A stretch of 64,000 nucleotides of DNA from Eledone cirrhosa. Taxonomy: Eukaryota. This document shows positions 1 through 64,000 of the stretch, piece by piece. Position 1 is the first letter of the stretch. Each line of letters begins with the position of its first letter. The stretch lies in assembly GCA_964016885.1 (NCBI GenBank), contig OZ024744.1, positions 118,048,001-118,112,000 of the forward strand. The letters run 5' to 3'. Below the pieces are notes generated by a model. It saw only the letters and a program-made list of their open reading frames with translations, searched no databases and was not told the DNA's origin. Made by a program: the position numbers and the translations under genes.

Positions 1-1760
1 ACATTTACATTACTCTATATATACTATTGTATTTTCACAGTAAAGACTTTACCTCACATAATATCTCACATAACATTTACATTACTCTATATATACTATT
101 GTATTTTCACAGTAAAGGCTTTACCTCACATAATATCTCACATAACATTTACATTACTCTATATATACTATTGTATTTTCACAGTAAAAGCTTTACCTCA
201 CATAATATCTCACATAACATTTACATTACACTATATATACTATTGTATTTTCACAGTAAAGACTTTACCTCACATAATATCTCACATAACATTTACATTA
301 CACTATATGTACTATTGTATTTTCACAGTAAAGACTTTACCTCACATAACATTTACATTACTCTATATATACTATTGTATTTTCACAGTAAAGGCTTTAC
401 CTCACATAATATCTCACATAACATTTACATTACTCTATATATACTATTGTATTTTCACAGTAAAAGCTTTACCTCACATAATACCTCACATAACATTTAC
501 ATTACACTATATATACTATTGTATTTTCACAGTAAAGGCTTTACCTCACATAATATCTCATAACATTTACATTACTCTATATATACTATTGTATTTTCAC
601 AGTAAAGGCTTTACCTCACATAATATCTCACATAACATTTACATTACTCTATATATACTATTGTATTTTCACAGTAAAAGCTTTACCTCACATAATACCT
701 CACATAACATTTACATTACACTATATATACTATTGTATTTTCACAGTAAAGGCTTTACCTCACATAATATCTCATAACATTTACATTACTCTATATATAC
801 TATTGTATTTTCACAGTAAAGGCTTTACCTCACATAATATCTCACATAACATTTACATTACTCTATATATACTATTGTATTTTCACAGTAAAAGCTTTAC
901 CTCACATAATACCTCACATAACATTTACATTACACTATATATACTATTGTATTTTCACAGTAAAGGCTTTACCTCACATAATATCTCATAACATTTACAT
1001 TACTCTATATATACTACTGTATTTTCACAGTAAAGGCTTTACCTCACACAATATCTCACATAACATTTACATTACTCTATATATACTGTTGTATTTTCAC
1101 AGTAAAGGCTTTACCTCACACAATATCTCACATAACATTTACATTACTCTATATATACTATTGTATTTTCACAGTAAAGGCTTTACCTCACATAATATCT
1201 TACATAACATTTACATTACTTTATATATACTATTGTATTTTCACAGTAAAGGCTTTACCTCACATAATATCTCACATAACATTTACATTACTCTATATAT
1301 ACTGTTGTATTTTCACAGTAAAGGCTTTACCTCACATAATATCTCACATAACATTTACATTACTCTATATATACTATTGTATTTTCACAGTAAAGGCTTT
1401 ACCTCACATAACAGCTCACATAACATTTACATTACTCTATATATACTATTGTATTTTCACAGTAAAGGCTTTACCTCACACAATATCTCACATAACATTT
1501 ACATTACTCTATATATACTGTTGTATTTTCACAGTAAAGGCTTTACCTCACATAATATCTTACATAACATTTACATTTCTCTATATATACTATTGTATTT
1601 TAACAGTAAAGGTTTCACCTCACATAATATTTACATTATTCTATATATACTATTGTATTTTCACAGTAAAGGCTTTACCTCACATAACAGCTCACATAAC
1701 ATTTACATTACTCTATATATACTGTTGTATTTTCACAGTAAAGGCCTTACCTCACACGAT
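1..1760 (+). repeat. 72-bp tandem array (60-bp deletion variants), cut by the window start
   Basis: Unit acatttacattactctatatatactattgtattttcacagtaaaggctttacctcacataatatctcacata; 24-aa periodicity in the ORF track. Confidence 0.97.
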
Positions 1761-1884
1761 ATCAAATCTATGAGATTTTGACGTTATTTATTTTGAAAAC
1801 AATACCTTAACATCAGTATGAGTGGTTGGTTATAGCCCAGTTTTAACAAAGTGTTAAGGACTCTGGCAATCAACATATGGTTTT

Positions 1885-4800
1885 ATGGTCAGTCCTACTG
1901 TGTGATAACTTGGACAGTGTTTACTGTAGCTTCAGGTTGACTAATATCTTGTGGTCAGTCCTACTGTGTGGTACCTTGGACAGGTTGACCAATGTCTTGT
2001 GGTCAGTCCTACTGTGTGGTACCTTGGACAGTGTCTCCTGTAGCCTTAGGTTGACCAATGTCTTGTCAGTCATACTGTAGCCTTAGGTTGACCAATGTCT
2101 TGTGGTCAGTACTACTGTGTGGTACCTTGCACAGTGTCTGCTGTAGCCTTAGGTTGACCAATGTCTTGTGGTCAGTCCTACTGTGTGGTACCTTGGACAG
2201 TGTCTACTGTAGCCTTAGGTTGACCAATGTCTTGTGGTCAGTCCTACTGTGTGGTACCTTCGACAGTGTCCACTGTAGCTTTAGGTTGACCAATGTCTTG
2301 TAGTCAGTCCTACTGTCTGGAACCTTGGACATTCTCTACTTTAGCCTTAGGTTGACCAATGTCTTGTGGTCAGTCCCACTGTGTGGTACCTTGGACAATG
2401 TCTACTGTAGCCTCAGGTTGACCAATGTCTTGTGGTCAGTCCTACTGTGTGGTACCTTGGAGAGTGTCCACTGTAGCCTCAGGTTGACCAATGTCTTGTG
2501 GTCAGACTACTGTGTGGTACCTTGGACAGTGTCTACTGTAGCCTTAGGTTGACCAATGTGTTGTGGTCAGTCCTACTGTGTGGTACCTTGGACAGTGTCT
2601 ACTGTAGTCTTAGGTTGACCAATGTCTTGTGGTCAGTCCTACTGTACCAAGGACTGTCTACTGTAGTCTTAGGTTGACCAACGTCTTGTGGTCAATCCTA
2701 CTGTGTGGTACCTTAGGCAGTGTCTACTGTAACCTTAGGTTGACCAATGTCTTCTAGTCAGTCTACTGTACCTTGGACAGTGTCTACTCTAGCCTTAGGT
2801 TGACCAACGTCTTGTGGTCAATCCTACTGTGTGGTTGCTAGGACAGTGTCCAATGTAGCCTTAGGTTAACCAATGTCTTGTGGTCAGCCCTACTGCGTGG
2901 TACCTTCGACAGTCTACTGTAGCCTTAGGTGACCAATGTCTTGTGGTCAGACCTACTGTGTGGTATGTTAGACAGTGTCTACTGTAGCCTTAGGTTGACC
3001 AATGTCTTGTGGTCAGTCCTAATGTGTGGTACCTTGGACAGTCTCTACTGTAACCTTAGGTTGACCAATGTCTTGTGGTCAGTCCTACTGTGTGGTATGT
3101 TAGACAGTGTCTACTGTAGCCTTAGGTTGACCAATGTCTTGTGGTCAGTCCTAATGTGTGGTACCTTGGACAGTCTCTACTGTAACCTTAGGTTGACCAA
3201 TGTCTTGTGGTCAGTCCTACTGTGTGGTATGTTAGACAGTGTCTACTGTAGCCTTAGGTTGACCAATGTCTTGTGGTCAGTCCTAATGTGTGGTACCTTG
3301 GACAGTCTCTACTGTAACCTTAGGTTGACCAATGTCTTGTGGTCAGTCCTACTGTGTGGTATGTTAGACAGTGTCTACTGTAGCCTTAGGTTAACCAATG
3401 TCTTGTGGTCAGCCCTACTGCGTGGTACCTTCGACAGTCTACTGTAGCCTTAGGTGACCAATGTCTTGTGGTCAGTCCTACTGTGTGGTATGTTAGACAG
3501 TGTCTACTGTAGCCTTAGGTTGACCAATGTGTTGTGGTCAGTCCTACTGCGTGGTACCTTCGACAGTCTACTGTAGCCTTAGGTGACCAATGTCTTGTGG
3601 TCAGTCCTACTGTGTGGTATGTTAGACAGTGTCTACTGTAGCCTTAGGTTGACCAATGTCTTGTGGTCAGTCCTAATGTGTGGTACCTTGGACAGTCTCT
3701 ACTGTAACCTTAGGTTGACCAATGTCTTGTGGTCAGTCCTACTGTGTGGTATGTTAGACAGTGTCTACTGTAGCCTTAGGTTGACCAATGTCTTGTGGTC
3801 AGTCCTAATGTGTGGTACCTTGGACAGTCTCTACTGTAACCTTAGGTTGACCAATGTCTTGTGGTCAGTCCTACTGTGTGGTATGTTAGACAGTGTCTAC
3901 TGTAGCCTTAGGTTGACCAATGTCTTGTGGTCAGTCCTACTGTGTGGTACCTTGGACAGTGTCTACTGTAGCCTTAGGTTGACCAATGTCTTGTGGTCAG
4001 TCCTAATGTGTTGTACCTTGGACAGTCTCTACTGTAACCTTAGGTTGACCAATGTCTTGTGGTCAGTCCTACTGTGTGGTATGTTAGACAGTGTCTACTG
4101 TAGCCTTAGGTTAACCAATGTCTTGTGGTCAGCCCTACTGCGTGGTACCTTCGACAGTCTACTGTAGCCTTAGGTGACCAATGTCTTGTGGTCAGTCCTA
4201 CTGTGTGGTATGTTAGACAGTGTCTACTGTAGCCTTAGGTTGACCAATGTGTTGTGGTCAGTCCTACTGTGTGGTACCTTCGATAGTCTCTACTGTAGCC
4301 TTAGTTTGACCGTCTTGTGGTCAGTCCTACTTTGTGGTACCTAGGAGAGTCTACTTTAGCATAAGGTTGACCAGTGCCCTGTGGTCAGTCCTACTGTGTG
4401 GTACCTTCGACAGTCTCTACTGTAGCCTTAGGTTGACCAATGTCTTGTGGTCAGTCCTACTGTGTGGTACCTTGGACAGTGTCTACTGTAGCCTTAGGTT
4501 GACCAATGTCTTGTGGTCAGTCCTACTGTGTGGTACCTTCGACAACTGTCTACTGTAGCCTTAGGTTGACCAATGTCTTGTGGTCAGTCCTACTGTGTGG
4601 TACCTTGGACAGTGTCTACTGTAGCCTTAGGTTGACCAACGTCTTGTGGTCAGTCCTACTGTGTGGTACCTTGGACAGTGTCTACTGTAGCCTTAGGTTG
4701 ACCAATGCCTTGTGGTCAGTCCTACTGTGTGGTACCTTGGACAGTGTCTACTGTAACCTTAGGTTGACCAATGTCTTGTGGTCAGTCCTACTGTGTGGTA

Positions 4801-7800
4801 TGTTAGACAGTTTCTACTGTAGCCTTAGGTTGACCAACGTCTTGTGGTCAATCCTACTGTGTGGTACCTTGGACAGTGTCTACTGTAGCCTTAGGTTGAC
4901 CAATGTGTTGTGGTCAGTCCTGTGTGCTACCTTGGACAGTGTCTACTGTAGCCTCAGGTTGACCAATGTCTTGTGGTCAGTCCTACTGTGTGGTATGTTA
5001 GACAGTGTCTACTGTAGCCTTAGGTTGACCAATGCCTTGTGGTCAGTCCTACTGTGTGGTATGTTAGACAGTGTCTACTGTAGCCTTAGGTTGACCAATG
5101 CCTTGTGGTCAGTCCTACTGTGTGGTATGTTAGACAGTGTCTACTGTAGCCTTAGGTTGACCAATGCCTTGTGGTCAGTCCTACTGTGTGGTACCTTGGA
5201 CAGTGTCTACTGTAACCTTAGGTTGACCAATGTCTTGTGGTCAGTCCTACTGTGTGGTATGTTAGACAGTTTCTACTGTAGCCTTAGGTTGACCAATGCC
5301 TTGTGGTCAATCCTACTGTGTGGTACCTTGGACAGTGTCTACTGTAGCCTTAGGTTGACCAATGTGTTGTGGTCAGTCCTGTGTGCTACCTTGGACAGTG
5401 TCTACTGTAGCCTCAGGTTGACCAATGTCTTGTGGTCAGTCCTACTGTGTGGTATGTTAGACAGTGTCTACTGTAGCCTCAGGTTGACCAATGTCTTGTG
5501 GTCAGTCCTACTGTGTGGTACCTTGGACTGTTTACTGTAGTCTTAGGTTGACCAATGTCTTGTGGTCAGTCCTACTGTGTGGTACCTTGGACAGTGTCTA
5601 CTGTAGCCTTAGGTTAACCAATGTCTTGTGGTCAGTCCTACTGTGTGGTACCTTGGACAGTGTCTACTGTAGCCTTAGGTTGACCAACGTCTTGTGGTCA
5701 GTCCTACTGTGTGGTACCTAGGAGAGTCTCTACTTTAGCATAAGGTTGACCAGTGCCCTGTGGTCAGTCCTACTGTGTGGTACCTTCGACAGTCTCTACT
5801 GTAGCATTAGGTTGACCAATGTATTGTGGTCAGTCCTACTGTGTGGTACCTTCGACAGTGTCTGCTCTAGCCTCAGGTTGACCAATGTCTTGTGGTCAGT
5901 CCTACTGTGTGGTACCTTGGACTGTCTACTGTAGCCTTAGGTTGACCAATGTCTTGTGGTCAGTCCTACTGTGTGGTATGTTAGACAGTGTCTACTGTAG
6001 CCTTAGGTTGACCAATGTCTTGTGGTCAGTCCTGTGTGGTACCTTGGACAGTATCTACTGTAGCCTTAGGTTGACCAATGTCTTGTGGTCAGTCCTGTGT
6101 GGTACCTTGGACAGTATCTACTGTAGCCTTAGGTTGACCAATGTCTTGTGGTCAGTCCTGTGTGGTACCTTGGACAGTATCTACTGTAGCCTTAGGTTGA
6201 CCAATGTCTTGTGGTCAGTCCTGTGTGGTACCTTGGACAGTATCTACTGTAGCCTTAGGTTGACCAATGTCTTGTGGTCAGTCCTGTGTGGTACCTTGGA
6301 CAGTATCTACTGTAGCCTTAGGTTGACCAATGTATTGTGGTCAGCCCTACTGTGTGGTACCTTTGATAGTCTCTACTGTAGCCTTAGGTTGACCAATGTC
6401 TTGTGGTCAGATTACTGTGTGGTACCTTAGACAATGTCTACTGTAGCCTTCGGTTGACCAATGTCTTGTGGTCAGTCCTACTTTGCGGTACCTAGGACAG
6501 TCTCTACTTTAGCATAAGGTTGACCAGTGTCCTGTGGTCAGTCCCACCATACCCTGGACAGTGTATACTGTAGTCTTAGGTTGACCAATGTCTTGTGGTC
6601 AGTCTGTGTGGTACCTTGGAGTCTACTGTAGTCTCAGGTTAAACAATGTCTTGCGGTCAGTCCTTCTGTACCTTGGACAGTGTCTACTGTAGCCTTAGGT
6701 TGACCAATGTCTTGTGGTCAGTCCTACTGTGTGGTACCTTGGACAGTGTAAACCCTAGTCTTACGTTGACCAATGTCATGTTAATCCTACTGTACCATGG
6801 ACAGTGTCTACTGTAACCTTAAGTAGACCAATGTCTTGTGGTCAATTGTACTGTACCTTGGACAGTGTATACTCTAGTCTTAGTTTGACCAATGTCTTGT
6901 GGTCAGTCCCACTGTGTGGTACCTTGGACAGTGTCTACTGTAGCCTTAGGTTAACCAATGTCTTGTGGTCAGACTACTGTGTGGTACCTTAGACACTGTC
7001 TACTGTAGCCTTAGGTTGACCAACGTCTTGTGGTCAGTACTACTGTGTGGTACCTTAGGCAGTGTCTACTGTAGCCTTAGGTTGACCAATGTATTGTGGT
7101 CAGTCCTACTGTGTGGTATGTTGGACAGTGTCTACTCTAGCCTCAGGTTGACCAACGTCTTGTGGTCAATCCTACTGTGTGGTACCTTGGACAGTGTCCA
7201 CTGTAGCCTTAGGTTGACCAATGTCTTGTGGTCAGTCCTACTGTGTGGTATGTTAGACTGTCTACTCTAGCGTCAGGTTGACCAACGTCTTGTGGTCAAT
7301 CCTACTGTGTGGTATCTTGGACAGTGTCTACTGTAGCCTTAGGTTGACCAATGTCTTGTGGTCAGTCCTACTTTGTGGTACCTAGGACACTCAACCTTAG
7401 CATAAGGTTGACCAGTGTCCTGTGGTCAGTCCCACCATACCCTGGACAGTGTATACTGTAGTCTTAGGTTGACCAATGTCTTGTGGTCAGTCTGTGTGGT
7501 ACCTTGGACAGTCTCTACTGTAGCCTTAGGTTGACCAATGTCTTGTGGCCAGTCCTGCTGTGTGGTATGTTAGACAGTGTCTACTGTAGCCTTAGGTTGA
7601 CCAATGTCTTGTGGTCAGTCCTACTGTGTGGAACCTTGGACATTCTCTACTTTAGCCTTAGGTTGACCAATGTCATGTGGTCCGTCCTACTGTACCTAGG
7701 ACAGTGTCTACTGTAGCCTTAGGTTGACCAATGTCTTGTGGTCAGTCCTACTGTGTGGTACCTAGGTCGTTGTCTACTATAGTCTTAGGTTGACCAATGT

Positions 7801-9293
7801 CTTGTGGTCAGTCCTACTGTGTGGTACCTTGGACAGTGTAAACCCTAGTCTTACGTTGACCAATGTAATGTTAATCCTACTGTACCATGGACTGTCTACT
7901 GTAGCCTTAAGTAGTTCAATGTCTTGTGGTCAATTGTACTGTACCTTGGACAGTGTATACCCTAGTCTTAGGTTGACCAATGTATTGCGGTCAGTCCTAC
8001 TGTGTGTACTGTAGCCTTAGGTTGACCAATGTCTTGTGGTCAGTCCTACTGAGTGGTACCTTGGACAATGTCTACTGTAGCCTATGGTTGACCAATGTCT
8101 TGTGGTCAGACTACTGTGTGGTACCTTAGACACTGTCTACTGTAGCCTTAGGTTGACCAATGTCTTGTGGTCAGTCCTACTGTACCAAGGACAGTGTCTA
8201 CTGTAGTCTTAGGTTGACCAATGTCTTGTGGTCAGTCCTACTGTACCAAGGACATTGTCTACTGTAGCCTTAGGTTGACCAACGTCTTGTGGTCAGTACT
8301 ACTGTGTGGTACCTTAGGCAGTGTCTACTGTAACCTTAGGTTGACCAATGTCTTGTGGTCAGTCTACTGTACCTTGGACAGTCTCTACTCTAGCCTCAGG
8401 TTGACCAACGTCTTGTGGTCAATCCTACTGTGTGGTACCTAGGACAGTGTCCACTGTAGCCTTAGGTTAACCAATGTCTTGTGGTCAGCCCTACTGTGTG
8501 GTACCTTCGACAGTCTCTACTGTAGCCTTAGGTTGACCAATGTCTTGTGGTCAGCCCTACTGTGTGGTATGTTAGACAGTGTCTACTGTAGCCTTAGGTT
8601 GACCAATGTCTTGTGGTCAATCCTACTGTGTGGTACCTTCGACAGTCTCTACTGTAGCCTTAGGTTAACAAATGTCTTGTGGTCAGTCCTACTGTGTGGT
8701 ACCTTGGACAGTGTCTACTGTAGTCTTAGGTTGACCAATGTCTTGTGGTCAGTCTGTGTGGTACCTTGGACAGTCTCTACTGTAGCCTCAGGTTGACCAA
8801 TGTCTTGAGGTCAGTCCTACTGTACCTAGGTCAGTATCTACTGTAGCCTTAGGTTGACCAATGTATTGTGGTCAGTCCTACTGTGTGGTTCCTTCGACAG
8901 TCTCAACTGTAGCCTTAGGTTGACCAATGTCATGTGGTCAGACTACTGTGTCGTACCTTGGACAGTGTCTACTGTAGCCTTCGGTTGACCAATGTCTTGT
9001 GGTCAGTCCTACTGTGTGGTACCTAGGACAGTCTCTACTTTAGCATAAGGTTGACCAGTGTCCTGTGGTCAGTCCCACCATACCCTGGACAGTGTATACT
9101 GTAGCCTTAGGTCGACCAATGTCTTGTGGCCAGTCCCACTGTGTGGTACCTTGGACAATGTCTACTGTAGCCTTAGGTTGACCAATGTCTTCTGGTCAGA
9201 TTACTGTGTGATACCTTAGACAGTGTCTGCTGTAGCCTAAGGTTGACCAATGTCTTGTGGTCAGTCCTACTTCTACCTTGGACAGTGTCTACA
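1885..9293. repeat. 66-bp tandem array (~110 units), probably SINE-derived
   Basis: Unit gtggtcagtcctactgtgtggtaccttggacagtgtctactgtagccttaggttgaccaatgtctt; 22-aa periodicity. Confidence 0.97.
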
Positions 9294-9413
9294 GTTGGCC
9301 AGTCACAAACTGCAGTAATCTGTTGTAATATTTAAGTGCCTATGCATATGCCCTGTGACTTACCAGTTTGACAAAAACTGAATTAGAAAACTACTTGTCT
9401 TGCTAGTTAAATA

Positions 9414-9848
9414 CACTACCTTGATATAGTCTACCATATCAACCTCAGTACTGTTTTACTGGTGTCAGTCATTAGACTGTAGCCATACTGGGGCACTACC
9501 TTGATATAGTCTACCATATCAACCTCACTACTGTTTTACTGGTGTCAGTCATTAGAGTGTGGCCATACTGGGGCACTACCTTGATATAGTCTACCATATC
9601 AACCTCACTACTGTTTTACTGGTGTCAGTCATTAGAGTGTGGCCATACTGGGGCACGGCCTTGATATAGTCTACCATATCAACCTCAGTACTGTTTTACT
9701 GGTGTCAGTCATTAGAGTGTGGCCATACTGGGGCACTACCTTGATATAGTCTACCATATCAACCTCAGTACTGTTTTACTGGTGTCAGTCATTAGAGTGT
9801 GGCCATACTGGGGCACTACCTTGATATCGTCTATCATATCAACCTCAT
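9414..9848. repeat. 80-bp tandem array (~5.4 units)
   Basis: The unit start (cactaccttgata...) recurs at 9414, 9494, 9574, 9654, 9734 and 9814. Confidence 0.95.
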
Positions 9849-10369
9849 TGACTGACTGTATTTAGTGCTAGTACTAGTATCTGTTAACATTGACTGACTG
9901 TATCTGTTCATAAGTAAGTGAAATATTATTTAGTGTTATACAGTATAGATTTTAACTTAATCAAAAATCATATAAAATCTTAGATTCTGTTTGATCTTTT
10001 AGAACTGATTAAAGATAGTTATTTTAGAATTATTCAATTGGAGTATACTTGCCACAGCTGCTACTATCACCATTTATGTAGCTGATACCATATCAGTTGT
10101 CTATGTGAGTGTTCTGTGTTGTGTTTTGCAAAGGTGGACTATCTAAAAGTATATATATGTATATAAAAAAAAACATGTATTTAAATATTTAATATTTTAC
10201 TAAAATAATCCAAAGAAATTCAGATAAGAAAAATATAATTTTATTGAAAGAGAATCTTTTCATGAAAAAAAAGGGACAGCTGTGTGGTTAAAGATTCATT
10301 TCAGAACTACATGTTTCAGTCTCTACAATATTCTTCCTCCATTTATTCCTGAGAGGGGTGTGGGGCTAT

Positions 10370-10505
10370 AGTCCTCAAACACTCCTTCCAGCAGATCCTG
10401 TCAGGAAAAACCATCACCAACTGATCCAGCTGGATGCCCCTGTGAGACCAGCTAAGCTCATGGATGTTATCCAACCATCTTACTCAAGGTCTACCCATAA
10501 AATCT
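10370..10505 (-). mobile_element. RTE-type LINE 3' coding remnant adjoining the 64-bp array
   Basis: The reverse complement reads GRP*VRWLDNIHELSWSHRGIQLDQLVMV, homologous to the + strand copy at 45185-45360 (GRSRSRWLDKIHELGWSCLGIQLDQLEVV). Confidence 0.75.
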
Positions 10506-10509
10506 GTCC

Positions 10510-13500
10510 AGTGATTCTTTCCTGAGACATTCTAACCACATGTCATAGTATCAGAGCTGTGATCTCTCAATTCAGAGATTCTTTCCTGAGATATTCCAAC
10601 CACATGTCATAGTATCAGAGCTATGATCTCCCAATTCAGAGATTCTTTCCTGAGACATTCTAACTACATGTCATAGTATCAGAGCTGTGGTCTCTCAATT
10701 CAGAGATTCTTTCCTGAGACATTCAAACCACATGTCATAGTATCAGAGCTGTGATCTCTCAATCCAGTGTTTCTTTCCTCAGACGTTCTAATCATATGTC
10801 TGTAGTATCAGAGCTGTCATGCTTCAATTTAGATATTCTTTCCTGAGATATTCCAACCACATGTCATTGAATGAGAGCTTTGATCTCTCAATTCAGAGAT
10901 TCTTTTTCTGAGACATTCTAACCACATGTCATAGTATCACAGCTGTGATCTGATAATACAGAGATTCTTTCCTGAGACATTCTAACCACATGTCATAGTA
11001 TCACAGCTGTGATCTGACAATACAGAGATTCTTTCCTGAGACATTCCAACCACATGTCCATAGTATCAGAGGTGTGATCTCTGATTCAGTGATTCTTTCC
11101 TGAGACATTTTAACCACATGTCCATAATATCAGAGCTGTGATCACACAATTCAGAGATTCTTTCCTGAGACATTCCAACCACATGTCCATAGTATCAGAG
11201 GTGTGATCTCTGATTCAGTGATTCTTTCCCGAGACATTTTAACCACATGTCCATAATATCAGAGCTGTGATCACACAATACAGAGATTCTTTCCTGAGAC
11301 ATTCCAACCACATGTCCATAGTATCAGAGGTGTGATCTCTGATTCAGTGATTCTTTCCTGAGACATTTTAACCACATGTCCATAATATCAGAGCTGTGAT
11401 CACACAATTCAGAGATTCTTTCCTCAGACATTCTAACCACATGTCATTGTATGAGTGCTGTGAACTCTCAAGTCAGAGATTCTTTTTCCGAGACATTCTA
11501 ACCACATGTCCATAGTATCAGAGCTATGATCTCTCAATTCAGAGATTCTTTCCTGAGACATTCTAACCACATGTCTGTAGTATCAGAGCTGTGATCTCTC
11601 AATTCAGAGATTGTTTCCTGAGACATTCTAACATGTCATAGTATCGGAGCTGTGATCTCTCAATTCAGTGATTCTTTCCCCGAGACATTCTAACCACATG
11701 TATGTAGTATCAGAGCTGTGATCTCTCAATTTAGAGATTCTTTCCTGAGACATTCTAACCACATGTCATAGTAACAGAGCTGTGATCTCTCAATTCAGAG
11801 ATTCTTTCCTGAGACATTCTAACCACATGTCTGTAGTATCAGAGCTGTGATCTCTCAATTCAGTGATTCTTTGCCGAGACATTCTAACCACATGTAGTAT
11901 CAGAGCTGTGATCTCTCAATTTAGAGATTCTTTCCTGAGAGATTCTATCCACATGTCATAGTATCAGAGCTGTGATCTCTCAATTCAGAGATGCTTTCCT
12001 GAGACATTCTAACCACATGTCATAGTATCAGAGCTGTGATCTCTCAATTCAGAGATTCTTTCCTGAGACATTTTAACCACATGTCATAGTATTAGAGCTG
12101 TGACCTGTTAATTCAGAGATTCTTTCCTGAGACATTCTAACCACATGTCTGTAGTATCAGAGCTGTGATTTCTCAATTCAGAGATTCTTTCCTGAGACAT
12201 TCTAACCACATGTCATAGTATCAGAGTTGTGATCTCTCCATTCAGAGATTCTTTCGTGAGACATTCTATCCACATGTCCATAGTATCAGAGTTGTGATCT
12301 CTCAATTCAGAGATTCTTTCCTGAGACATTCTAATCAGATGTCATAGTATCAGAGCTGTGATCTCTCAATTCAGAGATTCTTTCCTGAGACATTCTAACA
12401 TGTCATAGAATCGGAGCTGTGATCTCTCAATTCAGTGATTCTTTGCTGAGACATTCTAACCACATGTATGTAGTATCAGAGCTATGATCTCTCAATTTAG
12501 AGATTCTTTCCTGAGAGATTCTATCCACATGTCATAGTATCAGAGCTGTGATCTCTCAATTCAGAGATTCTTTCCTGAGACATTCTAACCAGATGTCATA
12601 GTATTAGAGCTGTGATCTCTCAATTCAGTGATTCTTTCCTGAGACATTCTAACCAATTGTCCACATTATCAGAGGTGTGATCTCTCAATTCAGAGATTCT
12701 TTCCTGAGACATTTTAACCACGTCATAGTATCAGAGCTGTGACCTGTTAATTCAGAGATTCTTTCCTGAGACATTCTAACCACATGTCTGTAGTATCAGA
12801 GTTGTGATCTCTCAATTCAGAGATTCTTTCCTGAGACATTCTAACCAGATGTCATAGTATTAGAGCTGTGATCTCTCAATTCAGTGATTCTTTCCTGAGA
12901 CATTCTAACCAATTGTCCACATTATCAGAGGTGTGATCTCTCAATTCAGAGATTCTCTCCTGAGACATTCTAACCATATGTTATAGTATCCGAACTGTGT
13001 TCTCTCAATTCAGAGATTCTTTCCTGAGACATTCTAACCACATGTCATAGTATCAGAGCTGTGATCTCTCAATTCAGAGATTTTTTTCCTGAGATATTCT
13101 AACCACATGTCATATTATCAGAGTTGTGATGTCTCATTTTAGTGATTCTTTCTTCAGACATTCTAACCACATGTCATTGTATCAGAGCTGTGACCTCTTA
13201 ATAAAGAAATTATTTCCTGAGACATTCGAACCACATGTCAGTAGTATCAGAGCTGTGATCTCTCAATTCAGAGATTCTTGCCTCAGACATTCTAACCACA
13301 TGTCATAGTATCAGAGCTGTGATTTCACAATTCAGAGCTTCTTTCCTGAGATATTCTAACTCCATGTCCATAGTATCAGAGCTGTGATCTCTCAATTCAG
13401 AGATTCTTGCCTCAGACATTCTAACCACATGTCCATAGTATCAGAGTTGTGATCTCTCAATCCAGTGATTCTTTCCTGAGACATTCTAACCACATGTCAT

Positions 13501-15553
13501 AGTATCAGAGCTGTGATCTCTCAATTCACTGATTCTTTGCTGAGACATTCTAACCACATGTCCACAATATCAGAGTTGTGATCTCTTAATTCAGAGATTC
13601 TTTCCTCAGACATTCTAACCACATGTCATAGTATCAGAGCTGTGATCTCTCAATTTAGAGATTCTTTCCTGAGACTTTCTAACCACATGTCATAGTAACA
13701 GAGCTGTGATCTCTCAATTCAGAGATTCTTTCCTGAGACATTCTAACCACATGTCTGTAGTATCAGAGCTGTGATCTCTCAATTCAGTGATTCTTTGCCG
13801 AGACATTCTAACCACATGTAGTATCAGAGCTGTGATCTCTCAATTTAGAGATTCTTTCCTGAGAGATTCTATCCACATGTCATAGTATCAGAGCTGTGAT
13901 TTCTCAATTCAGAGATGCTTTCCTGAGACATTCTAACCACATGTCATAGTATCAGAGCTGTGATCTCTCAATTCAGAGATTCTTTCCTGAGACATTTTAA
14001 CCACATGTCATAGTATTAGAGCTGTGACCTGTTAATTCAGAGATTCTTTCCTGAGACATTCTAACCACATGTCCATAGTATCAGAGTTGTGATCTCTCAA
14101 TTCAGAGATTCTTTCCTGAGACATTCTAATCAGATGTCATAGTATCAGAGCTGTGATCTCTCAATTCAGAGATTCTTTCCTGAGACATTCTAACATGTCA
14201 TAGAATCGGAGCTGTGATCTCTCAATTCAGTGATTCTTTGCTGAGACATTCTAACCACATGTATGTAGTATCAGAGCTATGATCTCTCAATTTAGAGATT
14301 CTTTCCTGAGAGATTCTATCCACATGTCATAGTATCAGAGCTGTGATCTCTCAATTCAGAGATTCTTTCCTGAGACATTCTAACCAGATGTCATAGTATT
14401 AGAGCTGTGATCTCTCAATTCAGTGATTCTTTCCTGAGACATTCTAACCAATTGTCCACATTATCAGAGGTGTGATCTCTCAATTCAGAGATTCTTTCCT
14501 GAGACATTTTAACCACGTCATAGTATCAGAGCTGTGACCTGTTAATTCAGAGATTCTTTCCTGAGACATTCTAACCACATGTCTGTAGTATCAGAGTTGT
14601 GATCTCTCAATTCAGAGATTCTTTCCTGAGACATTCTAACCAGATGTCATAGTATTAGAGCTGTGATCTCTCAATTCAGTGATTCTTTCCTGAGACATTC
14701 TAACCAATTGTCCACATTATCAGAGGTGTGATCTCTCAATTCAGAGATTCTCTCCTGAGACATTCTAACCATATGTTATAGTATCCGAACTGTGTTCTCT
14801 CAATTCAGAGATTCTTTCCTGAGACATTCTAACCACATGTCATAGTATCAGAGCTGTGATCTCTCAATTCAGAGATTTTTTTCCTGAGATATTCTAACCA
14901 CATGTCATATTATCAGAGTTGTGATGTCTCATTTTAGTGATTCTTTCTTCAGACATTCTAACCACATGTCATTGTATCAGAGCTGTGACCTCTTAATAAA
15001 GAAATTATTTCCTGAGACATTCGAACCACATGTCAGTAGTATCAGAGCTGTGATCTCTCAATTCAGAGATTCTTGCCTCAGACATTCTAACCACATGTCA
15101 TAGTATCAGAGCTGTGATTTCACAATTCAGAGCTTCTTTCCTGAGATATTCTAACTCCATGTCCATAGTATCAGAGCTGTGATCTCTCAATTCAGAGATT
15201 CTTGCCTCAGACATTCTAACCACATGTCCATAGTATCAGAGTTGTGATCTCTCAATCCAGTGATTCTTTCCTGAGACATTCTAACCACATGTCATAGTAT
15301 CAGAGCTGTGATCTCTCAATTCACTGATTCTTTGCTGAGACATTCTAACCACATGTCCACAATATCAGAGTTGTGATCTCTTAATTCAGAGATTCTTTCC
15401 TCAGACATTCTAACCACATGTCATAGTATCAGAGCTGTGATCTCTCAATTTAGAGATTCTTTCCTGAGACTTTCTAACCACATGTCCATAATATCAGAGC
15501 TGTGATCTCTCAATTCAGAGATTCTCTCCTGTGGCATTCTAACCACATGTATG
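10510..15553. repeat. 64/65-bp tandem array (~78 units), LINE-derived
   Basis: Unit gagattctttcctgagacattctaaccacatgtc(c)atagtatcagagctgtgatctctcaattca; the minus strand reads IERSQL(R/*)YYGHVVRMSQERI. Confidence 0.97.
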
Positions 15554-16525
15554 ACATATATTTGACACTTGATAGGTTTGCTGCCAAGTACAAATTAATG
15601 TGGCCTCTACAAATACGTGATAAAAATACATCTCATTTGTGTATATATATGTATATATATATATTTTTAGAACCATTAAGTGTGTGTGCGTATGAATGTG
15701 CATATGTATGTATGCTTTGTACATTCATCAAAGCAGAGAGTCATGAAATAAGCACTAGACTTGTGAAAGAAAAAAAGAAAAGATATTACTGGTGTCATGA
15801 TAGATCAAATGTAAGCAATGCTTCAGCATGGTCACAATCTGATGACTTAAAACTAGTGAAATAAAAGAACAAAAAAATTATAATAAAATAAAGTAAAATA
15901 AGATAAATTGTCTAATTCTTACCCATTCCTAACGCAATTTCGGTCATACTGCGACACAAGGAGTCAAGGCTGTCATTTATTTCTCGGTCCATTTCCATCA
16001 CTGCTAAACAAAACAAAACAAACAAACAAATAAAAATATATATATAAAATAAACGGTGAACGAGAAGAAAAATAGCCCCCCCCCCCCTCCTCTGATAATG
16101 GTTTTTGGAATATTAAATTGCTACAGTAACTTTCAGTCTTTCTTTTATTTTGCTTTCTCAATTCCCTTCTCACTTCCTTCGTAATGTAACCTACTTGTAC
16201 GGCTTTCTAGATAATTCACTGACAATACTCAGCCACTTATATGTTTGTTAATTCAACGAACCGGCTGTTGACAAAACAAGGTCCATTCCCAAAACAAAAC
16301 TAAATATTTACATGTATTCAACAAATTGGCAGCAAACTATGAGTTTAGTATGTCAGATAGAATTCTTTGCAGTATTCGTTCTGGCTCTCTGAGTCCAAGT
16401 CCCACTAAGCTCAACCTTAACTCTCACTCATTCAAGGTCGATAAAAAAAGTATCTGTCAAGTACTGGGGTTGATTTTTCTTTTATAACTTTCTCACTTCC
16501 TTTCTCTCATTCTCTCTCTGCACAC

Positions 16526-16570
16526 ATATATATATATATATATATATATGATGATGATGATGATGATGAT

Positions 16571-16620
<50 letters not shown>
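16526..16620. repeat. Compound microsatellite (TA)n-(GAT)n-(GA)n
   Basis: Read directly from the sequence. Confidence 0.9.
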
Positions 16621-16621
<1 letters not shown>

Positions 16622-17002
16622 GGACAGAGAGTGAGTGAGACACACACATGTAGCAGTCAATTACTGGGTCAATTTTCCTCTATATCTCTTTCTCACTTCT
16701 ATTCTCTCACTCTCTCTTTCCTGCTGTATTCCTAGAAATGGTGTATGTGAATATGGTACCGATTGCCCCTCGAGTTATGAGACCATGCAGACAACATTAC
16801 AAATGTTAGCACCAAAATGAAAGACTGTGAAATGTCTTTAGGTTTACTCAGTATCAATCATATACCATTGTCTACTGTAAAAAGGAAGAATTCTCTTTGG
16901 TAAACTAAGAGCATCCTTTCCTAACCTTAAACTATTGATTTTGGTGAGGAAGAGCAAATCACATGTTAGAATATCTTCATGTCTTTAAAGCAACCAGTAA
17001 TA

Positions 17003-17185
17003 TAAAATGGGTGACTGATAAGTTCATAGGCTGACTATGAAGAAATGATGCTAGAGCTGTGAAATTAATTGCACTTCTTTTTATCAATAATCGCATTCCA
17101 GGAACTATGTTGAAAAATAAACCTTCTTAGGTCATTCCATGAGAGTATCTTGGTCAGTCTATGAACTTTTCAGCTGCCCCTTGTA
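17003..17185. mobile_element. Small mariner-like MITE
   Basis: Imperfect TIRs gggtgactgataagttcataggctgac and gtcagtctatgaacttttcagctgcccc, with TA-rich flanks. Confidence 0.6.
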
Positions 17186-17984
17186 TTATATTTATATATA
17201 CTATACAGTGGTGGCCATAACTGGATTCTGAAACCTAAGGTCTCACATACATGTTAAATGTATGAAACTTAATATAAACTAAATAAGCTCTCTTGCAATA
17301 TATTGAGCATTGTTTTCCTTGGCCTTTTATCTACGGATATCCTGTATAAGAGACCTGTTACTTTTATCCAAAGACATTTTTTCCAATTCCACCCCACCAT
17401 CCCCTCAATCTATCTTATTTCTCATTCTTTCTTCTGATGAAGGACTAGCGTCTGAAATGTTAAGACCATCTTCCTGCTATTTAAGCGTTAACCTAATATA
17501 TTCCTGTACCAATTGTGTTGTTATTTCTGTTTACCTTTTACATACATCTTATCTTATCTCACCGTTTTACGTCCGTTCTTCCACACTAGCATGGATTGGA
17601 CGGGTTGTCCTGCTGTGAGCAGTGTCCAGTCGGCTGACCTTGTCTTGCTCATATGGGAACTGATTCTGGCTTGATTTCTACAGCTGTATGCCCTTCCTAA
17701 CACCAACCTCATTTACAGTGAGTGCTGGGTGCTTTTTTCTGTGGCGCCTACACGTCCACTTTACAGTGAGTGCTGGGTGCTTTTTTGGCGTGGCACCTCC
17801 ACGACCACTTTGCAGTGGAATGATAGGGACTCCAGTCCCTATCATCTCATTTCTATAGCTGAGTAAACTGGAGCAATGTGAAATAAAGTGTCTTGCTCAA
17901 AGAAACAACACATATATATATTGCTAAAACACCGGGAGGTTGCATCCGTAGTAAGTAGCCCACTCAGTCCAGAGGACGAGTTCT

Positions 17985-18146
17985 ATATAGAGTTAGTTCC
18001 ACAACAAGTCAGCAAACCATTCTCGAGGACATGTGTTTCACCTAACAGATTCAACCCGTCACTTCAACCTTATACAAGTTGAAAATCCATTCAGTGAAAC
18101 ATGTCCTTGAGTATGGTTTGCTAATTTGTTGTGCAACTAACCCTGT
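17985..18146. mobile_element. Hairpin MITE with ~70-bp imperfect inverted arms
   Basis: gttagttccacaacaagtcagcaaaccattctcgaggacatg pairs with catgtccttgagtatggtttgctaatttgttgtgcaactaac. Confidence 0.7.
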
Positions 18147-18489
18147 CTCTCTCATATATATATTTTAGTCAATTGTTGACACTAAGAGATGCAGTGTAGC
18201 TGTTATAAACTGGATACACACAGTTTATATTTAAATTACAAGATAATAAATAAAGATATTTGAACTAATCACCACACACACACACAATTAAATTAAACAT
18301 ACCTGACTTGGGTAAAACATAATTCATCTGGGAAGACTGGCTAGGAGCAGACTGCGTTTTAGTAACAGCTGATTTTACAGGCTGAAAAAACATTTACAAG
18401 TATTTTATGGCAATGGAAAGGAAAACTAGTTTGAATTGGACATAATGCAACAATGGATCACAGACTGGCAACTCAAGCTGACTTCGGAC

Positions 18490-19320
18490 AAGTGTACCAC
18501 CATGCATTTTGGGAGTAAAAACACAGCGTCCACATAATCCCTCCACAACACTAATATCAAGAAGTCTTCTTTGTGAACGTGACATGGGCATTACTGTCAG
18601 CAGCGATTTGCGTTGGACAAAGCACATCTCTAAAATTGTCAAGAAGGCCGAGGGTGTCTTGGCATCACTCAGCAAGACCTTTGTCAGCCACTCTCTGGCT
18701 ATCAAAGCTGTATATAGCTATGGTGTGGCCACACTTAGAATTTGCATCACCAGTCTGGAATCCCTATCTTGCTCAGAACATTGACTTCCTGGAAACTGTT
18801 CAGAGACATGCAACCAAGCGAATACCCTCCATCAGGCATCTACCATACTCTGAACGTCTTGCTTCCCTGGGCATGGAAACATTGAAGCACTGATGTCTGA
18901 TAACTGACTTGGTAAACACCCACAGAATTATTAACCATCTTGCCAACAACAACCCTGTGGACAATTTCCTTGTGTCTAACACACATGGACATGCCCACAA
19001 AGTCAGAAAACAGCACAACTCCCATGACTTTCAGAAACAATTTTTCACTCTCAGAGTTGCTGAATGATGGAACAAACTCCCTGCATCAGTTGTTAGCTGT
19101 CGAGACACTGCATCCTTTAAAACCTTCAAGCTTCCCAAAATTCGCCAACATTATGCCTGATATTCGCCCTCAATATACATGCATGTATTTTGTGTGTATA
19201 TCATGATTCATACACTATTCACTTCCCTGACATTTGTACATTATTCTATGTACTATACATGCATCTTTGATGAGTTGTAGTGCACCTGAGCACTGTACAC
19301 AATAATTTTCATTATTATTA
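18490..19320 (+). mobile_element. 5'-truncated CR1-like LINE (RT C-terminus, 3' UTR and (ATT)n tail)
   Basis: Frameshifted ERDMGITVSSDLRW..HI and PHLEFASPVWNPY...LETVQRHATKRIP...YSERLASLG, typical of the CR1/L2 group. Ends in cattattatta. Confidence 0.88.
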
Positions 19321-19455
19321 TATTTAACCCTCCTTTCATCCTTACGGGGTCGATAAAATAAAGTACCAGTCACGCACTGGGGTCAATTTAATCGACTTTC
19401 CCTTCCCTCAAAATTGCAGCCTTGTGCCTATATAAGAAACCATTATTATATTTAA

Positions 19456-19667
19456 CCCTTTCATGACCACATTTCTAATGAAATACAGTTTATTTTAATT
19501 AATTAATTAATTAAGAATTTTAAGGGATTTACTAAAATAGCAACTTAATGTAAGGTTCTTATATAAAATTATGTTGGAAGATTTCAATTTAAATTGGAAG
19601 CTTTTAAAGTGGGTGGTTTTATTTGATAGAACCAGAGCTGGTTTTGGCTGGGATGGTAACTAAAGGG
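19456..19667. mobile_element. piggyBac-type MITE
   Basis: TTAA|CCCTTT ... AAAGGG|TTAA termini with the TTAA target duplication at 19452-19455 and 19668-19671. Confidence 0.7.
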
Positions 19668-20429
19668 TTAAATAGGGACTCTTTATAATGGGTGGTTTTA
19701 TTTCATAGAACCAGAGCTGGTTGCTTTTTGTTGTGCCACCAACACCCCAACTTTACAGTGTGTACTGGGTGTTTTTTGTCATGTTGTACTACCAACTGAA
19801 CCACTCCACAGGGTGGACCAGGCACATTCTGTTGTGCCACAAACAGTCACCTTACAGGGTGGGCTGGGTGCCTCCAAAAGTTGAAATAGCTGTAAAATAG
19901 CCCAATGCTGGGGTCCGGTTAAAATATAACCTCTTATGATGAATGGAAGGATGGTCAAAAGATTCAAAGAGAGAGAGAGAGAGAGAGAATGAAAAGAATA
20001 GAGTGTAAAGTATGTGATGAGAGATGGGAGAGGTATAGAAGTGAGAGGGAGAAGGAAAGAGGAAATGACAGTGATGGGGCATAACATTTGACAGAGGGGG
20101 TGGGGGGTAATAAAGATAACACTTTGGTGGAGAAAAGTTGAAGAACATAATATAAAGAACTATGGCATCACCTCATCAGCCTCCTTCTAGCCATGTGATT
20201 TCACGTATAAAAAGCAAGTATCCCGCATTTAAGGTTAGCACATGCAACAGAAACAAAATAACTGTTGTTATGACGCTGGTATATAAGTAAAACATAACGA
20301 GAACAGTAGAGGCATGTCCGTACAGGGCTGAGACTGACCAAAAAAGAGGCAGTCTCCTAGTCTGATAGAAGCTGCAACGGCAGGTGAGAAAATAAACAAA
20401 GTTAAAGACTTACCTGTCACCTGGTACCA

Positions 20430-20510
20430 TTATCCGTTCATCTTCAAAAGCCAAACTGGCTCAATATATGTATGTAAACTTGATATCATGAATCTCAAAT
20501 GAAGAAATAG
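20430..20510 (-). CDS. SAMD4: Possible stop-containing exon of the Smaug gene (exon 20414-20510; LFLHLRF...KMNG*)
   Basis: tttacag acceptor, in-frame stop at 20430-20432 and a CAG|GTAAGT donor at 20413. No recognisable protein similarity. Confidence 0.35.
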   Translation of the reverse strand, partial: LFLHLRFMISSLHTYIEPVWLLKMNG

Positions 20511-20629
20511 CTGTAAAGCAGCCAGATGCAGTAATAAATAGCCAGGTGTAGGGTTCAAATATAACCTCTTATGAATGGAAGGACAGTCAGAGAAGAGAGA
20601 GAATGTAAAGCAGATTTGATTATACATAC

Positions 20630-20834
20630 CTCTATTTGATTTGTAATGACGCTGGGGGTATAGGAACTTTTTCTACTTATTGGAATGTGACCAGAACCTA
20701 TAACTGAAGACCTTTTAGAACCAAAACTCCATTGAGATAGACCGGCAGCAGTAGGTTTCTGTGGATCCCGCACTGTCCTGGGACCCCCTATCCTCATGTT
20801 AGAGTTGCCGCAAATAGGATATGTGTTGACCCAA
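20630..20834 (-). CDS. SAMD4: Probable Smaug/SAMD4 C-terminal low-complexity exon
   Basis: Strong polyT-ccag acceptor and GTATGT donor. Phase 2 entry fits the previous exon. Open frame WVNTYPICG...SVITNQIE in unique, non-repeat sequence. Confidence 0.7.
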
Positions 20835-21239
20835 CTGGAAAAAAAAACCACGTATATATACATATATATAAAGACAAGATGGTGTAAAACAGAACAAAGA
20901 GGACACACAAAGCATCAAAAGTAACCACTGAAGAGGTGACAGACTGTGTGATGAAAGAACTTTGACAATTAACTAGAGAACCATCTAGTTATTAAATTAA
21001 CTGATGGAAAAATTAGTTACTTAACCAATAATAATAAATTGAAGTGAAACTCCACTGATACTTTACTCCAACCACAAGTCATCTCAGAAGGTCACAAAAG
21101 GTTGTTACATAAGAATTCCTAGTTGTCCTCTACATTATCAAAATATCTCTCAGTTTCCACACCCTCTGTTTCCATATTTTCCTGTGTGTATTTTCTGTCT
21201 TATGTTTATTTTGATGTCACTAATAACCTACGCTCAGCT

Positions 21240-21710
21240 GTGTATTCCTCCCCAGGGACGGTTTTAGTATTTATTATAGTCCGTTCGTCTTTTTATCTAA
21301 AAAGTAAATAGTCAATCTGGCTTGTATCTTCACCTGATTGGTAGCTGATCAAATGGCTGGCTGGTTTCCTGAAGTTAGTGTTACAAATAGTTAGTTCATC
21401 CACATCACAGAATACCAGGAGTCTCATTTCCTCTATATTTCTTGAGCCATAACCATAGCCACCCTGTACCCCAGTGTAGCCATCCTGGTACTGCCTCACA
21501 TGTCTATTAAAGTCACCTGCCCAGATGATGAGGTCTCTGTCATCAGTAACTGAAGTTGTTTGTAAAGGTTCCTCATAGAACCTGTCTTTACTCAGTCCTG
21601 CCTGTGGTCTGTAGGTCGAGGTTATTGTCACCATTCTATTCCCTACATCTATTCTAAGCTATTCTGTCACTCTAACTACTTCCATCACCTTATCTATCCC
21701 TTTTTCAGTT
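21240..21710 (-). mobile_element. RTE LINE AP-endonuclease fragment
   Basis: AGDFNRHV, GGYGYGSRN.E..RLL.FC, ICNTNFRKPASHLISYQSG...SQIDYLL. Confidence 0.88.
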
Positions 21711-21984
21711 AGTAATGTAAGCATATAACTGGATTTACTAATTATAATATTCCGTTGACCCTTGTGATGCGTGGCAGATTGTCGTGCTTGGTGTTGAGTT
21801 GATGGTCGATTTGCTCGCTCCCATTCCATCCTTCTCTGGTCATATATTTTAGTGTTGTTTTTGTGAGGTTCCTAGCAATATTTAATTGTATTTGTTATAT
21901 GGGCTTATATTTGTGTTTTTCAACAGCATCATATAGGTGATGTGAAAGAATTGTGACCAATTTGTTATGTTATTTAAGTATATC

Positions 21985-22178
21985 ATTATCATTTTACGTC
22001 CACTTTTCCCTGCTTGCAAGGGTGGGACAGGTCCTATTCAGCACAGCATCTCTCCACTTGTCACGGTCCTTTGTCATCTCCTCCGTGAGTTTCAGCGATC
22101 TGAGGCCTGCTCTCCCCACCTCCGCCCATGTTTTTCGTGGTCTTCCTCTACTGCGTCTTCCTTCTACTGGGATTTCTT
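21985..22178 (-). mobile_element. RTE LINE 3' end
   Basis: Homologous to 27730-28040 (inverted) and 39180-39360; encodes GRPRKTWAEV; (GAT) tail. Confidence 0.85.
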
Positions 22179-22292
22179 GTATATATATATATATATATAT
22201 GCAGAGGTTATATTTAATTTGTTGGGATTCAACAAGCTTAAAAATGTTTATATCTGATATAAAGCACTCAACAGATTAGTGGAGAAAATACA

Positions 22293-24006
22293 CAATGTAT
22301 TAATAAATGGAAACTATATTTATTTTATTATACATATTTCAAGGGCAACCAAGGCAAATTATGGTGCGCTTTCATCAGATAAAATACAGATTTGTTTCAT
22401 AAATAAATATTGACATACCCGGAAAAAAAGACAACCTTAACGGTTGGAACTTCCTGGATAGTGGAGATAGTACATTTATTGAGGGTGATACAAAATTATG
22501 AGTGAGTATGCAAATGAGTGTCCGAAAGGTTGAAAAGATAACGGTTTATTTAAATTAAACTGTTGGAAGAAGAAGATGTGTGAGGGAGAGAGAAAAAAAT
22601 AGAAAGAAAGAAAAAAAGAAAGGAGAAAGATAGAAGAGGAAAGAAAGAACGATTATATATATTGATAGTGAAAATAGAGTGCAGGAACAAATGAGTTTCA
22701 AAGGATAAATATACACAGCATAAGTATATCTAAGTGAGAGAAGAAATGAGATTAACGTGGAAGAATAATATTTATAATGCAGGATTCATTACGTTTTGAT
22801 TATAATACTTATAATGATAGGTTGAAAAATTTGATTAAAATTAAATTAAAAATTAGAAATCAAAATTAAAGATTAAAATTTACCTTAATATTAAAGATTT
22901 AATTTAATAATTTAATATTAATAATTAGTTTAAATGTGTATGTTAAGTATTATATATTATTTAAATAAATATATATTATTTTACATTAGAGCAAATCTAG
23001 TATAGTTTATTTTATTAAAAGTTGTAAGTCAAAAATTTAAACATCCAAATAATTCTAAATTTATGAAAAATTTACGAGAGTTTACAAAAGAATAACCACT
23101 TAGTTATATTATAGAAACAGTAAGGAAGTGTAAAGGAAGTTAGAAGTGATTTTTTAAGAACTCAGATGAGATCTTAAGGAATAAATGTTATAAAGTTAAA
23201 AAGTTAAACATTTTTTTATCTTAAGAATATAATTAAAACAAGAACCATGTGTTATTTTATACGAAGTCATAAATTTACTTGCTATAAAGTTAAAACATTT
23301 AAAAAAAATTATCTTAAGAATATATTTAAAGCATAAACCATAGGTTATTCCACTTATATATAAAAAACATACACATTTAAACTAATTATTAATATTAAAT
23401 TATTAAATTAAATCTTTAATATTAAGGTAAATTTTAATCTTTAATTTTAAGGTAAATTTTAATCTTTAATTTTGATTTCTAATTTTTAATTTTAATCTAA
23501 TTTTTCAACCTATCATTATAAGTATTATAATCAAAACGTAATGAATCCTGCATTATAAATATTATTCTTCCACGTTATTCTCATTTCTTCTCTCACTTAG
23601 ATATACTTACGCTGAAACTCATTTCTTCATGCACTCTATCTTCACTATCAATATATATAATCGTTCTTTCTTTCCTCTTCTATCTTTCTTTCTTTTTTTT
23701 CTCTCTCCCTTACATCATCTTCTTCCAACAGTTTAATTTAGATAAATCTTTTCAACCTTTCGGACACTCATTTGCATACTCACTCATAATTTTGTATCAC
23801 CCTCAATAAATGTACTATCTCCACTATCCAGGAAGCTCCAACCGTTAAGGTTGTCTTTTTTTCCGGGTATGTCAATATTTATTTATAAAACAAATCTGTA
23901 TTTTATCTGATGAAAGCGCACCATAATTTGCCTTGGTTGCCCTTGAAATAAGTATAATAAAATAAATATGGTTTTATAAATATAGTTTCCATTTATTAAT
24001 ACATTG
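22293..24006. mobile_element. Foldback element or long inverted repeat (~650-bp arms, ~420-bp AT-rich spacer)
   Basis: 22293-22944 is the near-perfect reverse complement of 23366-24006, e.g. caagggcaaccaaggcaaattatggtgcgctttcatcag versus ctgatgaaagcgcaccataatttgccttggttgcccttg. No ORF. Confidence 0.9.
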
Positions 24007-25428
24007 TATATATATATATATACATATAATTAGGATTTAGCTTCATAAATAGCTGTATACAGATATGTATTGAAATTTCGTATCTCTAAAGAAATACGGT
24101 ATGTTTATGGATGAACATTTAGAAAGCTGTAGCTATGCAAAATACCGGGGGGGCTATCGCCCTCTGGTGTGTCCAGAAAAAGCAAGGGAGACAATCGTTG
24201 ATGCATTTCGAACTTAACTGGTTCTCTTGCGACTGCTAGATTTGAAAACATGAGAGAATATATATATATATATTATTTAATAAAAACTTAATATGTTTAT
24301 TCACACATCTTCTAATGTAAGTAAACTTATATTTGCAATTAAATGCACTTTTGCTTGCATTTCGTACAATGCTTGGTTTGGCTCAAAATAAATATTATTG
24401 TACCATAATAAATTATGCTATGAAATTTGGGAAATTAGCCCTTCACACTCTAGCATTTATACTGCCTGTATCTGGCCAGAATTCTCTCACCTCTTTCTGT
24501 TCAAACTGGCCATACCTGGCCTCTCATACCAAATTTAAGGTATTGTTCTCAAAATAAATAATATCAAAATCTCGCAGATTTGATATTGTGTGAAGTAAAG
24601 CCTTTACTGTGAAAATACAACAGTATATATAGAGTAATGTAAATGTTATGCGAGATATTATGTGAGGTAAAGCCTTTACTGTGAAAATACAACAGTATAT
24701 ATAGAGTAATGTAAATGTTATGTGAGATATTATGTGAGGTAAAGCCTTTTCTGTGAAAATACAATAGTATATATAGAGTAATGTAAATGTTATGTGAGAT
24801 ATTATATGAGGTAAAGCCTTTACTGTGAAAATACAATAGTATATATAGAGTAATGTAAATGTTATGTGAGGTAAAGCCTTTACTGTGAAAATATAATAGT
24901 ATATATAGAGTAATGTAAATGTTATGTGAGATATTATATGAGGTAAAGTCTTTACTGTGAAAATACAATAGTATATATAGAGTAATGTAAATGTTATGTG
25001 AGATAGAGCCTTTACTGTGAAAATACAATAGTATATATAGAGTAATGTAAATATTATTTGAGGTAAAGCCTTTACTGTGAAAATACAATAGTATATATAG
25101 AGTAATGTAAATGTTATGTGAGATATTATGTGAGGTAAAGCCTTTACTGTGAAAATACAATAGTATATATAGAGTAATGTAAATGTTATGTGAGATATTA
25201 TGTGAGGTAAAGCCTTTACTGTGAAAATACAATAGTATATATAGAGTAATGTAAATGTTATGTGAGATATTATGTGAGGTAAAGCCTTTACTGAGAAAAT
25301 ACAATAGTATATATAGAGTAATGTAAATGTTATGTGAGATAAAGCCTTTACTGTGAAAATACAATAGTATATATAGAGTAACGTAAATGTTGATTATGTG
25401 AGGTAAAGCCTTTACTGAGAAAATACAA

Positions 25429-27140
25429 TCTTTATATCTTTATATATATAAAAGTGAGGATGTGTGTGTGTGTCTGTGTACAACTTTGGATACCTAAGGC
25501 TTTTACAGTTACCAACTGAATTTGACCAAATTTTCTGTGCACGTTGCACAGGTCGCTAAGATGGTCACATCACAAACATTTTTTTCAATCGACCCACGTT
25601 GAGCAATAAAAAAAAATCGATATCAAAATTGATGTAAGGGAGATAACCAACTTTATTGACAATCCTTATAAAAAGGGAGATAACCAACTTTATTGACAAT
25701 CCTTATAAAGAGAGTGAGATATGGAGACCTTCGTTTTCAATTTTAAAACAACAATCATCGTTGGACTAAATTTCAGAAATATAAACATCAGATTCATTTG
25801 AAGATAAATCACTAATATTATCGTTTGTTTCTTGTTTATTCTTTGCTGCACTTTCAAAGTTAAAAAAACACTTGTTGTTTTAACTTGTTTCACTATATTA
25901 AGTGTTAATTTTCGCGGTAAGGGCCTAATCTCGCAGCAGTCTCGAATTGACGAAATTTTGATGATGGTTTGTTTATTTTTAGAACAATCCTTATGGGACT
26001 TTGCATTCAAACCATTGGCACCTACAGCTTTTACATTTTTAAAGTAATTTCGTCCACATTTGAGGCAGGCATTATCTATGCTTCCAGCTGTATTCGTACA
26101 CATCAAACTTTTTTGACAATGAAGGAACATACTGAACAGGATTCTTCCTGGATGTCCACGGATATATAAATCTATTGATACTGTGTGATCCACAGGATGC
26201 AGTCAATTATCCAGTTGAATTTCTAAATTCTTTAAATCCTCCTGGTTTACCTCCTAATACATTGGTTCTGAAAGAGGGAACGCCAGTTATTTTGCTGAGA
26301 AATATCACTCCTCCAAAACTATGCAATGGTACACGCCTTGTGGTTAAAACCCTGTCTCCACTTAGTATTGACGCTACCATTCTATCCGGATGTGATAACA
26401 AAAATTAGCCTGACTACATCAGGCCTGGATACTCCTTTCTCCTTTCGCCGAACCCAATTTCCCCTTCGTGTTGCCTTCGCGATGTCCATAAACAAGTCGC
26501 AAGGTCAAACTCTGTCCGTCGCTGGAAATCACTTGGATGAACCTTGCTTTTCGCACGGACAATTCTACGTTGCCTGCTCACGAGTTGGCAGTAGAGATAA
26601 TCTCTTTGCGTTTGTTCCAAAAAGAAAACAAAGAATATCGTCTATCCTGAAGTGCTTTAGTGTTAACAAAAACACTTATTACAGCTCTGCCTTGACTTCA
26701 TCTTACTCATTACAAAACATACCAATGAATATGTCATGCAGGATATTTTGGATTATAAGTTCAAAATTTAGCCATACACAGTAAAGGATGCTCTCAAAGA
26801 ATAGATTTTCTCTTATTCTACTCTCATTGTTTTTTTTGTTTGTATACAACTCTGCTTTCATTACAACTTTTTGTACTTTAGCAAAATTGCCTGTTTTTTT
26901 TACAAATTTGCAACGTGTATTGTCTTTAATCATTTGTATAACTACATCCTGTTCAGTGTTTTCCTTCATTATCAACATAATTTTATGCGTACAAAGATTG
27001 CACTAAATATTTGTTTGCATTAATTATTGAAGACTTCTGCTTATGTTGACAGGTTGGGGACAAATAATGTTCTTTTACTTCCTAGCTGCATATTCTTAGC
27101 ATAATTTCAAACCCCGAGCAACGCCGGGTAAATCTGCTAG
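25429..27140 (+). mobile_element. Non-autonomous Helitron with a PIF1-like helicase remnant
   Basis: 5' TC, 3' hairpin cccgagcaacgccggg followed by CTAG, inserted between A and T of a satellite unit (aaatacaa|tagt) with no TSD. Confidence 0.92.
26175..26660 (+). pseudogene. Helitron RepHel PIF1-family helicase C-terminal fragment (disrupted)
   Basis: [37 protein letters not shown] and QFPLRVAFAMSINKSQGQTL...FSHGQFYVACSRV, in two different frames. Confidence 0.92.
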
Positions 27141-27729
27141 TAGTTTATATAGAGAGTAATGTAAATGTTATGTGAGATATTATGTGAGGTAAAGCCTTTA
27201 CTGTGAAAATACAATAGTATATATAGAGTAATGTAAATATTATGTGAGGTAAAGCCTTTACTGTGAAAATACAATAGTATATATAGAGTAATGTAAATGT
27301 TATGTGAGATATTATGTGAGGTAAAGCCTTTACTGTGAAAATACAATAGTATATATAGAGTAATGTAAATGTTATGTGAGGTAATTATGTGAGGTAAAGC
27401 CTTTACTGTGAGAATACAATAGTATATATAGAGTAATGTAAATGTTATGCGAGATATTATGTGAAGTAAAGCCTTTACTGTGAAAATATAATAGTATATA
27501 TAGAGTAATATAAATCCTACATTTAGTGTAGCTTATCTCCCTTGTACTGCTGAATTTGACTTAATGCAATATCGTAATGCACTAAACATTTACATCACCG
27601 TTTAACAACCATTTTCCATGTTTGCCTGGGTTACACGGGTGGCCACATCATCAGACAAGTCTGGCCAGTTGGCCACACCATACACTGTTCACATATATTA
27701 AATTATTTATAACAATAAATTACCAAGCT

Positions 27730-28040
27730 TAGATGAGTTGAGAGAGAAACTGTGTATAAGAGGGACAAGTTGTGTGCAGGAGAGAAGACTGCGATGGTAT
27801 GGACACGTGGTGCGCATGGAGGATGACCGCTGGGTAAAGAAGTGCCAAGAAATCCCAGTAGAAGGAAGATGCTGTAAAGGTAGACCGCGAAAAACATGGG
27901 CGGAGGTGGTGAGAGCAGACCTCAGATCGCTGAAGCTCACAGAGGAGATGACGAAGTACCGTGACAAGTGGAGAAATACTAAATAGAACATGTCCCACCT
28001 CTGTAAGCAGGGACAAGTGGAAATAAAATGATGATGATAC
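27730..28040 (+). mobile_element. RTE LINE 3' end
   Basis: QERRLRWYGHVVRMEDDRWVKKCQEIPVEGRCCKGRPRKTWAEVVRADL followed by a (GAT) tail. Confidence 0.9.
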
Positions 28041-28100
28041 CCAATTATGCTTCCATACTATAACATTCCTTTCATGTATTTTGGAAACCTTATTTATTTA

Positions 28101-28410
28101 CACAACACACAACCCAGTCTAACACCATTACCACTAGGTCACCACATACCTCCACTGTAGTATACTGGAGTAATGTGAAATGATGTGTTTTGTTCAAGAA
28201 CACAACACACAACCCAGTCTAACACCCTTACCACTAGGTCACCACATACCTCCACTGTAGTATACTGGAGTAATGTGAAATGATGTGTTTTGTTCAAGAA
28301 CACAACACACAACCCAGTCTAACACTCTAACCACTAGGCCACCACATACCTCACTGTAGTATACTGGAGTAATGTGAAATGAAGTGTTTTGTTCACCCTT
28401 ACCACTAGGT
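28101..28410. repeat. 100-bp tandem triplication of a SINE-like segment
   Basis: cacaacacacaacccagtct at 28101, 28201 and 28301. The unit resembles the single copy at 17866-17910. Confidence 0.9.
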
Positions 28411-28589
28411 CACAGAACTCCAGTTTGTACAGGTGTAATCTAGTTTTGATTACATCACTTCAAACATTGCAGGTTTTGAGAGAAAAAAGAAGCACAAGTT
28501 TCAATACACATTCACACCCACACACAAGCAGAGTAAAGACAAACTTAATACAAATATGTGTCTCTCTTTATGATTGCTATTTATTAATA

Positions 28590-28745
28590 TAATAATAATG
28601 AAAATTATTGTGTACAGTGCTCAGGTGCACTACAATTCATCAATGGTGTGTGTGTAGTACAAAGAATAATGTACAAATGTCAGAAAAGTGAACAGTGTAA
28701 GAGTTGTGATATACACACAGATACATGCTTGTTTGCGTATGGAGG
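28590..28745 (-). mobile_element. CR1-like LINE 3' tail, inverted copy of ~19170-19320
   Basis: aataatgaaaattattgtgtacagtgctcaggtgcactacaa is the reverse complement of the tail at ~19275-19316. Confidence 0.85.
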
Positions 28746-28889
28746 AGGAATATCAAGTGTTTGACAAAGAGAGATTGCTAAAATATGTATTATGTTCGAT
28801 ATAATAAAGTCCTTTCAAGACAGTGCTCCAGTATGGCATAGTCTAATAGCTGAAAGAAGTAAAAGAATGTAAAAAAAAATAAACCTTAC

Positions 28890-28975
28890 TTTTTTGATGA
28901 ATATTTAGGAGGTGAAGTTATTTGTATTTCTTGTTTCCAAGAAGCCAGTAAATTCTTCTGTTTTTGTGTAAAAGC
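28890..28975 (-). CDS. SAMD4: Smaug/SAMD4 exon, end of PHAT-like region
   Basis: Encodes AFTQKQKNLLASWKQEIQITSPPKYSSK, similar to SAMD4 AFTETQKKRLLSWKQQVQ. Acceptor ttcag, donor GTAAG in phase 2. Confidence 0.9.
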
Positions 28976-30185
28976 CTGAAGAGAGATAGAAAATATTAAA
29001 ATAATCAAACAAAGGGTTTCTGCGGGGGTTTATGGAGTTTTATTTACCTCCATTGCCACCACTATCTTTTTATGTTCGTTTTACCATGATGGCATAGGTT
29101 GAACAAGATCTCTTTTCTCGTAGGTATCATATGGCCGAATGTCAATCCATACCTTACTCCAAGTATGGTACTTGCACCGCTGATAATTATTCACAGAGGA
29201 CACCCACTACTAGTTTCTCAGACATTGTTTATGAGAAACCGTAGCAAATGTCACAGTGACTAGTAAACACATGTATACTGCTGCCACTACCATTCCATAT
29301 GTCATAGTTTCTACAGTTTAATGCCCTTCCCAATGCCAACCACCTTACAGCAATAACACCTACTCTGTAGGACATCTCCGAATCAAATATTTTCTCTGTG
29401 TTTGCCATAATTCCTCTATTGAATAACTAATTGTGCAATCTACACCTGATGATGTCGCCAGTATCTTACGTAATCAGGCCATTGAAATATATATAGAGTT
29501 TTTTCAACAATAAAACTTTAAGGGAACCTCACCAGTCTGGCTTCCTGTTAATTTAATCAAAATAATATTCAACTCTGTTCATGCACCCCAATAGGATACA
29601 ACATCAAAGATGGATGAGTTATGTAACACAGTGCTTTTCCTACTATTACATCATGGTTAACTAAACGGAATGACCAGTTCTATCCAGAGGTCAACCACCA
29701 AACTTGAATATATATATATATATATATTCAAGTTTGGTGGTTGACACTTATATTGTTTTGACCTGTTTAGCTTGATTTGCTTTTTGGCATAGGTGGTTAA
29801 TGCCTTCTTGACCACTTTCTCAGTTTTGTATGGTGTCTTAACATATTGTTTAGCTCTGGTTTTTTAACTATGGAGCGCTTGCCAGCATTATTTCTGATTT
29901 TTGCGTTTCGTTTCGCCTTTTCTACCCACCGAAATGCAATTCTCGCTAAATCTATATTTATATATATATATATAAATGCTTCTCTGATGATCTTTGCTTT
30001 TCCATTAATATCCATGTGATATCTAATGTTTTGCAAAGTGAAACTGTACAGTAAGAGCTACCCGGATAGGTAAATATTTATATTATATTTTTTAATTTTG
30101 ATTAATTTTGATTGTAAATTAATTTTGATTTATTTTGAAAAATTGGTTGAATTTTACTTGTTCTGCTTATCTTCATATATATGTA

Positions 30186-30189
<4 letters not shown>

Positions 30190-30272
<83 letters not shown>

Positions 30273-30373
30273 ATATATATATTTATTTCGTTTCTGAATT
30301 TGTTTAGCAAGATTCTTTATCTGAAATCGTGTGTTGAAACCGATATTGTTATACTTTGGGAGGGCCATGTTGC

Positions 30374-30415
<42 letters not shown>
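30190..30415. repeat. (TA)n microsatellites
   Basis: Two TA runs at ~30190-30282 and ~30377-30415. Confidence 0.95.
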
Positions 30416-30418
<3 letters not shown>

Positions 30419-30479
30419 TCATTTATATATTCATATATATAAGAATGTATGATGAAAAGGAAATGAAAAGTATACATAC

Positions 30480-30568
30480 CTCATGGTTTATACATTTATC
30501 AATTAGTTGCAAATATATATTTTGGCTTTCCTCATCGATTCTGTTTCCAACCAATAATTGGGTACAAA
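30480..30568 (-). CDS. SAMD4: Smaug/SAMD4 exon, PHAT-like region
   Basis: Translated by hand: (V)[29 protein letters not shown], similar to SAMD4 [29 protein letters not shown]. Phase 1 to 0. Confidence 0.95.
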
Positions 30569-31064
30569 CTACAGTAATAGAAAACAATGAGACATTACTA
30601 TCAATACAAGCATTACATTACAAATATGTTTTGTTAAGGTTTACATATATTCCGCTTGAGGTCGTTAGAGCGTCAGATAGAGTGCTTTGTTGTATTCAAT
30701 AATGAGTACCGGCAATGCATGGGGGGGTTTAACCCTGCGATGGACTGGTGTCTTGTCCAGAGGGGAGTCTAACACTTTTGGTCACTTTCGGTAAGGGAAC
30801 CGGGATAAGGACAGACCTGATGAGCGTCTGGGCTTGAGAGAGACTTTAAACCTGCAAGAGTCTGGCGTGTTGTCCAGGAGAAAGTCTTGTACTATCAGTC
30901 AGTGCACACTATGGAAAACAGGGGAAGCACCAGCTTGATGAACCAGCAGGTTGAAGACAGAATTCAGACTTCTGTTACGTTGACTTAGCAGTAGTCTGCT
31001 CTACAACTGATGGAAAATTTGATTCCCACAGGTGGTTTTATCACATATTGTCTCCTGTCAAAGT

Positions 31065-34000
31065 GCAAAAAGTACCCAGTCCACACTGTAATGTGGTTAT
31101 GTAGGTGTCACAAAATAAGTACCCAGTATACTGTAAAGTGGTCATGTAGGTGTCACAACAAAAAGTACCCAGTACACACTGTAAAGTGGTCATGTAGCTG
31201 TCACAACAAAAAGTACCCAGTACACACTGTAAAGTTGTCATGTAGCTGTCACAACAAAAAGTACCCAGTACACACTGTAAAGTGGTCATGTAGGTGTCAC
31301 AACAAAAAGTAACCAGTACACACTGTAAAGTGGTCATATAGGTGTCACAACATATAGTACCCAGTACACACTGTAAAGTGGTCATGTAGCTGTCACAACA
31401 AAAAGTACCCAGTACACACTGTAAAGTTGTCATGTAGGTGTCACAACATGTAGTACCCAGTACACACTGTAAAGTGGTCATGTAGGTGTTACAACATGTA
31501 GGACCCAGTACACACTGTAAAGTTGTCATGTAGCTGTCACAACAAAAAGTATCCAGTCCACACTGTAAAGTGGTCATGTAGGTGTCACAACAAAAAGTAC
31601 CCAGTACACACTGTAAAGTGGTCATGTAGGTGTCACGACAAAAGGTACCAAGTACACACTGTAAAGTAGTCACGTAGGTGTCACAACAAAAAGTACCCAG
31701 TACACACTGTAAAGTGGTCATGTAGGTGTTACAACATATAGTACCCAGTACACACTGTAAAGTGGTCAAGTAGCTGTCACAACAAAAAGTATCCAGTCCA
31801 CACTGTAAAGTGGTCATGTAGGTGTCACAACAAAAAGTACCCAGTACACACTGTAAAGTAGTCATGTAGTTAACAAGAAAAAATACCCAGTACACACTAT
31901 AAAGTGGTCATGTAGGTGTCACAACAAAAAGTACCCAGTACACATTGTAAAGTGGTCATGTAGGTGTCACAGAAAAAAGTACCCAGTACACACTGTAAAG
32001 TGGTCATGTAGGTGTCACAACAAAAAGGACCCAGTACACACTGTAAAGTGGTCATGTAGGTGTCACAACAAAAAGGACCCAGTACACACTGTAAAGTGGT
32101 CATGTAGGTGTCACAACAAAAAGTACCCAGCACACACTATGTATGAAGTGGTCATGTAGGTGTCACAAGAAAAAAGTACCAAGTACACACTGTAAAGTAG
32201 TCATGTAGGTGTCACAACAAAAAGTACCCAGTACACACTGTAAAATGGTCATGTCGGTGTCACAACAAAAAGCACCCAGTACACACTGTAAAGTAGTCAT
32301 ATAGGTGTCACAACAAAAGGTACCCAGTACACAATGTAAAGTGGTCATGTAGGTGTCACAACAAATTGTACCCAATCCACACTGTAAAGTGGTCATATAG
32401 GTGTCACAACAAAAAATACTCAGTGCACACTGTAAAGTCATGTAGGTGTTATACTAAAAAGTACCCAGTACACACTGTAAAGTGGTCATATAGCTGTCAC
32501 AATAAAATGCACCCTGTACATACTGTAAAGTGGTCATATAGGTGTCACAACAAAAAGTACCCCGTACACTGCAAACTGGTCATGTAGGTGTCACAACAAA
32601 AAGTACCAAGTACACACTGTAAAGTGGTCATGTAGAAGTAACAACAAAATTACCCTGTACACGCTGCAAAGTGGTCATGTCGGTGTCACAACAAAAAGTA
32701 GCCAGTACACACTGTAAAGTGGTCATGTAGGTGTCACAACAAAAAGTAGCCAGTACACACTGTAAAGTTGTCATGTAGGTGTCAGAAGAAAAAAGTACCC
32801 AGTACACACTATAAGGTGGCCTGTAGCTGTCACAACAAAACGTACCCAGTACACACTGTAAAGTGGTCATGTAAATGTCACAACGAAAAGTATCCAGTAC
32901 ACACTGTAAAGTGGTCATATAGCTGTCACAACAAAAAGCACCCTGTACACACTGTAAAGTGGTCATGTAAATGTCACAACGAAAAGTATCCAGTACACAC
33001 TGTAAAGTGGTCATATAGCTGTCACAACAAAAAGCACCCTGTACATACTGTAAAGTGGTCATGTAGGTGTCACAACAAAAAGTACCCAGTACACACTGTA
33101 AAGTGGTCATGTAGGTGTCACAACAAAAGGTACCCAGTACACACTGTAAAGTAGTCACGTAGGTGTCACAACAAAAAGTACCCAGTACACACTGTAAAGT
33201 GGTCATGTAGGTGTTACAACATATAGTACCCAGTACACACTGTAAAGTTGTCAAGTAGCTGTCACAGAAAAAAGTACCTAGTACACACTGTAAAGTGGTC
33301 ATGTAGGTGTCAAAACAAAAAGTACCCAGTACACACTGTAAAGTGATCATGTAGGTGTCAAAACAAAAAGTACCCAGTACACACTGTAAAGTGGTCATGT
33401 AGGTGCCACAACAAAAAGTACCCAGTACACACTATGTATGAAGTGGTCATGTAGGTGTCACAAGAAAAAAGTACCAAGTACACACTGTAAAGTAGTCATG
33501 TAGGTGTCACAACAAAAAGTACCCAGTACACACTGTAAAAGGGTCATGTCGGTGTCACAACAAAAAGCACCCAGTACACACTGTAAAGTAGTCATCTAGG
33601 TGTCACAACAAAAGGTACCCAGAACACAATGTAAAGTGGTCATGTAGGTGTCACAACAAATTGTACCCAGTCCACACTGTAAAGTGGTCATATAGATGTC
33701 ACAACAAAAAATACTCAGTGCACACTGTAAAGTCATGTAGGTGTTATACTAAAAAGTACCCAGTACACACTGTAAAGTGGTCATATAGCTGTCACAATAA
33801 AATGCACCCTGTACATACTGTAAAATGGTCATATAGGTGTCACAACAAAAAGTACCCCGTACACTGTAAAGTGGTCGTGTAGCTGTCACAACAAAAAATA
33901 CCCAGTACACACTGTAAAGTGGTCATGTAGAAGTAACAACAAAATTACCCTGTACACGCTGCAAAGTGGTCAATGTAGGTGTCACAACAAAAAGTACCCA

Positions 34001-37000
34001 GTACGCACTGTAAAGTGGTCATGTAGGTGTCACAACAAAAGGTACCCAGTACACACTGTAAAGTAGTCACGTAGGTGTCACAACAAAAAGTACCCAGTAC
34101 ACACTGTAAAGTGGTCATGTAGGTGTTACAACATATAGTACCCAGTACACACTGTAAAGTTGTCAAGTAGCTGTCACAACAAAAAGTATCCAGTCCACAC
34201 TGTAAAGTGGTCATGTAGGTGTCACAACAAAAAGTACCCAGTACACACTGTAAAGTGGTCGTGTAGCTGTCACAACAAAAAGTACTCAGTACGCACTGTA
34301 AAGTGGTCATGTAGGTGTCACAACAAAAAGTAGCCAGTACACACTGTAAAGTGGTCGTGTAGCTGTCACAACAAAAATTACCCAGTACACGCTGTAAAGT
34401 GGTCATGTAGGTGTCACAACAAAAAGTACCCAGTACACACTGTATAGTGGTCATGTAGGTGTCACAACAAAAAGTACCCAGTGCACACTGTAAGGTGGTC
34501 AAGTAGCTGTCACAACAAAACGTACCCAGTACACACTGTAAAGTGGTCATGTAGATGTAACAACAAAAAGTACCCAGTACACATTGTAAAGTGGTCATGT
34601 AGGTGTCACAACAAAACGTACCCAGTACTCACTGTAAAGTGGTCATGTAGATGTCACAACAAAACATACCCAGTACTCACTGTAAAGTGGTCATGTAGAT
34701 GTCACAACAAAACATACCCAGTACACACTGTAAAGTGGTCATGTAGGTGTCACAACAAAAAGTACCCAGTACACACTGTAAAGTGGTCATGTAGGTGTCA
34801 CAACAAAATTACCCAGTACACACTGCAAAGTGGTCATGTAGATGTCACAATAAAAAATACCTAGTGCACAATGTAAACTCGTCATGTAGGTGTCACAACA
34901 AAAAGTACCCAGTACACACTGTAAAGTGGTCATGTAGGTGTCACAACAAAAAGTACCCAGTACACACTGTAAAGTGGTCATGTAGGTGTCAGCAAAAAGT
35001 ACCCAGTCCACACTGTAAAGTGGTCATGTAGGCATTACAACAAAAAGTACCCAGTCCACACTGTTAAGTGGTTATGTAGGTGTCACAACAAATGGTACCC
35101 AGTACACACTGTAAAGTGGTCATGTAGATGTAGCAACAAAAAGCACCCAGTGCATACTCTAAAATGGTCATGTAAGTATCACAACAAAAAGTACCCAGTC
35201 CACACTGTAAAGTGGTCATGTAGGTGTCACAACAAAAAGCACCCAGTCCACACTGTAAAATAGTCATGTAGGTGTCACAACCAAATGCACCCATTACACA
35301 CTGTAAAGTGGTCATGTAGGTGTAATGACAAAAAGTACCACGTACACTGTAGGTGTTACAACAAAAAGTACCCAGTACATACTCTAAAATGGTCATGTAG
35401 CTGTCACAACAAAAAGTAGCCAGTACACACTGTAAAGTGGTCATGTAGGTGTCACAGCAAAAAGTAACCCGTACACTATAAAGTGGTCATGTAGGTGTCA
35501 CTGTAATGTGGTCATGTAGGTGTCATGATAAAGAGTACCCAGTACACACTGTAAACTCGTCATGTAGGTGTCACGATAAAATGTACCCAGCACACACTGT
35601 AAAGTGGTCATGTAGGTGTCACAACAAAAAGTACCCAGTCCACACTGTAAAGTCGTCATGTAGGTGTCACAACAAAAAGTACTCAGTACGCACTGTAAAG
35701 TGGTCATGTAGGTGTCACAACAAAAAGTAGCCAGTACACACTGTAAAGTGGTCGTGTAGCTGTCACAACAAAAAATACCCAGTACACACTGTAAAGTGGT
35801 CATGTAGAAGTAACAACAAAATTACCCTGTACACGCTGCAAAGTGGTCATGTAGGTGTCACAACAAAAAGTACCCAGTAGACACTGTAAAGTGGTCATGT
35901 AGGTGTCACAACATAAAGTAGCCAGTACACACTGTAAAGTTGTCATGTAGGTGTCACAACAAAATGTACCCAGTAGACACTGTAAAGTGGTCATGTAGGT
36001 GTCACAACAAAAAGTAGCCAGTACACACTGTAAAGTTGTCATGTAGGTGTCAGTAGAAAAAAGTACCCAGTACACACTATAAGGTGGCCCTGTAGCTGTC
36101 ACAACAAAACGTACCCAGTACACACTGTAAAGTGGTCATGTAAATGTCACAACGAAAAGTATCCAGTACACACTGTAAAGTGGTCATATAGCTGTCACAA
36201 CAAAAAGCACCCTGTACATACTGTAAAGTGGTCATGTAGATGTCACAATAAAAAGTACCCAGTACACACTGTAAAGTGGTCATGTAGGTGCCACAACAAA
36301 ATGTGCCCGTTACACGCTGCAAAGTGGTCATGTAGGTGTCAAGATAAAAAGTACCCAGTACACACTGTAAAGTGGTCATGTAGGTGTCACAACAAAAAGT
36401 ACCCAGTACACACTGTAAAGTAGTCATATACGTGTCACAACAAAAAATACCCAGTGCACACTGTAAGGTGGTCAAGTAGGTGTCACAACAAAAAGTACCC
36501 AGTACACACTGTAAAATTGTCATGTCGGTGTCAGAACAAAAAGTACCCAGAACACAATGTAAAGTGGTGATGTCGGTGTCAGAACAAAAAGTACCCAGAA
36601 CACACTGTAAAGTGGTCATGTCGGTGTCAGAACAAAAAGTACCCAGTACACACTGTAAGGTGGTCATGTAGCTGTCACAACAAAAAGTACCCAGTCCACA
36701 CTGTAAGGTGGTCATGTAGCTGTCACAACAAAAAGTACCCAGTACACACCGTAAGGTGGTCATGTAGCTGTCACAACAAAAAGTACCCAGTACACACTGT
36801 AAGGTGGTCATGTAGGTGTCACAACAAAATTACCCTGTACACGTTGCAAAGTGGTCATGTAGGTGTCACAACAAAAAGTACCCAGTCCACACTGTATAGT
36901 GGTCATGTAGGTGTCACAACAAAAAGTACCCAGTGCACACTGTAAGGTGGTCAAGTAGGTGTCACAACAAAAAGTACCCAGTACACACTGTAAAATTGTC

Positions 37001-38510
37001 ATGTCGGTGTCAGAACAAAAAGTACCCAGAACACAATGTAAAGTGGTGATGTCGGTGTCAGAACAAAAAGTACCCAGTCCACACTGTAAGGTGGTCATGT
37101 AGCTGTCACAACAAAAAGTACCCAGTACACACTGTAAGGTGGTCATGTAGCTGTCACAACAAAAAGTACCCAGTACACACTGTAAGGTGGTCATGTAGGT
37201 GTCACAACAAAATTACCCTGTACACGTTGCAAAGTGGTCATGTAGGTGTCACAACAAAAAGTACCCAGTCCACACTGTATAGTGGTCATGTAGGTGTCAC
37301 AACAAAAAGTACCCAGTAGACACTGTAAGGTGGTCATGTAGCTGTCACAACAAAAAGTACCCAGTACACACTGTAAAGTGGCAATATAGCTGTCACAACA
37401 AAAAGTACCCAGTACACACTGTAAAGTGGTCATGTAGATGTAACAACAAAAAGTACCCAGTACACGCTGCGAAGTGGTCATGTAGGTGTCACAACAAAAA
37501 GTACCCAGGACACATTGTAAAGGGGTCATGTAGATGTAACAACAAAATTACCCAGTACACACTGCAAAGTGGTCATGTAGATGTCACAATAAAAAATACC
37601 TAGTGCACAATGTAAACTCGTCATGTAGGTGTCACAACAAAATGTACCCAGTACACACTGTAAAGTGGTTGTGTAGGTGTCACAACAAAAAGTACCCAGT
37701 ACACACTGTAAAGTGGTCATGTAGGCATTACAACAAAAAGTACCCAGTCCACACTGTTAAGTGGTTATGTAGGTGTCACAACAAATGGTACCCAGTACAC
37801 ACTGTAAAGTGGTCATGTAGATGTAGCAACAAAAAGCACCCAGTGCATACTCTAAAATGGTCATGTAAGTATCACAACAAAAAGTACCCAGTCCACACTG
37901 TAAAGTGGTCATGTAGGTGTCACAACAAAAAGTACCCAGTGCACACTGTAAAGTGGTCATGTAGGTGTCACAACAAAAAGCACCCAGTCCACACTGTAAA
38001 ATAGTCATGTAGGTGTCACAACCAAATGCACCCATTACACACTGTAAAGTGGTCATGTAGGTGTAATGACAAAAAGTAGCCAGTACACACTGTAAAGTGG
38101 TCATGTAGGTGTCACAGCAAAAAGTAACCCGTACACTATAAAGTGGTCATGTAGGTGTCACTGTAATGTGGTCATGTAGGTGTCATGATAAAGAGTACCC
38201 AGTACACAGTGTAAACTCGTCATGTAGGTGTCACGATAAAATGTACCCAGCACACACTGTAAAGTGGTCATGTAGGTGTCACAACAAAAAGTACCCAGTC
38301 CACACTGTAAAGTCGTCATGTAGGTGTCACAACAAAAAGTACCCAGTCCACCCTGTAAAGTGGTCATGTAGGTGTCACAACAAAAAGTACCCAGTACACA
38401 CTGTAAAGTTGTCATGTAGCTGTCACAACAAAAAGTACCCAGTACACACTGTAAAGTGGTCATGTAGGTGTCACAACAAATAGCACCCAGTACACACTGT
38501 AAAGTGGTCA
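31065..38510. repeat. 48-bp tandem array (~155 units) filling a Smaug intron
   Basis: Unit aaaaagtacccagtacacactgtaaagtggtcatgtaggtgtcacaac; 16-aa periodicity. Confidence 0.97.
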
Positions 38511-38651
38511 AGTTGGTGGGATTTGAACTGAGAGAGCTGAAGTCTGATGTTCTACCGACTTCCGCACTTGTATCACCATCTTTACCAGTTAAAACTCCAC
38601 CACAGTACACTGTGACACTTCATAACCAAAAACAATGTCTCTTTTACTTAC

Positions 38652-38853
38652 CTTTACCCATTACTCTACTGAATTGTCTCGGAAGGTCTTCATTAGTTGG
38701 GGTAGCCTCTCCTTCAGAGATCAGAGTTAAATTGGCTTTTCGTATTGATAAATTATCGTTTGTTGCTATGTCAGCATTTGCCTTCATCGGTGTATTTAGA
38801 ATACTCTTCAGCTCAGTCAATGCCGTTTTCATTGGACAACCACTTATAATATT
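38652..38853 (-). CDS. SAMD4: Smaug/SAMD4 exon, PHAT-like region
   Basis: Encodes NIISGCPMKTALTELKSILNTPMKA...EDLPRQFSRVMGK, similar to SAMD4 ...ILTPIKA...DLPGQFTRVMGK. Acceptor tttcag, donor GTAAGT. Confidence 0.92.
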
Positions 38854-39179
38854 CTGAAAACAAAATCAGAGGAATATCTCATTATATAATTGTATGTGCT
38901 GAATTTATATATTTTATGTAAACTAAAGGCAGAGTTTGGCCATTATTGACCTTCCTGATTCAAATCATTTCAAAAATACTTAGGAAGAGTTAAGTAATAT
39001 AACTAACAATTCCATTATTAAGCTACTGCATGGAACATAAATTAAGAAAGCTTCATCATCATCGTCTTCATTTTAATGTTCATTTTCCCAGCTAGCAAGA
39101 GTTGGACAGGTTTACATAGACCAAGCCAGTACTGAAGCGGGGTACTGATCTCCGACAGGGCAGCTATCTGAGAGATCAG

Positions 39180-40425
39180 TACATCATCATCATTTTACAT
39201 CCACTTTTCTCTGCTTGCAAGGGTGGGACAGGTCCTATTCAGCACAGCATCTCTCCATTCGTCATGGTCCTTTGTCATCTCCACAGTGAGCTTCAGCGAT
39301 CTGAGGTCTGCTCTCACCACCTCCGCCCATGTTTTTCATGGTCTTCCTCTACTGGGATTTCATGGCACTTCTTTACCCAGCTGTCATCCTCCATGCGCAT
39401 CACATGTCCATACCATCTCAGTCTTCTCTCCCACACACTACAGCTTATCCCTCTTATACACTTTCTCTCACAACTCATCTATGCTTGGTCGTTCACGCAC
39501 ATTGACATTGCACATCCAATGGAGCATGCTTGCTTCATTTCTCTCCAGACGTCGCATATCGTCTGTAGCTGCTGTCCATGTCTCACTACCATGCAGCATC
39601 GCGCATCTCACACAGGCATCATATAACCGACCTTTCGTTTGTAGGGAGAAACCCCTTTTTGTCAACAGAAGAAGCAGTTCCTTAAAATTCTTCCATCCTG
39701 TCCTTATTCTAGATACTATGGCCTCACAACACCCCCCTCCCATCCTAATCTGATCACCTAGGTATCAGAAGCTACCAACCACTTCTATAGAACCCACCTG
39801 CATTTGAAAAATGTGTCTATCAATGCGACTTCTACTGTCAAATTTCCCTGTACATCTACTGCATACATATTTTTCCCTACCTGTTAGTTTGTCTGCTATC
39901 CCACTACATCTCCTGTGTATCCAAGATTTGCATTGTGTACATTTTATAGAATTTATGCCAACTCCTTTGCTACATATCGAACCAGGCCATTTCCCTGATG
40001 GAATCAGAGTTTTGTCCTCTTTTCTACTTATCAATACTTTAGTCTTAGCTAGGTTCACTCTCAGTCCTCTTGCTTCCAACTGCTGTTTCCATAGCCAGAA
40101 TTTATTCTCTAGCTCCTCTACTGATTCTGCTATAAGAACCAGATCGTCTGCATAGAGAAGTTCCCATGGGCAGCCAGTCTTAAACACCTCTGTTATGGCT
40201 TGAGGACTATAATGAACAAGAGTGGGCTGGGGACCAAACCCTGATGTACTCCTATTTGTATCTAGAATTCCTCACTAAACTCCATTTCTATTCTCACTGA
40301 CAGCATCCCTGTACATAGCTTGCACTGTACTCACAAGCCATTCCTCTACACCTAGTTTCCTTAGGGACCACCAGATGACAGATTGGGGTACTTTGTCCAA
40401 GGCCTTCTCTAGGTCAACAAAAGCT
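39180..40425 (-). mobile_element. 5'-truncated RTE LINE (RT domain to 3' end), decayed
   Basis: AFVDLEKA.D, WELLYADDLVLIAES, Cys-rich insert C..C..WIH.RC, then GRLYDACVRCAMLHGSETW...RRLERNEASMLHWMC and a (GAT) tail. Confidence 0.93.
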
Positions 40426-40719
40426 GTTGTTGAATATTTTTGCAACCTCTATTTAGTGAAAGATCTTGTTTATAGTAGGTAGATCTTTTACAATGTATTG
40501 TATCTCAAATCTTGATAGTTTTTTAAAGACCAACTTCAAGATGTCCTCTCTCAGACTGGTAATGTTTCTCTTGTTGAATCTTTTCATAATCACCATGTTA
40601 ATTTAAATAGAATCCCTTTAAAATAGGTAAGGGTTATGGTGGGTTGGTATCAAAAGAGTTAATAAATATTGGTTTGTTTTAATGTATTACTATTTTGTGT
40701 GTATAAAGTTCCTAATTAC

Positions 40720-40806
40720 CTGTTCTAAGGTCATCAGAAGCTTGTGTCTGTCTTTTAATTTCTGTATACTTAATACTATCTTGTGTCGAGCTCCTTTTGT
40801 CACATT
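40720..40806 (-). CDS. SAMD4: Smaug/SAMD4 exon, SAM domain C-terminal part
   Basis: Translated by hand (absent from the ORF track): [29 protein letters not shown], matching SAMD4 [20 protein letters not shown]. Acceptor tttcag, donor GTAAT. Confidence 0.96.
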
Positions 40807-41789
40807 CTGAAACAAAAAAACAAATTTCTTATATAAAAATTAAATCAATGCTTTAGTATTGAATGTAATCTATCCATAAATGCACATCATCATTAAAACC
40901 ACCGCCACCACCATCAAAACCATCACCATCACCATCATTATTATTGTCATTTATACTTCTGTTTTTCCATAGTTGCATGGGTTGGATGAAACTCTTTGAA
41001 ACATTGTTTCCTACATCCAAATGCCATTCCCGATGCCAACCTCCACCTGATATGGATCTACACATGACTAACTGCTGACTAGTGGGACCTCACTTTATGC
41101 AGAACATAAACAAAAATTACTATCTGCACAGGCATTGTCGAATACAATGAGATGACATGTCAAAAGACAAACACACAAAATTATGAAGGACTTTGTATAG
41201 TTTCTGTCTACCAGGCATTAGATATCCCCAGGCTAGTGCTCAATGTGCCACATAGTAGGAGCCCAAACCATGTGGTTACAAAGGAAACAACCCCACTGTT
41301 AAACCTGTTCCGTTTCTTGCTATATTTAACTTATTATAAAAGGTAATCCACTTAAGTACCAAATACAAAACTTGATCAAATCACCACTACCACCACCACC
41401 ACTACCACCATCACCATCATTATCATTATCATCATCACCACAACCACTACTATCACCATCACATCACTACCACCATCATCATCATGACTCATCACCATCA
41501 CCGTCTAACATCTATTTTCCATGTTTGCATGGGTTAGATGGTTGTCATGCATTGAGGCCTGACTGATCAGGTGAATAGGTCCTTCATGTAAATTGTTTTA
41601 CCCTGGTTTCTATAGCTAGATGTCCTTCCTAACACCAACCACTTTACAGAGTGTACTGGGTGTATGGTTTCTATAGCTGGATGCCCTTCCTAACACCATC
41701 TACCTTACAGAGTGTACTGCGTGTCTGGTTTCTGTGTCTGGTTGTCCTTCCTAACACCAACCACATTACAGAGTGTTCTGGAAGCATGC

Positions 41790-42020
41790 TTCCTTCTAGT
41801 TTGCCTTCTGTCTCCAAGTTTTCTTTTAGCTCTGATTCTAAAGTCTCTTATCACTATGTTATGTTGGGTTGTACACTCCTCCCCGGGGAAGACCTTTGTG
41901 TGTACAACCATAAGTTTGTTTGGGCTTCTGGTGAGGATAAAATCAAGCAGGCTTTTGTGCTCCCCTGATTTGTAGGTGATCAAGTGATTAGCTGGGCTTT
42001 TTTAAGTTTGTGATATAGAT
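41790..42020 (-). mobile_element. RTE LINE endonuclease fragment, downstream half
   Basis: KKPANHLITYKSGEHKSLLDFIL...KVFPGEECTTQHNIVIRDF. Confidence 0.8.
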
Positions 42021-42023
42021 ATG

Positions 42024-44876
42024 TTTCTTTATTAGCCACAGGGGCACAAAAGAAGGGGACAAATACAAAGGGGGAAGTTTACATACAATAAAAACGTGTA
42101 AAATATTATCACAAATGCAAATTAAAAGTTAATCGATTTTCCCCAATAGGGGGAGACAGTTCATATGGGTAACACATACCCCCGAAAAAATGTGCAACCC
42201 TCATCTCCAGGAGTACGAAGAGTTTGTTCTCCTTTCCTTTCTTCCTCCTTTTCCTCAACCTACAGGCTGATATAGAGAGAAGGCCCATTCACTCGGGCCA
42301 TTCTCGCCACTTTCACCCACCTTTCATAAAACTTGCTGGGGTACAGCACCTCTCTCTCCATCCTGATTCTTCTTCCAAAGTGGTATTTGAAAAAAAGAAT
42401 CAGTTGGCCGGAGAGAAAGGTGTCTGACCTCAGCCCTTTCAACCTTGTCCACCATACAACCTCTTTCGCCATAGCTATCACACAAAGGAAAACCGCCTCT
42501 CCTTCGTTTTTGAAGGAGGGTGGCGGTTTGATCATGACAATGGACTCGGTGGTCAACCGGATTGGTCCCACCTGCAACAGATCTTTTTTGAAGGGTCCCT
42601 GCCCGGGCGCCCATGTCTGTAGAGCTCCTCGGTAGCACTGCCAGGCCAGGGACTTTTGGAAGTTGTCCATTGGTCGCCTTCCTCCACGCCTAGAGTTTCT
42701 CCGAGTTGTCCGGTGAGGAATACGTAGAGATGCCGCAGCCTGAGCGCGTCGTCAGCCACGGCATCCCCAGCCCTCTGTTGGAAGGGTGTTGGCAGCAGAT
42801 GGATCTTCTCACCAAAGGAGCCCGCTTCTTCCATAGGAATTGGAAGAGCGCGCGCTCCATTTTGGCGAGCGTTTTTGGCTGGACAAGGCATGACGGTCAA
42901 GCGGTAGTAGATGGCGGACGCTATAAAAGTGTTCGCCACCTCTGCTCGACCTTTCAAGGATAGTTTGCACTTGGCCCACTTCTGGGTGAGTGCAAACACT
43001 TTGGCCGACACCTCGTTCCAGTTCTTTTCTACCTGGAGGTCCAGACCAAACCAGACCCCGAGCAGCTTCACCGGTCCTTCGATCCACCGTCCGACGACGC
43101 CATTGGAAGGCATCGCTTTGCCTCTCCGCAATCCGAGTTGCAAACCGATGGACTTGTCCCGGTTCAGCTTAGCTCCTGTGAACCTTTCGTATTCCTTCAG
43201 TAAGGTGCCGACTTCCTCGATTTGTGAGGTGCTCGACACCATTACTGTCACGTCGTTGGCGTAGGCCGATGCCACTTTCCGCAGTCCCGGTTCCAGAGAG
43301 ATGCCCTGCAATAGCTCCAACTTCCGCAGTAGAGGCTCGAGAGTCAGTACGTACAGAAGGGAGGAGAGAGGGTATCCCTGTTGGATGGATCGTGTGATAT
43401 GGAACGACTCCGAGAGGTAGCCGTTCACTTTGACCCTTGAGCAGATGTTGCTGTTGTGCATTGCAGCAATCCAGCGCCTGAACACGGGTCCAAAGCCTGC
43501 GCCTCGAGCACCACATCCAGGTAACGATGGTCAACCCTCTCGAAAGCCTTAGACAGATCCAAGTTGATCAGGGCCCCACCGAAGCCGGCTTTACACTCTA
43601 CTCTCTCTCTACGATGTATTGCATGAGGTGGAGGTTGTCGTGTATGGACCTGGTCGGGATTGTGCATGTCTGCGCTTCTCCCACCAGGTTTTCGACGACA
43701 AGCGCCAGCCTCTTTGCCAACACCTTGGCCAAAATCTGTAAATCTGTGTTGAGCAGAGTTATGGGCCAGAAGTTGCCTATGTCATCCCCCTTATTCTCGT
43801 CCTTCCTGACTAGTGTGATTACGCCCCTGGTCACAGAACTAGGAATTCTCCCGTTCTGCTGCCAGTTGCAGTAGACCGCTTCCAGGAGAACAGAGAACAA
43901 GTCCGGCATTGCTACGTAAAATTCATAGGGTAGACCGTCGAGACCTGGAGATTTGCGTTTGCCGCATTGGCTCAGCGCGTCCTCTATCTCAGCGGCTGAA
44001 ATCGGCCTTTCGCAGACCTTCGCCTCTCTGTCCGAGAGTCGCGGTAGGCCGTCGAGGAATGGACCGAAATCTATAGCCCCTCCTGCCCGAACAGCTGAGC
44101 AAAGTGCCGCTGAAAGGCCGCGCACATCTGCTTCGGCTCACACATCCGTCTTGGTCCTTCAAAGACCGAATTGTGGACTTGTTGTCACTTTTCGCCTCCA
44201 TCACCCGGGCCCAGCTAACAGCTTTGGCTCCCTCGTTACCCAGAGCACGTATTTTGCTTCTGACAACGCAGCCCTCGTGCTTTGCATCGAAGAACTGGTC
44301 CAAGGCCGTTCTCGTTGCTAGCACGCTGGCTACATTGCCACTTCTACTTTATCTACCAGTTCCTTCTTGGTCCTATTTCTATCTAACACTAATTCTTTAC
44401 TAAAAACTAATGAGTCTAATCTAACTTCCCTCTTGAGAGAGTACCACCATCTGTTGTTGACAATGGCCCCTGTCAAGTGCTGTTTAACTAAAGTGCTAAT
44501 CCGCTTACTGTAAGCTTTGTTTGTCGGTAAGGACAAGTTTAGCTTCCAGTAACCAGGTCCTTGACTATGGGTTCTATCAAGGTTGACCACTCCGGTCACC
44601 AACTTGCGATCCGAATAGTCAACCATGAACATTCGTGGACAGCTTAATATGTCCCTATCCTTGTTTCTAACTAGGAACCTATCTAGGTACGACCTAGATG
44701 TTGTGCTGCGATTAGTCCACGTCCACAGTCGGAAAATCTAGTCGATATCTATCGGCCGATTAACCGTTTGAGGCTGTTACAGCCCCCTCTATCGGGACAT
44801 GCCCCTACATAGTCCCAACGTGCATCCAGGATACCATTCCAGTCCCCCACTAAAAGCAAGGAGCAGGACGTTCCAA
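42024..44876 (-). mobile_element. Tx1/L1-clade LINE ORF2 (endonuclease tail, RT and 3' UTR), frameshifted
   Basis: LVGDWN, GPGYWKLN, KSPGLDGLPYEFY, WPITLLNTDLQILAKVLAKRL, LDLSKAFERVDH, QGYPLSSLLYVL.LEPL, AYANDV. AATAAA at the 3' end near 42030. GC-rich relative to its flanks. Confidence 0.92.
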
Positions 44877-45130
44877 TCAGACTATCTGCAATACAAAACT
44901 TCAAGAGCCTTGATACCTCCTCATTTCTTGTACCATACCCAAAGCCTCTGTAGACACCATGGATGCCCTTACAGCATTGCCCAACATATTCACTGAAAGT
45001 GACCAGCCATGACTATAATACCTCTACCACTTGATAAAGAGGTAGTTTACATATGAGTCTCATAAAAGTGGTCTTTCAGTTCATGTCATCCTGTTTCTGG
45101 TCTATGTAGAAATAATTGTCGCAGTTATCT
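44877..45130 (-). mobile_element. RTE LINE endonuclease fragment, upstream half
   Basis: The reverse complement reads GIHGVYRGFGYGTRNEEVSRLLKFCIADSL, collinear with 21293-21634. Confidence 0.75.
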
Positions 45131-45184
45131 AACCTAGGACCAGTCTAAGTTTAATGATTCTGTCATTCACCATAGTCACCTTAC

Positions 45185-45360
45185 AGGCGAAACCAAGAAG
45201 TAGGAGACCCAGGGGTAGATCACGATCAAGATGGTTGGATAAGATCCATGAGCTTGGCTGGTCATGCTTGGGGATCCAGCTGGATCAGTTGGAGGTGGTT
45301 GCCTCTGACAGGACCCACTGGAGGGAATGTTTGAGGACCCTGCCCCCACGACCTTCACAA
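45185..45360 (+). mobile_element. RTE-type LINE 3' end fragment
   Basis: RRPRGRSRSRWLDKI...VASDRTHWRECL. Confidence 0.7.
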
Positions 45361-45961
45361 TGGTTCACAGACAGTCTCAAATTCATTTGACTGGAGTTTG
45401 GTCCATGTCAGATTGGACTTAAGCTGGTCCTTGTTCTTTCGACAACATTGGATCCAACACGAAAAGAAACCAACATCAACAATATTATTTTTCTTTGATG
45501 AAGAATTAACTTCAAAATATCAGATTCCTTTTTTTTCCTAAAATTAACCAAACTCAATTTTTCCCCAACACAAACCGCCACCTATCCCCTCAGATATTTT
45601 ATATGTAAAGGACTTCAGCAGGGGTGTTGGGTTTACAATCACAATATTGCAGGTTCAATTTCTTGACAAGGTAGTGAGTTGTTTTCTTGAACAAAGCATT
45701 TCGTTTCACATTGCTCTAGTACACTCAGCTGAAAATAAGTATCAACAGTAGTAGCTGGGAGTTTAACCCTGCAATAGGCTAGCATCCTGTCCAGGGGGAA
45801 GAAAGTCTTGTACTTTCAGTCACTTAACACCAATGAAACTACAACAGACTCTGGGCTTTGACTTTTATGTTTATATAACTTGAAGAGAAACAACACCTAG
45901 GAGGATGAGGACAGTGAGGATGAAGCGGAGGATGAGTTTTTTCTGTAGCTGAGATAGATAC

Positions 45962-46071
45962 CTGTTCTTCAAGCCATTGTTCAGAAAGATCCATCATATC
46001 TTCATAACTCAACAACTGAAATAAGTAGGAGTATTTGTGTAAGCGCAGAGTTTTCAACCAAATAGGTACAT
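45962..46071 (-). CDS. SAMD4: Smaug/SAMD4 exon, SAM domain N-terminal part
   Basis: Encodes (D)[36 protein letters not shown], the Smaug/Vts1 SAM signature WLKxLRLHKY. Canonical splice sites, phase 1 to 0. Confidence 0.96.
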
Positions 46072-46684
46072 CTGAAAAACATTTACAACAGACAAAATCA
46101 AAATCAAAACAATATTTACAGACAAACAAACATTTTTTTACAAAATACTTGTTCTAAAGTTTTATTATAGTATGTAGAACAAATACTCTCGGGCCTCAAA
46201 TAATGGGGGAGGGGGGGGGGATAAGAGCAGGGGTTGGAAAATTGGTAATCTTTCTAGGTTGTCTCATTTTTAAAAAACCAGAATTAGTCGTTTAGTTTAC
46301 ATATTGAGACCCCAACCCATCCTATTTATTTTATACTGTATGGGATTATTTCTAGTAATGTACGTTATTCTCAGGAAAGCATCACTTGCTGTGTAGTTAG
46401 TTACTATCAGTGTTTCAGACACAGTCTCTCCCTCACTCTACTTCACTCTCAACATTTTGTTTTGGTTTAAACCATTTCGAGTGATCAATAACCTTCAGGA
46501 ACGAATTATGTTTGTGAACCAAGGTTCCACCGTATAGCTTTGTTTTTTCTGATACAAATATCAAATTTTTGTCCTAAAGTTCAAATCCTCAACCCCTGAA
46601 GAGTCTCATTGATGCTTGAGGTCACTAACAATCACTTTTGAAGGAGGATGGTCCCTGTTCTAAGGTGTAAAATACTAATCTTAC

Positions 46685-46930
46685 CTTGCATGCCACTACC
46701 AGGTTCTGTAAAACTATTCCGGATAGGTTGTCCACCTTCATCTTGATGTGTGTCACTGCCACTCCCCGAAGAAGTGACACTGCTCTGGGGTGATAATGGT
46801 GCATGATCGGAGCTGCTAGAAAATGGACGTACATGGGGGTAAAGATCTTCACATTTAGCCAACCAGTCGGATATATTGTCAGGAGGTGTGACTGATGTCG
46901 TTCGACGCAATGGAGCATGTAAATTACTAC
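46685..46930 (-). CDS. SAMD4: Smaug/SAMD4 exon, pre-SAM region
   Basis: Encodes SNLHAPLRRTTSVTPP...SDHAPLSPQSSVTSSGSGS...RNSFTEPGSGMQ, matching the SAMD4 motif SDHAPLSPQSSVASSGSG...RNTFQEEGSGMK. Acceptor ttttctag, donor GTAAG. Confidence 0.92.
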
Positions 46931-46994
46931 CTAGAAAACAAAGGAAACAAAGATACTTAGAGGACCGAGAAATTTGAATAAATTAGCATTAATA

Positions 46995-47172
46995 ATGGTG
47001 GTGGTGGTGGTGGTGGTAATGGTGTTAGTTGTGGTGAGGATGGTGATAGTGGTGATGATGATGGTGGTGCTGATGGTGATGGTGGTGGTGATAATGATGA
47101 TGGCAGTGGTGACGATGATGGTGGTGATGATGATGATGATGATGATGGTTGTGATGGTGGTGGTGGTGATGA
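46995..47172. repeat. (GGT/GAT)n trinucleotide repeat
   Basis: Read directly; similar tracts at 40895-40950 and 41383-41500. Confidence 0.9.
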
Positions 47173-47287
47173 TCTTTCTCACATGTTAATACAGCAACAA
47201 ATGATGTTAATAGTGGAGCTGGATGCTCTGTGAGTATAATAGCCAGAATAAGGATAGGGAGCTACTACCACTGTTGACCACTATGGT

Positions 47288-50200
47288 ACCATAGAAGTAG
47301 TTGATAGCTTTTGTTACCTAGGTGATCTAATTAACAGTGGAGGAGGTTGTTCTGAGAACATACTAGCTGGAATAAGGTAAAAGTTTATGGAACTGCTACC
47401 ACTGTGAGAAGTGTGATGCTACATGGTAGAGAAACATGGGCTGTGACTGCAGAAGACGTGGTGCTACACGGTAGTGAAACATGTTATGTGACTAGAAGAC
47501 ATGTGGTGCTACACGGTAGTGAAACATGGGCTGTGACTGTAGAAGACATGTGGTGCTACATGGTAGAGAAACATGGGCTGTGACTGCAGAAGACGTGGTG
47601 CTACACGGTAGTGAAACATGGGCTGTGACTGCAGAAGACGTGGTGCTACACGGTAGTGAAACATGGGCTGTGACTGTAGAAGACGTGGTGCTACATGGTA
47701 GAGAAACATGGGCTGTGACTGTAGAAGACGTGGTGCTACATGGTAGAGAAACATGGGCTGTGACTGCAGAAGACGGGGTGCTACACGGTAGTGAAACATG
47801 GGCTGTGACTGCAGAAGACGTGGTGCTACACGGTAGTGAAACATGGGCTGTGACTGTAGAAGATATGTGGTGCTACATGGTAGTGAAACATGGGCTGTGA
47901 CTGTAGAAGATATGTGGTGCTACATGGTAGTGAAACATGTTATGTGACTAGAAGACATGTGGTGCTACATGATAGTGAAGCATGGAATGTGACTAGAAGA
48001 CATGTGGTGCTACATGATAGTGAAGCATGGGATGTGACTGTAGAAGATGTGGTGCTACATGGTAGTGAAACATGGGATGTGACTGTAGAAGACATGTGGT
48101 GCTACATGGTAGTGAAACATGGGTTGTGACTGTAGAAGACATGTGGTTCTACATGGTAGTGAAACATGGGCTGTGACAGAAGACATGTGGTGCTACATGG
48201 TAGTGAAACATGGGTTGTGACTGTAGAACACATGTGGTTCTACATGGTAGTGAAACATGGGCTGTGACTGTAGAAGATATGTGGTGCTACATGGTAGTGA
48301 AACATGTTATGTGACTAGAAGACATGTGGTGCTACATGATAGTGAAGCATGGGATGTGACTGTAGAAGACATGTGGTGCTACATGGTAGTGAAACATGGG
48401 ATGTGACTGTAGAAGACATGTGGTGCTACATGGTAGTGAAACATGGGTTGCGACTGTAGAAGACATGTGGTTCTACATGGTAGTGAAACATGGGCTGTGA
48501 CTATAGAAGACATGTGGTTCTACATGGTAGTGAAACATGGGCTGTGACTGTAGAAGATATGTGGTGCTACATGGTAGTGAAACATGGGCTGTGACTGTAG
48601 AAGATATGTGGTGCTACATGGTAGTGAAACATGGGATGTGACTGTAGAAGACATGTGGTGCTACATGGTAGCGAAGCATGGGATGTGACTGTAGAAGACA
48701 TGTGGTGCTACATGGTAGTGAAACATGGGATGTGACTGTAGAAGACATGTGGTGCTACACGGTAGTGAAACATGGGCTGTGACTGTAGAAGACATGGTGC
48801 TACATGGTAGTGAAACATGGGTTGTGACAGTAGAAGACATGTGGTTCTACATGGTAGTGAAACATGGGCTGTGACTGTAGAAGATATGTGGTGCTACATG
48901 GTAGTGAAACATGGGCTGTGACTGTAGAAGATATGTGGTGCTACATGGTAGTGAAACATGTTATGTGACTAGAAGACATGTGGTGCTACATGATAGTGAA
49001 GCATGGGATGTGACTAGAAGACATGTGGTGCTACATGATAGTGAAGCATGGGATGTGACTGTAGAAGACATGTGGTGCTACATGATAGTGAAGCATGGGA
49101 TGTGACTGTAGAAGACATGTGGTGCTACATGGTAGTGAAACATGGGATGTGACTAGAAGACATGTGGTGCTACATGGTAGTGAAACATGGGATGTGACTG
49201 TAGAAGACATGTGGTTCTACATGGTAGTGAAACATGGGCTGTGACTGTAGAAGACATGTGGTGCTACATGGTAGTGAAACATGGGTTGTGACTGTAGAAG
49301 ACATGTGGTTCTACATGGTAGTGAAACATGGGCAGTGACTGTAGAAGATATGTGGTGCTACATGGTAGTGAAACATGGGCTGTGACTGTAGAAGATATGT
49401 GGTGCTACATGGTAGTGAAACATGTTATGTGACTAGAAGACATGTGGTGCTACATGATAGTGAAGCATGGGATGTGACTGTAGAAGACATGTGGTGCTAC
49501 ATGGTAGTGAAACATGGGATGTGACTGTAGAAGACATGTGGTGCTACATGGTAGTGAAACATGGGTTGTGACTGTAGAAGACATGTGGTTCTACATGGTA
49601 GTGAAACATGGGCTGTGACTGTAGAAGACATGTGGTGCTACATGGTAGTGAAGCATGGGATGTGACTGTAGAAGACATGTGGTGCTACATGGTAGTGAAA
49701 CATGGGATGTGACTGTAGAAGACATGTGGTGCTACACGGTAGTGAAACATGGGCTGTGACTGTAGAAGACATGGTGCTACATGGTAGTGAAACATGGGTT
49801 GTGACAGTAGAAGACATGTGGTTCTACATGGTAGTGAAACATGGGCTGTGACTAGAAGATATGTGGTGCTACATGGTAGTGAAACATGTTATGTGACTAG
49901 AAGACATGTGGTGCTACATGATAGTGAAGCATGGGATGTGACTGTAGAAGACATGTGGTGCTACATGGTAGTGAAACATGGGATGTGACTGTAGAAGACA
50001 TGTGGTGCTACATGGTAGTGAAACATGGGTTGTGACTGTAGAAGACATGTGGTTCTACATGGTAGTGAAACATGGGCTGTGACTGTAGAAGACATGTGGT
50101 GCTACATGGTAGTGAAACATGGGTTGTGACTGTAGAAGACATGTGGTTCTACATGGTAGTGAAACATGGGTTGTGACTGTAGAAGACATGTGGTTCTACA

Positions 50201-51130
50201 TGGTAGTGAAACATGGGCTGTGACTGTAGAAGACATGTGGTGCTACATGGTAGTGAAACATGGGTTGTGACTGTAGAAGACATGTGGTGCTACATGGTAG
50301 TGAAACATGGGCTGTGACTGTAGAAGATATGTGGTGCTACATGGGCTGTGACTGTAGAAGATATGTGGTGCTGCATGGTAGTGAAACATGGGATGTGACT
50401 GTAGAAGACATGTGGTGCTACATGGTAGTGAAGCATGGGATGTGACTGTAGAAGACATGTGGTGCTACATGGTAGTGAAACATGGGATGTGGCTGTAGAA
50501 GACATGTGGTGCTACATGATAGTGAAGCATGGGATGTGACTGTAGAAGACATGTGGTGCTACATGGTAGTGAAGCATGGGATGTGACTGTAGAAGACATG
50601 TGGTGCTACATGGTAGTGGAGCATGGGATGTGACTGTAGAAGACGTGGTGCTACATGGTAGTGAAGCATGGGATGTGACTGTAGAAGACATGTGGTGCTA
50701 CATGGTAGTGAAGCATGGGATGTGACTGTAGAAGACATGTGGTGCTACATGGTAGTGAAGCATGGGATGTGACTGTAGAAGACATGTGTAGACTGGAGAG
50801 AAATGCAGCAACTATGCTCCATTGGATGTGCAGTGTAAGTGTGAGAGAAAGGGGACTGCTTTGATATAGGCATGTTATACATATGGATAATGAGTGAAGA
50901 AGTGCCGTGAAATCCCAGTGGAAGGAAGCCACAGTAGAGGTAGACCAAGACAGACCTGGGTAGAGGTAGTGAGAGCTGATCTCAAATCACTAAGATTCAT
51001 AGAGGAGATGATTAAGGAACGCAAGGTGTGGAGAGATACTGTGCTGAGAAGGACCCATCTAACCTAATGCAAGCATGGGAAAATGTACGGAAAAACAGTG
51101 ATGATGATAATGTTGATGAAGATGATGAGG
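47288..51130 (+). mobile_element. RTE LINE 3' portion with an internal tandem expansion
   Basis: Left flank IEVVDSFCYLGDLINSGGGCSE. Right flank RLERNAATMLHWMCSVSVRE...GRPRQTWVEVVRADLKSL and a (GAT) tail. Collinear with the 39180-39800 copy. Confidence 0.9.
47410..50787 (+). repeat. 45/47-bp tandem array (~72 units) inside the RTE LINE
   Basis: Unit tgtggtgctacatggtagtgaaacatgggctgtgactgtagaagaca, encoding VLHGSETWAVTVED. Confidence 0.97.
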
Positions 51131-51232
51131 ATGATGAAGATGAAGATAACAGCAGTAAATGCAAAGTAAAAACTAATAAAGGAGTAAATGAAAGAAGAGT
51201 GACAGTGATACATTTATCGATATATTACTTAC

Positions 51233-51319
51233 AACTTTTGGGGTGATAAGCTGGTTCCTGGAATTTATAGTTTTCAATATCAAGGACACAAAGGAGATTG
51301 TCAGACTGACCACTGCCAC
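51233..51319 (-). CDS. SAMD4: Probable Smaug/SAMD4 internal exon (87 bp, phase 1-1; xGSGQSDNLLCVLDIENYKFQEPAYHPKS)
   Basis: tttcag acceptor and GTAAGT donor on the minus strand. The frame is open and its phase matches the next exon. The peptide itself is not recognisably conserved. Confidence 0.6.
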
Positions 51320-51460
51320 CTGAAATACAATGCACAACATTAAACATTTAGTACAATTTTAAAAGTCAATTGTAAAAATCAAAAACAAGATAATACTGTA
51401 GTCTCCAATAAATCTAATCGTCCCATATGGAAACAATAATTGCTAAAATTAATTGATACA

Positions 51461-54400
51461 TAGACATGGGTATTGAATGTAGAGGATGTGTGAAGGGTAG
51501 ATTGTATGATGTCTGTGTTACATAGTAGTGAGACATGGGTAGTTAATGTAGAGGATGTGTGAAGGGTAGATTGTATGATGTCTGTGTACGTTACATGGTA
51601 GAGAGATATGGGTAGTTAATGTAGAGGATGTGTGAAGGGTAGATTGTATGATGTCTGTGTATGTTACATGGTGGTGAGCCATGGGTAGTTAATGTAGAGG
51701 ATGTGTGAAGGCTAGATTGTATGATGTCTGTGTTACATGGTAGTGTGACATGGGTAGTTAATGTAGAGGATGTGTGAAGGCTAGATTGTATGATGTCTGT
51801 GTTACATGGTAGTGTGACATGGGTAGTTAATGTAGAGGATGTGTGAAGGGTAGATTGTATGATGTCTGTGTATGTTACATGGTAGTGAGCCATGGGTAGT
51901 TAATGTAGAGGATGTGTGAAGGGTAGATTGTATGATGTCTGTGTTACATGGTAGTGAGACATGGGTAGTTAATGTAGAGGATGTGTGAAGGGTAGATTGT
52001 ATGATGTCTGTGTATGTTACATGGTAGTGAGCCATGGGTAGTTAATGTAGAGGATGTGTGAATGGTAGATTGTATGATATCTGTGTTACATGGTAGAAAG
52101 ACATGGGTATTGAATGTAGAGGATGGGTGAAGGGTAGATTGTATGATGTCTGTGTTACGAGTTAGTAAGACATGGTTAATGAACGTAGAGAATGTGTGAA
52201 GGGTAGATTGTACGATGTCTGTGTTACATGGTAGTGAGACATGGGTAGTTAATGTAGAGGATATGTGAAAGGTAGATTGTATGATGTCTGTGTATGTTAC
52301 ATGGTAGTGTGAAATGGATATTGAATGTAGAGGATGTGTGAAGGGTAAATTATATGATGTCTGTGTTACAAGGTAGTGAGACATGGGTAGTTAATGTAGA
52401 GGATATGTGAAGGGTAGATTGTATGATGTCTGTGTATGTTACATGGTAGTGTGACATGGGTATTGAATGTAGAGGATATGTGAAGGGTAGATTGTATGAT
52501 GTCTGTGTATGTTACATGGTAGTGAGACATGGGTATTGAATGTAGAGGATATGTGAAGGGTAGATTGCATGATGTCTGTGTATGTTACATGGTAGAGAGT
52601 AATGGGTAGTTAATGTAGAGGATGTGTGAAGGGTAGATTGAATGATGTCTGTGTATGTTACATGGTAGAGAGACATGGGTAGTTAATGTAGAGGATGTGT
52701 GAAGGGTAGATTGTATGATGTCTGTGTATATTACATGGTAGTGAGACATGGGTATTGAATGTAGAGGATATGTGAAGGGTAGATTGTATGATGTCTGTGT
52801 TACATGGTAGTGAGACATGGGTAGTTAATGTAGAGGATATGTGAAGGGTAGATTGTATGATGTCTGTGTTACATGGTAGTGAGACATGGGTAGTTAATGT
52901 ACAGGATGTGTGAAGGGTAGATTGTATGATGTCTGTGTATGTTACATGGCAGAGAGGCATGGGTAGGTAATGTAGAGGATGTGTGAAGGGTAGATTGTAT
53001 GATGTCTGTGTATGTTACATGGTAGAGAGACATGGGTAGTTAATGTAGAGGATGTGTGAAGATAGATTGTATGATGTCTGTGTATGTTACAGGGTAGAGA
53101 GACATGGGTAGTTAATGTAGAGGATGTGTGAAGGGTAGATTGTATGATGTCTGTGTATGTTACATGGTAGAGAGATATGGGTAGTTAATGTAGAGGATGT
53201 GTGAATGGTAGATTGTATGATGTCTGTGTATGTTACATGGTAGTGAGCCATGGGTATTGAAAGTAGAGGATGTGTGAAGGGTAGATTGTATGATATCTCT
53301 GTATGTTACATGGTAGAGAGACATGGGTAGTTAATGTAGAGGATGTGTGAATGGTAGCTTGTATGATGTCTGTGTTACATGGTAGTGAGACATGGGTAGT
53401 TAATATAGAGGATGTGTGAAGGGTAGATTGTATGATGTCTGTGTTACAAGGTAGTGAGACATGGATATTGAATGTAGAGGATGTGTGAAGGGTAGATTGT
53501 ATGATGTCTGTGTTACAAGGTAGTGAGACATGGATATTGAATGTAGAGGATGTGTGAATGGTAGATTGTATGATGTCTGTGTATGTTACATGGTAGTGAG
53601 ACATGGGTAGTTAATGTAGAGGATGTGTGAAGGGTAGATTGTATGATGTCTGTGTATGTTACATGGTAGAGAGTAATGGGTAGTTAATGTAGAGGATGTG
53701 TGAAGGGTAGATTGAATGATGTCTGTGTATGTTACATGGTAGAGAGACATGGGTAGTTAATGTAGAGGATGTGTGAAGGGTAGATTGTATGATGTCTGTG
53801 TATATTACATGGTAGTGAGACATGGGTATTGAATGTAGAGGATATGTGAAGGGTAGATTGTATGATGTCTGTGTTACATGGTAGTGAGACATGGGTAGTT
53901 AATGTACAGGATGTGTGAAGGGTAGATTGTATGATGTCTGTGTATGTTACATGGCAGAGAGGCATGGGTAGGTAATGTAGAGGATGTGTGAATGGTAGAT
54001 TGTATGATGTCTGTGTATGTTACATGGTAGAGAGACATGGGTAGTTAATGTAGAGGATGTGTGAAGATAGATTGTATGATGTCTGTGTATGTTACATGGT
54101 AGAGAGACATGGGTAGTTAATGTAGAGGATGTGTGAAGGGTAGATTGTATGATGTCTGTGTATGTTACATGGTAGAGAGATATGGGTAGTTAATGTAGAG
54201 GATGTGTGAATGGTAGATTGTATGATGTCTGTGTATGTTACATGGTTGTGAGCCATAGGTATTGAAAGTAGAGGATGTGTGAAGGGTAGATTGTATGATA
54301 TCTCTGTATGTTACATGGTAGAGAGACATGGGTAGTTAATGTAGAGGATGTGTGAATGGTAGCTTGTACGATGTCTGTGTTACATGGTAGTGAGACATGG

Positions 54401-57400
54401 GTAGTTAATGTAGAGGATATGTGAAAGGTAGATTGTATGATGTCTGTGTATGTTACATGGTAGTGTGAAATGGATATTGAATGTAGAGGATGTGTGAAGG
54501 GTAGATTATATGATGTCTGTGTTACAAGGTAGTGAGACATGGGTAGTTAATGTAGAGGATATGTGAAGGGTAGATTGTATGATGTCTGTGTATGTTACAT
54601 GGTAGTGTGACATGGGTATTGAATGTAGAGGATATGTGAAGGGTAGATTGTATGATGTCTGTGTATGTTACATGGTAGTGAGACATGGGTATTGAATGTA
54701 GAGGATATGTGAAGGGTAGATTGCATGATGTCTGTGTATGTTACATGGTAGAGAGTAATGGGTAGTTAATGTAGAGGATGTGTGAAGGGTAGATTGAATG
54801 ATGTCTGTGTATGTTACATGGTAGAGAGACATGGGTAGTTAATGTAGAGGATGTGTGAAGGGTAGATTGTATGATGTCTGTGTATATTACATGGTAGTGA
54901 GACATGGGTATTGAATGTAGAGGATATGTGAAGGGTAGATTGTATGATGTCTGTGTTACATGGTAGTGAGACATGGGTAGTTAATGTAGAGGATATGTGA
55001 AGGGTAGATTGTATGATGTCTGTGTATGTTACATGGTAGTGTGACATGGGTATTGAATGTAGAGGATATGTGAAGGGTAGATTGTATGATGTCTGTGTAT
55101 GTTACATGGTAGTGAGACATGGGTATTGAATGTAGAGGATATGTGAAGGGTAGATTGTATGATGTCTGTGTATGTTACATGGTAGAGAGTAATGGGTAGT
55201 TAATGTAGAGGATGTGTGAAGGGTAGATTGAATGATGTCTGTGTATGTTACATGGTAGAGAGACATGGGTAGTTAATGTAGAGGATGTGTGAAGGGTAGA
55301 TTGTATGATGTCTGTGTATATTACATGGTAGTGAGACATGGGTATTGAATGTAGAGGATATGTGAAGGGTAGATTGTATGATGTCTGTGTTACATGGTAG
55401 TGAGACATGGGTAGTTAATGTACAGGATGTGTGAAGGGTAGATTGTATGATGTCTGTGTATGTTACATGGCAGAGAGGCATGGGTAGGTAATGTAGAGGA
55501 TGTGTGAAGGGTAGATTGTATGATGTCTGTGTATGTTACATGGTAGTGAGACATGGGTATTGAATGTAGAGGATGTGTGAAGATAGATTGTATGATGTCT
55601 GTGTATGTTACATGGTAGAGAGACATGGGTAGTTAATGTAGAGGATGTGTGAATGGTAGATTGTATGATGTCTGTGTATGTTACATGGTAGAGAGACATG
55701 GGTAGTTAATGTAGAGGATGTGTGAAGATAGATTGTATGATGTCTGTGTATGTTACAGGGTAGAGAGACATGGGTAGTTAATGTAGAGGATGTGTGAAGG
55801 GTAGATTGTATGATGTCTGTGTATGTTACATGGTAGAGAGATATGGGTAGTTAATGTAGAGGATGTGTGAATGGTAGATTGTATGATGTCTGTGTATGTT
55901 ACATGGTAGTGAGCCATGGGTATTGAAAGTAGAGGATGTGTGAAGGGTAGATTGTATGATATCTCTGTATGTTACATGGTAGAGAGACATGGGTAGTTAA
56001 TGTAGAGGATGTGTGAATGGTAGCTTGTATGATGTCTGTGTTACATGGTAGTGAGACATGGGTAGTTAATATAGAGGATGTGTGAAGGGTAGATTGTATG
56101 ATGTCTGTGTTACAAGGTAGTGAGACATGGATATTGAATGTAGAGGATGTGTGAAGGGTAGATTGTATGATGTCTGTGTTACAAGGTAGTGAGACATGGA
56201 TATTGAATGTAGAGGATGTGTGAATGGTAGATTGTATGATGTCTGTGTATGTTACATGGTAGTGAGACATGGGTAGTTAATGTAGAGGATGTGTGAAGGG
56301 TAGATTGTATGATGTCTGTGTATGTTACATGGTAGAGAGTAATGGGTAGTTAATGTAGAGGATGTGTGAAGGGTAGATTGAATGATGTCTGTGTATGTTA
56401 CATGGTAGAGAGACATGGGTAGTTAATGTAGAGGATGTGTGAAGGGTAGATTGTATGATGTCTGTGTATATTACATGGTAGTGAGACATGGGTATTGAAT
56501 GTAGAGGATATGTGAAGGGTAGATTGTATGATGTCTGTGTTACATGGTAGTGAGACATGGGTAGTTAATGTACAGGATGTGTGAAGGGTAGATTGTATGA
56601 TGTCTGTGTATGTTACATGGCAGAGAGGCATGGGTAGGTAATGTAGAGGATGTGTGAATGGTAGATTGTATGATGTCTGTGTATGTTACATGGTAGAGAG
56701 ACATGGGTAGTTAATGTAGAGGATGTGTGAAGATAGATTGTATGATGTCTGTGTATGTTACATGGTAGAGAGACATGGGTAGTTAATGTAGAGGATGTGT
56801 GAAGGGTAGATTGTATGATGTCTGTGTATGTTACATGGTAGAGAGATATGGGTAGTTAATGTAGAGGATGTGTGAATGGTAGATTGTATGATGTCTGTGT
56901 ATGTTACATGGTTGTGAGCCATAGGTATTGAAAGTAGAGGATGTGTGAAGGGTAGATTGTATGATATCTCTGTATGTTACATGGTAGAGAGACATGGGTA
57001 GTTAATGTAGAGGATGTGTGAATGGTAGCTTGTATGATGTCTGTGTTACATGGTAGTGAGACATGGGTAGTTAATATAGAGGATGTGTGAAGCGTAGATT
57101 GTATGATGTCTGTGTTACAAGGTAGTGAGACATGGATATTGAATGTAGAGGATGTGTGAAGGGTAGATTGTATGATGTCTGTGTTACAAGGTAGTGAGAC
57201 ATGGATATTGAATGTAGAGGATGTGTGAATGGTAGATTGTATGATGTCTGTGTATGTTACATGGTAGTGAGACATGGGTAGTTAATGTAGAGGATGTGTG
57301 AAAGGTAGATTTGATGATGTCTATGTATGTTCCATGGTAGTGAGACATGGGTAATTAATGTAGAGGATGTGTGAAGGGTAGATTGTATGATGTCTGTGTA

Positions 57401-60400
57401 TGTTACATGGTAGTGTGACATGGGTATTGAATGTAGAGGATATGTGAAGGGTAGATTGTATGATGTCTGTGTATGTTACATGGTAGTGAGACATGGGTAT
57501 TGAATGTAGAGGATATGTGAAGGGTAGATTGTATGATGTCTGTGTATGTTACATGGTAGAGAGACATGGGTAGTTAATGTAGAGGATGTGTGATGGGTAG
57601 ATTGTATGATGTCTGTGTTACATGGTAGTGAGACATGGGTAGTTAATGTAGAGGATGTGTGAAGGCTAGATTGTATGATGTCTGTGTTACATGGTAGTGT
57701 GACATGGGTAGTTAATGTAGAGGATGTGTGAAGGGTAGATTGTATGATGTCTGTATGTTACATGGTAGTGAGACATGGGTAGTTAATGTAGAGGATGTGT
57801 GAAGGGTAGATTGTATGATGTCTGTGTATGTTACATGGTAGTGAGCCATGTGTAGTTAATGTAGAGGATGTGTGAATGGTAGATTGTATGATATCTGTGT
57901 TACATGGTAGAAAGACATGGGTATTGAATGTAGAGGATGGGTGAAGGGTAGATTGTATGATGTCTGTGTTACGAGTTAGTAAGACATGGTTAATGAACGT
58001 AGAGAATGTGTGAAGGGTAGATTGTACGATGTCTGTGTTACATGGTAGTGAGACATGGGTAGTTAATGTAGAGGATATGTGAAAGGTAGATTGTATGATG
58101 TCTGTGTATGTTACATGGTAGTGTGAAATGGATATTGAATGTAGAGGATATGTGAAGGGTAGATTGTATGATGTCTGTGTTACAAGGTAGTGAGACATGG
58201 GTAGTTAATGTAGAGGATATGTGAAGGGTAGATTGTATGATGTCTGTGTATATTACATGGTAGTGAGACATGGGTATTGAATGTAGAGGATATGTGAAGG
58301 GTAGATTGTATGATGTCTGTGTTACATGGTAGTGAGACATGGGTAGTTAATGTAGAGGATATGTGAAGGGTAGATTGTATGATGTCTGTGTATGTTACAT
58401 GGTAGTGTGACATGGGTATTGAATGTAGAGGATATGTGAAGGGTAGATTGTATGATGTCTGTGTATGTTACATGGTAGTGAGACATGGGTATTGAATGTA
58501 GAGGATATGTGAAGGGTAGATTGTATGATGTCTGTGTATGTTACATGGTAGAGAGTAATGGGTAGTTAATGTAGAGGATGTGTGAAGGGTAGATTGAATG
58601 ATGTCTGTGTATGTTACATGGTAGAGAGACATGGGTAGTTAATGTAGAGGATGTGTGAAGGGTAGATTGTATGATGTCTGTGTATATTACATGGTAGTGA
58701 GACATGGGTATTGAATGTAGAGGATATGTGAAGGGTAGATTGTATGATGTCTGTGTTACATGGTAGTGAGACATGGGTAGTTAATGTACAGGATGTGTGA
58801 AGGGTAGATTGTATGATGTCTGTGTATGTTACATGGCAGAGAGGCATGGGTAGGTAATGTAGAGGATGTGTGAAGGGTAGATTGTATGATGTCTGTGTAT
58901 GTTACATGGTAGTGAGACATGGGTATTGAATGTAGAGGATGTGTGAAGATAGATTGTATGATGTCTGTGTATGTTACATGGTAGAGAGACATGGGTAGTT
59001 AATGTAGAGGATGTGTGAATGGTAGATTGTATGATGTCTGTGTATGTTACATGGTAGAGAGACATGGGTAGTTAATGTAGAGGATGTGTGAAGATAGATT
59101 GTATGATGTCTGTGTATGTTACAGGGTAGAGAGACATGGGTAGTTAATGTAGAGGATGTGTGAAGGGTAGATTGTATGATGTCTGTGTATGTTACATGGT
59201 AGAGAGATATGGGTAGTTAATGTAGAGGATGTGTGAATGGTAGATTGTATGATGTCTGTGTATGTTACATGGTAGTGAGCCATGGGTATTGAAAGTAGAG
59301 GATGTGTGAAGGGTAGATTGTATGATATCTCTGTATGTTACATGGTAGAGAGACATGGGTAGTTAATGTAGAGGATGTGTGAATGGTAGCTTGTATGATG
59401 TCTGTGTTACATGGTAGTGAGACATGGGTAGTTAATATAGAGGATGTGTGAAGGGTAGATTGTATGATGTCTGTGTTACAAGGTAGTGAGACATGGATAT
59501 TGAATGTAGAGGATGTGTGAAGGGTAGATTGTATGATGTCTGTGTTACAAGGTAGTGAGACATGGATATTGAATGTAGAGGATGTGTGAATGGTAGATTG
59601 TATGATGTCTGTGTATGTTACATGGTAGAGAGTAATGGGTAGTTAATGTAGAGGATGTGTGAAGGGTAGATTGAATGATGTCTGTGTATGTTACATGGTA
59701 GAGAGACATGGGTAGTTAATGTAGAGGATGTGTGAAGGGTAGATTGTATGATGTCTGTGTATATTACATGGTAGTGAGACATGGGTATTGAATGTAGAGG
59801 ATATGTGAAGGGTAGATTGTATGATGTCTGTGTTACATGGTAGTGAGACATGGGTAGTTAATGTACAGGATGTGTGAAGGGTAGATTGTATGATGTCTGT
59901 GTATGTTACATGGCAGAGAGGCATGGGTAGGTAATGTAGAGGATGTGTGAATGGTAGATTGTATGATGTCTGTGTATGTTACATGGTAGAGAGACATGGG
60001 TAGTTAATGTAGAGGATGTGTGAAGATAGATTGTATGATGTCTGTGTATGTTACATGGTAGAGAGACATGGGTAGTTAATGTAGAGGATGTGTGAAGGGT
60101 AGATTGTATGATGTCTGTGTATGTTACATGGTAGAGAGATATGGGTAGTTAATGTAGAGGATGTGTGAATGGTAGATTGTATGATGTCTGTGTATGTTAC
60201 ATGGTTGTGAGCCATAGGTATTGAAAGTAGAGGATGTGTGAAGGGTAGATTGTATGATATCTCTGTATGTTACATGGTAGAGAGACATGGGTAGTTAATG
60301 TAGAGGATGTGTGAATGGTAGCTTGTATGATGTCTGTGTTACATGGTAGTGAGACATGGGTAGTTAATATAGAGGATGTGTGAAGCGTAGATTGTATGAT

Positions 60401-63400
60401 GTCTGTGTTACAAGGTAGTGAGACATGGATATTGAATGTAGAGGATGTGTGAAGGGTAGATTGTATGATGTCTGTGTTACAAGGTAGTGAGACATGGATA
60501 TTGAATGTAGAGGATGTGTGAATGGTAGATTGTATGATGTCTGTGTATGTTACATGGTAGTGAGACATGGGTAGTTAATGTAGAGGATGTGTGAAAGGTA
60601 GATTTGATGATGTCTATGTATGTTCCATGGTAGTGAGACATGGGTAATTAATGTAGAGGATGTGTGAAGGGTAGATTGTATGATGTCTGTGTATGTTACA
60701 TGGTAGTGTGACATGGGTATTGAATGTAGAGGATATGTGAAGGGTAGATTGTATGATGTCTGTGTATGTTACATGGTAGTGAGACATGGGTATTGAATGT
60801 AGAGGATATGTGAAGGGTAGATTGTATGATGTCTGTGTATGTTACATGGTAGAGAGACATGGGTAGTTAATGTAGAGGATGTGTGATGGGTAGATTGTAT
60901 GATGTCTGTGTTACATGGTAGTGAGACATGGGTAGTTAATGTAGAGGATGTGTGAAGGCTAGATTGTATGATGTCTGTGTTACATGGTAGTGTGACATGG
61001 GTAGTTAATGTAGAGGATGTGTGAAGGGTAGATTGTATGATGTCTGTATGTTACATGGTAGTGAGACATGGGTAGTTAATGTAGAGGATGTGTGAAGGGT
61101 AGATTGTATGATGTCTGTGTATGTTACATGGTAGTGAGCCATGTGTAGTTAATGTAGAGGATGTGTGAATGGTAGATTGTATGATATCTGTGTTACATGG
61201 TAGAAAGACATGGGTATTGAATGTAGAGGATGGGTGAAGGGTAGATTGTATGATGTCTGTGTTACGAGTTAGTAAGACATGGTTAATGAACGTAGAGAAT
61301 GTGTGAAGGGTAGATTGTACGATGTCTGTGTTACATGGTAGTGAGACATGGGTAGTTAATGTAGAGGATATGTGAAAGGTAGATTGTATGATGTCTGTGT
61401 ATGTTACATGGTAGTGTGAAATGGATATTGAATGTAGAGGATGTGTGAAGGGTAGATTATATGATGTCTGTGTTACAAGGTAGTGAGACATGGGTAGTTA
61501 ATGTAGAGGATATGTGAAGGGTAGATTGTATGATGTCTGTGTATGTTACATGGTAGTGTGACATGGGTATTGAATGTAGAGGATATGTGAAGGGTAGATT
61601 GTATGATGTCTGTGTATGTTACATGGTAGAGAGTAATGGGTAGTTAATGTAGAGGATGTGTGAAGGGTAGATTGTATGATGTCTGTGTATGTTACATGGT
61701 AGTGAGACATGGGTATTGAATGTAGAGGATATGTGAAGGGTAGATTGTATGATGTCTGTGTATGTTACATGGTAGAGAGTAATGGGTAGTTAATGTAGAG
61801 GATGTGTGAAGGGTAGATTGTATGATGTCTGTGTATGTTACATGGTAGTGTGACATGGGTATTGAATGTAGAGGATATGTGAAGGGTAGATTGTATGATG
61901 TCTGTGTATGTTACATGGTAGAGAGTAATGGGTAGTTAATGTAGAGGATGTGTGAAGGGTAGATTGTATGATGTCTGTGTATGTTACATGGTAGTGAGAC
62001 ATGGGTATTGAATGTAGAGGATATGTGAAGGGTAGATTGTATGATGTCTGTGTTACATGGTAGTGAGACATGGGTAGTTAATGTAGAGGATATGTGAAGG
62101 GTAGATTGTATGATGTCTGTGTATGTTACATGGTAGAGAGTAATGGGTAGTTAATGTAGAGGATGTGTGAAGGGTAGATTGAATGATGTCTGTGTATGTT
62201 ACATGGTAGAGAGACATGGGTAGTTAATGTAGAGGATGTGTGAAGGGTAGATTGTATGATGTCTGTGTATATTACATGGTAGTGAGACATGGGTATTGAA
62301 TGTAGAGGATATGTGAAGGGTAGATTGTATGATGTCTGTGTTACATGGTAGTGAGACATGGGTAGTTAATGTACAGGATGTGTGAAGGGTAGATTGTATG
62401 ATGTCTGTGTATGTTACATGGCAGAGAGGCATGGGTAGGTAATGTAGAGGATGTGTGAAGGGTAGATTGTATGATGTCTGTGTATGTTACATGGTAGTGA
62501 GACATGGGTATTGAATGTAGAGGATGTGTGAAGATAGATTGTATGATGTCTGTGTATGTTACATGGTAGAGAGACATGGGTAGTTAATGTAGAGGATGTG
62601 TGAATGGTAGATTGTATGATGTCTGTGTATGTTACATGGTAGTGAGACATGGGTAGGTAATGTAGAGGATGTGTGAATGGTAGATTGTATGATGTCTGTG
62701 TATGTTACATGGTAGAGAGACATGGGTAGTTAATGTAGAGGATGTGTGAAGATAGATTGTATGATGTCTGTGTATGTTACATGGTAGAGAGACATGGGTA
62801 GTTAATGTAGAGGATGTGTGAAGGGTAGATTGTATGATGTCTGTGTATGTTACATGGTAGAGAGATATGGGTAGTTAATGTAGAGGATGTGTGAATGGTA
62901 GATTGTATGATGTCTGTGTATGTTACATGGTAGTGAGCCATGGGTATTGAAAGTAGAGGATGTGTGAAGGGTAGATTGTATGATATCTCTGTATGTTACA
63001 TGGTAGAGAGACATGGGTAGTTAATGTAGAGGATGTGTGAATGGTAGCTTGTATGATGTCTGTGTTACATGGTAGTGAGACATGGGTAGTTAATATAGAG
63101 GATGTGTGAAGGGTAGATTGTATGATGTCTGTGTTACAAGGTAGTGAGACATGGATATTGAATGTAGAGGATGTGTGAAGGGTAGATTGTATGATGTCTG
63201 TGTTACAAGGTAGTGAGACATGGATATTGAATGTAGAGGATGTGTGAATGGTAGATTGTATGATGTCTGTGTATGTTACATGGTAGTGAGACATGGGTAG
63301 TTAATGTAGAGGATGTGTGAAGGGTAGATTGTATGATGTCTGTGTATGTTACATGGTAGAGAGTAATGGGTAGTTAATGTAGAGGATGTGTGAAGGGTAG

Positions 63401-64000
63401 ATTGAATGATGTCTGTGTATGTTACATGGTAGAGAGACATGGGTAGTTAATGTAGAGGATGTGTGAAGGGTAGATTGTATGATGTCTGTGTATATTACAT
63501 GGTAGTGAGACATGGGTATTGAATGTAGAGGATATGTGAAGGGTAGATTGTATGATGTCTGTGTTACATGGTAGTGAGACATGGGTAGTTAATGTACAGG
63601 ATGTGTGAAGGGTAGATTGTATGATGTCTGTGTATGTTACATGGCAGAGAGGCATGGGTAGGTAATGTAGAGGATGTGTGAATGGTAGATTGTATGATGT
63701 CTGTGTATGTTACATGGTAGAGAGACATGGGTAGTTAATGTAGAGGATGTGTGAAGATAGATTGTATGATGTCTGTGTATGTTACATGGTAGAGAGACAT
63801 GGGTAGTTAATGTAGAGGATGTGTGAATGGTAGCTTGTATGATGTCTGTGTTACATGGTAGTGAGACATGGGTAGTTAATATAGAGGATGTGTGAAGCGT
63901 AGATTGTATGATGTCTGTGTTACAAGGTAGTGAGACATGGATATTGAATGTAGAGGATGTGTGAAGGGTAGATTGTATGATGTCTGTGTTACAAGGTAGT
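51461..64000 (+). repeat. 69/73-bp tandem array (>170 units), RTE-derived, runs off the window end
   Basis: Unit catggtagtgagacatgggtagttaatgtagaggatgtgtgaagggtagattgtatgatgtctgtg(tatg)tta, encoding KGRLYDVCV and MLHGSETWVVNVEDV. Confidence 0.97.

Follow-up and report, generated by a model that had tools for sequence, protein, structure and literature searches.

Tandem arrays around an octopod Smaug gene as probable members of multi-locus, transposon-derived satellite families

The eight tandem arrays (units of 72, 66, 80, 64, 100, 48, 47 and 73 bp) in a 64,000-nucleotide stretch of the Eledone cirrhosa genome are probably multi-locus satellite families, which arose once or rarely, were copied to new sites by DNA repair and then grew locally. 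Near-identical arrays lie elsewhere in the genome, often within much older copies of the parent element, which makes a single origin of each unit, followed by copying between sites, likelier than birth in place. The window, meaning this whole stretch, corresponds to OZ024744.1:118,048,001-118,112,000 (forward strand) of assembly GCA_964016885.1. About 1.7 Mb of sequence was examined out of the 3.0 Gb genome, and repeated rows from overlapping sequence extracts (at most 5 identifiers) were removed ahead of counting.

Arrays and gene content of the window

The window lies within and just behind the octopod Smaug gene and contains the following features.

1-1763 (-): 72-bp array in a MITE relic; array and element extend about 1.6 kb left of the window
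1764-1848 (-): 5' body of the host MITE relic
1880-9295 (+): 66-bp array of about 112 copies, past the Smaug stop codon; unit resembles a SINE head/body segment
9414-9847 (+): 80-bp array, 5.4 copies, no parent flanks
10093-10142, approximately (-): last coding exon of Smaug
10350-10508 (+): relic of the parent element bordering the 64-bp array on its 5' side; family genome-wide at 84-89% identity
10509-15550 (+): 64-bp array, 79 copies, in the last Smaug intron; has a parent flank at its 5' but not its 3' end
15924-16004 (-): Smaug exon
17712-17817 (-): 48-bp segment, parental-type dimer (2.2 copies) inside a dispersed composite element
18304-18387 (-): Smaug exon
20606-20836 (-): Smaug exon
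24440-24581 (+): 5' body of another MITE relic with a 72-bp array
24582-25429, end approximate (+): left part of that 72-bp array
25429-27140 (+): Helitron-like insertion splitting the array; 5' TC, 3' hairpin and CTAG, between A and T
27146-27515 (+): right part of the 72-bp array
28100-28413 (+): 100-bp array, 3 copies and an 18-bp tail after an internal jump; no parental 5' flank
28898-28987 (-): Smaug exon
30477-30569 (-): Smaug exon
31066-38518 (+): 48-bp array with 155 copies of a derived unit, lacking parent flanks
38653-38856 (-): Smaug exon
39183-40420 (-): non-LTR retrotransposon relic with one copy of the segment that the 47- and 73-bp units have in common
40714-40809 (-): Smaug exon, SAM domain region
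41604-41781 (+): 61-bp array with 3 copies; overlaps the segment parental to the 48-bp unit
45962-46072 (-): Smaug exon, SAM domain region
46686-46931 (-): Smaug exon with 93% identity to Smaug of Octopus sinensis
47260-47411 (+): LINE relic bordering the 47-bp array on its 5' side
47412-50788 (+): 47-bp array, 72 copies, in register within the LINE relic
50789-51110 (+): LINE relic bordering the 47-bp array on its 3' side
51462-64000 (+): 73-bp array, first 12.5 kb

The eight arrays occupy 62-63% of the window, close to the 60% given in an earlier note on this DNA, and the 3 to about 172 copies counted per array inside the window agree with its range of 3 to more than 170; the ninth, 61-bp array was absent from its list. 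Contrary to its statement, the arrays are not all unrelated, since the 47- and 73-bp units are 82.5% identical over 40 bp and the 48- and 61-bp units 92% identical over 24 bp. Nor are all of them intronic: the left 72-bp array and the 66- and 80-bp arrays lie downstream of the Smaug stop codon, as follows from the position of the last coding exon (in run X6, one contig aligns to 10053-10143 and ends at the splice site). The claim that arrays dominate intron length was borne out, in that tandem arrays, not TE insertions, make up 77% of the 249-kb coding span of this conserved regulator. A 99.6-kb intron consists of tandem arrays over 97.6% of its length and is mostly filled by the 73-bp array, of which the note saw a part; that array measures 93,179 bp in the assembly (about 1,309 copies) and contains no N. 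For three large arrays of the upstream Smaug intron, the sampled sequence held no dispersed homolog.

Single-copy, parent-like copies were found for all eight units, in keeping with the proposed derivation from LINE, SINE and MITE segments; the parent elements are putatively RTE, SINE and piggyBac-like. The 47-, 48-, 64-, 72-, 73-, 80- and 100-bp units have such copies at 8-65 sampled loci, and the dispersed single copies of the 48-, 73-, 80- and 100-bp units already reported from the window were recovered at 72-84% identity. For the 66-bp unit, presumably a SINE segment, parent-like copies were found outside the window only (2 loci, looser search). ARAGORN detected no tRNA anywhere in the window, and the SINE heads are accordingly tentative. 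The 73-bp unit is the LINE segment of the 47-mer with a 10-bp deletion, the two units overlapping on one segment; the relic at 39183-40420 that holds a single copy of it presumably belongs to the RTE clade and matches RVT_1 (E=1.5e-5, below the curated cut-off) and a PHD finger. The 100-bp unit is a SINE-like segment with a deletion of about 35 bp, present in the 19 arrays compared. The Helitron-like insertion in the second 72-bp array contains a Pif1 2B domain (E=6e-16).

Flanks and relative ages of units and hosts

The parent-element flanks previously noted at the 47-bp (both sides), 64-bp (5' side) and 72-bp (5' side) arrays were confirmed and are in register, while five of the eight families have no clear collinear flank here. 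In the window, the 48-, 80- and 66-bp arrays lacked a parent flank on both sides, the 73-bp array lacked one on its in-window side and the 100-bp array had one ambiguous end; the result is weak for the 66-bp array, because 2 relics served as reference (5-6 for the 80-bp array), and by eye its 5' side looks like a SINE head. Across loci, parent flanks were scored at 42/46 array ends for the 47-bp family (both flanks parental at 19/23 loci), 19/34 for 64 bp, 13/40 for 100 bp (9/19 loci without parent flank), 11/26 for 48 bp and 1/18 for 80 bp (7 of 8 fully scored loci without parent flank), against 0-9% in random DNA. Arrays of the 48-bp family less than 90-93% identical to the family consensus were excluded from the flank and relic tests. 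Terminal units run in register into the parent in the 47-bp family, partly so in the 64-, 72-, 100- and 48-bp families, and not in the 80-, 73- and 66-bp families; at several 100-bp loci the undeleted parent resumes at the 3' end, as judged by eye. The 72-bp arrays end in the element's 3' terminal repeat at 24/36 loci, with the 5' terminal repeat within 200 bp at 15/34, which places the array between terminal inverted repeats; their 3' flank score is low because the element ends about 9 bp past the array.

All eight units form arrays at other loci (87-99% identity), most of these loci being best matches to the window's units, which inflates unit identity; arrays not chosen by unit search were equally close to the family consensus. 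The earlier note had named identical dispersed copies moved as whole units as a result that would refute its reading, and the near-identical arrays elsewhere largely answer to this. Between loci, flank identity is 74-84% overall and single-unit identity 90-96%. The flank and unit values were 0.84 vs 0.96 for the 72-bp family (flank lower in 232/232 locus pairs), 0.84 vs 0.94 for 64 bp (55/57 pairs) and 0.74 vs 0.94 for 100 bp (13/14 pairs), and for 47 bp the two flanks gave 0.79 and 0.83 vs 0.905 for the unit (175/177 and 195/208 pairs). Units were also more alike between loci than relics in 6/6 families tested (0.91-0.96 vs 0.77-0.89). The two MITE hosts in the window (1764-1848 vs 24498-24581) are 80% identical, and the consensuses of their 72-bp units 98.6-100%. 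Derived states at positions 5 and 10 of the 47-bp unit occur in 23/23 arrays vs 2/21 array-free relics, and that at position 13 of the 100-bp unit in 19/19 arrays vs 1/34 relics. Young units were thus found in older homologous hosts, together with hybrid edge units; units carrying the local relic's private variants at a unit identity equal to relic identity were not found.

Array-bearing hosts are no closer to one another than to array-free hosts (0.838 vs 0.842 for 72 bp, 0.819 vs 0.846 for 64 bp and 0.816 vs 0.833 for 47 bp). On trees, neither the 72-bp hosts (9 changes vs 9.9 when shuffled; 192/500 shuffles as low) nor the 64-bp hosts (90/500) were clustered; the 47-bp host relics were (6 changes vs 13.5; 0/500 as low), in a tree whose array-free set was selected by similarity to one flank. 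Among relics picked by flank alone, 1/29 carried an array of the 47-bp family and 1/29 of the 64-bp family, the latter about 60 kb from the window, and none of the 29 in either set held a parental-type two-copy seed of 47- or 64-bp period. In 2/29 relics there were private arrays with different periods, about 100 and 125 bp. In-place birth, as the earlier note had supposed, thus does occur; the origin of the window's own arrays by amplification of the local relic did not stand, since their units are younger than the host relics and near-identical arrays lie elsewhere.

In the 47-bp family the first unit is mostly parental at position 5 (derived in 7/22), 15/89 edge variants are fixed within their own array and the locus consensuses differ (0.957); the fixed variants and differing consensuses indicate that local history matters. 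The edge-variant test favours transfer, weakly so because edge variants may be later mutations. The 80-bp array at 9414-9847 is 96-97.5% identical along its full length to arrays 0.7-11 Mb away, has short local duplications in its right flank and is likely a recent insertion. The short-read contigs barely cover the unique left flank of this array and include no informative contig across array junctions; neither an empty allele nor an orthologous site predating insertion came to light in them, so the case for insertion is drawn from paralogs only.

Spread of the families and rival explanations

Five families are spread mainly along distal C28, and the 47-, 48- and 72-bp families between chromosomes. 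The 66-bp array has sister arrays on C28 at 117.13 and 111.71 Mb. The deletion junction of the 100-bp unit has 274 exact matches, and among the 100 listed 98 are on C28 from 116.2 Mb and 2 on C17, unlike the dispersed parent. Among top matches only, the four largest chromosomes hold 9/35 of the 47-bp arrays vs 31/39 of the relics (p=6e-6). The 48-bp family includes matches across about 290 kb on C25. On C28 the 64-, 100- and 80-bp families showed no significant isolation by distance (Mantel p=0.26, 0.14 and 0.50), and no donor can be named because several arrays tie within 1-2% in the best-donor search. Local growth is visible as a 1,795-bp internal duplication at 99.4% in the 64-bp array and multi-kb duplications at 99.1-99.6% in the 73-bp array. 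The composite element around the 48-bp dimer at 17712-17817 has the same flanks at several other loci, and the dimer is a transposon-borne seed; its movement inside a mobile element counts against spread by repair.

Each unit has single-copy parent-like segments, several of them with short direct repeats at their borders in the parent element, and a founder array may have formed from almost any DNA by microhomology-bounded duplication. A break in or beside an old parent relic would then be repaired with an existing array as template, either through synthesis-dependent strand annealing and a template switch or through a single crossover that integrates an excised circle; the derived units would end up between the two diverged halves of that relic. 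A parent flank on one side would result from one-ended events, and microhomology joins would give arrays with none. Recombination across 10-20% divergence is normally suppressed, which counts against the homology-guided step. Unequal exchange, including the duplication of multi-kb blocks, would grow some arrays to tens of kb and inflate introns, a step seen in part in the duplications above.

Birth of each array from the underlying relic with no exchange between loci, the explanation of the earlier note, is very unlikely: the flanks in register at 47, 64 and 72 bp and the private arrays speak for it, whereas the excess of unit over relic identity, the diagnostic states common to arrays and the five families without a clear collinear flank speak against it, and for these eight families it is largely refuted. 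In-place birth at a fixed microhomology in each relic, followed by inter-locus gene conversion, is the reading given for squamate SINE-satellites in the accessible text of PMC10702118. It would account for the loci with two parental flanks as well as spread by repair does, and the private arrays and the short direct repeats bounding several units agree with it. It is nonetheless unlikely here, as it leaves the flank-less 80- and 100-bp arrays unexplained, arrays of 3-5 copies already bear the derived unit, including the 35-bp deletion, the parental two-copy seeds are missing from the flank-picked relics, and inter-locus transfer is still required.

A transposon subfamily that carried an array or seed and moved it, as in Xenopus Xstir and miDNA4, with copy number changing locally afterwards, is somewhat less likely again. 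The terminal-repeat ends of the 72-bp arrays, the transposon-borne 48-bp dimer and the clustering of 47-bp hosts would fit it. The 72- and 64-bp hosts, however, are older than their units and intermixed with array-free hosts, retrotransposition would scatter copies where five families are mainly confined to distal C28, and the 47-bp arrays avoid the chromosomes holding most relics. Over-expansion of repeats in the assembly, suggested by the near-identical multi-kb blocks in the 73-bp array, is hardly credible: arrays hold many distinct unit variants (e.g. 106/151, 72/97 and 43/174) and no N, and 80- and 64-bp tandem junctions occur in short-read contigs, possibly of the same sample, the array lengths being as assembled.

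A survey of 113 sampled families bears on the preferred reading, copying of once-born units by repair. TE origin was found in 41%, against 41-46% in random non-array DNA, so a process picking TE windows, which the earlier note had inferred, is not a rule of birth. Dispersed parents were found for 7/7 families at three or more loci vs 18/52 single-locus families (p=0.006), and for 4/5 vs 18/52 with the searched families removed (p=0.067). The proposal is that abundant relics act as landing pads, and spreading families would be TE-derived for that reason. Its widest form, satellite homing, stands about evenly between acceptance and doubt: a TE-born repeat would recolonise the dead copies of its parent, thousands of landing sites, by homology-guided repair, this graveyard would select which of many newborn repeats turn into genome-wide satellites, and the process would be a main route of intron inflation in octopus. 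If so, TE-derived units would be over-represented among widespread satellites without any birth bias, and the long-open question of how satellites reach new loci would become testable on many families in one genome.

Relation to known systems

Arrays in register within a TE relic are usually taken as born there. Comparing host age with unit age can overturn that view and is cheap to apply to published cases such as the squamate sSats. A literature search made largely without subscription papers and supplements found no paper on cephalopod satellites re-entering TE relics, and the word "satellite" occurs 0 times in the accessible text of an O. vulgaris repeat paper (PMC13282606).

Tandem repeats borne by MITEs offer one parallel. 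Donax DTC84 is reportedly such an element, and Xenopus Xstir and miDNA4 are described as others in the part of a review available (PMC12628747). As in these, 72-bp arrays lie within a short element with terminal inverted repeats, and single- and multi-unit copies coexist; unlike Xstir and miDNA4, the array-bearing 72-bp copies do not form a young subfamily, and carriage by the element therefore fails to account for their spread. Human TE-derived minisatellites, as far as the accessible text goes (PMC3389668), likewise have units from TE sub-segments, with hotspots within elements and short flanking direct repeats. They differ in being treated as arising locus by locus or by co-transposition, and re-entry into old relics is not described in that text.

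The closest known systems are the squamate SINE-satellites and Drosophila Rsp-like. According to the portions consulted of PMC10702118, squamate sSats are arrays of a SINE sub-segment at many loci with a subtelomeric bias; their terminal units run into the parent element and, as here, homogeneity between loci is high. There, parents are SINEs only and local duplication with concerted evolution is proposed, whereas the parents here include a LINE ORF, SINEs and MITEs, host age was tested against unit age, many arrays are flank-less and spread is along one chromosome arm. The Rsp-like satellite invades 1.688 clusters on the X of the Drosophila simulans clade, for which interlocus conversion, template switching or eccDNA is proposed in the text seen of PMC7403614. 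In both systems satellites spread along one chromosome, and abundant homologous sequence would serve as a landing pad. The pad is another satellite joined by a hybrid repeat in Drosophila; here its place would be taken by dispersed copies of the satellite's own parent transposon, a pattern seen in at least 5 families.

Array load of the Smaug locus

All eight arrays described in the earlier note were recovered with TRF, together with a ninth of 61 bp, and the nine arrays cover 62-63% of the window, which spans positions 118,048,001-118,112,000 of OZ024744.1. Their description as unrelated did not hold for the 47- and 73-bp units, which overlap on one segment of a non-LTR relic, or for the 48- and 61-bp units, which overlap on another element. 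Ten Smaug coding exons were located on the minus strand of the window, the last at approximately 10093-10142. Smaug of Octopus sinensis matches the exon at 46686-46931 with 93% identity and that of Argonauta with 84%, which marks the source as an octopod. Past the right end of the window, two more coding stretches were located at distances of 83 and 195 kb. Arrays make up 192,412 of the 249,464 bp of the Smaug coding span, occupying 97.6% of one intron and 72% of the one that follows, and the 73-bp array, taken in full, extends over 93,179 bp and contains no N. The left 72-bp, 66-bp, and 80-bp arrays lie 3' of the stop codon and are not intronic. An upstream Smaug intron holds a 5.9-kb array (47-bp unit, other than the 47-mer of the window), a 7.2-kb array (50-bp unit), and a larger one:

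OZ024744.1, 118,229,204-118,296,471: 67-kb array of a 53-bp unit, approximately 1,290 copies

Dispersed homologs of these three arrays were not found in the sampled DNA. Evenly placed 10-kb blocks of the 3.0-Gb genome consisted of arrays to 27% on OZ024744.1 (C28; n = 20, median 6%, 5 of 20 blocks at 67% or more) versus 8% on other chromosomes (n = 19, median 3%), so the window is array-rich, yet not unique on C28. This contig, in which arrays are approximately 3x denser than in the other sampled DNA, is 136.5 Mb long, yet comes later in the numbering than contigs of only 22-24 Mb.

Other elements were annotated in the window as follows:

25429-27140: Helitron-like element (TC...hairpin-CTAG, Pif1 fragment), between A and T in the 72-bp array
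22288-24011: large foldback-like inverted repeat, arms of approximately 700 bp with 85% identity, AT-rich short repeats inside
42553-44900, minus strand: broken, GC-rich non-LTR retrotransposon with RVT_1 matches

Since the Helitron-like element lies inside the 72-bp array, it is younger than the arrival of that array. The retrotransposon belongs to a different family from the parent of the 47- and 73-bp units.

Recurrence of the units and their junctions

The genome was searched with unit multimers and the best ~40 candidates were scored per search, so that loci and identities refer to top matches. Arrays of matching period were present elsewhere for all eight units, and none is private to the window locus. 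Among the candidates scored, 72-bp arrays occurred on many chromosomes (97-99% identity; 1,975 candidates in total), 47-bp arrays genome-wide (87-94%), 48-bp arrays on C28 and a second contig, C25, and the 73-, 80-, 66-, 64-, and 100-bp arrays mostly on C28 at 107-135 Mb. An exact pattern spanning the private deletion of the 100-bp unit gave 274 matches; among the 100 listed, apparently ordered by contig, 98 were on C28 from 116.2 Mb and two at one locus of contig C17. Contigs of run X7, labelled as another organism, cross the 80-bp unit junction (window 9417-9476) at high depth, which hints that the 80-bp satellite could be older than the species.

Junctions were scored in 100 stretches fetched around arrays, which yielded 158 arrays of nine families with duplicates counted; random DNA was called parental in 0-9% of control trials. 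The parent elements, which we take to be RTE, SINE, and piggyBac-like, were found at both ends, one end, or neither. Parent sequence flanked 19 of 23 47-bp arrays on both sides, a one-sided flank was typical of 64-bp arrays, and 80-bp and many 100- and 48-bp arrays had the parent at neither end. The 72-bp arrays lie within a short element whose terminal repeat forms the array end at 24 of 36 loci, and by eye the right end of several 100-bp arrays returns to undeleted parent sequence. Within the window, the 47-bp array has parent flanks at both ends, the 64- and 72-bp arrays have a 5' parent flank, the 48-, 80-, and 66-bp arrays score at neither end, the 73-bp array scores none on its in-window side, and the 100-bp array is ambiguous.

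Two short local duplications in the right flank of the 80-bp array (window 9848-9910) form a possible templated-repair scar. In stretches from elsewhere in the genome, different families abut or nearly so (64 and 48 bp, L055 4087-8349; 100 and 64 bp, L083 4333-5520; 64 and 100 bp, L070 4430-5311), as if one array had landed within or beside another, and one end of a 48-bp array (L066 1581-7801) consists of five inverted copies that meet the rest of the array head to head.

Relative age of hosts and units

When the same pairs of loci were compared, identity was 74-84% between homologous flanks versus 90-96% between single interior units, and locus consensuses were 96-100% alike in six families. 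By these identities, the hosts are evidently older than their units. Independent birth would give units as diverged as the relics, and co-transposition would give flanks as young as the units; both fail against this difference. Positions 5 and 10 of the 47-bp unit carried the array state in 23/23 arrays versus 2/21 relics, and position 13 of the 100-bp unit in 19/19 versus 1/34, the parental base usually being retained in the first 47-bp unit. Relics chosen by flank only were mostly without an array: one of 29 bore a 47-bp array and one of 29 a 64-bp array, the latter approximately 60 kb from the window, and a complete unit was not detected in 7/29 and 12/29, respectively. Array-bearing and array-free hosts were intermingled in the flank trees of the 72- and 64-bp families; array-bearing hosts clustered in the 47-bp tree, for which the comparison set was biased.

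Private in-place arrays were present in two of 29 relics, at L165 (~125 bp) and L166 (~100 bp), and these are true in-place births from the parent segment of the 64-bp unit. In-place birth with later homogenisation is possible for arrays with the parent at both ends. No empty allele was found in the sequencing runs compared with the window, and on C28 the distance between arrays did not predict variant sharing. The arrays of the earlier note are real, but its reading of amplification in place is partly wrong: rather than a nursery, the window is probably a densely occupied gathering point for mobile satellite families. The analysis establishes common derived units, older hosts, one-sided or flank-less arrays, and regional confinement. 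Birth would be bounded by microhomology, transfer into relics would involve strand invasion with template switching or crossover with an excised circle, non-parental ends would arise by end-joining, and growth would proceed by unequal exchange. Arrays contain multi-kb internal duplications at 99% identity, and the 48-bp seed is also carried by a mobile element.

TE origin and known systems

In a sample of 113 families (278 arrays, 1.53 Mb), 46 had dispersed homologs at a minimum of two loci, versus 41-46% for length-matched random non-array DNA; for the evenly placed blocks alone, the figures were 9/28 versus 29-38%. When 63 complex families were grouped by number of loci, dispersed homologs were found for 7/7 at three or more loci, 2/4 at two, and 18/52 at one (p=0.006; p=0.067 without the searched-for families). 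The random-level homolog rate, the multi-locus excess, and the homolog-less Smaug arrays thus suggest that TE origin is immaterial to the birth of arrays, and that spread seems to favour TE-derived units.

Array birth and carriage by elements are treated in the parts available of two reviews (PMC9659126, PMC12628747) and of a study of human TE-derived minisatellites (PMC3389668). Drosophila Rsp-like satellites are described as spreading via homologous 1.688 clusters, with conversion or eccDNA proposed, in part of PMC7403614. Re-entry of a satellite into old relics of its parent is not stated in the available portions of these four sources or of PMC10702118. The last of these concerns squamate SINE-satellites, whose anatomy, as far as that portion describes it, is the same as here, and for which the account given is local duplication and concerted evolution.
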